The notes under the pieces are model-generated. The model had not been told where the DNA came from. It did not search any database and was given only the letters and a program-made list of their open reading frames with translations. This document shows, piece by piece, positions 1 through 38,014 of a stretch of DNA of 38,014 nt. The translations under genes were made by a program, and so were the position numbers. Numbering within the stretch: the stretch's first letter is position 1; each line of letters begins with the position of its first letter. The DNA is taken from contig PFUW01000003.1 in assembly GCA_002790315.1 (NCBI GenBank), positions 1 through 38,014 on the forward strand, in the 5' to 3' direction. This stretch comes from Candidatus Huberarchaeum crystalense. Its GTDB lineage: Archaea > Huberarchaeota > Huberarchaeia > Huberarchaeales > Huberarchaeaceae.

Positions 1-2
1 TA

Positions 3-146
3 GAGAAAATAAAAATAAACGAAATTTTTTATGAATTTGCTGGAAAAAAAGAAAAAATAAAATACATAAATCCTAACTCAAAGATATTGCCAAAAGAAAT
101 AAAACAAAAGAAATATGTTCATTTAATCAACTTTTCTCCTTTCTAA
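3..146 (+). CDS. 3' end of a CDS entering the window (unknown product)
   Basis: Open frame EKIKINEIFYEFAGKKEK...HLINFSPF ending in TAA at 144-146. Confidence 0.5.
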   Translation, partial: EKIKINEIFYEFAGKKEKIKYINPNSKILPKEIKQKKYVHLINFSPF

Positions 147-249
147 CTAATTAAATAAACTTTTGGCTTATTGTGGTTACACCATTCGTAAACTGCAGTA
201 ACTTCCATATTATAAGAAAAACATCGTTATATTTTTTCTCCGTCCCCCT

Positions 250-420
250 TTAAAAAACCAACAATTTATAACTCTTTCCTTCTCTTCCTTCTTTTCTCCA
301 AACTAACATACCTAAATAAAATAAATTACTACTTATTGTTACTATAGCTGCACCAAAAACAGCTGCTAAATGTCCTTAAGGTAATAAAGAAAGAATAAAA
401 ACATTATTTAACAATGTAAA
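250..420 (-). pseudogene. Possible degraded fragment of a membrane protein C-terminus (flippase-like)
   Basis: Minus frame reads LLNNVFILSLLP*GHLAAVFGAAIVTISSNLFYLGMLVWRK with an in-frame TAA at 376-378. It resembles the terminal helices of Wzx/MATE-type flippases and sits next to aglB. Similarity judged by eye only. Confidence 0.25.
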
Positions 421-491
421 AAATCAACATACTTCTTTCCTGTCTTTATTTGAAAGTGCTAATGTAAGAGCAACAAAAAAACAAAAATAAT

Positions 492-2933
492 ATGATTAAT
501 AAAAAAGCGCGCGCACCAAAAGTCTCAAAAAATTCAGAGCCACAAAACGGAGTTGACATAAACAACGCAGTAAACAAAATATCAAACATATTCTCAAACA
601 AAAAACTTCTTTTAAACTTTATTTATTTAATTTCTCTTATTGCAATTTTTTATGTTGCGTTTGATTTACGCGACGGTGCAATGGATTCTAAGTATTTCAT
701 TGATCCTGATGCAATGTATTTTTTTATGCGTGGTGAAGCGTATGCTGAATGCGGACAATCTGTCTGCACTCTTGATGGATTAGATCCAATGCGTCAAGCA
801 GGCAATACTTCAAACCCATTACCAGAGGTTAAATTTCATTTTATGTCTATAACTCTTGTTGGAATCCACAAAATTCTTGAACCTATAACTGGAATTTCAC
901 TTCAAAACACATTTATAAACCACCTACCTTATTTAACAGTCCTTGTTTTAATTGTTCTTTTCTTTATTGGAAAGGCTCTTTTCAACACACCTGCAGGCAT
1001 AATAACAGCTGGAATTGGCGCAGTTGCAGTTCCATCTCTTTTTAGGTCAAGCGCAGGTGCTCCTGACCATGATTTGTTTGGGCTTTTTTTTATTGTAATG
1101 GCGATTTTCTATTTTATTAAGTATTTTAGAGAGGAACAAAACCAAGACAAGGCAACAATTTTTATAATTTTAGCTGGAATCTTTACATTATTTACTCCTT
1201 TATTTTGGCATGGTAGTCAGCCATATATAACAATTCCAATTACAGCATATTTTGTTATAAAAGCACTATTATATAAAATAAATACTCGTGATTTGCTAAA
1301 TGCTAGTATATTTACCTTACTTTCAGCAATAGGTATGGTGTTAAATATGATTCCTAGTACTTCTTTTATGTGGGTTGAGATTTTTAAAGCAGTTGCAAAG
1401 AATATATATATTGATCTTTTGCTTGGAGTTGTTGTACTTTATTTGGTGCTTGTTTTAATTGAAAAATTCAAACTATATGAGAAATATAAAGTTAATTCAA
1501 AGGTTTTGGGTATTGGAGTAACTTTTATTATTGGGTGTTTTGGTTTGTTTGTTCTTGGTGGATTTAATTTCTCTTTGTTTGGAGCAATTTTTGACAAAAT
1601 TATCTCACCTGTTAGGGGTGTTGGTGGAAGTGGTGCAGCAGTTGTAGGATATACTGTTGCAGAAAACCAAGCAGTCAGTTTTGGCAATTTGTGGGCAACA
1701 TTTAATCTTGGGTCTGATTGGATATCATTTTTTATGCCATTTGCGCTTGCTATCTATGGATTTTTAATCCTTTTACTAATAATAATTTACCGCGCAATAA
1801 AGACAAAGCGACTCAATTTAACTTATCAGGAAATATTTTTAATTATAATGTTTTTGTTTTCTGCCTATGCAGCTCTTGGCGGCTCGCGCATGTTTTTCGT
1901 TTTCTCGTGGTTTGTAGGAATATTTACAGCAATGTTTTTCTACATAATATATACAAACCTTTCAAAAATAATTGACAAGCAAGGCATTCATATAGATGAC
2001 AAAAAAATTGTGCGTTTAATTTTGCTCGTTTGTTTGATTGTCTTAAGTATATTTATTTTTTACCAAAATTATAATATAGCAAATGCAAGCAAAGTGACAA
2101 TGGCATATACAAAACAAGCAGAAGGCTATGATATAACAGCATATTCTTGGATTCGCGAAAACACAAATGCAACAGATGTAATTGGACATTGGTGGGATTA
2201 TGGATATTGGACAGAATTTTTAGGCAGACGACCCGTTCATGTTGATGGCGGCGGCTCAGGAGATAGGTATGAAGTAGCATACAGATTTATGACAACACCT
2301 GACGAACAAGAAGCATACCAATATTGCAAAGACCATAAAATTAAATATTTTATGGTGTTTCCATCAGATCTTGGAAAATTTGTTCAAATGGTAAGAATTG
2401 GTCAAAGAGAAGGTGGTTTTGGTGTTTTAGGCAACCCCAGAACACAAGTTGGCAACAATGTTATTTATAATGTTTATCAAGGAGGTATAACCAAACCAAC
2501 TCCTGGCTTTTTTGAAGACATATATGGAGTTTTGGCAATTGGAAAATCAACAAATAAAAGCAACCTAACAGGAAATATTTTAGAAGCAAAACTAAATCTT
2601 ATGGTAATTCAAAACCAACAAAAAGTCTCTGAAACAGGAAATCAAAATTTGAAATATTTATGTACTTCTCAGGGGCTTGTGGATTTAGAAAATGGTGTTG
2701 ATAATGGATGCTTTTATTATATAAATGAATCTGTCAATCTTTATAGCTATAGTAATGGAATTTTATCTGATTACTACCCTGTTGTTTATAGCTCACCTGC
2801 AAATATGGTTGGATTACAACTTATTTTGTTCAATGCAAAAGGAATGAAGTACTTTGAGCTTGTCCATTCAGGAGATATAATAAATGATGGGGGAAGCATT
2901 GGTCGCATAAAAATATTCAAAATTGTTGATTAA
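492..2933 (+). CDS. aglB: Oligosaccharyltransferase AglB (STT3 family)
   Basis: Multi-TM N-terminal half; DPD, DHD and TVAE (TIXE-like) motifs; WWDYG and a DxxK (DLGK) motif in the C-terminal domain. Confidence 0.95.
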   Translation: MINKKARAPKVSKNSEPQNGVDINNAVNKISNIFSNKKLLLNFIYLISLIAIFYVAFDLRDGAMDSKYFIDPDAMYFFMRGEAYAECGQSVCTLDGLDPMRQAGNTSNPLPEVKFHFMSITLVGIHKILEPITGISLQNTFINHLPYLTVLVLIVLFFIGKALFNTPAGIITAGIGAVAVPSLFRSSAGAPDHDLFGLFFIVMAIFYFIKYFREEQNQDKATIFIILAGIFTLFTPLFWHGSQPYITIPITAYFVIKALLYKINTRDLLNASIFTLLSAIGMVLNMIPSTSFMWVEIFKAVAKNIYIDLLLGVVVLYLVLVLIEKFKLYEKYKVNSKVLGIGVTFIIGCFGLFVLGGFNFSLFGAIFDKIISPVRGVGGSGAAVVGYTVAENQAVSFGNLWATFNLGSDWISFFMPFALAIYGFLILLLIIIYRAIKTKRLNLTYQEIFLIIMFLFSAYAALGGSRMFFVFSWFVGIFTAMFFYIIYTNLSKIIDKQGIHIDDKKIVRLILLVCLIVLSIFIFYQNYNIANASKVTMAYTKQAEGYDITAYSWIRENTNATDVIGHWWDYGYWTEFLGRRPVHVDGGGSGDRYEVAYRFMTTPDEQEAYQYCKDHKIKYFMVFPSDLGKFVQMVRIGQREGGFGVLGNPRTQVGNNVIYNVYQGGITKPTPGFFEDIYGVLAIGKSTNKSNLTGNILEAKLNLMVIQNQQKVSETGNQNLKYLCTSQGLVDLENGVDNGCFYYINESVNLYSYSNGILSDYYPVVYSSPANMVGLQLILFNAKGMKYFELVHSGDIINDGGSIGRIKIFKIVD

Positions 2934-2936
2934 ATA

Positions 2937-3010
2937 GTGTCAAAAGTTAATTAATATTTTATTTTCTGACAAGATTTATTAAAGAAATTGGTGTCAAAAG
3001 TTAATTAATA
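2937..3010. repeat. Exact 20-bp direct repeat GTGTCAAAAGTTAATTAATA (2937-2956, 2991-3010)
   Basis: Read directly; period 54 bp; intergenic. Confidence 0.85.
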
Positions 3011-3083
3011 AACTATAATTCTTCTAAAGCTTGGCGCGCAAAAGTTAGAGGTTTGCTATAATAAATTATTAAAATATATTAAG

Positions 3084-4391
3084 ATGTTTAACTTGTTTAA
3101 AAAGATTTTTTGGGGTGAAAAAAAAGAAACAAAAAAACAAAAACTAATTAGTATAAGTTTTGATAATGTCTTAAATTTTGTTGAAAAACAAATTGTAGAA
3201 AAGCAAACAAATGCAAAGAAAAAAGCAGAAGAACTAATAGATGTGGTTTATTATGGGGTTTTGGAATTTAAAAACAAAACACAAGAATTAAAAGAAGCAA
3301 AGCCAAAAATAGAAGTATTTATTCACAAAAACTTTGATTTGAAAATTAAAAATGAATATTGTGACAGAATTTTGGCTGCAATAAATAAAATAGAAAAACA
3401 AAAAATAGAAATAAATGAACCAATTGATTTTTTAAATAATTGTGAAAGTGTATTTAGAATTGCTGGGGGGTTGGGTCCTAAAAACAACTATATGATATCA
3501 TATTTTTTTAAAGAATATTTAAAAGAGTTTGTAGATGCAAGCACAAAAACCCAAGATGCGATGGCAAAACTCAGTAAATTTATAAAAGAGGAAGGAAAAA
3601 TTATTTATACTAATAATGATATAAGCAACACACTAAAACATATTAAAAAAATAGAAAATAATCTTTTTGAAGAACAAAAAATGCATATTGCTCTTCTAAA
3701 AGAAATAAAAGATTTAGAAAAAAAAGCAACAACCTTAAAAATAGATTTATCAAATATTGAGAACAACAAAGGGTTTTTTGAGAGCAAAAAATTAAAAGAT
3801 GAAATACAAAAACTATCTCGAGAAAAAACAAAAATTCACCAGCAGCTAAGCACTGTTTTTGATAAAGCTCATAAAATGATTAAAAAATATTGGCATCTTT
3901 ATAAAGATGCTGATAAAACTTTTGTAAAGAAGTTAGAAGATTCTTTGGATTCTCTGACAGATACTTTTTTGCATGAAAAAAACGATGGTAAATATCTCCT
4001 TAAAGACATATTATCAAAGGTTGATACAACAATAAAAAATAAAAGCTTTGACTATGATGAAAAAGAACAGAACCAGTGGGTTTTGTTTATGGCTTCTTTT
4101 AATATAGATCTTGAAACAGAACACAAAAGACAATATCTTGAAATTGTAGATAAAATAGAAAAAAAAGAAGCGCAACTTAAAATGAAAACAGAAGAATATT
4201 TAAATAAAAAACAAAGTATAAGTAAAGAAATAAGGTCTATCGCTGATGAATTATCTGGTTTGGAAAAACAAAAGAAAAATATTGGGGAAAATGTGCGCGC
4301 ACTTGAATTAAAGCTAAAACAGGATAAAGAGATTCTTAACAATAAAGTTAGTAAAGCTGTGGATAAAGATGTTAATATTTTGTACAAATAG
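3084..4391 (+). CDS. Hypothetical coiled-coil protein
   Basis: 435-aa K/E-rich helical ORF with no recognisable catalytic motif. Confidence 0.8.
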   Translation: MFNLFKKIFWGEKKETKKQKLISISFDNVLNFVEKQIVEKQTNAKKKAEELIDVVYYGVLEFKNKTQELKEAKPKIEVFIHKNFDLKIKNEYCDRILAAINKIEKQKIEINEPIDFLNNCESVFRIAGGLGPKNNYMISYFFKEYLKEFVDASTKTQDAMAKLSKFIKEEGKIIYTNNDISNTLKHIKKIENNLFEEQKMHIALLKEIKDLEKKATTLKIDLSNIENNKGFFESKKLKDEIQKLSREKTKIHQQLSTVFDKAHKMIKKYWHLYKDADKTFVKKLEDSLDSLTDTFLHEKNDGKYLLKDILSKVDTTIKNKSFDYDEKEQNQWVLFMASFNIDLETEHKRQYLEIVDKIEKKEAQLKMKTEEYLNKKQSISKEIRSIADELSGLEKQKKNIGENVRALELKLKQDKEILNNKVSKAVDKDVNILYK

Positions 4392-4488
4392 TTGCAAGAT
4401 TAAACATAGCATTTATATTTATTTGCTTTTACGCAACATTTATGTTTTTTATTATTCTTACATCTTAGATAAGGTATGATATGGTATT

Positions 4489-5082
4489 TTATGTTTGTTC
4501 AATTTTTACACTAATCATAACAATATCTTCTACTGGTTTATCATTGACATTGCATTTAACTTTTGATATTTCTTCAACAACATCCATTCCTTCAATCACA
4601 TAACCAAAAATCGCATGTTTTCTGTCAAGCCAGGGGGTTGGAGATAATGTTATGAAAAACTGGCTTCCGCCTGTATTTGGTCCTGCGTTTGCCATTGATA
4701 CTATTCCTGGTTTATCGTGCTTTAAATTTTGGCTAAACTCATCAGCAATTTTATATCCTGGACCTCCTGTTCCTGTTCCTGTAGGATCACCACTTTGAAT
4801 CATAAAACCAGGAATCACACGATGAAATATAACCTTATTATAAAAGCCCTTGTTTGCTAAATCAACAAAATTTTGCGTTGTTTTTGGTGCTCCTGTTGTG
4901 AAAAGTTCTATTTTTATTGTTCCTTTGTTTGTTTCAAGGGTTGCAATAGTCATACTATTTTTTGAATTTCCATAAAATCCACCAATAAGAAAATATGCTA
5001 TCAACAAACTAACACCCAAAACAATTCCAGCAATAACTACAAACACAAAAAAGTTGCGTTTTACAAAAAGGTCTTTACTCAT
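4489..5082 (-). CDS. ppiA: Cyclophilin-type peptidyl-prolyl cis-trans isomerase with N-terminal membrane anchor
   Basis: [42 protein letters not shown] and [10 protein letters not shown] signatures; hydrophobic N-terminal helix. Confidence 0.95.
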
Positions 5083-5097
5083 AATCTTTTGTTTTAG

Positions 5098-5191
5098 TTT
5101 AGTTTGTTTTTAAATTTTACCCAAAAAGGGTTTTTGGATATTTTTTGTTTTAGTTTGTTTTTAAATTCTACCCAAAAATAGTTTTTGGATA
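5098..5191. promoter_or_regulatory. Two 43-bp copies (period 51), each with the palindrome CCAAAAA-N3-TTTTTGG, upstream of the cyclophilin gene
   Basis: Dyads at 5121-5137 and 5172-5188 read directly; the operator role is inference. Confidence 0.5.
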
Positions 5192-5277
5192 ATTTAATTT
5201 TCTCTTGTCTTCTTATGTCAAAATTTCTTGCCAAAATTCTTATGTCAAAAGCCAGTCTAAAATCATTTTTTATCACA

Positions 5278-6137
5278 CTATTTCTCTTTTGTTAAAATTC
5301 TATTTAAAATATTTTCTTTATCATATTCTTCTAAATCTGTGTGGGTTTGCCCTGTTCCAACAAATAAAATTGGTTTTTTAAACTCATAAGCCAAAGAAAC
5401 AATTCCCCCACCANNNNNNNNNCTTCAAACACAGCCACTTGGTTTACTCCATCATTCCCAGTCAAAGCATCAACAACAGCTATTGTTAGGTTAGGCTTTG
5501 CAATACGCTTAATTTTTTTCAACTCGTTTGTGAGATTTGTATTTGTGTTAGACCTTCCCGCTGTATCTATTAAAACAACATCTATTTTATTTGCTTTTGC
5601 ATAATTAACAGCATCAAAAGCCACAGCAGCAGGATCGCTTTTGTATTTGTGTTTTATAATTGGAATATCTAATTCTTTTGCCCACATACTGATTTGTTCA
5701 ATAGCAGCAGCGCGAAAGGTGTCAGCAGCTCCAAGCGCGCACTTTTTTCCATGCATCTTTAAATAATTGACGAGTTTTGCAATTGTTGTTGTTTTCCCCA
5801 CACCATTAGCCCCTACAAACAAAATAATAAATGGTTTTTGTTTTTCTATTTCTTTTAATAAATCAATCTTTGGCAGATCTAAAACTTTAATCAAAGCATC
5901 TCCAAATGTTTTTCTAAATATTTTTTCAATCTCGCTTTTTTTGGTAAGTGGTTTTACTTGCGCGCGCAATTTTTCACAAATCTTTACAGCCACCCCTTCT
6001 GAGACATTTGCTTGGAGCAGTGAAACTTCAAATTCATTTATTTTTTGCTCTATTTCTTTCTCGCTACAAGTTGATTCGCAAGCAGCTGTAATTTTTAAAA
6101 CAGCTTCACTAAAACTTTTTTTCAAGAGGTTAAACAT
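5278..6137 (-). CDS. ftsY: Signal recognition particle receptor FtsY (spans an assembly gap)
   Basis: GANGVGKTTTIAKL, DTFRAAA and DTAGR motifs. After the N-gap at about 5414-5422 the C-terminus GGGIVSLAYEFKKPILFVGTGQ...EK* continues in another frame to TAG at 5278. ATG at 6137 is the likely start. Confidence 0.93.
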
Positions 6138-6214
6138 ATTTTCTTTACATATTGCATAAGGCACGCATTTAATTTTTTGCTTGCATTTTTAGAAAAAGAA
6201 ATGTTTGGTTTATA

Positions 6215-6297
6215 TGCAAGGAACCGGATTCGAACCGGCGAAAGCTTACGCTACAAGGTCCTTAACCTTGCTCCTTTGACCGCTCGGAAATCCTTGC
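6215..6297 (-). tRNA. tRNA-Leu, anticodon AAG
   Basis: Acceptor GCAAGGA/TCCTTGC with A73; anticodon arm CAAGG-TTAAGGA-CCTTG; long variable arm; T arm GCCGG-TTCGAAT-CCGGT; no encoded CCA. Confidence 0.92.
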
Positions 6298-6367
6298 TTT
6301 AAGTTAAGAGTTATATCTTAATTTTTTTAAATATGAAAAACTTTATGTGTGTTGCGCCGCGCATTTT

Positions 6368-6440
6368 GCCTTTGTAGCCTAATGGATATGGCGGCAGCCT
6401 TCTAAGCTGCAGGTTGCGGGTTCGAGTCCCGCCAAAGGCA
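6368..6440 (+). tRNA. tRNA-Arg, anticodon TCT
   Basis: Acceptor GCCTTTG/CAAAGGC; anticodon arm GCAGC-CTTCTAA-GCTGC; T loop TTCGAGT. Confidence 0.95.
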
Positions 6441-6726
6441 TATACTTATTTTTTAGCAACAGAATCTAACACAAACATTGATTTTCTAATCTTTTCAACA
6501 ATATATGCTACTATATATAAATATATTATAATTTTTCAAAGAATTTTCACAAAGTTGTAAAAAAATTGAAACTTTATTCTAAAATTTTAATTGTTCTAAA
6601 CTTTCGCAGCCTGAATTTTATTAGAACTATCTTTTCAGGTTGTTCTCAGGCAGATTTATAAAAATTGTTAAACATATATTTTAAAAATCTTATGTGTTAC
6701 GCAAGTTTTAGGATTTGCGCGCACAA

Positions 6727-6800
6727 GGGCCTGTAGCTCAGTTGGTCAGAGCGCACGACTGATAATCGTGAGGTCAAGAGTTCGAATCTCTTTAGGCCCA
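6727..6800 (+). tRNA. tRNA-Ile, anticodon GAT
   Basis: Acceptor GGGCCTG/TAGGCCC; anticodon arm CACGA-CTGATAA-TCGTG; T arm AAGAG-TTCGAAT-CTCTT. Confidence 0.95.
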
Positions 6801-6961
6801 TCGCGCAATTATATTGCGAATATCTTAACAATGTAGTGTTTAGCAATCCAGGAGATGTAGATTATTCTAAACAATAATTACATCCTTGCTCGATTGTTTC
6901 ACTCACTTCGCAGGGATACAAATTGTTCAAAGCAACAATTATATCCTTGTTCTCTTTGTTC

Positions 6962-7045
6962 GCAGGGATCGCACAGTGGAAGTGCGCCACACTGCTAATG
7001 TGGTGGGCTGTGAAGCCTCCGTGGGTTCGATTCCCTCTCCCTGCA
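6962..7045 (+). tRNA. tRNA-Ser, anticodon GCT
   Basis: Acceptor GCAGGGA/TCCCTGC; D stem GCAC/GTGC; anticodon arm CCACA-CTGCTAA-TGTGG; long variable arm; T loop TTCGATT. Confidence 0.9.
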
Positions 7046-7111
7046 TAAAAACAAACACAAACGCAACACACATCTAAATTTTACTCCATATATAAAAAAC
7101 CAAAGTATATT

Positions 7112-7876
7112 ATGGGCAAGGTAATAGGTATTGTATCTGGAAAAGGTGGAGTAGGAAAAACAATCTTTTCAGTGAACTTAGCGAGCACATTAGCCAAAAA
7201 GGGCTTTTCTGTCTTGCTTATTGATACAAATGTGACTTCACCAAACATTTCTTTTTTCGTCGGCTCTCCGATTAAAAGATACACTCTTACAGATGTTTTA
7301 TCAGGAGAATGTAATATTAATGATTCTATTTATGCTTATACAAAAGGAAATTTTTCTTATATGCCTAGCAGTTTGTCAATCAATAAACTATACAAAGTTA
7401 GTATTTCAAAATTAAAATCTATTGTAGACGCACTTAAAACCCAATATGACTATGTTGTTCTTGATGGACCTGCAAATATGGGTGGAGAATTCTTAGAGGT
7501 TGTGCGCGCCTCAGATGAACTCGCTGTAATTGCCACACCAGATATTATTTCAGTTACAGATGCATTGCGCGTGCTTGAATTTGGCCGCCGCCACGGAAGA
7601 AAAATAATAGGGCTTATTATTAATAAATATGAACAAAAAGATTATAATTTAAAGGTTAAAGATATTGAACTTTTAGCAGGAGATAAATTGTTTGGAGCAA
7701 TACCGCGCGACGAAAACATAAAGATGTCGCTTGTTAAGCGCGCGCCAGTCTGCCTTTTATATCCAAAAACAAATTCTACATTTGCGTTTGAGCAAATCGC
7801 TTGCAAAATCGCTGGTCTGCCTGTTCCTATAAAAAAGAAAAATTTGTGGGATAAAATCTGCTTTTGGAATGATTAA
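7112..7876 (+). CDS. minD: MinD/ParA-family ATPase
   Basis: Deviant Walker A SGKGGVGKT; YDYVVLDGP; possible C-terminal amphipathic helix (KKNLWDKICFW). Confidence 0.88.
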   Translation: MGKVIGIVSGKGGVGKTIFSVNLASTLAKKGFSVLLIDTNVTSPNISFFVGSPIKRYTLTDVLSGECNINDSIYAYTKGNFSYMPSSLSINKLYKVSISKLKSIVDALKTQYDYVVLDGPANMGGEFLEVVRASDELAVIATPDIISVTDALRVLEFGRRHGRKIIGLIINKYEQKDYNLKVKDIELLAGDKLFGAIPRDENIKMSLVKRAPVCLLYPKTNSTFAFEQIACKIAGLPVPIKKKNLWDKICFWND

Positions 7877-8051
7877 GATTTGTTATAAGTTAAGTTTATA
7901 TAGATAAATAAACACTATAAAAAACTATATAAAATTTCATCAACAAATCTATATTATTTTTATTAACTATCTCTTGATATTTATTTTGTTAGAAGACAAA
8001 GTTCATCTAAACAGCAAAGACACTATTATCATTTTTAAAGAAGTGTTAGAC

Positions 8052-9155
8052 TTATTTTATTTCAATTTTGTGCTTTTTGAATTCTGAAACTATTTTTGAA
8101 TATAGTTCATCTCGAAGAGAATGCTGATCTGTATATAAACACCAAAACAAAAGAGAAAAGTTCAATGACGAACCGCTAACACCTAACAACCTGGCTATTG
8201 GCTTTGGGTTTTTAAAAACTTTTTCTGTTTTATTTGCAAGTTTAAGAAGTGTGTTTTTTACTATATCAACATCTGAATTGTGCGCAACGTTTACATTTAT
8301 CTCAAATCTAACACCTACAGGCGATCTAGTTTTCTTATAATTAACAATACTTGAACTTGTTATTAAAGAATTAGGTAAAGTAATTTCTTCGTTGTTTTTT
8401 GTTATCATTTTTGTAAACATTAGCCCTATTTTTAAAACTTGACCTTCCTTATCTCCCGCTTTAATATGATCTCCAACTACAAACGAACGATCGATTAATA
8501 AAACTATACCTGAAATAAAATCAGAAATAATTGCTCCGGCTGCCAAACTTGTCGCTAAACCCAAAATACCCAACGACGCAAGAAATATACTCACATCTAT
8601 ACCATATACTGAAAGCACAATTAGAAAAAACACAACAAACATAACAAAATTAGAAATGCTTTTGCTATAAACACTTAATGTTTTATCACAAACAAGTGTT
8701 TGGTTTTTTCCTTTTTTTAAACGATCTTTGGAAAATTCGCATAACTTACTTAAAAGAATAGAAACCAAATCAGCAAGTGTGCGCAACACCAAAAAAACAA
8801 AAATCAAAAAAACAATAGATAAAATAAAAGAAATATATTCTTGCAAAAAATAAGATGTGAAATAAAGTATAGAAAAATACAAACCACCTAACAAAACAAA
8901 CGATGGCAAGTGATTGCTTAAAAAAACAACAAATAGACTATTAAAAGTTGAGGGTGTTTTAGCAACCAATTTTGAAATATACTTTTTAAAAATATAAGAA
9001 ATAATGCGAGAAAGCGCGAAAAAAACAAGAAGAATTGCCAAAGAAATTAGAATTACAGAAAACGGGGTTGTAGTCTGAAATACTCCCAAAGAAAACAACA
9101 AATTGTTTGTGCTTTCAAAAAAGTTAGTGGTTTCAGATGCGATAGGAAGGTTCAT
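8052..9155 (-). CDS. mscS: Small-conductance mechanosensitive channel (MscS family)
   Basis: ASLGILGLATSLAAGAIISDFISGIVLLIDRSFVVGDHI, GQVLKIGLMFT and ITLPNS signatures. Confidence 0.92.
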   Translation of the reverse strand: MNLPIASETTNFFESTNNLLFSLGVFQTTTPFSVILISLAILLVFFALSRIISYIFKKYISKLVAKTPSTFNSLFVVFLSNHLPSFVLLGGLYFSILYFTSYFLQEYISFILSIVFLIFVFLVLRTLADLVSILLSKLCEFSKDRLKKGKNQTLVCDKTLSVYSKSISNFVMFVVFFLIVLSVYGIDVSIFLASLGILGLATSLAAGAIISDFISGIVLLIDRSFVVGDHIKAGDKEGQVLKIGLMFTKMITKNNEEITLPNSLITSSSIVNYKKTRSPVGVRFEINVNVAHNSDVDIVKNTLLKLANKTEKVFKNPKPIARLLGVSGSSLNFSLLFWCLYTDQHSLRDELYSKIVSEFKKHKIEIK

Positions 9156-9231
9156 AATATATTTTAAATTTAAAAAACCAGAAAATCAAAAATAGCAAAA
9201 CTAAAAAAACACATTTGAATCTAAACTTAAA

Positions 9232-10434
9232 TTAAATCCCTAAAAACCACAAAATTGTTGGAACAAGCAAAACACCCATAAGTTGAGAGTGGCGGCAACC
9301 AACATAATTTGGCAAAATTCCAAGAAACATTGCGATTGTAAAAACAAGCAGTCCATAAAATCCACACATAAACACAACCATACAAAACAGAAAAAGCAAA
9401 ACAATCTTTATCAACAAAATATAATCAAGCAAAGCAAAAATCTTAATAAAGTGCTTTCCAAGAAATAAAGTCAAAACAGCGCCAGCAAAAACAGCAAAAA
9501 AGCAAGCAGCAATCAAAACAAAAATCTCATTCAAAACAAGATTTGGACTTATTATTGAAATAGCAACAACTGCACCAGATCTGGTTTTTTCAAGTAAATA
9601 TAAAGTCAGCAAGCAAACAAAAACATTTACAGTATTTATCGCGCCTGTTGCAATTAAAAATGTGCGAACATTCCTTAGAGCAGGATTAATTTCCATTGCA
9701 AGTATGTTTGCTTGTGCAGGTCCAACCCCGGGGAGAAAACTAAGTGCTGTGCCTGCAATTGTTCCTGTGATTCCACCTTGCAAACTCTCGCTCTTATAAA
9801 CTTTAAAATTAAGATCTTGCTTAGGGGGGAGCGTTGTTTTGTGCAAAATACTAAACAGCAAAAAACTCGCACCAAAAAGTCCTGAAAGCATAGGGAAAAG
9901 TGGTTTGTCAATAAACCCTGCGCGCAAAACCATAAAACCCAAAGCACCTGAAAGCAAAAAAATTGTTGCCGCCCAAAAGATTTTTGGGTCGCGCAAAATT
10001 AATAACAAAGAAATTATAATAAGAATAAAGGCCATATATTGCTCAACAAAAAAATAAAATGCGTTCAAGAAAAAGAATAAAAGTGGTGAAAGCCCTAGTA
10101 CAAACAAAAAGCCAAAAATTCCGCCAAAAACAGTCAAAGCAACTGCTTCATAACCTTGTCCTTTCATAAGAAGCTGGTGGCCCGGCAAAATACTAAGTGC
10201 TGTTTCTGGTTCTGGTGCACCCAAATAAATTGAAGGAATAAAATCAACAAAAGAATGAACTATTGCCACAACAAGTATAAAAATTGAAATTTCAAAAGGA
10301 GAAAAATAATTTAAAAGAAAAACAGATGTAGCCAACAAACCAGCAGCAATAGTATTAATATGAATCCCTGGCATTAAACCAGTAAATACTCCAACTAACG
10401 CACCAACAAAAAGAACAAAAACAAAATCAAGCAT
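9232..10434 (-). CDS. TctA-like (DUF112) tripartite tricarboxylate transporter family permease
   Basis: GVFTGLMPGIHINT, FIPSIYLGAP, ALSILPGH and LPGVGPAQA motifs; polytopic membrane protein. Confidence 0.85.
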   Translation of the reverse strand: MLDFVFVLFVGALVGVFTGLMPGIHINTIAAGLLATSVFLLNYFSPFEISIFILVVAIVHSFVDFIPSIYLGAPEPETALSILPGHQLLMKGQGYEAVALTVFGGIFGFLFVLGLSPLLFFFLNAFYFFVEQYMAFILIIISLLLILRDPKIFWAATIFLLSGALGFMVLRAGFIDKPLFPMLSGLFGASFLLFSILHKTTLPPKQDLNFKVYKSESLQGGITGTIAGTALSFLPGVGPAQANILAMEINPALRNVRTFLIATGAINTVNVFVCLLTLYLLEKTRSGAVVAISIISPNLVLNEIFVLIAACFFAVFAGAVLTLFLGKHFIKIFALLDYILLIKIVLLFLFCMVVFMCGFYGLLVFTIAMFLGILPNYVGCRHSQLMGVLLVPTILWFLGI

Positions 10435-10837
10435 TGTTTTTTACTTTCTCAACTCTCTCTGCAAAAAGCACAACCCCATACCAATAATTTACTATACCAA
10501 CAACATTTACTTTTTCACCAGATGAAGGAACATATAAATCAGAATTACGCAAATAAACAACAATCTCGCTATTTTCATCAGTTAAAGTAAAGTGGGCGCG
10601 CGTCTCGTTTCGCATGCAAAGACAAAATGTGTTGTCGTGAAACTCGCGATTAAATTTGCTTTTGACAATCTTTGTTGCAACTCCTTCAACTGCAACAACA
10701 TAATTTAACATATCAACAGATATGTCTGCAACTGCAATTTTCTTAGGTGCAAATGTCAAATAAACAAACAAAACAAGGATTAAGCCAATAATGCTTAAAA
10801 CAAAAAATATTTTTATATAATTGTTGTTTTGGTTCAT
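10427..10837 (-). CDS. Membrane-anchored OB-fold protein
   Basis: N-terminal TM helix followed by an OB-like pattern (VAVEGVATKI...FTLTDENSEIVVY...GEKVNVVGIV...AERVEKV); overlaps the permease start by 8 bp. Confidence 0.65.
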   Translation of the reverse strand: MNQNNNYIKIFFVLSIIGLILVLFVYLTFAPKKIAVADISVDMLNYVVAVEGVATKIVKSKFNREFHDNTFCLCMRNETRAHFTLTDENSEIVVYLRNSDLYVPSSGEKVNVVGIVNYWYGVVLFAERVEKVKNNA

Positions 10838-10873
10838 ATAATTTTTAGTTTATATAGAAAAAATACAGAAATC

Positions 10874-11488
10874 TTAAAACAAAAAAGCTATATATGTCTT
10901 AATNNNNNNNNNNNNGCAGTATAGCATCTTATACACAGAAAAGGGGCTATAAAAAGGTGATGCTAAAATATGTTCTCTTTGATTTTCTGTATACCTACCA
11001 ACCATTTCAAAAAAATTACCAATATCAAAAGATTTTTTATTAAAAATAATAGTATTTCCTTCTTTTTCAATATGTTGAGCATATTTAAAATATTTCAAAG
11101 AAAGATCTTTCCTATTTATATTTAAAAATAAATAAAATATTTTTTTATCTTGCATCTTACAAAGATCAATATATGTAAACAATTGATTTAGGTTGATAAT
11201 GTATTGCTTATCCTTGCTATTTTTAACTTCTATCTCAATTCTTCCTGATTTGTTGTTTTCTTGTTCAATACTAAAATCAGCATTAAATACATCTATATTA
11301 TAAGTGTCTTCTTTTTTTTTGCTTAAATAAGATTCTACAACTTTTGAAACAACAATATCCCAAAAAGAAACAAAATTAACTTTACGTCCGTCTGTTTTTG
11401 TAAGAACAAAATTAGTCATATCCTGACTATTCCCATTAGTTTTAGATATTTCATAAATATTTTCTTTACTAAAACAATTATAAATCAT
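10874..11488 (-). CDS. Hypothetical protein, possible PD-(D/E)xK nuclease fold (3' end uncertain, N-gap)
   Basis: VVESYL...ADF...IEVKNS...NQLFTY resembles the E / D / ExK / QxxxY arrangement. Confidence 0.5.
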   Translation of the reverse strand: MIYNCFSKENIYEISKTNGNSQDMTNFVLTKTDGRKVNFVSFWDIVVSKVVESYLSKKKEDTYNIDVFNADFSIEQENNKSGRIEIEVKNSKDKQYIINLNQLFTYIDLCKMQDKKIFYLFLNINRKDLSLKYFKYAQHIEKEGNTIIFNKKSFDIGNFFEMVGRYTENQREHILASPFYSPFSVYKMLYCXXXXIKTYIAFLF

Positions 11489-11510
11489 ATATTTTTGTCG
11501 GGTTTGTTTG

Positions 11511-11774
11511 GGGCGCGCATTAGCCTGCCTTATACTTTCTTCTTGGTTAAAACCAACAGAAGCAGAAACATTTATCTACAGCCAAAGCTGTGTTAGCGAT
11601 ATTATATCTTGCATTCAAGAGGCAAAGAAATTTCATCCAAAATGTGCGCGCTCAATTAATATCACAGCTTGCGCAAATCAGGTATTTTCTGTTTCTTTGC
11701 GAGACATTACATCTACACACTATACGAATGGGCAGAACTTGGTTCACTTTGCAGCGAAAGTTTCTTACGCACCC
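11511..11774 (-). ncRNA. rnpB: RNase P RNA (short, divergent)
   Basis: Minus strand folds as P1 GGGTGCGTA/TGCGCGCCC, P2 AGAAAC/GTTTCT, P3 TTCGC/GTGAA, P4 AGT(T)CTGCC/GGCAGGCT, P5 CATTC/GAATG and P10-11 GCAAAGA/TCTTTGC. CR-II ACAGAAA, CR-III GATGAAA, TGCAAG and AGATAAATG occur in the correct order. Confidence 0.88.
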
Positions 11775-11815
11775 TATTGTTTTTATAATAGAGCAAAAAC
11801 CTTTACAAAAAAAGT

Positions 11816-12349
11816 ATGGACAACAAAACAAAACCAAAACCAAACATTGTAGATGACGAAATAAAAACAATGACTCTTCCTATAAGAGTTAAAGAGAGAC
11901 CGCGGAGAGACCGCGCTAATGCAGCAATAAACATAATAAAAAAACAAATAAGCAAAAATCTTGGTAGTGTCGTCGAAATTTCCAAAATAGTTGTTGGCGA
12001 GTCAATAAATAAAGCTGTTTTTGCAAGGGGGCGCGAAAGACCACCACACTCTTTAAAAATTTCTGCTAAAAAAACCAAAGGTATATATTATACTGAGCTC
12101 GAAGGAGTTGAGATTAAGCAAAAAATAATTGAAAAAAAGACATTGGGAGGAAAAAAGCCGCATGAAAAGGGGTTTGCAGGAATGTTGGAGCAGATGAAGA
12201 AAAAAGCAGGAATTGAAGAAAAGAAAAGCGAAGAAAGCGAAAAGACAAAACAAGAAGTGACACCTGCTGCTGAAACAAAAGTAGAAACACTGCGAGAATT
12301 AAAGGAAAAAGAAAGCGAAAAAGTTGATAAAGAAATTATGAAGAAATAA
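11816..12349 (+). CDS. rpl31e: 50S ribosomal protein L31e with long charged C-terminal extension
   Basis: PRRDRANAAINIIKKQI...ESINKAVFARGRERPPHSLKI matches the L31e pattern. Confidence 0.85.
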   Translation: MDNKTKPKPNIVDDEIKTMTLPIRVKERPRRDRANAAINIIKKQISKNLGSVVEISKIVVGESINKAVFARGRERPPHSLKISAKKTKGIYYTELEGVEIKQKIIEKKTLGGKKPHEKGFAGMLEQMKKKAGIEEKKSEESEKTKQEVTPAAETKVETLRELKEKESEKVDKEIMKK

Positions 12350-12435
12350 GCAAAAATATTGTGGTGTGGTAGTTAGGAATATTGTAAAAATAATACTTTA
12401 AATTTTTGGTTTTAGGTATTTTTGAAATCAAAAGT

Positions 12436-12711
12436 TTATTCTAAAGCCAATCTAATATCTTCACTAGTAATTGTTTGTCTTTTTGCATGCTTGCTAAATT
12501 TTACAGCTCTTTCTGCGACATCTCTGCCGTACTTTGCAATTAAATTAAGTAATGCGTCGCGCGCCTCTTTTGAAACTCTTGGAGCACCAGCAACTTTAAA
12601 CAATCTTATAGCTACTGATTCTGGAATAATTAGATTTTTTCTTTCCTTTTTTGGAGTTGTTTGTTTTTTTTCAGTTTGCACAGTTTCTTTTTTTAGCTTT
12701 TTGATTGCCAT
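12436..12711 (-). CDS. Archaeal histone with Lys-rich N-terminal tail
   Basis: Histone fold IPESVAIRLFKVAGAPRVSKEARDAL...AVKFSKHAKRQTITSEDIRLA, preceded by about 25 extra residues. Confidence 0.93.
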   Translation of the reverse strand: MAIKKLKKETVQTEKKQTTPKKERKNLIIPESVAIRLFKVAGAPRVSKEARDALLNLIAKYGRDVAERAVKFSKHAKRQTITSEDIRLALE

Positions 12712-12754
12712 AATATATTTATATTATTTGCATATTTTTAGGACAAAAAATAAT

Positions 12755-13654
12755 ATGGAATCAGAAGAAATTGAAAAATACAAAGAAGCAGGGAACATTG
12801 CAAAAGAAGCAAAAAATCTTGCTGCAGAAATTGTTAAAATAGGAGCCAGTGATTTGGATGTTGCAGAAAAACTCGAAGAATTTATCCTGAGCAAAACAGG
12901 CGAGCGGGGGGGTTTGGCATTTCCTGTTTCAGTTTGCGTAAATGAAATTGCTGCACACAAAACACCGAGTATTCAAAACCCTTATCTTTTTAAAAAAGGA
13001 GATGTTGTAAAAATAGATCTTGGTGTGCATATAAATGGATATATTGCAGATACAGCTACTACTTTTGATTTTGGTGACAATAAAAATCTTTTACAAACAA
13101 ACAAGCTTGCCTTGAAAAAAGCAATCGAAGCAATTAAAAAGGACAAACCTCTTGGTGATCTTGGAAAAATTGTCGAGCAAACAATGAAGGGTAGGGGATT
13201 TATGCCAATAACTAATCTAGCTGGCCATCAAATTAAACCATACAATATCCATGCGGGAGTAAGTGTTCCTAATTGCGAAACAAACAACCAAGCAAAATTT
13301 CAAAAAGGAGAAGCATATGCAATAGAGCCGTTTGCTACTACTGGTTGTGGATTGGTTGTTAGTAGCGCGGGGGGGGGGATTATGAAGGTCTTAAAGCCAG
13401 AAGCAAAACCAAGGTTAGAAACCAGCCGCACTATTTTGAAGTATGTTATTGATAATTTTGGACTTTTTGAGTTTTCTAAGCGAAATATTTTAAAAAAATA
13501 CCCAAATGCGCAATTATTTATTGAATCATTGAAAAAAGACGGCGTGCTTTATGAGTACCCGGGCCTCAAAGAAAAAACCAATGCAGTTGTTTCACAATTT
13601 GAAGATACTATTTTGGTTTTAGGCGATGGTAAAATCATAATAACTACAAGTTAA
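12755..13654 (+). CDS. map: Type II methionine aminopeptidase
   Basis: NEIAAH, KIDLGVHINGYIADTA, NLAGH, IHAG, AIEPF and SQFEDT motifs. Start placed at ATG 12755 because the ORF-track extension is antisense to the histone gene. Confidence 0.95.
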   Translation: MESEEIEKYKEAGNIAKEAKNLAAEIVKIGASDLDVAEKLEEFILSKTGERGGLAFPVSVCVNEIAAHKTPSIQNPYLFKKGDVVKIDLGVHINGYIADTATTFDFGDNKNLLQTNKLALKKAIEAIKKDKPLGDLGKIVEQTMKGRGFMPITNLAGHQIKPYNIHAGVSVPNCETNNQAKFQKGEAYAIEPFATTGCGLVVSSAGGGIMKVLKPEAKPRLETSRTILKYVIDNFGLFEFSKRNILKKYPNAQLFIESLKKDGVLYEYPGLKEKTNAVVSQFEDTILVLGDGKIIITTS

Positions 13655-13710
13655 TCTATTTATTTATGTAAAAATGTAAGAAATATCATTTGTTTTATAT
13701 AAAAAAACAT

Positions 13711-14397
13711 ATGACAGAGATTACAACTAATGAAATGCATAAAATAATAATAATTCTTGTTGTTTTTATATTGCTTGCTTTTTTCATAGTGTCTTACTTA
13801 ACTCCTAAAACTATGCAAGATAATGCTAATGACATTAATAATTATGAAAGCCCGTTTGTTCGTGAAATAAAGTGTGCAGAGTTTACAAAAAACTGCGGTA
13901 TAAACTCAGAATATAGCCTCGCGTGCAATGAAACACTAANNNNNNNNAGAAAGGCAATGAATGGTGCGCGCGCTATTTGCACAAAATTTTCTACTTTGGT
14001 AGATGTTTATTTGGTTGAAGGGCAGTGTGTAGATAATGCTGGGACTGTTCTCGATAAAATTCTAAACAGCGAATCAACACAACAACAATCAATTCAATAC
14101 GCAGGATTCTCAGGTATTAGTTTTCAAGCAAAGCAAAATATACCATATTGTGTTGTAGCTATAGAAAAAAACCATTGTTTTAATGTTAATTTGTCTTTTG
14201 CATCACCAAAAGTAATATGTGGGGTTGACAAAGTTCCAAATAATATGGATAATGCGGTATGTAGCGGCAGTATTCCAAAGATTTGTTATTATTTTTATTC
14301 TGTTGATAAATGTGGTTCAGAAACGGGTAAATTTTGTGAAATAAAAGTTCCTGTTCCTCTTGTTTTCAACACTGAAAAATGCGGAGGCAATAATTAA
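13711..14397 (+). CDS. Hypothetical membrane-anchored Cys-rich protein
   Basis: N-terminal hydrophobic helix, 13 Cys in the visible sequence, contains an N-gap; ATG 13711 is the likely start. Confidence 0.7.
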   Translation: MTEITTNEMHKIIIILVVFILLAFFIVSYLTPKTMQDNANDINNYESPFVREIKCAEFTKNCGINSEYSLACNETLXXXRKAMNGARAICTKFSTLVDVYLVEGQCVDNAGTVLDKILNSESTQQQSIQYAGFSGISFQAKQNIPYCVVAIEKNHCFNVNLSFASPKVICGVDKVPNNMDNAVCSGSIPKICYYFYSVDKCGSETGKFCEIKVPVPLVFNTEKCGGNN

Positions 14398-15086
14398 TGC
14401 AATATGAAAAGATTGTTAAACTATTAATAGGTGTTTTAGCATTAGTAGTAATTATATATTTGACTTTTATGTTTTTCACACAAGCAGGAGGAAAAACAAA
14501 ATGGGTTTTATATCAAGATGAAGAGGGAACAATACCACATGTTAGCGATGCTGTTATAAATTATCAATGTATTTCTAAAATTGAGTTGTGCGCAGCAACA
14601 GGTGGGGGGGCAGCATTTGAGCAGTGCAATGGTATTGAGTTGGCTAAAACTTGTGGTATACTTTGTGAAAAATATTGTAAGCAAAAAGGAAAAGCCCAAA
14701 AACCAAGTTGTGCGAGTTGGCAAAATTTAAAAAAATACGCTTGCAAAAAAGATGATTTGTATAGTGTTAGTATTATATTATCTGCTAAAACTGATAATAA
14801 AAATAACAAACAAATAATTACAAAAAATAATGAAAATACAGATAAACTAAATATTTTGAGTTTTGGTGTTGTTGGCAGTGATGATACAAACATAACAATT
14901 ATATTAAATAATAAAGCAAACGTGTTAGATTTTAATAACAGTTATGCAATATATGTAAGCAAAAACAAAATAAATGTTATGCAACTTGGCGAAATGAAAA
15001 GTGAAAATGGAAAATACTTAATATCAACATCTTGTTTGTTAAAACAATCTACAAGCAACATGGAAAATATGTGTGCTTGTACTTAA
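14397..15086 (+). CDS. Hypothetical membrane-anchored Cys-rich protein
   Basis: N-terminal hydrophobic helix, 11 Cys; TAATG stop/start overlap with the previous gene. Confidence 0.72.
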   Translation: MQYEKIVKLLIGVLALVVIIYLTFMFFTQAGGKTKWVLYQDEEGTIPHVSDAVINYQCISKIELCAATGGGAAFEQCNGIELAKTCGILCEKYCKQKGKAQKPSCASWQNLKKYACKKDDLYSVSIILSAKTDNKNNKQIITKNNENTDKLNILSFGVVGSDDTNITIILNNKANVLDFNNSYAIYVSKNKINVMQLGEMKSENGKYLISTSCLLKQSTSNMENMCACT

Positions 15087-15140
15087 AGTGAATCTTCTTG
15101 AACTAAAAAGAGCAGTATAAAAATAATCTAAAAATATTAT

Positions 15141-15212
15141 CCCTTCCTAGCTCAACGGTAGAGCGCTTGGCTGTAGACCGAGATGTTCCCGGTTCAAATC
15201 TGGGGGAAGGGA
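15141..15212 (+). tRNA. tRNA-Tyr, anticodon GTA (intronless)
   Basis: C1-G72 acceptor CCCTTCC/GGAAGGG with A73; anticodon arm CTTGG-CTGTAGA-CCGAG; short variable loop (archaeal/eukaryal type). Confidence 0.95.
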
Positions 15213-15245
15213 CTATCTAATATATAGTGTTCTTTGCTCACTCTA

Positions 15246-15345
15246 ATAAAAGATATATAAACTAAATAATTTTGATTGTAGTGGGATAAAAGATATATAA
15301 ATTAAATAATTTTGATTGCAGTGAGATAAAAGATATATAAACCAA
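15246..15345. repeat. 40-bp tandem repeat, about 2.5 copies (ATAAAAGATATATAAAYTAAATAATTTTGATTGYAGTGRG)
   Basis: Units start at 15246, 15286 and 15326. Confidence 0.85.
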
Positions 15346-15355
15346 ACTAATTTAT

Positions 15356-15829
15356 TTAATTTTCCACAAAACCAACAATGTTTTGTTGTTTAAGTGTGAG
15401 TGCTTGTTCTATTGGAATTGTAGTAATATCTTCTTTTTTAAAAGGCCCGTATGGCTTTAAGTCGCTTCCGAGAAACGCATCACAATCTTTGTTGAATTTA
15501 ACAAGCGCGTGTTTGCCTTTTTTCAAGGAAAAAATTTTCTCGATATTGTTATTAAAAATATCTTTTAAGGTCCTGTAGAGTTGAAATTCTTCATCAAGCA
15601 GATTTGTGAGGTCTTCTTTTTCAAACAAAATTGCGCGCTGGGCAATCTTTATCATCCGAGATTGCATAAAATCTTTAACTAAAAGTTGCGCTTGTTTTTT
15701 TATAGTTTCATCATCTGTAAAATTAAAAAACTCTTCAAGTTCTTTAAAAAAATTTGAGGGTAAATCTGTTAAATCATTATTTGTTTTTTCCTTTCTACGC
15801 GCCTCACTAATATATTTAAAAGTTATCAT
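15356..15829 (-). CDS. GINS complex subunit (Gins15/Gins51 type)
   Basis: A domain (EARRKEK...LTDLPSNFF...SRMIKI...NLLDEE) followed by B domain (FLGSDLKPYGPFKKEDITTIP); immediately downstream of the primase gene. Confidence 0.88.
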   Translation of the reverse strand: MITFKYISEARRKEKTNNDLTDLPSNFFKELEEFFNFTDDETIKKQAQLLVKDFMQSRMIKIAQRAILFEKEDLTNLLDEEFQLYRTLKDIFNNNIEKIFSLKKGKHALVKFNKDCDAFLGSDLKPYGPFKKEDITTIPIEQALTLKQQNIVGFVEN

Positions 15830-15880
15830 AAATTATTTATTTTCTGCGTGGCTATAACTAATAATATCTCTTTCATTCTT

Positions 15881-17986
15881 TTATTTTATTTTTTCTTCCT
15901 TTATTTTTTCTTCCTTTATTTTTTCTTCCTTTATTTTTTCTTCCTTTATTTTTTCTTCCTTTATTTTTTCTTCCTTTATTNNNNNNTCTTTTATTTTGTT
16001 TTTAACATAGGTAATCGGGTTTTTTGTTTTTTTTGTGAGGGCATTTTCCCCACAGACCCCCATTTTTTTATAAATCTCTGAATTAAGTGGAGGAATTAAC
16101 TGTGCTTTTTTTCGCATAAAATTAGAGTGAATTTTTTGAGCAAGCACCTCTTCGGAAACCATAGAGGTATTGCGAAGATTCCATTCTTTTAAAATAAGTT
16201 CAACTTGCTCTTGAGAATAGAATGAGCTAACATTTTCTCCTAACCCCCTAAAAAAATTAATGAGAATTTCAGCAGCGCGCTCTGGTTCAACAAATACCCC
16301 TTTAAAAATATTTTGTATTGTCTGCGGAAAATCTTTTTCTTCAATATATGAAGAACTTAAAAAACTTGACACTCGTGGCTTTGGTTTCTTGCTATTATTT
16401 TTATATTTAAGTTTATTAAGAACATATGTAATTGGGTTTTTTACTTTTTTTGTTAATTCATCTTCTTCATAAACACCAATCTCTTTATAAATTTCTGATG
16501 AAAAAGAGGGGGGTAAAATGGGTTTTTTGTGCTTAAAATTATAAAATATTTGTTGATGAACATATTCTTTTGGGAGCGGCGAAGTGTTGCAGAGATTCCA
16601 CTTTTCCACAACTATTTCAATCATATTTTGAGGATAAGACAAACTTCTGAAAAAATTAATTAAAATAAATAGCGCGCGCTTCCTTCCATCTTTTAGTCCT
16701 TTTAAAATATTAAGAATAGTGGGAGGAAAATATAAGGGGTTTATCAAACCATTAAATAAAAAAGATTGTGTTGAAACCAAACCTTTACCTTGCTTTACAA
16801 CTTCAATATATGCTTTTTTTCTTTTCTCTGCATCTATTTTTAATAAATCTATAGTAAAGTCCTTATTGTATTTGGTTTCTTCTTGTTTAATTTTATTTAA
16901 TATTTGTTTTTTTTCCTCTTTATTTTTTTTATCAAACCAAAGAAAAGCATTTGACACCATTTTACTTGCTTTTCCAACAGAATATTTATCTAAAAACCCC
17001 AATAAACCGTCGCCACTATATGATAAAACAGCATCAATAGTTGCTTGTTCTTTTTTAAAAGAATGAATTTTTGATGGAAGAATAGGCAAACTAACAAAGC
17101 CTGATTTTGGATGCAAACTATAAGGGCTACGAATAAAGTGGCGCGAAGAAAAAACCTGAAAATCCAGCTTTAAATTAACAAACAGGTTGGTTTGTTGTTG
17201 TTTTTGGTAGGGGGTTTGGGTGGTTAGGGGGGTTGGTTTCGACTGGAGATTTGTGGTTGTGGGTTTTAGCAAGAACTCTTTTGTTGGTTTTAAAGAGGAA
17301 CTATCAATATATTTTTGCTTAAGTTGTTCAGATATATTTTCTAACGAGAAATTATCAATATATTTTTGCTTAAGTTGTTCAGATATATTTTCTAACGAGA
17401 AATTATCAATATATTTTTGCTTAAGTTGTCGGGATACTTTTTCTTCAAGATAGCACAAAATAAAAAGAGGTAAAAAAGGAAAAGCTTGTGCGCGCTTTTC
17501 CAACACACCCCCAAAATTACAAATATAGTCTGGAAACTCTTCTCCCCTTAAACCAATATGAAAACCTTTATTACCTGAAAATTTTATTGATATGTCTTTT
17601 TTAGGTATTCCTTCATCAACAAAAAAAAGCACAATTTCACTTGCAATAATTTTTGCATAAGAAAAACCAATATCAACATCAATATCTATTATAAAATCCC
17701 AATTCTTACGATTATTATCCATCTCTTCTTTTGTTTTGTTTTTTCCTAAATTCATTACATCACACCAACGCTCAATAGATGTGTGAAATTCATTTGATCC
17801 TCGCGCAATATAAGAATATATATCACCTTCTTCATTTAAAAAATTAGGGCGCGCACCCATTTTTCTATTTCCTTTAGAATCTACAATAGCAGAAACAAAT
17901 TCTCTATCCGTAGAAAAAGTAAATATTGCGCGCATAATTTGTGGATTTGAGTAATATTCTAAAAGCTTTCGTCTTGAAATTTGCAT
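15881..17986 (-). CDS. priS: Fused DNA primase PriS-PriL (DPANN type) with duplicated C-terminal domain
   Basis: WDFIIDID (DxD), KFSGNKGFH and RHFIRSPYSLHPKSG motifs; PriL-CTD-like KGLKDGRKRALFILINF...KNPITY present twice. Start at 17986 or 18028; extreme C-terminus lies next to an N-gap. Confidence 0.92.
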   Translation of the reverse strand: MQISRRKLLEYYSNPQIMRAIFTFSTDREFVSAIVDSKGNRKMGARPNFLNEEGDIYSYIARGSNEFHTSIERWCDVMNLGKNKTKEEMDNNRKNWDFIIDIDVDIGFSYAKIIASEIVLFFVDEGIPKKDISIKFSGNKGFHIGLRGEEFPDYICNFGGVLEKRAQAFPFLPLFILCYLEEKVSRQLKQKYIDNFSLENISEQLKQKYIDNFSLENISEQLKQKYIDSSSLKPTKEFLLKPTTTNLQSKPTPLTTQTPYQKQQQTNLFVNLKLDFQVFSSRHFIRSPYSLHPKSGFVSLPILPSKIHSFKKEQATIDAVLSYSGDGLLGFLDKYSVGKASKMVSNAFLWFDKKNKEEKKQILNKIKQEETKYNKDFTIDLLKIDAEKRKKAYIEVVKQGKGLVSTQSFLFNGLINPLYFPPTILNILKGLKDGRKRALFILINFFRSLSYPQNMIEIVVEKWNLCNTSPLPKEYVHQQIFYNFKHKKPILPPSFSSEIYKEIGVYEEDELTKKVKNPITYVLNKLKYKNNSKKPKPRVSSFLSSSYIEEKDFPQTIQNIFKGVFVEPERAAEILINFFRGLGENVSSFYSQEQVELILKEWNLRNTSMVSEEVLAQKIHSNFMRKKAQLIPPLNSEIYKKMGVCGENALTKKTKNPITYVKNKIKXXXIKEEKIKEEKIKEEKIKEEKIKEEKIKEEKIK
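15884..15980. repeat. 15-bp tandem repeat encoding (KEEKI)n at the primase C-terminus
   Basis: TTTTTTCTTCCTTTA repeated about 6 times up to the N-gap; copy number unreliable. Confidence 0.75.
17192..17248. repeat. Left arm of a 57-bp inverted repeat (ORB-like core GTTTCGACTGGAG), inside the primase gene
   Basis: Reverse complement matches 19960-20016 at 55/57 positions. Confidence 0.9.
17302..17429. repeat. 51-bp in-frame tandem repeat (QLKQKYIDNFSLENISE), about 2.5 copies, in the primase gene
   Basis: Units start at 17302, 17353 and 17404. Confidence 0.9.
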
Positions 17987-18029
17987 ATTTTTTTTAATAT
18001 AGATAATGTTTTCTTTTGAAATTTGCATG

Positions 18030-18382
18030 TTTTTTAATATGTTTAATATAATATTATATTTATTAATAATTAATAATAATTTATAATATTTAATTTAGTA
18101 ATTTTTAATAATAATTTATAATATTTAATAATAATAACTTTTAATAATAATCTATAATAAATTATAACAATAATAACTAATAATTTTTAATAACAATCTT
18201 TAATAATCTTTAATAATTATTTAATAATCTTTAATAATAATAAAATATAACAATAATTATTTATAATAATATATTAATAATTTTTAATAATAATTTATAA
18301 TACTAACAATTTACGACTATTTATAATAATCTAACAATCTATAATAATAATTTAATAATTTATAACAATCTTTAATAACATT
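18030..18382. other. Extremely AT-rich low-complexity tract; candidate DNA-unwinding element of oriC
   Basis: About 350 bp of TAATAA/TAACAA-type units with almost no G on the + strand, between the divergent primase and cdc6 genes. Confidence 0.7.
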
Positions 18383-19597
18383 ATGCCTGAAAAAAACATC
18401 CAAGAGATACTTCAATCTATTGTCAACCAAAAAAGCAAAATATTTAAAAATAAAAAAATATTATCTTTAGACTATATTCCAGAACAAATCCTTCATCGCC
18501 AAAAACAAATTGAAGAAATAACAAAAATACTTAGCCCTATTTTTAGAGAAGAACCAACATCAAATATTTTTATCTATGGAAAACCAGGAACAGGTAAAAC
18601 AACAACAATTAATTATATAATAAAAGAAATAAAATATTTTTTAGATAAACAAGAGAATAAAAACCTTCAACAAAAAATAAAAATAATATATCTTAATTGT
18701 AAAGAAGGACATGTTTCAGACACAGAATATAGATTAATATCAACAACATGCTCTTATTTTGGAAAGCAAATTCCTGCAGGGCTATCTATAAAAAATATAT
18801 ATGATGAGTTTTTTAGGGTAGTTGATTATCAAAAAGCAAATATAATTTTAGTTCTTGATGAAATTGATAATATTGTTAGTAAAAATAGTGATGATTTTTT
18901 ATATAATCTTGCTCGCAAAAGATTTAAAAATATAAATTTAACTCTTATAGGAATTTCAAATAATATTAATTTTATAGAACTTTTAGATCCGCGTATAAAA
19001 AGCGCGCTTAACCAAGAAGAATTTATTTTTCCTCCATATAATGCAGAAGAACTTTTAGATATTTTAAAGCAAAGGTCTGATAATGCTTTTGAAAAGAGTG
19101 TTGTTTCTGAAGGTGTTTTAGAAAAAGTTGCAGGTATTATTGCTCAGCAAAATGGAGATATGCGAAGGGCAATAAATTTATTACGTGTTGTTGGGGAATT
19201 AGCTGAAAGAAATAATCTTAATAAATTATCTTTAGAGTTAGTTGAAGAAGCTGAAAAAAAATTAGAAGAAAATATAATGTTAGAAATGATATATAGCCAG
19301 CCCCTACACTCTAAAATTATATTATATTCTGTTTTGCAAAATACAATAAAAACAAAAACAACTACAACAGGAAAAGTATATGAACAATACGAACAACTTT
19401 GCAAAACAACAAAACAAAAACCTTTAACTTCTCGCCGCGTCACAGACTTTGTTGTTGAGTTAGACATGTTGGGGCTTATTTCAACAAATATTGCTTCTTA
19501 TGGTAGATATGGAAGAACGCGTGAATTATCTATAAATTATCCAAAACAAATAAGAGACCAAATTACTACTTATCTTAGAGGTGTTATATTTAGATAA
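18383..19597 (+). CDS. cdc6: Orc1/Cdc6 replication initiator
   Basis: YIPEQILHR, Walker A GKPGTGKT, Walker B VLDEID, LDPRIKS, FPPYNAEEL, GDMRRAI; winged-helix ELDMLGLI...GRYGRTR. Confidence 0.96.
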   Translation: MPEKNIQEILQSIVNQKSKIFKNKKILSLDYIPEQILHRQKQIEEITKILSPIFREEPTSNIFIYGKPGTGKTTTINYIIKEIKYFLDKQENKNLQQKIKIIYLNCKEGHVSDTEYRLISTTCSYFGKQIPAGLSIKNIYDEFFRVVDYQKANIILVLDEIDNIVSKNSDDFLYNLARKRFKNINLTLIGISNNINFIELLDPRIKSALNQEEFIFPPYNAEELLDILKQRSDNAFEKSVVSEGVLEKVAGIIAQQNGDMRRAINLLRVVGELAERNNLNKLSLELVEEAEKKLEENIMLEMIYSQPLHSKIILYSVLQNTIKTKTTTTGKVYEQYEQLCKTTKQKPLTSRRVTDFVVELDMLGLISTNIASYGRYGRTRELSINYPKQIRDQITTYLRGVIFR

Positions 19598-19856
19598 TAA
19601 TAATTAAATTAATTATATTTGTTTTATATATATTTATATAAATATATAAATAATATTTAAATATATATATTTATTTTAAAGGCGTTATATTTAAATAATA
19701 ATTATAATTATTTTAAAGATGTTTTATTTAAATATTTATTATTAATATTTATTATTTATTGTTTAATTATATTTAATTGTTTTAGTTTAATTTTAAATAA
19801 ATACAAAAAATATAAAATTCAAATAAATACAAAACCATTTGTTGTTTAAAAAAAAT
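19598..19856. other. Second very AT-rich tract, downstream of cdc6; candidate unwinding element
   Basis: About 260 bp of nearly pure A/T between cdc6 and DP1. Confidence 0.55.
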
Positions 19857-21632
19857 ATGCCTAACTTAAATTTTATACCTAATAATATTTCTGATGAACA
19901 AAAAACAAAAGCAAAACAAGGTGAACTTATTTTTATACCTTCTAACCCCCCCTACCACACTCCAGTCGAAACCAACCCCCCTAACCACTCAAACCCCCCA
20001 CCAAAAACAACAACAATAACAAAAACCACCCTTGCTACACACCAAACAACAGAGTCAAAACAACAACATCAACAACAACCTGCGCCCGCGCCACAAACTT
20101 GCGCGCCAACAACAAATATATTTTCTAACATTTTTAAAATAGACACAACCCAAGATATTAAAGTTATACAAGAATTTTCAAAAACAGGTTATGCGCGAAC
20201 AGCTTCAACATTTACATCTTATTTTAAAAGCCGCTACCAAAAACTCAGTGCTATTTTTAAAAGAGAGCATGTATTTGATAAACCTATTTGCTCAATTTAT
20301 AATTTAGTGCAAAACCAACCTTTAACTATTATTGGAATAGTTTATGATATTAGAAAACTACCTAATAGCTATCGCATCACTGTTGAAGATCTTACAGGAA
20401 AAATTAGTATTGTAGTTCCTGCAAACAACATAAATGCTTTTGAAAAATCAAAAAAAATATTTGCTGATATGGTGCTTGCATTTACAGGTGTTTTAGGAGG
20501 AAGAAATGTATTTTTTTGCGATGATATAATATTACCTGACATTCCTTTACAAAACAGCTACAAACAACGAACCGAAAAACCAGATGTGTCTTTTGTTTTT
20601 ATCTCTGATTTGCATATTGGAAGCAAAAATTTTTTAAAAAAATCATTTCAGCATTTTGTTGACTGGGTGTGCGGGTATTATGGTGGAACTTTAGGTGTTG
20701 ATGCCTCAAAAATTACAGTAATTTTTGTGGGCGGTGATTTAGTTTCAGGAATAAATATCTATAAAGAACAGCAAAACGACTTACATATTCAAGATTTAAA
20801 AAAGCAATACGATGAAGTTGCGCGCTATTTTTCTAAAATTCCAAAAACCATCAAAATAATTATAATTCCTGGAAACCACGACGCTCAGCGATTACCTACC
20901 CCACAACCAGCAATTATGAAGTCTTTTGCTACCTCACTTTATGATTTAAAAAATGTTATTATGACATCAAGCCCTTGTTTGGTTTCTGTTTTTGGTGTGA
21001 ATGTTCTGCTTGATCATGGGGTAAGCACATCTGTACTTGCTGAAATAAATTCTGATTTTAAGAGCATGCTTGTTTCTGAGCCTCAAAAAATAGGAAAATA
21101 TTTGCTACAAGCGCGCCACCTATACCCTATTTATGGAGAGGCGAGAGGGGTTTTGTCTCCCGAATTAGAAGATTTTCTTGTCATAGACAAAATCCCAGAT
21201 ATTTTTGCATTCGGGCATGTTCATTCTTGTGGATATATGAATTATAGAGGAGTACATATTATTAATCCTGGTTGTTTTGAGGGGATGACTGATTATGAAG
21301 AGAGAATAGGATTAACTCCAAATCCGGGTTGGGCTTATGTTTATGATTTAGCAACAGATAGTGTTAAAGCACTTTGTTTTTTAGATGATGATGAAAAAGA
21401 TTTGGCAAATGGTATAAATCTCAGAGCAGCAAAAGAAAAAAAATTAATAGAAGAAACAACAAATAAGGGTAATATAAACAATATTGTTGCTGACCTTAAA
21501 ATAATAGGTGGCGCGCACACAAAAGATCTATTAAAAATTGCAACAAAGTGCGNNNNNNNNNNNNNAACAAAGAGTATAATTACAACTACCAAAAAAACAA
21601 AAAACAACGAGGAAAAAGCAAATGGCAAATAA
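19857..21632 (+). CDS. polD1: DNA polymerase D small (proofreading) subunit DP1
   Basis: OB fold (IIGIVYDIR...VEDLTG); phosphoesterase motifs SDLHIGS, GDLV, PGNHD, HG and GHVH; N-gap near the 3' end. Confidence 0.93.
   Translation: MPNLNFIPNNISDEQKTKAKQGELIFIPSNPPYHTPVETNPPNHSNPPPKTTTITKTTLATHQTTESKQQHQQQPAPAPQTCAPTTNIFSNIFKIDTTQDIKVIQEFSKTGYARTASTFTSYFKSRYQKLSAIFKREHVFDKPICSIYNLVQNQPLTIIGIVYDIRKLPNSYRITVEDLTGKISIVVPANNINAFEKSKKIFADMVLAFTGVLGGRNVFFCDDIILPDIPLQNSYKQRTEKPDVSFVFISDLHIGSKNFLKKSFQHFVDWVCGYYGGTLGVDASKITVIFVGGDLVSGINIYKEQQNDLHIQDLKKQYDEVARYFSKIPKTIKIIIIPGNHDAQRLPTPQPAIMKSFATSLYDLKNVIMTSSPCLVSVFGVNVLLDHGVSTSVLAEINSDFKSMLVSEPQKIGKYLLQARHLYPIYGEARGVLSPELEDFLVIDKIPDIFAFGHVHSCGYMNYRGVHIINPGCFEGMTDYEERIGLTPNPGWAYVYDLATDSVKALCFLDDDEKDLANGINLRAAKEKKLIEETTNKGNINNIVADLKIIGGAHTKDLLKIATKCXXXXXTKSIITTTKKTKNNEEKANGK
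19960..20016. repeat. Right arm of the 57-bp inverted repeat (CTCCAGTCGAAAC...), inside DP1
   Basis: Matches the reverse complement of 17192-17248 with 2 mismatches. Confidence 0.9.
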
Positions 21633-24600
21633 TATAGAGACTTATCGCAACACACTAAACCAAGAAGTAGAAAAGCAAGCAGCAATTGCAAATAAAGCGC
21701 GCGCAAAAGGGTATGATTTAGAGAAAACAATAGGAATTAAAATATCGCCAGACAAAGCAGGAAGAATTGAAGGTTTGTTTGCCACAGAATTCAAAGAAGC
21801 AGAGGGCTCTGGAATTGCAGAAAGAATTCGCGAGCTTGAAGCCCAACTTGGAGCTAACAATATAAAAATTGCATTTAATCTTGCAGAAGAAATAGCAGCA
21901 AATAAGTTTTTTAATATTCCGAGCATTGAAAAAAAAATTGAAGCAGGTGTTCGTTTAGGTTTAACTTATTTAACTTCAGGAATAGTAGCAGCGCCATTAG
22001 AAGGCATAGTTTGTATTAAACTTAAAAAAAATGATGATGGAAGTGATTATGCTGCGGTTTATTTTGCAGGCCCAATTCGCGCAGCAGGAGGAACAGCACA
22101 AGCAGTTTCTGTTCTCTTAACTGATTTTATTAGACAAAAATATAACATCGAAAAGTACAAAATAACTAGAGATGAAATCGAGCGAGGAGTTCTTGAAATT
22201 AATTCATATAGTACGCGCCAATATAACCCTGTTGATGAAGAAATTCGTTTTATGCTTAGCCATTTGCCTGTTGAGGTTTCTGGAGAAGGAACAGAAGATT
22301 ATGAAGTTCCAAATTATAAAAATTTGCCTCGCATTGAGACACCAAATATTAGGGGGGGGTTTTGTCTTGTTATTACTGAGGGTTTGATGCTAAAAGCAAA
22401 AAAACTCATGAAAATAGCTGAAAAAATGTCGCTGTCTTCTTGGGGGTGGATTGATGATTATGTTAAATTAAAAGAAAAAATACACACAAACACAGATGGA
22501 AAAAAAACAAGTGCAAAGGTCTTGCCTAATTATAAATATTTAGAAGAATTGGCTGCAGGTAGGCCTATATTTGGGTATCCGTCTGTTGTTGGTGGTTTTA
22601 GGTTGAGGTATGGAAGAGCGCGCACAAGCGGATTTGCTGCTTATGCTATTCATCCAGCAAGCGCTGTGTTGTCTGATGGGTTTATTGCAGTTGGGACTCA
22701 ATTAAAAGTAGAAAGGCCAGGAAAATCAACAGTAATAAGCTTTTGCGACGAGATTGAAGGCCCCATTGTTAAATTGAAGAGTGGAGATGTCTTACAACTA
22801 ACTTCAAGAGAACAAGCAGAAAAAATGAAAAAAGAAGTAGAAAGCATTTTGTTTTGGGGTGATTTGCTAATATCTTATGGTGATTTTTTACATAATAACC
22901 ATATATTAATTCCAAGCGGATATGTTGAAGAGTGGTGGATACAAGAGTTAGAAAAAGCAGTTATCGGGTCAAAAGATAAAGAAAAAGATAAAGATAAAGA
23001 AAATAATCAAAAAATAAATGACATAAAAAATGAAGAAAATAATCAAAANNNNNNNNAATATAAAATTCCTCTCTATCCAAAATATACTTTTTGGTGGAAA
23101 GAAATATCAAAACGAGAACTTTTAACACTATATAATAAAATTTGGCAGCAAGAATCTGATGGGTTTGTATTTGAGATTGACTTTAAAACAATACTTGAAA
23201 AATTAAGATGCACGCACAACATTAAAAATAATTTAGTGTGGTTAGAAGAGAATTTAATTATATTACGGCAACTTTTACCAAAAGACGCAAAGATAGAGCA
23301 AAGAATTAGTGAGAGTGAAAATATTTCAAATATAGATTTACTATCAAAAATTTCAGGTGTGGTTTTGCGAGAAAAAGCGCCTTGCTTTATTGGTTGTAGA
23401 ATGGGCCGCCCAGAAAAAGCGCAGATGAGGGCAATGCGAGGAAGTCCGTGTTCTCTTTTTCCTGTTGGACTTGATGGGGGTAGGTTGCGCGAAGTTAATA
23501 ATATGAATAAAATGAATATCAAATTTCGCGATTTTTTTTGCAGCAAATGCAATAAATCTGTTTTGTGGGGTGTTTGTCCTTTTTGCAAATCACAAACAAC
23601 CGAAAAACAAATAATTTCTGCAGAACATGATATCAAAACACTGTTAGATAATGCGCATTTAAACTTGAAAAATAAATTTAAGCAAGTCGAAATATTGAAA
23701 GGAGTCAGAGGACTTAGCAGCGAACGTATGATTCCTGAACGAATAGAAAAAGGAATATTGAGATCTTTCCACAACCTAACAATTTTCAAAGATTGTACAA
23801 TTAGATATGATGCTATAGATGTTCCTATTACTCATTTCAAACCAAAAGAAATAGGTACTTCTATTGAAAAATTGCGCAAATTAGGATATTTTGAAGATTA
23901 TCTTGGAAATCCACTAAAACAAGAAGATCAAATTTGCGAACTGTTTGCTCAGGATGTTATTATGCCTGAAAACGCTTCAGATGTTTTTGTTAGTATATCT
24001 CGTTTTGTTGATGATGAGTTAGAGTTTTTTTATAATTTGTCGCGCTATTATTCTATAAAGACAGCAAATGATTTGATTGGACATCTTGTTATTGGTTTGG
24101 CTCCCCACACCTCAGCAGGGATTATTGGACGAATTATTGGCTTTACTCCAGCTTTTGCACAATTTGCTCATCCATATTGGCATGCTGCAAAGAGAAGAAA
24201 CTGCGACGGCGACGAGGACGGGTTTATGTTGCTTATGGACGCTTTATTAAATTTTTCACAACAATATTTGCCTAACAAAAGAGGAACACGAATTATGGAT
24301 GCACCTATTGTTTTAACAACTATTTTAAAAGTTGAAGAAGTTGATGATGAGGTATATCATTTAGATGTTGCTGATCATTATCCTCTTGAATTTTATGAAG
24401 CAGCGTTTTGTTATGACGCGCCCTCTGCGGTTTCAATAGATCTTGTTGAAAATAAAATGAAAGCAGGAACACCTTATTCTGGTTTAAAATTTACACACAA
24501 CACAACTTGTTTTTATGATGGTCCACACACATCTTCATATAAGACGCTTACTACAATGCTTGACAAAGTTATGGCTGAGTTAGAAATTGCAAAAAAAGCA

Positions 24601-24939
24601 GTTTCAGTAGAGGAAACAGATGTTGCAAATCTAGTGATTCAATGTCATTTTATAAAAGATATTCGCGGAAATTTGAGATCATTTACAACACAAACAGTAA
24701 GATGCACTGGTTGTAATGAGATTTTTCGCCGCCCACCCTTAGCAGGTATTTGCCCAAAATGCAAAAAAAATTTGACCTTAACAATACACGAAGGAGGAAT
24801 AAGGAAATATTTAGGGCCTAGTTTAAAGATTGTAGAAAAATACCGTCTTGATGAATATACTCGCCAATGTCTTGACCTTATTCTTTGCCAAGTTGATGCT
24901 GTTTTTGGCAAAAAGACAAACCAAAACACACTATTCTAA
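21622..24939 (+). CDS. polD2: DNA polymerase D large subunit DP2 (no intein)
   Basis: AAPLEGI, YFAGPIRAAGGTAQA, GGFRLRYGRAR, GLAPHTSAG, catalytic KRRNCDGDED and C-terminal CxxC pairs. Confidence 0.97.
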   Translation: MANNIETYRNTLNQEVEKQAAIANKARAKGYDLEKTIGIKISPDKAGRIEGLFATEFKEAEGSGIAERIRELEAQLGANNIKIAFNLAEEIAANKFFNIPSIEKKIEAGVRLGLTYLTSGIVAAPLEGIVCIKLKKNDDGSDYAAVYFAGPIRAAGGTAQAVSVLLTDFIRQKYNIEKYKITRDEIERGVLEINSYSTRQYNPVDEEIRFMLSHLPVEVSGEGTEDYEVPNYKNLPRIETPNIRGGFCLVITEGLMLKAKKLMKIAEKMSLSSWGWIDDYVKLKEKIHTNTDGKKTSAKVLPNYKYLEELAAGRPIFGYPSVVGGFRLRYGRARTSGFAAYAIHPASAVLSDGFIAVGTQLKVERPGKSTVISFCDEIEGPIVKLKSGDVLQLTSREQAEKMKKEVESILFWGDLLISYGDFLHNNHILIPSGYVEEWWIQELEKAVIGSKDKEKDKDKENNQKINDIKNEENNQXXXXYKIPLYPKYTFWWKEISKRELLTLYNKIWQQESDGFVFEIDFKTILEKLRCTHNIKNNLVWLEENLIILRQLLPKDAKIEQRISESENISNIDLLSKISGVVLREKAPCFIGCRMGRPEKAQMRAMRGSPCSLFPVGLDGGRLREVNNMNKMNIKFRDFFCSKCNKSVLWGVCPFCKSQTTEKQIISAEHDIKTLLDNAHLNLKNKFKQVEILKGVRGLSSERMIPERIEKGILRSFHNLTIFKDCTIRYDAIDVPITHFKPKEIGTSIEKLRKLGYFEDYLGNPLKQEDQICELFAQDVIMPENASDVFVSISRFVDDELEFFYNLSRYYSIKTANDLIGHLVIGLAPHTSAGIIGRIIGFTPAFAQFAHPYWHAAKRRNCDGDEDGFMLLMDALLNFSQQYLPNKRGTRIMDAPIVLTTILKVEEVDDEVYHLDVADHYPLEFYEAAFCYDAPSAVSIDLVENKMKAGTPYSGLKFTHNTTCFYDGPHTSSYKTLTTMLDKVMAELEIAKKAVSVEETDVANLVIQCHFIKDIRGNLRSFTTQTVRCTGCNEIFRRPPLAGICPKCKKNLTLTIHEGGIRKYLGPSLKIVEKYRLDEYTRQCLDLILCQVDAVFGKKTNQNTLF

Positions 24940-24972
24940 TATTTTTATAATTTTTGTTTGTTTAAATAAGTT

Positions 24973-25332
24973 ATGTTTAATATAGATCCGCGCCAGATGG
25001 AAAAAGTTATGAAGCAAATGGGAATGAAGCAAGAAGGAATTCCTGCGAACGAAGTGGTTATAAAAACCACTGGGGGCAAAAAGATAATAATAAAAAATCC
25101 ACAAGTTATAAGAATTTCAATGCAAGGAAATGAAAGTTTTCAGATTTCAGGAGAAATTATAGAAGAAGCGCGCGCAGATGAAGAGTCTAATATATCTAAT
25201 AACTTTTCAGAAGAAGATGTTGAAACTGTTGTTGAACAAACAGGCGCAAGCAAAGACAAAGCAAAAACAAAACTAATTGAAAATAAAGGTAATTTGGCAA
25301 AGACAATTTTAGATCTGAAAAATAAAATATAA
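24973..25332 (+). CDS. nac: Nascent polypeptide-associated complex protein (archaeal NAC)
   Basis: DPRQMEKVMKQMGM, IKNPQV and FQISG; UBA-like end EEDVETVVEQTGAS...GNLAKTIL. Confidence 0.93.
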   Translation: MFNIDPRQMEKVMKQMGMKQEGIPANEVVIKTTGGKKIIIKNPQVIRISMQGNESFQISGEIIEEARADEESNISNNFSEEDVETVVEQTGASKDKAKTKLIENKGNLAKTILDLKNKI

Positions 25333-25435
25333 CTAAAATAAAAATAAAAGATAATTTGCCAAAGATGTTTCTATTATAAGGATAAGCTATGTAAAAGTTC
25401 TAAAACATACTTTAAACACAATTTGCAAATATAAT

Positions 25436-25981
25436 ATGATACACAACAAGAAAATAGCTAAAATCTGCATCATAAAAAATAAAGATAACAAAAAATGTCA
25501 GCAAGAACTTAGTTTGACATGGCGCGAGCTAAGTTTGGCTGTTATTATTGTGGTTTTTGGTTTTCTTTTCAGCACCAAGGAATTTTTGCTTTTTTTAAAT
25601 ACTTTAAATCCTATTTATGGGTTTATGCTTTATTATTTTATTTTATTTTTGGTTTTGTTTGTTTTTTCAAAATTTGGATTTGTTATTATGAATGTAAAAA
25701 TTCAAAATATTGTGCAGGTGATCGGATCAACGATGATTGCTTTTGCTTTTTTTATAGTTGTTAGTTGGGAAAGTGCATATGTACAATATATAACTCTGGG
25801 CTCGTATGGTGAGATTTCAAACATTTTTTTGCAAAGTGAAGATGGTGCTGTTTGGTATTTTTGGTATAATATTATAGGTATTGTAAATATAGAGTTAGCG
25901 CGGTTGCTTACTTTTGTTATTACACCTTTTGTTTTGGTTATTGTTGGTGGGTTGCTTGTCACAAAAAGAAAGTTGTTGTGA
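25436..25981 (+). CDS. Hypothetical membrane protein
   Basis: About four hydrophobic segments; start uncertain. Confidence 0.7.
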   Translation: MIHNKKIAKICIIKNKDNKKCQQELSLTWRELSLAVIIVVFGFLFSTKEFLLFLNTLNPIYGFMLYYFILFLVLFVFSKFGFVIMNVKIQNIVQVIGSTMIAFAFFIVVSWESAYVQYITLGSYGEISNIFLQSEDGAVWYFWYNIIGIVNIELARLLTFVITPFVLVIVGGLLVTKRKLL

Positions 25982-26050
25982 TTATACTCTTTATTTTATA
26001 AACTTTTGCTGTGGAAAAGTATTGGTGTTGAATGAGTTCACAAATAAAAT

Positions 26051-26629
26051 ATGAAAATTATATCTCGCGGAGCAGAAGCAATTCTTTATGATGTTGGTGA
26101 CAAAATAAAAAAAGAAAGAATTTCTAAAACTTATCGCTTGCCACAAATAGATATAACTCTCAGAAAAACACGGGCGCGCAAAGAATTAAATAATATGACG
26201 CGTTTGGCTGCAATTGGTGTTAATGTTCCGCATATTACTCAAGATGGAGATTTTGGTTTGCGTATAGATAAAATCAAAGGCATAACACTTCAAAAATTGA
26301 TAAAAACAAACGACCAAAATCTAAACGTGTTGTTTCAAATGCTCGGCGAACAAATAAAAAAAATACATGATTTTGACATAATCCACGGCGATTTAGCACC
26401 TACGAATATGGTAATCAACAATATGCAGCCATTTCTTATTGATTTTGGACTTTCTTACCAGTCTAAATCTATTGAAGATAAAGCAACAGACATTGTTCTG
26501 TTTTTGAAATTGTTAAGATCTTTGCATACAAACGAAAATTTAATTAGCGCGTTTTTTAAAGGATATTTGCCTAACAAGTTGTTTTTAGATAAAATCGAGC
26601 AAATAAAAAAAAGAGCAAGATATCTGTGA
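26051..26629 (+). CDS. bud32: KEOPS complex kinase Bud32 (stand-alone)
   Basis: RGAEA, KERISKTYR, IHGDLAPTN, IDFGL, EDKATD and C-terminal RARY. Confidence 0.93.
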   Translation: MKIISRGAEAILYDVGDKIKKERISKTYRLPQIDITLRKTRARKELNNMTRLAAIGVNVPHITQDGDFGLRIDKIKGITLQKLIKTNDQNLNVLFQMLGEQIKKIHDFDIIHGDLAPTNMVINNMQPFLIDFGLSYQSKSIEDKATDIVLFLKLLRSLHTNENLISAFFKGYLPNKLFLDKIEQIKKRARYL

Positions 26630-26669
26630 TTTTTTGTTAATAACAAAAATACAAAACCATATTGATTTT

Positions 26670-29177
26670 TTAACAAACAATATAGGATTGGTTGTTATTT
26701 TTGCACAATTTTATTATGTGCTGCGCTGATTTTTCAAAGTCACTTTCATGAGAAACAATTATGATTTGTTTGAGTGGCAATAAACTAAAAACTTTCTGCA
26801 TATTTTGAATTTGCTCAGGACCAAAGCCAGTTGTTGGTTCATCTAAAATTAATATTCCCTTTAATGCAGATATACCATATTTTTCAAGCAAAACAGCAAG
26901 GGTTAAATAATAAGAAAGTGCAGCAGCGGTTTTTTCACCACCAGACAAATCTTCAAACAAAAAAACAGAATCATCAACTGAAAATATAGGTGTAAATTTT
27001 TGGTCAATTTCAACTAAAAAATCACTGTTTTGCAATAGCATTTTGAAATATTTTCTAAACAAAACTTCAAAATTTTTTAAGATTTCTTCTGTAACTCTTG
27101 TTTCAATTGTATTTAATATTTTAATAAAAACATTGTCCATCCAATATATTATTTGTTCTTTTTGCTCTTTCACTTTTTTTTGCAGTTCAAGATTTATTTT
27201 GTCTCTTTTTATTTTTTCTATATCTTTTTTAATATTAGTCATCAGTTGCTCTATTTTTCCCATAAGATATTGCGCACCCTCAATCTCAGTTTGCATTGCT
27301 TGTTTTTCTGTTTGAACTTTTTTTAAATCTTCATTAAGTGTGATGCTTATTGGTTGTAAAACAACACCTATCTTTTGGCAACCTTCTGTTATTTTCTGAA
27401 TTTCGTCAATTGTTTGGTTATATCTTTGTTTTTCTTTTTCTTTTTGCTCTTCAAGTATTTTAATCTTTTCAGCTAACAACAAAGCATTTTTGTTTTTTTC
27501 AAGTATTTCAACAATATTTTTTTCCTCTTTTGTTATTAGTATAGTGTTTTGGTGTTTTTGTTTAATTTGTTCTTGTAACCATAGTTGCTTTTCGCTAATT
27601 TCTTCGTTTTCATTCTTTATATTTTTTGCCTTTGTTTTTAAATCTTCAATACTTATGTTTAGCTCTGTTATTTCATTATATTTTATTATAAATAACTCTT
27701 TGTTTATACTTTCAATATCTTTTAATAATTCAGTTTTTTTATCTTTTTCTGTTTCACTTTCTTTTATTTTGTCATTAATTTTTTTTAGTTCAGTGATAGA
27801 GTTCTTTATATTTATATTAATATTTTTCAACAAATCTGTTTTTCTACTATCCTGCAAAATGGACTCGCAAATGGGGCAAATAGATTTTGCTCCTGAAATC
27901 TCAGTTCTTTGTTTTTCCAAATTTTTTAGTATAGTATTTAATATTTGTTCTTTTCCCTTTAAAATTTCTCTTTCTTTTGTTAATCTATTATTTTCTATCT
28001 GCAAATTTTTTCTACTCTCAGAAATTCTATTTATTTTTTCTATATCTACTTCTTCCCCAAATATTCTGAAATATTTTTCTTCAACTTCTTTAATATAGAT
28101 TTGGCATTCAGATATTTTTTTATTTGTTTCTGCCACCAACATCCCTTGGTGCCTTATGTCTTCAAGCAATTTATTTTTTTGTTTACTTATCTCTTCAAAT
28201 TGCGTTTGATATTTAACAATTTGTTGATTCAGTTTGTCTTTTTGGTAGTGTATTTCGTTTTGTTTGATTTTAAGAAGCGCAAAATTTTCAGCAGGTTTTA
28301 TTTCTATTTTTGTTTTAGAGTCATTCATTTGTTTTATCTGTTTATCTAAACTCAATATGTTGTTTTTTGTGTTGTTATTGTCTTTTTCAAGAAAACTCAA
28401 ATTTTTCTGAAGAGTTAATAGCTGTTGTTTATTTTTTTCTGCGCCCCCAAGGTTTTTTTGCATTTTTTCATATTTAATATTAATATCTAAAAAAATCTGT
28501 TTTAATTTAGTTATGCTTGCTGCTTGTTTTTTGAGTTTTATTTCAAGATTTTCTTTTTCTTGCTCTAAATTTTCTGCTTGTTTTTTTATGTCATTTAATT
28601 GTTCAACATCTTTTTTAAGCAAAGCAATCTCTTGCCCCATATCGCGCCCAATATATTTTTTATTTTCTCTGCATTGTTGATATTTTTTTATATTAAATAT
28701 ATCTCTTACCATATTCATTCTTTCTTCTTCATTAGAATACAAAATCTGTTTAATTTTGTCCTGGACAACATAAAATATTGGAGATGAACTACTAATGTTT
28801 TTAATATTTAAAATAGCGGTTATGCGCGCGTTTATTTCTGTTGGACTTAAAATTGTTTTTTTATTGTTAGTTATAATATATGCTTCCTCTTGCATTATTT
28901 GCGTTTTTTTCCTTTTAATTGTTCTTGATATTGTGTATTTTTGATTATTCTGTTCTATTTCTATAATTATATTGCCTCTTTCAGCATCTTTTTTCAGCAA
29001 TCTACTGAGAATTCCTCTTCCAATTGAATTTCCGAACAACGCAAAACCAATTGCCATTAGAAGCGTTGTTTTGCCTACGCCAACAGGCCCTTGAATAAGA
29101 GTTATATTTGGTGAAAAGCAAAAGTCAGCTTCAGCATAACTTCTAATATTTTTTAAATATATGCGCTCGATTATCAT
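26670..29177 (-). CDS. rad50: Rad50/SbcC-type SMC-like ATPase
   Basis: LKNIRSY, Walker A GPVGVGKTT, zinc hook CPIC within a long coiled coil, signature LSGGE, Walker B ILDEPT, VSH; ATG 29177 is the likely start. Confidence 0.9.
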   Translation of the reverse strand: MIIERIYLKNIRSYAEADFCFSPNITLIQGPVGVGKTTLLMAIGFALFGNSIGRGILSRLLKKDAERGNIIIEIEQNNQKYTISRTIKRKKTQIMQEEAYIITNNKKTILSPTEINARITAILNIKNISSSSPIFYVVQDKIKQILYSNEEERMNMVRDIFNIKKYQQCRENKKYIGRDMGQEIALLKKDVEQLNDIKKQAENLEQEKENLEIKLKKQAASITKLKQIFLDINIKYEKMQKNLGGAEKNKQQLLTLQKNLSFLEKDNNNTKNNILSLDKQIKQMNDSKTKIEIKPAENFALLKIKQNEIHYQKDKLNQQIVKYQTQFEEISKQKNKLLEDIRHQGMLVAETNKKISECQIYIKEVEEKYFRIFGEEVDIEKINRISESRKNLQIENNRLTKEREILKGKEQILNTILKNLEKQRTEISGAKSICPICESILQDSRKTDLLKNININIKNSITELKKINDKIKESETEKDKKTELLKDIESINKELFIIKYNEITELNISIEDLKTKAKNIKNENEEISEKQLWLQEQIKQKHQNTILITKEEKNIVEILEKNKNALLLAEKIKILEEQKEKEKQRYNQTIDEIQKITEGCQKIGVVLQPISITLNEDLKKVQTEKQAMQTEIEGAQYLMGKIEQLMTNIKKDIEKIKRDKINLELQKKVKEQKEQIIYWMDNVFIKILNTIETRVTEEILKNFEVLFRKYFKMLLQNSDFLVEIDQKFTPIFSVDDSVFLFEDLSGGEKTAAALSYYLTLAVLLEKYGISALKGILILDEPTTGFGPEQIQNMQKVFSLLPLKQIIIVSHESDFEKSAQHIIKLCKNNNQSYIVC

Positions 29178-29314
29178 ATTTTTTTGTGTTTTGTTGGTGT
29201 GGGAATACATATAATAAATTGTGTTTGCATCTCTAAGTTTTTTTGTTTGCGCGCCACACACCACTAAAAAACATTTTCAAAAATACATATTGCTCGATCT
29301 TTTTTAAAAAAAAT

Positions 29315-31726
29315 ATGGTGCTTGATAAAAAATATAATCCCGCATCTTTTGAAGAGGAGATTATTAAATTCTGGCAAGAGAACGAAGTTTTTAAATTTAA
29401 TCCCAAAACAACCAAAAAAATATTTTCAATTGATTCACCACCACCATATGCTTCAGGAGACATTCATGTTGGTCACATTATGAGTTATGGACATTTTGAG
29501 TTTGCTGCGCGTTACTGGAGAATGCGCGGAAAAGAGGTTTTTTATCCTTTTGGGTTTGATGATAATGGTCTTCCAACAGAAAGATATGTTGAAAAAAAAT
29601 ACAATATTAAATCAGTAGATATGCTGCGTAAAGAGTTTAGAGATCTTTGTTTAAAAGAAGTCACACAACTCGACGAATTATACAAAAACATTTTTACTCG
29701 AATGGGACATTCAATGGATTGGTCACTTTCATACAATACTATAAATCCATATTGTACAAAAATGTCGCAAAGATCTTTTATTGATCTTTATAAAAAAGGA
29801 AGAGTGGAGAGATTAGAAGAAGCGGTGATTTGGTGTCCTTTTTGCCAAACAGCACTTGCTCAAGACGACCTTGAAGACGCAGAAAAAGAAACATTTTTAA
29901 ACACAATTTTATTTGAACTTGAAACTAAAGAAAAAATTAAAATAGCAACAACACGACCAGAACTTTTGCCTGCGTGTGTTGGAATTTTTGCACATCCTGA
30001 TGATGAACGATATAAAAATTTTGTTGGAAAAAAAGCAAAAATTCCTATTTTTGGAGGTGTTGTTCCTATTATGGCTGACGATAAAGTAGATATGGAATTT
30101 GGAACAGGGCTTGTTATGGTATGTACTTTTGGAGATCAAACAGATATTGATTGGTGGAGAAAATATGATCTTCCTTTAAAAAATGTATTAAATAAAGATG
30201 GATCTTTAAATAAGTTAGCAGGTAAGTATAAAGGCACATTTATTAAAGATGCTCGCGCAAAAATAATAGAAGATCTCAAGTCAGAAAATCTTTTAATTGA
30301 GCAAAAGAAAATAATGCATTCTGTAAATGTTCATAATAGATGTAATGTTCCTGCAGAATATATTGTTTCACTTCAATGGAAAATAAAACAACTTGATCTA
30401 AAAAATAAAATGATAGAGCAAGGTCGAAAAATAAAATGGTATCCTGATTTTATGCGTTTAAAATATGAAAATTGGGTTAATGGATTAAAGTGGGATTGGA
30501 TAATTTCGCGCCAAAGATGTTTTGGCATACCTTTTCCAATATGGTATTGTAAAAAATGTGGAAAAACAATTATAGCAGATGAAAGTGAATTGCCTGTTTA
30601 TCCAACACAAGATATGCCCAAAAAAAAATGTAGTTGTGGGTCAATAGATTTTTTACCAGAGACAGATGTTATGGATACTTGGATGACTTCATCAATATCT
30701 CCGTTAATTACTGCAAAATGGGGGGAAAAAGATAATTTAATGAATATAGTATACCCTTTTTCTTTAAGACCACAAGGACATGACATAATACGAACATGGG
30801 CTTATTATACAATTTTAAAGAGCCATCTTCACACAAATTCTATTCCTTGGAAAACAATTGCTGTTTCAGGGTGGGGGCTTGATGAAAAAGGCAAAAAAAT
30901 GTCAAAATCAAAAGGAAATATAGTAGATCCACAAGATGTTATCAAAAAATATTCTGCTGATGCCTTAAGATGGTGGGGGGCAACCGTAAGAGCAGGCGAG
31001 GATTTTTGTTATAAAGAACAAGATGTACAAGATGGCTTTAAATTTTTAAATAAAATTTGGAATGCATCTCTTTTTGTTGAGATGTTTTATAATAGTGATG
31101 TTTTTGAAAAAAACAACACAGAGCTATCTAAGAAAAACAGCAGGGTTTTGGACAAATGGATTATTCAAAAATTCAGGAAAGTTCTTGACAATTCAAGTAA
31201 AGCAATTGAAGAATATAATTATGGAGATGTTAAAAGAAATTTGTTTCAGTTTTTTAAAACCCATTTTTGCGACAATTATCTTGAATTTATTAAATGGCGG
31301 CTTTACTCTAATGAAAATATAAAAGCAAAAACATCTGCACAATATTATGTTGCATTTGTATTAAAAAACTCTTTAAAATTATTCCATCCTTTTATTCCTT
31401 TTATAACTGAAAAGATTTGGATGGACTTATTTGATGAAAATAAAAGCATTGCTATTACTTTATGGCCAGAATTGTCTGAATTTGATGAAGATACACAAGC
31501 AGAAAAAATTGGTGACTTTGCTTTTAAAGTTATTGAAGATGTTAGGGTATGGAAAGCGAGCAACAAAAAAAGCGTTGCATATGATAATTTTTCTTTAGAT
31601 CTGACGATTCCCGATGCATCTTTTAATGAAGTTGTAGAAGACATAAAAAATATTGTGCGCGCAAAAAAAATATCTGTTGTTATTAGTAAGGATTATCAGG
31701 TTATTTGTAAAAATTTAGAGAATTAG
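29315..31726 (+). CDS. valS: Valine--tRNA ligase
   Basis: IDSPPPYASGDIHVGH, GFDDNGLPTE, ATTRPEL, DWIISRQR, RPQGHDII and KMSKS. Confidence 0.95.
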   Translation: MVLDKKYNPASFEEEIIKFWQENEVFKFNPKTTKKIFSIDSPPPYASGDIHVGHIMSYGHFEFAARYWRMRGKEVFYPFGFDDNGLPTERYVEKKYNIKSVDMLRKEFRDLCLKEVTQLDELYKNIFTRMGHSMDWSLSYNTINPYCTKMSQRSFIDLYKKGRVERLEEAVIWCPFCQTALAQDDLEDAEKETFLNTILFELETKEKIKIATTRPELLPACVGIFAHPDDERYKNFVGKKAKIPIFGGVVPIMADDKVDMEFGTGLVMVCTFGDQTDIDWWRKYDLPLKNVLNKDGSLNKLAGKYKGTFIKDARAKIIEDLKSENLLIEQKKIMHSVNVHNRCNVPAEYIVSLQWKIKQLDLKNKMIEQGRKIKWYPDFMRLKYENWVNGLKWDWIISRQRCFGIPFPIWYCKKCGKTIIADESELPVYPTQDMPKKKCSCGSIDFLPETDVMDTWMTSSISPLITAKWGEKDNLMNIVYPFSLRPQGHDIIRTWAYYTILKSHLHTNSIPWKTIAVSGWGLDEKGKKMSKSKGNIVDPQDVIKKYSADALRWWGATVRAGEDFCYKEQDVQDGFKFLNKIWNASLFVEMFYNSDVFEKNNTELSKKNSRVLDKWIIQKFRKVLDNSSKAIEEYNYGDVKRNLFQFFKTHFCDNYLEFIKWRLYSNENIKAKTSAQYYVAFVLKNSLKLFHPFIPFITEKIWMDLFDENKSIAITLWPELSEFDEDTQAEKIGDFAFKVIEDVRVWKASNKKSVAYDNFSLDLTIPDASFNEVVEDIKNIVRAKKISVVISKDYQVICKNLEN

Positions 31727-31740
31727 TTATCAAATATATT

Positions 31741-32139
31741 ATGGCTGAAAAAGAGTGTGTTTTTTGCAAAATAGTTGCAGGCGAAGTTCCTTCTTTTAAG
31801 ATTTATGAAGACAACAATTTTGTAGCGTTTCTCAATATTTTTCCTGTGTGCAAAGGTCACACTTTAATTATACCAAAAAAGCATTTTCGTTGGGTTTGGG
31901 ACTTGCCTGATGATTTGTATGCGCAATTTTGGCTTGTTGCAAAGAAAATAGCACTTTTTTTACAAGAAAAGCATAAGTCAGATTTTATTGTGTCATTTGT
32001 TGAAGGTATAGATATTCCTCACGCACACATACATCTCCAACCACAAGTTTTTGGCAAAATACAAAAATCACAACTAATATTCACATCTGACGAAGAGCGA
32101 ATGAATTTTGTAAAATTAGCCCACGAGAAAATAGGGTAA
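31741..32139 (+). CDS. hit: HIT-family nucleotide hydrolase
   Basis: CVFCKI, GHTLIIPKKH and HAHIH triad. Confidence 0.93.
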   Translation: MAEKECVFCKIVAGEVPSFKIYEDNNFVAFLNIFPVCKGHTLIIPKKHFRWVWDLPDDLYAQFWLVAKKIALFLQEKHKSDFIVSFVEGIDIPHAHIHLQPQVFGKIQKSQLIFTSDEERMNFVKLAHEKIG

Positions 32140-32250
32140 TTAAAATAAGTTTGTCTAATATTTAATTTTTTATTTTTATTTAATTAACTTGCTAATATAA
32201 TCAATAGCAACAACAATAGTAATAGCAACAGAGTTTTTAAGTGTTTATTT

Positions 32251-33681
32251 TTATTTAATTANNNNNNNNTTCTTTGCTACAAACATAATTTTCATAACAT
32301 CTTTTGCGTTTTTGATTCTTTTTAAAAGTGCTTCTTTTGGAAGATTGGTTTCTACAACACCACTAATTTTTTTTAAGAGTAATTCGCCTTTTATGGGTTT
32401 TAGCGCGATATCTTCTGGCTTTGAGATAGGAGCAATAAAATAAATATCTTCTTTTTTTGAAATAATTATATCTGTTTTCAAAAACCATAATTTTTCAATA
32501 ATTTCTCCTTGAGTATTAATTAAAGTAATGTGTGGGATTGAATCTATTGTGTTGGCTTTTAAATGCTCTTTTAAAGTATAAAGGTGGTTTGTGACAATAT
32601 TTATAAGACCAAAAGCGTCGCGTATTTCTGTTTCTGAAACTTCGCGCTGCTTGTCAAAATTCTCTTGAATTACTATAAACTGCTTTAAAATATTTAATAT
32701 TTGTGGTGAAATCCTTTTTTTGTCAACAACTTCTTTTTCAAACACAACAAGTGCGTTTTCGTCAGTGTAATCAACATTTAATAAATTAAGTATTTGTTTA
32801 ACTTGATCTTTTATTTGACTTATATATTTAGATGCATCTTGCTTTTGCTTAAATCGCTGCCCCCCGACAATTTTGCTTTCCATATAATCAATATATTCTC
32901 TAACTTTTCTTTCATATTCTCCAAATTCTTGGGGGGAAACTTCAAAACACACCTTGTGTTCAAGACCCTTCCATTTTTTTCTAACATCTACCCAAATATC
33001 AATATATTTTTGCTCAATAACGCCTTGTGCTTTCATTTCTTTAAGAATCCCTTCTATTCTTACAGGATCTGGCATCTCATACCCCCAAGCAGCACTAACA
33101 GCTTGGGATATGTCTGCAGCAGCATATTGCAACTCAAAAAAAAGAGTACCATTTATTTGGTCTTTAATTTTATTGATTCTTTCTCGCGCTATCCGTTGCT
33201 CTGTTTCAATAGTATCATATGTTGGTTTTATTTTGCTTGTTTCTACCATCCTTTTAAGTGTAATAAAAAGTCCTTTTTCATCTTTAAAAGGAATTCCGTC
33301 TCTTACATAACTATATATTGTTGGGGCTGCTTGAATTGTTCCATCTATTAGAGTTGTTAGTGTATATACCTGGATATGAAATCGTTGATCTACACCCCAT
33401 GCAATTTGTTGTAGTAAACTTCTCATGCTATCTAATATAAACATAATAGGAATCTTTGTTATATCATCTCCAGAATCATCTAAAATACAAATAATATCCC
33501 AATCATTGCTTTTGCTTTGAGAATCGCGCACCCAAGACCCCGTTCCAACTACAATATTTATTTTTTTCTGTAACTCGGGATTTTTATCAATTTCTCTAAC
33601 TAACTGCTTTGCTGTGTTTATTTTGTGTGCCTGCAAAATTGCTTTTAGTTTTTCTGGGTCTATTGTTGTTTTGTTAGTCAT
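32251..33681 (-). CDS. Pol-beta-superfamily nucleotidyltransferase fused to HEPN-like helical domain(s)
   Basis: GSWVR...DWDIICILDD and FHIQ, followed by a helical region with KKWKGLEH; 3' end at an N-gap. Confidence 0.75.
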   Translation of the reverse strand: MTNKTTIDPEKLKAILQAHKINTAKQLVREIDKNPELQKKINIVVGTGSWVRDSQSKSNDWDIICILDDSGDDITKIPIMFILDSMRSLLQQIAWGVDQRFHIQVYTLTTLIDGTIQAAPTIYSYVRDGIPFKDEKGLFITLKRMVETSKIKPTYDTIETEQRIARERINKIKDQINGTLFFELQYAAADISQAVSAAWGYEMPDPVRIEGILKEMKAQGVIEQKYIDIWVDVRKKWKGLEHKVCFEVSPQEFGEYERKVREYIDYMESKIVGGQRFKQKQDASKYISQIKDQVKQILNLLNVDYTDENALVVFEKEVVDKKRISPQILNILKQFIVIQENFDKQREVSETEIRDAFGLINIVTNHLYTLKEHLKANTIDSIPHITLINTQGEIIEKLWFLKTDIIISKKEDIYFIAPISKPEDIALKPIKGELLLKKISGVVETNLPKEALLKRIKNAKDVMKIMFVAKXXXXIK

Positions 33682-33741
33682 AAATTATTTAAGTGTTTTG
33701 TATTTAGGACAAACTTGTGTTTTTATATTTTGTTAGGAACT

Positions 33742-34284
33742 TTACACTATAACTGTTTCTAAATATGGTTCTTTGTTAGAGCTAACTTCTTGAAGCCAAT
33801 TAATAACTGCTCTGTGCTTTGAGCCATTTATAATCTGCTCAATTGTGTTTTTGGCAAGACCTGTGTTTTTTGCAGATCCAATAATATATGCTTTACTGGT
33901 GTTAATTAGCAAAGCAACATCACACAACACCTCAATTTTTTTTCGTATTTTTCCTTGCTTGCCAATAATTCTGCCAGCAATAACTTTTTGACGGTTTTTG
34001 TTTTTGTGTTTAAAAGATATTTGTGTTAAAAAAACATCTAGCTCTTTAAGTTTAATTGCATTATTGGGTGTAAATCCTATAGAGATTGCAGAAAGTATAT
34101 TTACTGCTGTTTCTATGTTTAATATGTCTTTGCCACTTATTTTTGCGATTCCTTTATTTATCTCTATAACTGTATGTGTTATTTTTTCAATTTTTGCTTT
34201 TGTTTCTCCCTTGTTTCCTATTATTGTTGCTGCGCGCTTTTCATCAAATACAATAATTTCTTCATATAATTTTTCATTAACCAT
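33742..34284 (-). CDS. KH-domain rRNA-processing protein (Dim2/Pno1/Krr1 family)
   Basis: IIGNKGETK and GRIIGKQGKIR GxxG loops; AISIGFTP; IINGSKH. Confidence 0.88.
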   Translation of the reverse strand: MVNEKLYEEIIVFDEKRAATIIGNKGETKAKIEKITHTVIEINKGIAKISGKDILNIETAVNILSAISIGFTPNNAIKLKELDVFLTQISFKHKNKNRQKVIAGRIIGKQGKIRKKIEVLCDVALLINTSKAYIIGSAKNTGLAKNTIEQIINGSKHRAVINWLQEVSSNKEPYLETVIV

Positions 34285-34331
34285 AATTTTGTTATTTGTT
34301 TTTGTATTTGTTGCAGCACCATAAAAATATT

Positions 34332-34661
34332 ATGGTTGTACCAAAAAAACGACACACTAAGAATTTTAGCTTGCGGAGAGGATATACTCATCAAGCAGTA
34401 CGCGGCAGCGAACAAACAGTAAGATGTGTTTTTTGTAGTAGATCCTTTAATAAATATAAGGCAGTACCTATACTAAAACGATTTTCTCCAAATATTGTAA
34501 TTAGAGAAGGAGTTATGGATGTTTTTGCTGTTAAGAGCTTTGCTTGTCCAAGTTGCGCAAAAATACACCACCTAAAAAAGCAAACAGAATTTGAAAAAGA
34601 AAAAACCAAAACAAAAACTTTTCACAAAAAGCCAGCGTTTTCTAAAACCAAAAGTTTTTAA
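34332..34661 (+). CDS. rps26e: 30S ribosomal protein S26e-like
   Basis: PKKR...RG...VRCVFC...KAV...FSP...ACPSCA matches the S26e zinc-binding pattern. Confidence 0.75.
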   Translation: MVVPKKRHTKNFSLRRGYTHQAVRGSEQTVRCVFCSRSFNKYKAVPILKRFSPNIVIREGVMDVFAVKSFACPSCAKIHHLKKQTEFEKEKTKTKTFHKKPAFSKTKSF

Positions 34662-34728
34662 ACAAACTTTAATTTTCTCTTAGTTCTTTTTTTAATCCTT
34701 ATTTTTTAAACTAAAACACACCTATTAT

Positions 34729-35067
34729 TTACTCATATTCTCTACTAATATACCCACATTTTAAACATTTATAAAATCTTGTTGGTGGTTCATCGCTCGC
34801 GCGCGTTTGCTTCATCCAAAAAACTGCTTTTAAATTAGAGCATTTCGGGCATCCATGTTTGACTGTTGGAAGTTTCTTTGTTTCAATATCTTCATTAAAT
34901 ATACTAACTTTTTTCTCACTTTTTTCTATGCTTTCGCAAATAATGCAAGCTTTAACGCGACCTTTTTTTTCTGTTTGCTCTGTTCCGCAGCACCTACACA
35001 CAAAAATAGTTTTTTCTCCTTGTTTTCTTGAACTGCACAACCCCCCACATTTATTACAAAAAATCAT
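34729..35067 (-). CDS. tfs: Transcription elongation/cleavage factor TFS
   Basis: Two Zn ribbons (FCNKCG...CRCCG; CPKC...KCLKCG) and the acidic hairpin QTRASDEP. Confidence 0.93.
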   Translation of the reverse strand: MIFCNKCGGLCSSRKQGEKTIFVCRCCGTEQTEKKGRVKACIICESIEKSEKKVSIFNEDIETKKLPTVKHGCPKCSNLKAVFWMKQTRASDEPPTRFYKCLKCGYISREYE

Positions 35068-35199
35068 AACTTTATTATTATAATTTTAACGCATAAGAAA
35101 AATCAGAAATATAATGGCATAAAATTAAGTTTATTCTCGCAAATAGATTATAATAATAGTATATTATTAATATAATTTTATGATAAGCAAAACCAGACT

Positions 35200-37127
35200 A
35201 TGTTTTATATAAACAGATCATACTATATTTACCTTATAAACAGATCATACTATATTTACCTTATAAACAGATCATACTATATTTACCTTATAAACAGATC
35301 ATANNNNNNNNNNNNNNNGAACAAAATAAAGGTTTAAGTCCAGACCTAATTCCAAGATATGGATTTGGAGCAACGCCAGATGGGGGTATGACTGCTCAAC
35401 TATCGTATGAGCAGCAAGTTAATCAAATAATTAATTGGGGTGCAAAAGCAATAGAAATTTCTGTGTTTCCCTGGGGTATTGGAGGAGCTAAAGGTAAGGC
35501 AGGGGTTCCACCATCAGACGAATCTATGGGTATTATTAAGCAACTTGTAAATTTAAATAATATTTCATTTGGAATTCATGCACCATATTCTATGCAAGGA
35601 GTAGGATCTGAAAGTATTGTAAATGTAATTCATGATTCTAATACAGATGCAGGAGCGCGCTTTCAAAAAGATTCAACAGACCTAATGCAAAGGTTAACAT
35701 ATGTTGCAGATAAAACTGGCGCGCAATGGATAAATATACACACTACTTTTGAGAATTGGACTTCGCCACAGAAAGGTGAATCTGGAAAACCTGTGGCAAA
35801 GCATGCAACTGTTTATGATGTTGCTTCTGGTATGTATATTCCAGTACAACGCAACAAAATAGGTGTAGATTCTGAAACAAATGAACTATTATGGGAAACA
35901 GATGCAGAAGTTGCAAATAGGATTAATAAAGATTTTTCTAATCAACTTGAAAAACAAGTATCTTCTGACATTTATAGTACAGATATAACTTATTACTCTT
36001 TTGTTAGGCCCTTAGNNNNNNNAAAGCAATTAGAGCAACAAGAGAAAAAAATCAAGGAAGAATTCTCTTTAGAGATAGCAGATGCCATTAAGCGGTTGGA
36101 AGAGAGAAAAGAACTTTTTAAACCAATACTTAAAGCATCTTTTAGCAATCTTATCAAAAATTTATCTGCGAATGAATATAAATACCATCTTAGCGACAAT
36201 GCCTTTAATTTGATGGAAAAATATGTTGAAGACCCCAAGTTTGGAGAGTGGATTAACAAAGATGATAGTATGCGCGATGAATTAAGAGGGGAGATAAGTA
36301 GGTTAAAGCGTGAATGGGATTCTGCGCGCAAAAGAGGTAAAGAAGGAATTGATCCTGGTGAAAAGGGTATTTTAACTTGGAGTAAGGCAATTGTTGAAAA
36401 TGGATCATCTAATTTGGCCAAAATGATGGAAAATATTGACAAATATGAAAAAGAAAAATTAAATAAAAAAGATAGTAACTTAAAAATCTTTGTTGAAAAT
36501 CCAGATATTAGGTTTTTGGGAGATGCAGATACCACAGCAGAAATGGTTATAGAAGCACAAAAAAAGCTAAGAAATATTGGAAGGTCAGATCTTGCTGAAA
36601 GGATAGGAATGAATATGGACACATCTCATGCCAATTCTTTTTGGGGGGTAGAATCTATTGAAAGTCAAGGTCAGGATAAAGGAAAAGTTATAACTTCAGG
36701 AGGAATAGCAGAACAATGGGAAGAAATAAAAAAAAACAAACAACTAGCTGCAATAAAGCATATGCATCTTAATGATACACCTGGCGGCGAACATATTATT
36801 TCACCAATGGGTGTTTCAAAAGAGTTTGGAGGGATGGGTATTAAAGGTGCCGAGACAATTTTGAGTGATTTAAAAAAACACGGGAAATATGATAAAATGC
36901 AAGTTGTTTTAGAATCTGGCGCGCTTTCAGGAGTTGGTTTTAAAATGTCTCAAGAAGCAATAGATAGAAGCAATATAGGAGGATATTATTATAATACTCC
37001 TATTGTGCGTGGAATGTCACCTTTTGCTGCACCTTCTTTTTACTCAGACCATTTGTTTATAGGACAAAATCAACAAGGGCAGGATAATTCTTATTTTAAG
37101 ATGACTCCTGATTTTAAGTTTTTTTAA
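35200..37127 (+). CDS. Xylose-isomerase/AP-endonuclease-2-like TIM-barrel protein with a large insertion
   Basis: GIHAP, NIHT, FVENP, MDTSHA, MHLND and VLE metal-ligand pattern. The frame is open back to the gap (35319), so the start lies upstream of 35388, probably at ATG 35200 (uncertain across the gap). Confidence 0.75.
35208..35303. repeat. 27-bp tandem repeat TATAAACAGATCATACTATATTTACCT, at least 3.5 copies, running into an N-gap
   Basis: Exact copies read directly. Confidence 0.85.
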
Positions 37128-37181
37128 ATAATTTTGCACAACACACAAAATCTTTTTTAAAAATTTTTGAGTAAATATTAT

Positions 37182-38014
37182 ATGGCATACCTTACCAAAA
37201 GTAAAAACATATTAACAATAGCACTTATCTTTTTTGCAGTCTTTGCGATTTTTATTAGCAAAACAGGAATTGTTTTAGCAGCAAGCTGGGGTGATTTGAG
37301 AATTACAGAGGTTTTATATGATGCTAATAACACAGCAGAGTGGATTGAATTATATAATCCAACCAACAACAACATAACTATTTCACAAGATTGGAAATAT
37401 TATGATATTACTACAAACAGCAATGGCGAAACATTATTTCAAANNNNNNNNNNAATCTTTTTAGATGGTTGGAATGATGTGAGCAATTGGAAACAAAGTG
37501 CATATATGTATGGAACACCATGTGGAGCAAATAGTGTATCTCCAACAATCAACACAAACACTTCTTTATCTTGCGGAATAAATTTAGAGCAAAACATTTC
37601 AACGAGAAATTATTGGCGCGCAGGTGAGACTTTTTTAGCAAATGCATTTTTTAACACAGGTGGGTTTTGGAATCCATTGAATATTTCATTTAATGTAAAA
37701 TTATCTGCACTAAATCAAAACAACAATACAATTAATTTAGGTTTTGATAATGTATCTGCAACAGAAAATCAAACAAATGAAACTAGTTTGTCTTTTGTTA
37801 TTCCAAATATAACAAATCAAATTTACAATTTAACACAGACAGTTTCAAACCTATTTTATTGGCGCGATAATGGGAATTCGTGCAACATGGTATATAAAAA
37901 CAACCAAACATCTTGCGACAACTGTAGCTGTGTTTTGGATTTGTCTTTTGAAGTTTTGAAAACACTTAATGCAAGTGTTAAAATCAGCACAGACAAACAA
38001 ATTTATTCTAATCT
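37182..38014 (+). CDS. Secreted lamin-tail-domain surface protein (runs off the window)
   Basis: Signal peptide, then LRITEVLYD...EWIELYNPT...W...GTPCGAN; many N-x-S/T sequons; frame open to the window end; absent from the ORF track. Confidence 0.85.
   Translation, partial: MAYLTKSKNILTIALIFFAVFAIFISKTGIVLAASWGDLRITEVLYDANNTAEWIELYNPTNNNITISQDWKYYDITTNSNGETLFQXXXXIFLDGWNDVSNWKQSAYMYGTPCGANSVSPTINTNTSLSCGINLEQNISTRNYWRAGETFLANAFFNTGGFWNPLNISFNVKLSALNQNNNTINLGFDNVSATENQTNETSLSFVIPNITNQIYNLTQTVSNLFYWRDNGNSCNMVYKNNQTSCDNCSCVLDLSFEVLKTLNASVKISTDKQIYSN

Follow-up and report, generated by a model that had tools for sequence, protein, structure and literature searches.

The uptake signal sequences of the Pasteurellaceae (USS) and Neisseriaceae (DUS) occur about once per kb, lie in coding DNA in all frames, are scarce in foreign DNA and can accumulate by molecular drive; to our knowledge, every known Chi or uptake signal is asymmetric and depends on orientation. 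Very-short-patch repair bias at a methylated palindrome can raise the frequency of that palindrome and lower that of its deamination product, and the effect around the Dcm sites of E. coli is small. Among restriction-modification (R-M) systems, HinP1I and HhaI are specific for GCGC, and hosts normally avoid their own sites rather than enriching them. The specificity of BssHII is given as G|CGCGC (PMC4081073), and the Chi sequence of Lactococcus and Streptococcus as GCGCGTG (PMC5959072), which is one base from alternating GC. Closest of all is HIP1 (GCGATCGC) of the cyanobacteria, with a described over-representation of 15-300x (PMC5861425) and up to about one copy per gene, reduced or absent in some lineages (PMC4390886, PMC5861425, PMC13756078). 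Its function is debated, the suggestions including methylation-directed repair, nucleoid structure and DNA uptake or transformation (PMC4390886, PMC5861425, PMC13756078).

The excess of GCGCGC described here points to a genome-marking process resembling cyanobacterial HIP1 in a small groundwater archaeon. A HIP1-like iterated palindrome in Archaea is, on our best reading, new; a full-text literature search found no earlier description in DPANN or other archaea, in agreement with the original prediction. Membership of DPANN itself is plausible: the window is archaeal, and the genome is of small size and alone represents its phylum in the collection that was searched.

GCGCGC loci in the window

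The window, that is, the whole stretch of 38,014 nucleotides analysed, has 46 overlapping matches to GCGCGC, forming 39 separate loci, seven of them octamers GCGCGCGC. These counts match those first reported by hand, and all 20 of the 20 coordinates quoted at that time are present. Dinucleotide-preserving shuffles of the window (n=100) average 1.01 matches (sd 1.2, maximum 5), and none of the 100 reaches 46. The GC content of 2-kb bins is 21-34%, and 96 bases are masked in 10 short runs, where further sites could be hidden. The window holds five tRNAs and the archaeal genes for PolD DP1/DP2, primase and Rad50.

The octamers lie at 507-514 (ORF 492-2933, forward strand, encoding Ala-Arg-Ala), 5960-5967 (ORF 5331-6137, reverse, phase 2), 7738-7745 (ORF 7112-7876, forward, phase 2), 13966-13973 (ORF 13690-14397, forward, Ala-Arg-Ala), 16672-16679 (primase-domain ORF 15881-18028, reverse, phase 2), 21697-21704 (PolD large subunit, 21622-24939, forward, encoding A26-R27-A28) and 25168-25175 (ORF 24973-25332, forward, Ala-Arg-Ala). 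Residues A26-R27-A28 of the PolD large subunit are unchanged in relatives of 75-78% identity, so the site at 21697 represents a silent choice of codons rather than an insertion.

The hexamers are similarly scattered. Among those in the first part of the window, 3034-3039 is non-coding, 44 nt upstream of the ORF beginning at 3084; 4295-4300 lies in that ORF (3084-4391, forward) in phase 2 (V-R-A), 5735-5740 in ORF 5331-6137 in phase 1 (C-A-L) and 7504-7509 in ORF 7112-7876 in phase 2, and the non-coding 6717-6722 ends 5 nt before tRNA-Ile (6727-6800). Two reverse-strand ORFs, one of the TctA family (9232-10434) and one at 10427-10837, carry phase-2 sites at 9920-9925 and 10596-10601, respectively, and the crudely called ORF 11508-11852 (forward) has one in phase 2 (11513-11518) and one in phase 0 (11646-11651, A-R). 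The site at 12559-12564 falls either in the 5' part of an M24 peptidase ORF (12422-13654, forward) or in an antisense ORF of 91 aa, the gene call being uncertain.

Further along, 15633-15638 lies in ORF 15356-15829 (reverse, phase 2); the primase-domain ORF has four hexamers, at 16275-16280, 17490-17495 and 17928-17933 in phase 2 and at 17849-17854 in phase 0; and 19002-19007 lies in ORF 18383-19597 (forward, phase 1). The gene for the PolD small subunit (19839-21632, forward) also has four, at 20101-20106 and 21511-21516 in phase 1 and at 20820-20825 and 21111-21116 in phase 0, while that for the large subunit has one, at 22618-22623, encoding A333-R334, which is invariant in relatives. Phase-0 sites follow at 26174-26179 (ORF 26051-26629, forward) and 28824-28829 (Rad50-like ORF 26670-29264, reverse). 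The site at 29249-29254 falls where the Rad50-like and class I tRNA-ligase ORFs diverge, either between their 5' ends or right at them, depending on the start codons. Phase-2 sites are found at 31657-31662 in the class I tRNA-ligase ORF (29243-31726, forward), at 34232-34237 (ORF 33742-34284, reverse), at 34799-34804 (ORF 34729-35067, reverse) and at 37616-37621 (ORF 37167-38012, forward), and ORF 35388-37127 (forward) holds sites at 35655-35660 and 36324-36329 in phase 0 and at 35719-35724 and 36919-36924 in phase 1.

With these crude ORF calls, the sites thus fall in ORFs of both strands and in all three phases, with three non-coding (3034, 6717 and 29249), as had been stated; a site was also placed in an RNase P RNA, but no such RNA was found in the window, either at Rfam gathering thresholds or at E<=0.01.

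Genome-wide excess, codon usage and the shape of the core

The over-representation of GCGCGC is real and robust. The genome (453 kb, 78% complete) has 509 sites, about one per kb, where 6.9 per strand are expected from base composition (M0) and 18 from dinucleotide composition (M1), an enrichment of 74x and 28x, respectively, that makes it the most over-represented hexamer of the genome. Six other G+C-only palindromic hexamers are at expectation (12-20 vs. 13.8, counted on both strands), AGCGCT and GGCGCC stand at 0.4x, and CGCGCG reaches 23.5x over M1.

It is extremely improbable that all this is trivial, a product of Ala-Arg codon pairs, dinucleotide bias, dinucleotide slippage, a dispersed repeat element or assembly error. 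Phases 0 and 2 do read Ala-Arg and Arg-Ala, and a fourth-order Markov expectation does come close to the count (973 vs. 1018), the latter because the sub-words occur mostly within the motif itself. However, the 439 coding sites compare with 48.1 +/- 6.8 (maximum 66) in 200 synonymous shuffles; phases 0, 1 and 2 hold 151, 120 and 168 of them, and O/M1 is higher in non-coding DNA (35.8) than in coding DNA (26.8), which together rule out codon pairs as the cause. The excess is thus not a by-product of Ala-Arg pairs or dinucleotide usage, the outcome under which the original prediction would have been abandoned, and a DNA-level motif system comparable to HIP1, as proposed there, is supported by the codon, non-coding and dinucleotide controls. 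Slippage in two-base steps would shift the reading frame, yet density is 1.20 per kb in coding and 0.81 per kb in non-coding DNA. An artefact that inserts the motif is rejected on the invariant residues encoded by the PolD large-subunit sites, a dispersed repeat element on flanks that are at background, and assembly error on three independently assembled contigs with identical sites.

The opportunities realised amount to 151 of 304 for Ala-Arg, 120 of 370 in phase 1 and 168 of 297 in phase 2, so that about 45% of the codon contexts able to hold GCGCGC silently carry it. The dipeptides Ala-Arg and Arg-Ala stand at 1.38 and 1.57 times expectation (vs. 0.95-1.12 in 77 distant archaeal loci) and Lys-Ala at 0.77; the motif is apparently written at some cost to protein sequence, with some replacements of Lys-to-Arg type.

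GCGC, one of the possible cores named earlier, is not sustained: once longer runs are masked, isolated GCGC has an O/M1 of 1.15, i.e., is not enriched, and the core is the hexamer. Ala-Arg is written GCG-CGC about 41x as often as context-free codon use gives, vs. about 4.7x for the pentamer GCG-CGD (our own arithmetic), and among single-base changes those at the central positions are least tolerated. The full hexamer is favoured cooperatively, and the complete symmetric GCGCGC is what counts. Codon choice favours shorter alternating words as well (CGC 29% before G, base rate 15%; GCG 21% before C, base rate 8%), and isolated CGCGCG is enriched about 10x (again our arithmetic), so that alternating G/C may act through a graded physical property.

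Such a selected property (a duplex 'clamp' in AT-rich DNA, a tract prone to form Z-DNA, or RNA pairing by self-complementarity) would need no protein site. It would fit the enrichment of both registers after dinucleotide correction and flanks that lean towards prolonging the alternation (C at -1 in 21%), and alternation brings palindromy for free. We nevertheless consider it quite unlikely: continuation drops with length, the run counts being 410 for GCGC, 300 for (GC)3, 63 for (GC)4 and none for (GC)5; there are 300 isolated (GC)3 but 46 isolated (CG)3; a simple GC clamp fails on the other G+C-only hexamers; and the step from pentamer to hexamer is steep. Six bp is short for Z-DNA, which had been raised as a possibility and is disfavoured by a genome with no alternating run of 10 or more bases. 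Prokaryotes are also described as generally suppressing alternating-GC patterns (PMC4060949).

GCGCGC has no conserved flanks, the neighbouring bases being at background, and no strand skew in them. Chromatin positioning, also suggested originally, finds neither a flanking GC profile or shoulder nor a 10-bp periodicity. Spacing is more even than random: only two nearest-neighbour gaps are shorter than 50 bp, vs. 24.3 +/- 4.1 when the realised sites are permuted among the opportunities (0 of 2000 permutations as low), and mutual exclusion is limited to less than about 150 bp. This could have an alternative cause in harm from two self-complementary GC hexamers close together, and hairpin avoidance of this kind fits the physical-property explanation.

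Distribution among contigs, relatives and candidate proteins

GCGCGC is present in three near-identical population contigs. It is absent from the 23S rRNA contig, including the 23S rRNA gene, and from contigs C1, C17, C24 and C42. The dinucleotide signatures of C1, C17 and C24 are beyond all 400 size-matched native fragments, that of C42 only within the 95th to 99th percentile. The lack of GCGCGC on contigs of foreign composition fits the 'self-recognition' idea of the original prediction. The iteration is lineage-specific: it was not found in 77 loci of relatives (DP2 identity 33-47%, best-aligned segment), and among 400 other archaeal genomes none has both a density of at least one per kb and a forward/control ratio of at least 2. 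Part of the effect might be generic, since another archaeal genus (G008, G241) is mildly enriched (11.5x M0 and 5.7x M1 in G008).

A search for a GCGC-specific methyltransferase, as had been proposed, did yield a methylase/endonuclease pair, though on the compositionally foreign C1. This 2.2-kb contig encodes a controller protein, a C5 methylase whose best solved relative is M.HhaI and an endonuclease whose alignment with R.HinP1I runs from end to end (E 1.2e-79), and its sequence was found in all four examined runs that also contain the genome. Since GCGCGC is two overlapping GCGC sites, it might be enriched by methylation-linked processes tied to such a cassette, and HIP1 is described as associated with methylases (PMC4390886). 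This is, however, very unlikely given the foreign signature of C1, its lack of GCGCGC, the near-expected frequency of isolated GCGC, the deficit of AGCGCT and GGCGCC, and the enrichment in G008, where no C5 methylase was found. The named homologues of the cassette (4 among 120 listed, 81-93% identity) all come from bacteria, Patescibacteria or others, with no archaeon among them, and the cassette is multi-allelic in the community; with its foreign signature, this makes C1 probably mis-binned or mobile. On native contigs of this 78% complete genome, the only methylase seen is an adenine (D12) one; six-frame Pfam searches turned up none of the C5 or N4/N6 type, and PADLOC, covering 391 of 394 ORFs, added none among the families listed (25 in each of two scans). 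The methylation basis originally suggested is thus so far unsupported, although a methylation link may exist.

A neutral bias in repair or mutation with sequence specificity, whether from a mismatch-repair activity of the very-short-patch type or from a context-preferring T:G glycosylase, would keep turning near-cognate words into GCGCGC throughout the resident DNA; the motif would then be functionless and close pairs later removed by purifying selection. Consistent with this are a non-coding enrichment equal to or stronger than that in coding DNA, the graded enrichment of partial words, build-up only in resident and not in foreign-looking DNA, one HhH-GPD glycosylase on native contig C5, and depleted CpG with raised TpG/CpA outside the GC runs. 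We regard it as unlikely, though less so than the other alternatives. Neither Vsr nor NucS nor a native cytosine methylase was found in the 78% complete genome; very-short-patch drive predicts depletion of GTGCGC and GCGTGC, which instead stand at 3.9x and 1.5x M1; and independent conversion alone does not predict the exclusion zone. For HIP1, conservation tests are reported to argue against such explanations (PMC5861425).

A role like that of Chi or of an uptake signal, with recombination or DNA-import machinery reading GCGCGC and molecular drive building up its copies, is very doubtful. The motif's frequency of about one per kb, its presence in core but not foreign-looking DNA and its even spacing are hallmarks of USS/DUS and Chi, and native contig C19 encodes a candidate reader, an 863-aa RecB/AddA-like protein with UvrD-helicase and PD-(D/E)XK nuclease domains. 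Against this, the word is perfectly palindromic and has no skewed extension, neither ComEC nor DprA was found in the 78% complete genome, and no second AddB/RecC-like subunit was seen (one PDDEXK_1 match).

We therefore tentatively favour, at somewhat less than even confidence, an archaeal HIP1-like highly iterated palindrome that a sequence-specific reader or drive maintains on resident DNA. GCGCGC would be a genome-wide, DNA-level mark on the archaeon's own DNA, and it occurs wherever the DNA tolerates it, through silent codon choices in all phases and in non-coding DNA. The hexamer may be the recognition site of a symmetric (dimeric) protein that binds or modifies double-stranded DNA, with about one site per kb maintained by selection or by recombination or repair drive; its function would be a dispersed one, for which one site per neighbourhood suffices. 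Candidate functions, as debated for cyanobacterial HIP1, are the marking of self DNA for repair, recombination or exchange, or chromosome organisation. No reader protein was found on the native contigs of the 78% complete genome, and a candidate would be a cytosine methylase, either encoded in the 22% of the genome that is missing or provided by a host cell.

Comparison with described systems

The enrichment of 28-74x, with no Vsr found and deamination-type neighbours not depleted, sets GCGCGC apart from the Dcm/very-short-patch case of E. coli. R-M systems share with it known protein readers of these words, at GCGC (HinP1I/HhaI) and G|CGCGC (BssHII), and there is a HinP1I-type cassette in the bin; here, however, GCGCGC is enriched, isolated GCGC is not, and the cassette is foreign-looking. 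Like Chi, it is short, rich in GC and in excess in an AT-rich genome, one that encodes a RecB/AddA-like helicase-nuclease, but Chi is asymmetric and strand-skewed while GCGCGC is symmetric and unskewed. It resembles USS and DUS in its density of about one copy per kb, its occurrence in every frame of coding DNA and its scarcity in foreign-looking DNA, although those signals are asymmetric, 9-12 bp long and read by competence machinery, whereas this one is a 6-bp palindrome in a genome where ComEC and DprA were not found. HIP1 is longer (8 bp) with a GATC core, is cyanobacterial and goes with two methylases (DmtA and DmtC), in contrast to an archaeal word of 6 bp with no GATC and no native cytosine methylase found; still, both are short, perfect palindromes, tens-fold over-represented, lying within genes in any frame as well as between them.

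GCGCGC across the genome

The original prediction of about 39 GCGCGC loci in the window was accurate: there are 39, amounting to 46 overlapping matches, with seven of the loci extended to GCGCGCGC, and every coordinate it quoted was recovered. Dinucleotide-preserving shuffles of the window, in which 10 short runs (96 bases altogether) are masked, contain 1.01 ± 1.2 copies, and none of 100 reached 46. As had been described, the ORFs that contain loci lie on either strand, and all three codon phases are used; three loci are non-coding by our crude ORF calls. The placement of one in an RNase P RNA was not upheld: Rfam gave no such match in the window, whether its gathering thresholds or E ≤ 0.01 served as the cutoff.

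The archaeon's own genome (453 kb in 42 contigs, of which the window is C39; 78% complete, 0.07% contamination) carries 509 GCGCGC sites, about 1.1 per kb, on nearly all contigs. Counted on both strands, this is 1018 occurrences vs. 13.8 expected from base composition and 36.3 from a first-order (dinucleotide) Markov model, making GCGCGC the most over-represented of all hexamers (74-fold and 28-fold, respectively), while six further palindromic hexamers made only of G and C stand at expectation (12-20 vs. 13.8). Second-, third- and fourth-order models predict 335, 551 and 973 occurrences, and "explain" the total for the sole reason that the sub-words sit mostly within the motif itself; C follows GCGCG in 1018 of 1578 cases. 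A general suppression of alternating-GC hexamers is described in one account of prokaryotes (PMC4060949), which makes this genome an outlier.

Genes were called crudely, by greedily taking the longest ORFs with a minimum of 90 aa, giving 394. Synonymous codon shuffling within each of them leaves 48.1 ± 6.8 coding sites (maximum 66 in 200 shuffles) vs. the 439 observed, which are divided 151/120/168 among phases 0, 1 and 2, phase 0 reading as Ala-Arg (GCG-CGC) and phase 2 as Arg-Ala. Non-coding DNA, at 27% GC, holds the other 70 sites and is enriched 35.8-fold over the first-order expectation, compared with 26.8-fold for coding DNA. The enrichment therefore survives dinucleotide, synonymous-codon and Ala-Arg controls, and the shuffles and the non-coding enrichment together led us to reject codon-pair and dinucleotide origins; trivial causes of any kind have next to no probability. 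GCGCGC is thus a perfect short palindrome at more than the 15-fold excess over Markov expectation used to define HIP-type words, after the cyanobacterial iterated palindrome HIP1, and, like them, it is found between genes and, inside them, in every frame, in excess of what codon usage provides.

The maximal alternating runs comprise 410 of GCGC, 387 5-mers, 300 of GCGCGC, 46 of CGCGCG, 73 7-mers, 63 of GCGCGCGC, 2 of CGCGCGCG and 4 9-mers, with no alternating run of 10 bases or more anywhere in the genome. Runs are thus not open-ended, which rejects a (GC)n microsatellite or Z-DNA tract; slippage was rejected as well, the word being dense in coding DNA, where slippage by 2 bp would shift the frame. 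GCGC, one of the cores that had been suggested, fails as the true one: isolated GCGC is only 1.15-fold over the first-order expectation once runs of five or more are masked, and AGCGCT and GGCGCC stand at about 0.4-fold, so the enrichment does not belong to the word of HhaI and HinP1I. One-off variants of GCGCGC are enriched 3.8- to 7.5-fold when an outer base is changed and 1.0- to 1.6-fold when a central one is, with no excess of transitions over transversions. A neutral bias in repair or mutation, as the source of the excess, is a possibility we take seriously and consider unlikely. Elsewhere in base usage, CTAG, CATG and ACGT stand at 0.45-0.51 of second-order expectation, and outside alternating runs CpG is at 0.60 and GpC at 1.57 of expectation.

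Flanking base frequencies reach background within four positions on either side, and a weak preference for T at -1 and A at +1 matches the preferred Ala codon, GCA. Nothing is conserved beyond the core, and a dispersed repeat element of the REP or MITE kind was rejected on that ground. The GC profile around sites is flat to ±120 bp and has no shoulder. Over the same distance, the strongest periodicity (0.315) lies below the random 95th percentile (0.458), so that nucleosome-like flanks were rejected too. There is no strand skew, with 166 GCGCGCA vs. 150 TGCGCGC summed over the 13 contigs longer than 15 kb. A Chi-like or uptake-like signal is very improbable on these grounds: such signals have single-strand readers, which would have no reason to prefer a palindromic word; Chi would call for an orientation-dependent skew; and an uptake sequence would have an asymmetric core of 9-12 nt, where this motif is a bare palindrome, and neither ComEC (PF03772) nor DprA (PF02481) has a match in the 78% complete genome.

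Codon choice, protein effects and spacing

The motif overrides codon preference. CGC serves for 15% of Arg overall, 29% before a G and, in Arg-Ala, 42% where the context forbids a full site and 67% where it allows one; GCG serves for 8% of Ala overall, 21% before a C, 50% where both flanks are permissive and 64% in Ala-Arg. Codon choice in the ORFs is thus graded in the same way as the one-off variants. The GCG-CGC pair is used for Ala-Arg at about 41 times the context-free product of the codon frequencies, vs. about 4.7 times for the pentamer, so the full hexamer is cooperatively favoured. An intrinsic property of alternating GC would be graded, and is therefore a poorer fit to this steep step from pentamer to hexamer and to the symmetry of the word; we consider it quite improbable.

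Silent opportunities are realised in 151 of 304 cases in phase 0, 120 of 370 in phase 1 and 168 of 297 in phase 2, or 439 of 971 altogether. Some amino-acid choices are apparently overridden too. Ala-Arg and Arg-Ala occur at 1.38 and 1.57 of expectation and Lys-Ala at 0.77, vs. 0.95-1.12 for the first two and 1.01-1.09 for Lys-Ala at 77 loci of distant archaeal relatives, which suggests that some sites were made by way of conservative replacements. The two loci in the PolD large subunit (DP2) encode A26-R27-A28 and A333-R334, residues invariant in relatives 75-78% identical, so these sites are silent codon choices and not insertions; from them and from the flanks, an insertion origin was rejected.

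Sites are evenly placed along genes, with per-gene counts near Poisson; the most in any one gene, 10 loci, are in a giant ORF of 2298 aa on contig C5 (positions 35896-42792). At short range they exclude each other. When the choice of realised silent opportunities is permuted, 24.3 ± 4.1 nearest-neighbour gaps shorter than 50 bp are expected and 2 are seen, a value as low in none of 2000 permutations. By pair correlation, 3 pairs stand 3-50 bp apart vs. 31.7 expected, and the deficit is weaker from there to about 150 bp and absent beyond 200 bp; part of the deficit at 3-25 bp arises because there are no runs longer than (GC)4.

Relatives, motif-free contigs and candidate enzymes

Three metagenome contigs from the same population, 99.6-100% identical to the window over the aligned blocks, carry 20, 26 and 20 sites vs. 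0.4-0.6 expected from the first-order model, and none of the roughly 20 distinct substitutions among them falls inside a motif. A cluster of differences lies at about 17288-17430 of the window, a stretch that BLAST also matches against itself with a shift of about 50 bp and that resembles a short, variable tandem duplication within the primase-domain ORF at 15881-18028. Assembled contigs place the stretch in at least 24 groundwater or aquifer runs, with no RNA run among the matches listed.

In protein searches with PolD, the next relatives are the two at 75-78% identity, after which identity drops to 46% or less. The related metagenome contigs recovered came from the window's own population or from distant relatives only. 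In the DNA of more distant relatives (77 loci, DP2 identity up to 47%), no locus has more than 7 sites. Set against 400 other archaeal genomes, this one, which is also the phylum's sole representative in the searched collection, is alone in having both a density of one site per kb or more and a forward/control ratio of at least 2. Among 20 genomes with high ratios, each sampled over up to about 20 kb, most are merely richer in GC (G162, for example), and only one genus, an unrelated one represented by G008 and G241 (PolD identity 45-47% in the segment that aligns best), is mildly enriched. In G008 (283 kb) GCGCGC reaches 11.5-fold over base composition and 5.7-fold over the first-order model, with other GC-rich words at 4- to 6-fold over base composition. 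It is the top hexamer by base composition in this genus too (about 38% GC), the effect being weaker and less specific; neither G008 nor G241 yielded a C5 methylase.

Five contigs of the genome have no GCGCGC at all. One, C31, carries the 23S rRNA gene (L085:328-3138, in the coordinates of the extracted stretch), and the 37.6% GC of this contig argues against a thermophile and for a mesophilic or cold habitat. The others are C1, C17, C24 and C42. The dinucleotide signatures of C1, C17 and C24 lie beyond all 400 size-matched native fragments, as do those of C13 and C32, which have two sites each, and that of C42 lies between their 95th and 99th percentiles. CpG is at 1.3-1.5 of expectation on C1, C17 and C42, compared with 0.7-0.9 on typical contigs. 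These three sum to 8.8 kb, over which about 10 sites would be expected at the genome's density. C17 (4.9 kb, 35% GC) has a rolling-circle Rep gene (REP_ORF2-G2P/Rep_1) at L084:2596-3720 and otherwise ORFans, and is possibly a small plasmid or virus; C42 encodes a fragment of an N6/N4 methylase. Several of the longest site-free stretches within native contigs are atypical in composition as well, and encode ORFans or a giant surface-type protein. On C13, an ORF of 2103 aa (L087:16-6327) has MopE-type metal-binding repeats and DUF11, with only the two sites on the whole contig. The suggestion of self-recognition made in the original prediction agrees with the lack of the motif in compositionally foreign DNA (C1, C17 and C24), and GCGCGC provides a sharp binning marker, by which contigs without it, such as those bearing the restriction-modification cassette, the Rep element and the methylase fragment, are likely foreign or mis-binned. 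A further oddity in this otherwise archaeal genome is C7, where the best Rfam match at L089:238-324 (plus strand) is the bacterial small SRP RNA (RF00169, 45.6 bits vs. a gathering threshold of 40); either a divergent piece of archaeal SRP RNA or a contig of foreign origin might account for it.

A GCGC-specific methyltransferase, sought as the partner of the motif, is present in the bin, but on C1, which is compositionally foreign and without a single site. The complete type II cassette on this 2.2-kb contig (L001:71-2005, minus strand) encodes an HTH controller (64 aa), a C5 methylase (332 aa) and an endonuclease (250 aa). The closest solved relative of the methylase is M.HhaI (E = 1.8e-49, over the catalytic half only), and the endonuclease matches R.HinP1I over its whole length (E = 1.2e-79); M.HhaI and R.HinP1I are specific for GCGC. 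The endonuclease has thousands of close homologues, found on short groundwater contigs, and the four that are named among the 120 listed, at 81-93% identity, belong to Patescibacteria, a "bacterium" and a Paludibacteraceae bacterium. C1 occurs in the four runs examined and is multi-allelic in two of them. The cassette is probably mis-binned or mobile, and, being foreign in composition and motif-free, with bacterial relatives, several alleles and a target word that is not enriched, it was not counted as support. That the motif is tied to this cassette has little probability, since the contig lacks the motif and GCGC alone is not enriched. GCGCGC is itself the cut site of BssHII (G/CGCGC; PMC4081073). 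The 28- to 74-fold enrichment speaks against the site of a resident type II system, which would be avoided or neutral in its host.

The sole methylase found on native contigs is a D12 adenine methylase with an N-terminal HTH fusion on C19 (L137:396-1583). N6_Mtase, Vsr and NucS were not found on the native contigs of the 78% complete genome, which do have one HhH-GPD glycosylase, and PADLOC, run on 391 of the 394 ORFs, added no methylase or endonuclease among the families listed (25 of 228 and 25 of 38 in two of the three sets). Two ORFs in one set (A4) match its "homing endonuclease" model, at up to 3e-104, and may be host proteins resembling the intein-bearing proteins behind that model. Also on C19 (L137:7822-10413), directly upstream of gyrA, is an 863-aa protein with UvrD-helicase, UvrD_C and PDDEXK_1 domains, a RecB/AddA architecture that may be relevant to the motif; no second, AddB/RecC-like subunit was found in the 78% complete genome. 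Both this protein and the D12 methylase are unusual for a very small archaeal genome.

A proposed mark on resident DNA and its likeness to HIP1

GCGCGC is a DNA-level signal on resident DNA, of the whole hexamer, symmetric and unskewed, with short-range exclusion. The symmetry and the steep step from pentamer to hexamer point to a dimeric reader that would recognise the word in double-stranded DNA. The exclusion zone and the absence of the motif from foreign DNA fit a dispersed mark, of which one site per neighbourhood would suffice and which would build up with residence time. We tentatively favour, at somewhat less than an even chance, a mark comparable to HIP1, kept by selection or drive through a putative reader. 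A more specific and decidedly doubtful version is that the archaeon is host-dependent and GCGCGC serves it as a self-DNA "barcode", with a dedicated symmetric reader, from outside the methylase and restriction families searched, separating its own chromosome from host, plasmid and viral DNA when DNA is repaired, recombined or exchanged. Archaea would then have evolved, independently, a counterpart of a role that HIP1 and uptake sequences may have in bacteria. It is also conceivable that an enzyme is supplied by the host cell, and one article proposes that a DPANN symbiont and its host exchange methylases (PMC11001535). The genome is small enough to leave few candidate genes, which should make the search for a reader tractable.

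The motif is not HIP1 proper, which is GCGATCGC and cyanobacterial. HIP1 is described as 15- to 300-fold over-represented, conserved and quasi-periodic (PMC5861425) and as associated with methylases (PMC4390886), and a recent article links it to transformation (PMC13756078). Here, a signal of comparable strength is found in an archaeal genome of about 0.5 Mb, where it fixes half of all Ala-Arg codon pairs and has apparently shifted dipeptide content. To our knowledge, highly iterated palindromes have so far been cyanobacterial, with a function disputed after 30 years; as the original prediction supposed, neither GCGCGC nor any iterated palindrome is described for archaea or DPANN in the openly available main texts of articles that were searched. 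If a methylase is truly absent here, iterated palindromes would be separable from methylation, which bears directly on the debate over HIP1.

Follow-up and report, generated by a model that had tools for sequence, protein, structure and literature searches.

RNase P trims transfer-RNA precursors. Among its archaeal RNAs, those of type M (Methanococcales, Archaeoglobus) are described, in the accessible parts of the papers from which we took the definitions (PMC4919922 and PMC1874661), as lacking P8, L15, P16, P17 and P6, as having an unbroken P10/11 and as depending on four or five proteins; by our own reading of these definitions, they also carry no further helices in the P15-P2 and P2-P4 intervals. 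L7Ae binds the K-turn of P12 in the type M RNAs according to the accessible text of PMC4919922, which also places P18 of the bacterial type A RNAs last among the C-domain helices, after P15-P17. In the human RNA, P19 precedes J19/4 and the P4 3' strand and is contacted by Pop1, as described in the accessible part of PMC13022451. Diverged, sub-threshold RNase P RNAs that needed manual refolding are reported, in the accessible text, from CPR bacteria (Lui, Nielsen and Arkin 2021, PMC8172020). For DPANN archaea, the accessible part of PMC6380272 reports that HARP was absent from all genomes examined; the RNA lay outside that survey. Our literature search, outside which most subscription journals and supplements lay, found neither DPANN RNase P RNA structures nor an equivalent survey.

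We analyzed a stretch of 38,014 nt (the window) from a 453-kb genome assembly that is 77.85% complete. We conclude with high confidence that positions 11511-11774 of the window's minus strand hold the one RNase P RNA gene (rnpB/RPR) of this archaeon, an ultra-small groundwater organism that is DPANN-like, although a second gene may lie in the missing part. The 264-nt RNA is of a known kind, an archaeal type-M-like RNase P RNA, and is marked out by changes in J3/4 and CR-V that are unique in our sample. The RNA is without P8, L15, P16, P17 and P6, and its P10/11 is unbroken. Its likeness to the type M RNAs, as far as these are described in the accessible sources, extends to a K-turn-like P12 together with a genomic L7Ae, and would include the dependence on four or five proteins. 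It differs from them in two added hairpins, one between P15 and CR-IV (RNA 184-197) and one in J2/4 (RNA 213-236), in the altered J3/4 and CR-V, and in a J2/3 that consists of a single nucleotide. The architecture is type-M-like with two added hairpins.

An RNase P RNA gene under the annotation threshold

The sequence-only reading of this DNA had proposed a 264-nt RNase P RNA on the minus strand and had suggested a covariance search with the Rfam archaeal model. When the 601 nt from 11350 to 11950 were searched with all 4227 Rfam families at E up to 10, RF00373 (RNaseP_arch) matched 11511-11774 (-), exactly the proposed coordinates, with 28.1 bits and an E-value of 3e-6. Model positions 1-288 aligned end to end to 11774..11511, so that the match to the family model is both significant and full-length. 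By our arithmetic, the E-value for a single family searched over all 453 kb of the genome would be about 5e-7. The score lies 56 bits under the Rfam gathering score for this family, 84 bits, which is an operational cut-off and not a biological feature. The expectation that so divergent an RNA would score poorly with standard models was borne out in practice: a scan of the whole window at the Rfam gathering threshold listed 4 tRNAs only, without the RNase P RNA at 11511-11774, and our first-pass RF00373 search of the whole genome overlooked the locus, returning only a 10.1-bit partial match at window positions 34232-34316. Apart from 11511-11774, no RF00373 match beyond about 10 bits was found in the assembly. 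A covariance model built from the 264-nt RNA as its one sequence (R1) matched a single locus in its own genome, with 344 bits.

Two open reading frames overlie the gene, of 114 aa (+) and 72 aa (-); neither had a Pfam match, and the view that they are spurious holds as far as it was tested. A 45-kb independent metagenome contig (L124) contains a sequence identical to the RNase P RNA gene. Because the odd positions of the RNA are identical in this contig, they are not assembly errors. The thermodynamic signal of the RNA is modest (the minimum free energy (MFE) against shuffles gave z = -2.23, and 4 of 200 shuffles folded equally well), and the case is carried by the covariance-model E-value and the comparative data.

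We surveyed 151 genomes with RF00373 at E up to 0.001. Matches were obtained in 139 genomes, 120 of which had one above the gathering score, whereas 19, all small, had sub-threshold matches only. The sub-threshold loci numbered 20 (29.6-83.7 bits), one of them the second locus of a genome with another match above the score. At relaxed E, the 11 genomes without a match yielded nothing convincing (best, 17.7 bits). The gene described here is a case, itself represented in RNA libraries, in which standard annotation thresholds cause an essential ribozyme gene of an ultra-small archaeon to be dropped; such genomes can then appear to be without RNase P RNA. The phenomenon is the same as that described in the accessible text on the CPR RNAs (PMC8172020), which likewise come from ultra-small metagenomic organisms and fall below model cut-offs; there, however, a bacterial RNA works with a bacterial protein, whereas the 264-nt RNA is archaeal.

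From the survey we drew 90 comparators, made up of the 30 best-scoring RNase P RNAs, 20 picked as lowest-scoring (29.6-95.2 bits) and 40 intermediate ones, all archaeal. The word minimal, which had been applied to the 264-nt RNA, proved to be an overstatement, for comparators of 191-240 nt pass the Rfam threshold (L119, 191 nt, 90 bits; L120, 210 nt).

Helices, conserved regions and covariation

The features of the RNA are collected in Table 1. Every helix that had been named beforehand (P1-P5, P9, P10/11, P12, the P15 stub and P19) forms standard pairs.

Table 1. Positions of the RNase P RNA gene, its structural elements and its upstream box (RNA position 1 = window position 11774)
Feature	RNA positions	Window positions	Strand	Support or remark
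RNase P RNA gene, 264 nt		11511..11774	-	RF00373, R1, L124, RNA-library contigs
P1, 9 bp	1-9 / 256-264	11766..11774 with 11511-11519	-	double changes at 8/9 pairs, 9 RNAs
P2, 6 bp	10-15 / 206-211	11760..11765 with 11564-11569	-	double changes at 6/6 pairs
P3 hairpin, 6 bp, GCAA loop	17-32	11743..11758	-	fold and alignment
J3/4 (CCA) and P4 5' strand, AGUUCUGCC, bulged U38, CR-I		11731..11742; pairs with 11522-11529	-
P4, 8 bp	36-37, 39-44 / 246-253		-	U38 bulged
P5, 5 bp	45-49 / 159-163	11726..11730 with 11612-11616	-	cells 100% paired, compensatory at 4/5
P9 hairpin	61-73	11702..11714	-	fold and alignment
S-domain core: P10/11 enclosing CR-II, P12, CR-III		11622..11700	-	Rfam alignment, pairing
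P10/11, 9 unbroken bp	75-83 / 145-153		-	double changes at 9/9 pairs
CR-II, ACAGAAAA	83-90		-	Rfam alignment
P12	93-138		-
K-turn-like motif in distal P12: GC, UGU bulge, GA ... GA, GC	107-125	11650..11668	-	sequence reading
CR-III, GAUGAAA	138-144		-	Rfam alignment
J5/15 (GCAAG) and P15 stub, 4 bp, UAA loop	P15, 167-177	11598..11611	-
P18-site hairpin, ACAGC-UUUG-GCUGU, 5 bp	184-197	11578..11591	-	after GCUAAC linker, before CR-IV
CR-IV / J15(18)/2, AGAUAAAUG		11569..11577	-	last G (11569) is first base of P2 3' strand
P19-site hairpin in J2/4: 4 bp, UG bulge, 5 bp, UUUA loop	213-236	11539..11562	-
J19/4 = CR-V, AAAGUAUAA		11530..11538	-
Upstream box, TATAAAAACAATA, abutting the RNA 5' end		11775..11787	-	near-match to AAAAA-N(1-3)-TTA[AT]

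The order of helices and of conserved regions is that of RF00373. Relative to this model, the RNA lacks the P8 columns and carries a 24-nt insertion 3' of the P2 3' strand. There is no P8, because the gap between P5 and P9 is just 11 nt, and the L15/P16/P17 arm is absent from the RNA; the absence of P8 and P16/P17 had been read correctly from the letters. P7 amounts to at most 3 pairs around a U-U mismatch by our reading of the sequence, and Rfam flags its P7 pairs as non-standard. The P15 stub, 11 nt without an L15 internal loop, aligns with the single P15 hairpin of four comparators (L119-L122). The conserved modules of the RNA include the bulged U38, ACAGAAA, GAUGAAA, GCAAG and AGAUAAAUG, the last of which agrees with the Rfam consensus of CR-IV at high posterior probability. 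CR-II and CR-III match the consensus as well. CR-I and CR-V are placed correctly, and each departs from the consensus at 3 near-invariant positions. The distal motif of P12 presumably fits the K-turn consensus.

We aligned the 264-nt RNA with 8 archaeal RNase P RNAs, whose Rfam scores range from 40.5 to 95.2 bits and exceed the gathering score in 4 cases. In this nine-RNA alignment, 92.4% of the cells were paired, compared with 39-49% when the partners were slid, and double changes occurred at 59 of 70 pairs, values reached by none of 500 shuffles; the alignment was fitted to the model and so leans towards the drawn structure, and in the row of L116 the 3' end is misaligned. P1, P2, P3, P5, P10/11 and P12 all covary in this model-fitted alignment. 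P4 provides a cleaner test than these helices because it was left out of model R1, and its alignment was not fitted to it. For P4, 93.1% of the cells were paired, compared with 25-44% for slid partners, compensatory changes were found at 4 of 8 pairs, and the covariation score was reached by 0 of 500 shuffles. The P4 pseudoknot, with its bulged U, is present between CR-I and CR-V. Of the covariation check suggested earlier, one part succeeded, in that P4, P2 and P5 all show compensatory changes in the eight comparators; for the two extra hairpins it had no close relative to draw on.

These results bear on the reading of the locus as an unrelated structured RNA or a chance match. Such a reading could point to the z-score of only -2.23 and to a match under the gathering score, but it has to account for a full-length glocal match at E 3e-6, for five conserved regions in the right order and at the right spacing, for compensatory changes in a helix to which the alignment was not fitted, and for the presence of the protein partners (see below). 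The RF00373 match, the nine-RNA alignment and the P4 test effectively refute it, and we regard its probability as negligible.

Close relatives of the RNase P RNA were also sought directly. Model R1 had zero matches in the 150 other genomes. Run with filters off on 60 of the 90 comparator loci, it gave a full-length alignment at E up to 0.001 for 23 (8 of the 20 lowest-scoring and 15 of the 40 intermediate ones). When 40 other archaeal genomes were searched with the 264 nt by a BLAST-type method, short chance matches alone came up, and the source genome is the sole member of its phylum in the genome collection searched. A pattern scan of metagenome contigs gave 4 stretches, namely the near-identical strain on contig L124 and 3 chance matches, and no diverged relative. 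The same scan of genome contigs gave 37 stretches; the 3 archaeal ones were checked by Rfam and none was an RNase P RNA, and the other 34, which were bacterial, were taken as chance from their titles only.

Flanks of P4 and two additional hairpins

The start of P4 with the J3/4 before it reads GAACCAAG, and CR-V reads GUAUAA. CR-I contains AGGAA in 86 of the 90 comparators and ACCAA in the 264-nt RNA, a change of J3/4 from GGA to ACC; the 4 exceptions are 2 stretches without a recognisable CR-I and 2 one-letter variants. CR-V starts with AC in 89 of 90 comparators, the sole exception being a mis-anchored match, and with GU here. The full ACAGAA is found in 68 of 90, as against GUAUAA in our RNA (ACAG to GUAU). 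The altered flanks of P4 noticed in the sequence-only reading are real, and the J3/4 and CR-V changes are the sole feature that is unique to it among the 91 RNAs sampled. Being adjacent to the active-site helix, they could in principle impair catalysis. They might also be compensated by proteins or by new RNA-RNA contacts, for example between UUGGUU of the P19 strand and AACCAA of J3/4. As natural mutations, they could serve to ask which nucleotides of these joints a protein-rich archaeal enzyme needs.

The hairpin ACAGC-UUUG-GCUGU, which had been recognised in the letters as lying just before CR-IV, is present at RNA 184-197, directly 5' of AGAUAAAUG. It lies between the P15 arm and CR-IV, the position of bacterial P18, and this position was fixed by alignment to the simplest comparators: in L119-L122 a GCU directly 3' of the P15 hairpin is followed by CR-IV, and in the 264-nt RNA GCUAAC is followed by the 14-nt hairpin and then by CR-IV. 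The GNRA loop of bacterial P18 docks into P8. Here the loop reads UUUG and no P8 is available to receive it, and at least 4 of the 90 comparators (L110, L115, L116 and L162), when inspected by eye in MFE folds, have one or two hairpins at the same site. Of the earlier description of a bacterial-like P18, the position therefore stands; the likeness is positional only, and homology to bacterial P18 was dropped. Because of the UUUG loop, the missing P8 and the same-site hairpins in at least 4 of 90 comparators, an independent, lineage-specific insertion is the simpler reading.

The second hairpin lies between the P2 3' strand and J19/4-P4, a position that it shares with P19 of the eukaryal nuclear and bacterial type B RNAs. 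We counted hairpins at this site in the comparators with automatic motif anchors and MFE folds, scoring a comparator as positive when the interval from the P2 3' strand to CR-V was 20 nt or longer and was predicted to contain a hairpin. The anchors were resolved in 71 of the 90 comparators and not in 19; hairpins were found in 27 of the 71, and several comparators without resolved anchors have one by eye (L061, L114). Among the carriers are RNAs with scores of about 200 bits and higher (L046, L050, L053). Within this sample, hairpins at the P19 site are common in Archaea. The human P19 contact Pop1 is a eukaryal protein. RNase MRP identity was considered for our RNA and dropped; RNase MRP is not known as an archaeal RNA.

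Most likely, both peripheral hairpins are lineage-specific stabilising insertions. The counts suggest that P19-site hairpins are common, and P18-site hairpins recurrent, in small archaeal RNase P RNAs, and no description of either was found in our literature search, whose range excluded most subscription journals and supplements.

The best R1 match among the 60 loci scored, with 57.5 bits, was the comparator L110, on an archaeal contig (G008:C34). It shares with the 264-nt RNA the GCAA loop of P3, the GUAAU loop of P9 and a P15 stub followed by GCUA. At its P18 site there is a 38-nt insert with two hairpins. Its P19-site hairpin is, like that of the 264-nt RNA, made of 4 bp, a 2-nt bulge, 5 bp and a tetraloop, and by our own reading the letters have changed on both sides at 6 of the 9 pairs. 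L110 is unlike the 264-nt RNA in that AGGAA in CR-I and AC in CR-V are kept, and it scores 62 bits with Rfam. A 23S rRNA gene with a group I intron lies 99 nt upstream of it on the same 5.6-kb contig. This 23S is only 68-75% identical to that of our genome, and in patches only; the likeness is therefore architectural and does not reflect close kinship. The bin that holds L110 has a second RNase P RNA of 129.5 bits, and among 13 genomes of the bin's class an L110-like RNA was found in 1, L110's bin itself. Because of the higher-scoring second RNA and the absence of L110-like RNAs elsewhere in the class, the contig is probably mis-binned.

It is improbable, although less so than a chance match or an inactive copy, that the RNA is a working RNase P RNA in which the drawing of one or of both extra hairpins is wrong. 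UUGGUU (219-224) could instead pair with AACCAA of J3/4 (31-36), and GUGU (55-58) could pair with ACAC (182-185), the latter making a P6-like pseudoknot at the expense of the P18-site hairpin, which would become shorter. There are two copies of AACCAAG, at RNA 31-37 and 227-233, so that UUGGUU could use either copy; the unconstrained MFE fold does use GUGU/ACAC, and in this lineage the two extra hairpins are without covariation. However, a sequence of 264 nt should by chance contain about 2 repeated 7-mers (by arithmetic), and four-base complementarities are weak evidence. In addition, the P19-site hairpin of L110 with its both-side changes, and the occupation of that site in 27 of the 71 comparators with resolved anchors, favour the hairpin as drawn.

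One may ask whether the RNA is a distinct archaeal RNase P RNA subtype, that is, a deep lineage represented by a single genome, in which a type-M-like S-domain is combined with P18-site and P19 hairpins and with a rewired surround of the active site (J3/4 and J19/4). We regard this as a tentative and rather unlikely proposal.

Protein subunits, RNA libraries and tRNA genes

The sequence-only reading had also suggested a look for the protein genes, and the genome was found to encode the archaeal subunits Pop5 (PF01900, 48.3 bits), Rpp30 (PF01876, 29.6 bits, E 9.7e-8, under the Pfam cut-off of 35), Rpp29 (PF01868, 45.1 bits), Rpp21 (PF04032, 32.0 bits) and L7Ae (PF01248, 85.2 bits). HARP (PF08745) had no match in the genome, which is 77.85% complete.

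The DNA of the locus was present in many groundwater and aquifer metagenome runs, and part of a 701-nt query was present in 5 metatranscriptome runs. Four contigs from RNA libraries, of 255, 247, 184 and 167 nt, cover 11511-11765, 11515-11761, 11514-11697 and 11525-11691 with 0 differences to the window; they are Logan contigs and not reads, and come from 4 of these 5 metatranscriptome runs, which represent at most 3 samples from 3 studies. All four lie wholly within the predicted RNA, and their ends at 11511, 11514, 11515 and 11525 cluster at its predicted 3' end. These extents are a weak hint at a discrete transcript; the contigs carry no strand, do not by themselves prove transcription, and their depth was not used to rank expression. 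RNA-library contigs were absent from the flanks (11300-11510 and 11766-12000), which we did not count as evidence.

Given the altered CR-I and CR-V, one could take the locus for an RNase P RNA copy that is decaying or inactive, with the working gene in the roughly 22% of the genome that is unassembled or with the activity supplied otherwise. The change of near-invariant positions, the low Rfam score and the 77.85% completeness of the assembly would all fit this. However, P4, the bulged U, CR-II, CR-III, CR-IV and all core helices are intact, the same sequence stands in an independent contig, and the RNA is present in the libraries of 3 studies. The genome, about half a megabase in size, has retained all four of the specific protein subunits, and no HARP was found. 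Low scores of this kind are also not peculiar to our genome, since 19 of the 151 genomes have sub-threshold RNase P RNAs only (20 loci, 29.6-83.7 bits, including the second locus noted above). We therefore consider an inactive copy highly unlikely and continue to regard the locus as the working gene.

How this enzyme catalyses, where its proteins bind and what the extra hairpins do, we infer from what is established for RNase P. The RNA would act as catalytic subunit in a ribonucleoprotein of archaeal type, which takes the 5' leaders off pre-tRNAs. Its C-domain would consist of P1-P5 and the P15 stub, with the P4 pseudoknot and bulged U as the metal-binding core, and its S-domain of P9, the unbroken P10/11 and P12, in which CR-II and CR-III may read the tRNA elbow. 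Pop5-Rpp30 would sit on the C-domain and Rpp21-Rpp29 on the S-domain, and L7Ae may bind the K-turn-like motif of P12. The RNA has no L15 loop with which a 3' CCA could pair. The missing L15 is consistent with the tRNA genes, because by our own reading an encoded CCA follows 0 of the 38.

The J3/4 and J19/4 changes might also be matched to an A-rich box at the 5' edge of the tRNA genes. The upstream A-rich box proved not to be a general promoter located at a constant distance from ORF starts. The box AAAAA-N(1-3)-TTA[AT], of which a near-match abuts the 5' end of the RNase P RNA, abuts the 5' end of 11 of the 38 tRNA genes, where 0.086 are expected.

A-rich box at the edge of stable RNA genes

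In the whole genome of Candidatus Huberarchaeum crystalense, the box AAAAA-N(1-3)-TTA[AT] ended at -2 to +1 of the predicted tRNA 5' end in 11 of 38 tRNA genes, whereas only 0.086 such tRNA-abutting boxes were expected from the genome-wide rate of the A-rich box. In 5 further tRNA genes the box ended 15-24 nt upstream, and no fixed distance was found between the box and ORF starts in this genome. A near-match to the box lies at the same place in the RNase P RNA gene (see the table). The A-rich box may represent a pre-tRNA leader that has been conserved or, alternatively, a promoter-proximal element of stable RNAs. We also read the tails of the tRNA genes by eye, and none of the 38 was followed by an encoded CCA, which agrees with the lack of an L15 CCA-binding loop in the RNase P RNA.

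Coordinates of the features described in this part
Feature	Location	Strand	Remark
Near-match to A-rich box, TATAAAAACAATA	window 11775-11787	-	RNase P RNA gene
tRNA gene with A-rich box (example)	window 15141-15213	+
AACCAAG repeat and UUGGUU stretch	window 11541-11556 and 11738-11744		RNA 219-224, 227-233 and 31-37
Gene divergent from RNase P RNA gene	window 11816-12349	+	177-aa product; 42 nt from RNA 5' end
L130, contig in another bin	G008:C34:1-5559		23S rRNA gene interrupted by group I intron
Group I intron in 23S rRNA gene	L130 1723-2009

Alternative pairings and P19-site hairpins

The sequence AACCAAG occurs twice in the RNase P RNA, once at J3/4-P4 and once in the P19-site hairpin, on its 3' strand, and therefore the UUGGUU of this hairpin could alternatively pair with the unusual J3/4. 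In addition, GUGU (RNA 55-58) and ACAC (RNA 182-185), a pairing used in the MFE fold of the RNA, could form a 4-bp P6-like pseudoknot. Hairpin inserts at the P19 site, which lies between the P2 3' strand and CR-V, were present in 27 of 71 automatically anchored archaeal RNase P RNAs (hairpin loci drawn from L046, L050, L053, L103-L118 and L131-L169), and several of them, for example those of L132, L134 and L152, are alike in build, with an outer stem, CAUCG and an inner hairpin.

Comparator RNAs and neighboring matches

Family f21, which includes L103 of genome G066 and L107 of G020, gave Rfam scores of 29.6-74.4 bits, and the Rfam RNase P RNA search returned no match in two members. For both L103 and L107, the retrieved sequence had no recognizable CR-I at the start; a large insertion may separate it from the true 5' part of the RNA, located further upstream, or these RNAs may have undergone rearrangement. 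On contig L130, the RNase P RNA is located 99 nt downstream of the 23S rRNA gene on the same strand and is followed by two tRNAs. Because a second RNase P RNA (contig C23, 129.5 bits) was found in the same bin, G008, L130 is probably mis-binned.

Within the window, the product of the divergent gene showed a weak match to L31e (21.5 bits; cut-off, 25) and is about twice as long as the 82-position Pfam L31e profile. A partial match to RF00373, the Rfam archaeal RNase P RNA model, at 34232-34316 on the minus strand (model positions 98-180, 10.1 bits, E 0.23) probably arose by chance.

Follow-up and report, generated by a model that had tools for sequence, protein, structure and literature searches.

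A 57-nt inverted repeat with ORB-like cores, translated in two frames within the primase and DP1 genes, brackets cdc6 in Candidatus Huberarchaeum crystalense

Why does a single 57-nt word occur twice in inverted orientation, once inside a primase gene and once inside the gene for the PolD small subunit, on either side of an archaeal initiator gene? The question is raised by a contig of Candidatus Huberarchaeum crystalense, of which a stretch of 38,014 nt (the window) was analysed against the available genome (G000; 453 kb, 42 contigs, 78% complete). It had been proposed from the sequence that the repeat represents a split replication origin whose recognition boxes have been absorbed into replication genes, and this interpretation is partly supported. 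The features concerned, in window coordinates, are the following.

15356 to 15829, minus strand: GINS51 gene, on the same strand as the primase gene and downstream of it
15881 to 18028, minus strand: fused primase gene, with a PriS catalytic domain and, after it, two helical modules at the C-terminal end
17192 to 17248, minus strand: left arm of the inverted repeat (57 nt), in the sense orientation of the primase gene, read as LQSKPTPLTTQTPYQKQQQ
17236 to 17248, minus strand: left-arm ORB-like core CTCCAGTCGAAAC, reading away from cdc6, then caa and six C
17987 to 18382, no strand: primase-cdc6 spacer, 7% G+C, a degenerate TAA/TAATAATAATTTA-type array, candidate unwinding element
18383 to 19597, plus strand: orc1/cdc6, with Cdc6 lid and winged-helix domains, Orc1-1 type
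19598 to 19856, no strand: cdc6-DP1 spacer, 7% G+C, second candidate unwinding element
19857 to 21632, plus strand: DP1 gene (PolD small subunit), PF04042 and metallophosphatase domain
19960 to 20016, plus strand: right arm of the inverted repeat (57 nt), in the sense orientation of the DP1 gene, read as TPVETNPPNHSNPPPKTTT
19960 to 19972, plus strand: right-arm ORB-like core CTCCAGTCGAAAC, reading away from cdc6, then caa and six C
21622 to 24939, plus strand: DP2 gene (PolD large subunit)

The identities originally assigned to the primase, cdc6 and DP1 genes are upheld by domain matches. The primase ORF (715 aa, with a 6-N scaffold gap in the gene) matches PF01896 (primase small subunit) at residues 129-316, and its true start is likely the second Met, near 17986. 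The arms had also been described as enclosing the PriS-coding half of this gene; instead, the PriS catalytic domain is itself interrupted by the left arm, which marks no PriS/PriL boundary. One copy of cdc6 was found in the genome, and the best solved relatives of its product are 2qby_A (2.7e-85) and 2v1u_A. The DP1 ORF opens at 19839, the Met chosen in other assemblies being that at 19857.

The repeat itself is well defined. A repeat finder returned two 57-nt arms (17192-17248 and 19960-20016) with 96% complementarity and 2711 nt between them, and a direct count gave 55/57 identical positions, the value stated in the original prediction. Fainter similarity extends around the arms in a gapped alignment (approximately 19942-20033 versus 17175-17269). 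The G+C content of the arms is 51%, compared with 31.5% for the genome, so that they rank among the highest 1.5% of 57-nt windows. Dispersed copies and misassembly had been named as grounds for rejecting the proposal, and neither was encountered. A blastn-short search of all 42 contigs recovered only the two arms, both flanking the sole cdc6 found; there was no third copy, and the next best matches were A/C low-complexity stretches of at most 31 nt. Both arms, including the two differences between them, are exact in three of three independent N-free metagenome contigs (L021-L023), and the repeat is therefore not a misassembly but a feature of the population at large. These contigs are collinear with the window, and none is inverted.

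Because the primase and DP1 genes diverge, both arms are in the sense orientation with respect to their host genes. The primase reading LQSKPTPLTTQTPYQKQQQ and the DP1 reading TPVETNPPNHSNPPPKTTT, which agree with the translations first given, are one base out of register, and the two frames used are exactly the two stop-free sense frames of the repeat. The left arm falls in a low-complexity primase segment predicted to be disordered (P0124, residues 208-269, pLDDT <50), while the right arm encodes DP1 residues 35-53, within a low-complexity segment (residues 28-94) that is likewise predicted to be disordered at pLDDT <50. A single 57-nt word serving two frames is probably a signal in the DNA rather than a motif of the proteins. 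Among 13,493 genome windows, the primase arm ranks in the lowest 0.06% for codon usage, and none of 20,000 codon draws for the same peptide was equally rare; the DP1 arm ranks at 3.4% among genome windows, with 616 of 20,000 same-peptide draws as rare. Taken together, the two frames, the disordered linkers and the rare codons favour the earlier view that conservation acts at the DNA level.

A sister lineage (61% identity in DP1 and 48% in primase), the only one known, provides a comparison of two lineages, made at the level of protein sequence. Both frame-specific peptides are kept in the sister, inside linkers that are otherwise unalignable. The primase peptide NLHSKSTPLT corresponds to NLQSKPTPLT (8/10 positions), a score reached by none of 100,000 shuffles, and the DP1 peptide FPVEINPPQ corresponds to TPVETNPPN (6/9), reached by 1,069 of 100,000 shuffles, which is modest when taken alone (p ~0.01). 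By hand derivation from the genetic code, the P-to-S replacement in primase and the T-to-I replacement in DP1 represent the same C-to-T change at the same repeat position. The retention of both peptides, with this apparently shared change in both genes, points to DNA-level constraint or concerted evolution. In addition, the primase of the present genome has 15 residues more than that of the sister, directly after the box, and DP1 is continuous with the sister protein both before and after the right arm.

The ORB core is defined in the available excerpt of PMC1904270 as a 12-13-nt element of the type TTCCAGTGGAAA(C/T), in which the motifs 'TTCC' and 'GAA' are conserved. The core TCCAGTCGAAAC conforms to this type, yet the base before TCC is C, which turns 'TTCC' into 'CTCC'. 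It differs at one of 12 positions from the core beside cdc6 in loci L013-L016, L018 and L020, and also at one of 12 from TCCAGTCGAAAT of L008 and L017. Cores within one mismatch of TCCAGTGGAAAC adjoin cdc6 in 6 of 19 other archaeal loci, and the TCCAGTCGAAAT variant with a G-run occurs upstream of cdc6 in two further loci (L008 and L017). Both boxes lie beside orc1/cdc6, as ORBs do, 1135 bp upstream and 363 bp downstream of the gene. Exact matches to TCCAGTSGAAAY number two in the 453-kb genome (both in the arms), versus 0.12 expected, and the expectation within 1.2 kb of cdc6 is 0.001. The ORB-like core recognized at the outset thus matches box cores beside cdc6 in other archaea, and its proximity to cdc6 is improbable by chance. 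The G-rich runs noted inward of each box are indeed present; however, they are found only on the opposite side and strand, off the canonical G-string position. On the same strand, no G-run follows the core 3′, where caa and six C are found. The pair is inverted around the two 7% G+C spacers with one box per side, and no further core copy at three or fewer mismatches was detected anywhere in the window, spacers included. The arm spacing of 2.7 kb far exceeds typical ORB-DUE-ORB spacing.

Judged from the sequence, there is roughly an even chance that the arms are ORB-type sites for the single Orc1/Cdc6, embedded in primase and DP1 coding DNA and bracketing cdc6 and the two spacers. Cdc6 binding, origin activity and gene conversion at the arms are the steps that we infer. 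Briefly, the Cdc6 winged-helix domain would read the core on each arm, and two oppositely oriented Cdc6 complexes, 2.7 kb apart, might mark or loop the cdc6 region, after which one of the ultra-AT-rich spacers would melt and allow MCM loading. Such a two-sided layout would resemble that of Pyrococcus, in which cdc6 lies between the oriC ORB cluster and the dp1 cluster. The proteins would tolerate the boxes because these fall in disordered, frame-tolerant linkers. The combined action of DNA-level selection and of gene conversion between the arms may keep these alike, the last conversion in this lineage presumably having covered 57 nt. A more far-reaching version is put forward only tentatively, namely an origin whose initiator boxes are all translated: an ORB-type site in the primase gene and its inverted twin in the PolD gene would be read in different frames and kept in step across lineages by DNA selection and gene conversion, and origin licensing would be physically interlocked with two outward-firing replisome operons. 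The apparent peptide motifs would then be by-products of the DNA signal.

With regard to origin activity, cumulative GC skew has no clear turning point at this region, and the skew check suggested in the original prediction gave no signal. As the genome is 78% complete, a canonical origin could sit in the missing part. In the literature on DPANN archaea and replication origins, no description of an origin was found for such tiny-genome archaea.

It is possible, if doubtful, that the repeat has no DNA-level function, being C/A-rich linker-coding DNA that was copied between neighbouring genes, is occasionally re-homogenised by gene conversion, and survives through being stop-free in two frames and falling in disordered linkers, with the ORB likeness a coincidence. 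The low complexity and predicted disorder of both arms, the use of exactly the two stop-free sense frames, the absence of a canonical G-run and the decayed similarity with indels in the flanks all suit this account; the 15 extra primase residues after the box look as if inserted by a conversion tract from DP1, and another 59 non-tandem repeat pairs of at least 35 nt are present in the genome. However, a neutral 27-nt tract should have faded in both genes, whose proteins are 48-61% identical between the two lineages, with unalignable linkers around the tract, and rare G+C-rich codons persist despite a genome of 31.5% G+C. An exact ORB-core match beside cdc6 would arise by chance with a probability of about 0.001. 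Moreover, when 12 repeat pairs (out of 59) were inspected, the other 11 linked no unrelated genes in different frames, these being tRNA-like, same-frame paralogues, or AT-rich DNA without an open frame.

If the word does act as a signal, it might serve expression and not initiation. One such reading, considered unlikely, is that Cdc6 or another DNA-binding protein uses the boxes as operators or roadblocks, tying replisome gene expression to initiator occupancy without their being part of an origin. In favour of this, each box is found 0.1-0.8 kb into the first gene of a replication operon, the two operons (GINS-primase and DP1-DP2) being divergent, and the role of the dp1 cluster is left open by the Pyrococcus authors in the available excerpt (PMC1904270). 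No sequence feature separates a regulatory role from an origin role, and the ultra-AT-rich spacers beside cdc6 fit an origin. It is less probable still that the 57-nt C/A-rich sequence works in both mRNAs, as a shared small-RNA or RNA-binding-protein site co-regulating primase and PolD. An RNA element would need to be in the sense orientation in both genes, and the word is, but a symmetric DNA site gives the same arrangement under divergent gene order; no Rfam match at E ≤1 was obtained over 16900-20300, and no complementary G-rich partner was found elsewhere in the genome, as neither of its strands holds a copy other than the arms. The idea of an assembly artefact, of terminal inverted repeats of a mobile cdc6 cassette or of the arms of an invertible segment has only a very slight chance of being correct and is already largely refuted. 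Inverted repeats do bracket an initiator gene and the scaffold has short N gaps, but the three independent contigs carry both arms exactly and uninverted, the PriS domain match spans the left arm, and DP1 continues with its sister across the right one. Between the arms there is no recombinase, cdc6 being the only gene, and recombination between them would fuse the primase and DP1 genes out of frame. The marks of a mobile element or invertible segment, which would be a unit separate from the host genes with a recombinase of its own and with alternative orientations or empty sites, are missing: the host genes run through the arms, other copies are absent from the genome, and no contig is inverted.

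Should the boxes bind Cdc6, the ORBs embedded in dp1 of Pyrococcus would be no curiosity of the Thermococcales but one example of an old or recurrent design, an initiator gene bracketed by boxes reaching into replication genes. The locus would also provide a clean natural example in which two proteins, in two frames, are constrained by a single DNA signal, and a 57-bp probe with one initiator would offer a simple handle on origin recognition in an uncultivated lineage. For annotation, caution is advisable where disordered linkers encoded near cdc6 show short conserved 'motifs', since these may be DNA sites that happen to be translated.

Canonical ORB or mini-ORB origins beside orc1/cdc6 are reported in the available excerpts for Sulfolobus oriC1, Aeropyrum, Methanothermobacter and haloarchaea (PMC4010727, PMC1904270). 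The present locus shares with them a 12-13-nt dyad-type core, adjacency to cdc6, an inverted pair with AT-rich DNA between its members and an Orc1-1-type initiator. It differs in having a C-run in place of the G-run, in boxes that lie within coding DNA, and in a pair that is 2.7 kb apart and encloses the whole cdc6 gene. At oriC1 of Haloarcula hispanica, a G-rich inverted repeat beside each ORB was described as a replication enhancer and tested by mutation (PMC4010727, available excerpt). There too, G/C-run-rich inverted sequences are attached to the ORBs of an oriC1-type origin (ORB-like boxes of a candidate origin here), but that repeat is non-coding and halophile-specific, whereas the present one is known from sequence alone. 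In Bacillus subtilis, dnaA lies between two DnaA-box clusters, both sides contributing to origin function (cited in the excerpt of PMC1904270). The initiator gene is similarly bracketed by initiator sites, which here are candidates, although the bacterial initiator is unrelated and its boxes are non-coding.

The closest comparison is with the Thermococcales. According to the available part of PMC1904270 (Matsunaga et al. 2007), cdc6 of Pyrococcus has the oriC ORB cluster on one side and, on the other, a further cluster within dp1, and ChIP and gel shift demonstrated that Cdc6 binds to each of them; the proposal of boxes within a replication gene therefore has a precedent. The dp1 box ORB3, which is without a G-run, is still bound (~240 nM versus 110-150 nM), while a single 13-bp mini-ORB binds weakly and is insufficient in vivo (PMC1904270, same excerpt). 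In L013, translation of the dp1 boxes yields ISTG repeats in a low-complexity linker at the N terminus, which is also where the box falls in DP1 here. The cdc6-dp1 adjacency occurs in 15 of the 19 other loci, and a primase gene adjoins cdc6 in none of the 19. Common to both systems are boxes on both sides of cdc6 (candidates here), translated boxes where the 5′ part of dp1, the gene next downstream of cdc6, encodes a linker, the gene order cdc6-dp1-dp2 and a dp1 box without a G-run (PMC1904270, excerpt). On the other hand, each side here has a single box in place of a multi-copy cluster, the upstream box is inside the primase gene and not in a non-coding oriC, the spacers are box-free, and the dp1 box is sense, in contrast to the antisense boxes of the Thermococcales and of L013-L015. 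Cdc6 binding was shown there (PMC1904270, excerpt), and here we infer it; both boxes here, moreover, belong to one 57-nt repeat read in two frames. The arrangement would be a variant of the already known cdc6/ORB layout.

The 57-nt inverted repeat flagged in the original prediction was recovered by a repeat finder as two arms, 17192-17248 and 19960-20016, which are 96% complementary and lie 2711 nt apart, and direct counting gave the same match of 55/57 positions. Because the primase and DP1 genes that hold the arms diverge, each gene carries the 57-mer on its sense strand, and the two copies are indeed translated in different frames, the primase and DP1 readings (LQSKPTPLTTQTPYQKQQQ vs. TPVETNPPNHSNPPPKTTT) being one base out of register. 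Only these two copies were found by blastn-short in all 42 contigs of the genome, the other matches being A/C-rich, low-complexity stretches of at most 31 nt. Outside the 57-nt centre, gapped alignment reveals weaker similarity with indels on both sides; the picture is that of an apparently older shared tract whose centre was recently homogenised or constrained.

In three N-free contigs of the same population from three other metagenome assemblies (L021-L023), both arms are letter-identical, with the same two differences, and the contigs are collinear with the window; thus, neither a chimeric join nor an inverted isoform was seen (0/3), and misassembly, a terminal inverted repeat, and an invertible segment are essentially excluded. 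In addition, 23 public DNA runs, two of which are possible sources, contain 96-97% of the sampled words of 16800-20400 in contig form, among which words from the arms are not necessarily included, while no RNA run was listed as containing the sampled words of this region.

The window is one whole scaffold (C39, 38,014 bp) of a genome of 453 kb (42 contigs, 31.5% G+C, approximately 78% complete), in which only one copy of cdc6 was found. A minus-strand ORF of 715 aa holds the left arm; its residues 129-316 match the primase small subunit (PF01896), and this match continues across the arm. The intervening ORF contains the lid and winged-helix domains of Cdc6, and the ORF holding the right arm has the architecture of the PolD small subunit (DP1). 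Two neighbouring genes are located as follows:

15356-15829, minus strand, GINS51
21622-24939, pointing right, DP2

With GINS51 and primase pointing left, and cdc6, DP1, and DP2 pointing right, the locus is therefore a replication island; a NAC-domain gene is also among the surrounding genes. Judged by sequence, the initiator is of the Orc1-1 type, and its closest structures are 2qby_A (2.7e-85) and 2v1u_A (2.8e-73), a type that has been crystallised on ORB DNA. The spacers flanking cdc6 (396 and 259 bp, each 7% G+C) are largely degenerate TAA-type arrays. The one upstream (18043-18369) amounts to a degenerate TAA/TAATAATAATTTA-type array of 260-330 bp and 7% G+C, within which candidate lineage-specific AT-rich initiator sites might lie.

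The two host genes and their surroundings have other features of their own. The C-terminal half of the primase (15881-17000) belongs to a fusion: after the PriS domain, the protein has a helical module (FPP..ILKGL..GRKRA...NPI.YV) in two tandem copies, and the primase record of the sister lineage is annotated with PF08708 for the matching part. The low-complexity segment holding the box replaces the usual PriS zinc-knuckle insert. A 42-nt direct repeat (17952-18035) duplicates the primase start, so that two MQIS... starts are separated by 14 codons; as the sister primase aligns with the second, the true start probably lies close to 17986. A 51-nt tandem repeat in the catalytic-domain insert (17288-17440), with a 17-aa unit of the form QLKQKYIDNFSLENISE, has three copies in the window vs. 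two in P0124, the primase from other assemblies, so either the population or the assemblies differ in its copy number. Primase and DP1 both end in tandem peptide repeats adjoining scaffold N gaps (15885-15980 and 21553-21565): the primase repeat has a 15-nt unit, read (KIKEE)n, and that of DP1 comprises four 17-aa units, visible only in the gap-free DP1 protein P0004, while the C-terminal repeat of the sister DP1, also of four units, is a different one. Elsewhere in the window, three tRNA genes (spanning 6368-7045) occupy a 947-bp ORF-free gap (6165-7111), and a fourth is found at 15141-15212.

The consensus of the ORB, the binding site of the Orc1/Cdc6 initiator, was drawn from 19 cdc6 loci of other archaea. 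Six of these loci (L013, L014, L015, L016, L018, and L020) have cores that differ from TCCAGTGGAAAC at no more than one position, and in two loci from small genomes (L008 and L017), TCCAGTCGAAAT precedes a G-run upstream of cdc6. The resemblance to ORB claimed for the core of the arms was borne out, as it is one base from the cores of the six loci and of L008 and L017. The C-variant core TCCAGTCGAAAT was located in the spacers upstream of cdc6 in L008 (genome G020) and, at 3185, in L017 (genome G001). The L008 core forms an inverted pair (2898-3021) with another ORB-like box (TCCACTTGAAAC and its G-run) approximately 110 bp apart, and the boxes of both loci are likely the origins of those genomes, as predicted here. 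In the 453 kb, TCCAGTSGAAAY has two exact matches, both of them the arms, whereas a first-order Markov model predicts 0.12 genome-wide and 0.001 at distances of up to 1.2 kb from cdc6; being a single duplication, the arms represent one event, and, with a pattern selected post hoc, the actual probability is somewhat higher. Degenerate 13-mer copies with up to three mismatches were absent from the window, including the spacers, beyond the two arms; 3.6 chance matches are expected at this threshold, so the scan has no significance of its own.

Among the species genomes searched, that of the window (G000) stands alone in its own order and phylum. Word-based searches and an exhaustive HMMER search of 1.84 billion representative proteins yielded one sister lineage, whose DP1 (P0005/P0137) is 61% identical by BLASTP and 67% over the matched stretch by HMMER, and whose primase (P0125) is 48% identical; the next best relatives reach 42% and 35%, respectively. 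P0137 and P0125 are each on a 44,528-bp contig, probably the same one. No shorter fragments of the DP1 N-terminus were recovered by a search for them, P0005 and P0125 detected no related loci in genome contigs, viral contigs contained no match to P0005 and none to the box pattern, and everything that a metagenome scan for related loci yielded came from the window's own population.

The linkers around the boxes are unalignable with the sister and differ in length; nevertheless, both frame-specific arm peptides are present there. In primase, the sister has NLHSKSTPLT vs. NLQSKPTPLT in G000 (8/10), a match reached in 0/100,000 shuffles of the sister insert, and in DP1 it has FPVEINPPQ vs. TPVETNPPN (6/9), reached in 1,069/100,000 shuffles. 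From the genetic code and the sister proteins, we infer by hand that the P-to-S change in primase (CCA to TCN) and the T-to-I change in DP1 (ACC to ATH) would be the same C-to-T substitution at the same repeat nucleotide. This nucleotide is the last base of the core (GAAAC to GAAAT), and both forms are present in boxes of other archaea. The part of the arm kept in the sister is the first ~27 nt, i.e., the core and the C-run. The remaining 30 nt are common to the two arms within G000 only. They fall where the G000 primase is longer than that of the sister, and this added stretch resembles a conversion tract recently copied from DP1.

The arms also stand out in composition. At 51% G+C, they rank in the top 1.5% of 57-nt windows, and their sense strand is almost pure C+A. 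In the primase frame, the codons (CTC, CAG, TCG, ACC x4, CCC x2, CTA, and TAC) each account for 4-17% of their synonymous family, and the mean log synonymous frequency is below that of 99.94% of 13,493 windows of 19 codons, taken from 164 long ORFs; redrawing the same peptide from genomic usage 20,000 times never gave codons as rare. The DP1 arm is in the lowest 3.4% of windows (616/20,000 redraws as rare). Of the three sense frames, two are those translated here, and the third is interrupted by a stop codon. In AlphaFold2 models built from small alignments (13 and 15 sequences), DP1 residues 28-94 and primase (P0124) residues 208-269 have pLDDT <50, while the flanking domains are modelled confidently; both arm peptides lie inside these segments, and thus the proteins give little reason for the arm sequence. 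Within ~30 nt, the antisense strand of each arm carries GG doublets and two stretches of five to six G:

17205-17235, plus strand, antisense G-runs of the left arm
19973-20003, minus strand, antisense G-runs of the right arm

In principle, a putative two-tetrad G-quadruplex could form there on the template strand of the primase and DP1 genes.

Taken together, the most likely reading, to which we give about an even chance, is that each arm is a candidate Orc1/Cdc6 site lying within a gene. The two would bracket cdc6 and the AT-rich spacers from either side, and selection together with gene conversion would keep them alike. The main rival, functionless concerted evolution of frame-tolerant linker DNA, appears rather unlikely, since the sister keeps both arm peptides, the arms use rare codons, and the core match adjoins cdc6. 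Regulatory operators are an improbable reading of the boxes, and an RNA-level element is slightly less probable still; Rfam gave no match at the arms.

Several points do not fit the candidate initiator sites. Downstream (3′) of the core, the arms have caa and six C where canonical boxes have a G-run. The inward G-rich runs noted in the original prediction exist, but on the other side and the other strand, not in the place of the canonical G-run. Each side has a single box, and 2.7 kb separates the two. The skew signal sought for a split origin did not appear either, as GC and AT skew over the 38-kb contig track gene strand, with no clear turn at 18-20 kb.

Matsunaga et al. (2007; PMC1904270) provide a precedent in Pyrococcus, where an ORB cluster in oriC and another inside dp1 flank cdc6, both bound by Cdc6 in vivo and in vitro; this layout is kept in Thermococcales. 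It was also reported there that the dp1 box ORB3, which lacks a G-run, binds at ~240 nM vs. 110-150 nM for ORB1/ORB2, and that a lone mini-ORB binds weakly (PMC1904270). In our comparison, loci L013-L015 (one family) have boxes in the 5′ part of dp1, the same part that holds the right arm here; those of L013 are read as ISTG repeats within an acidic linker, and after some of them there are C-runs in place of G-runs. However, the L013-L015 boxes are antisense, whereas the window box is on the dp1 sense strand. Unlike the clusters of Pyrococcus, the window has a single extended box per side, and its partner box is inside the primase gene rather than in oriC; primase adjoins cdc6 in none of the 19 other loci. 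What is new here is the sense orientation, the single extended boxes, the primase partner, the lack of non-coding boxes, and the use of one word in two frames.
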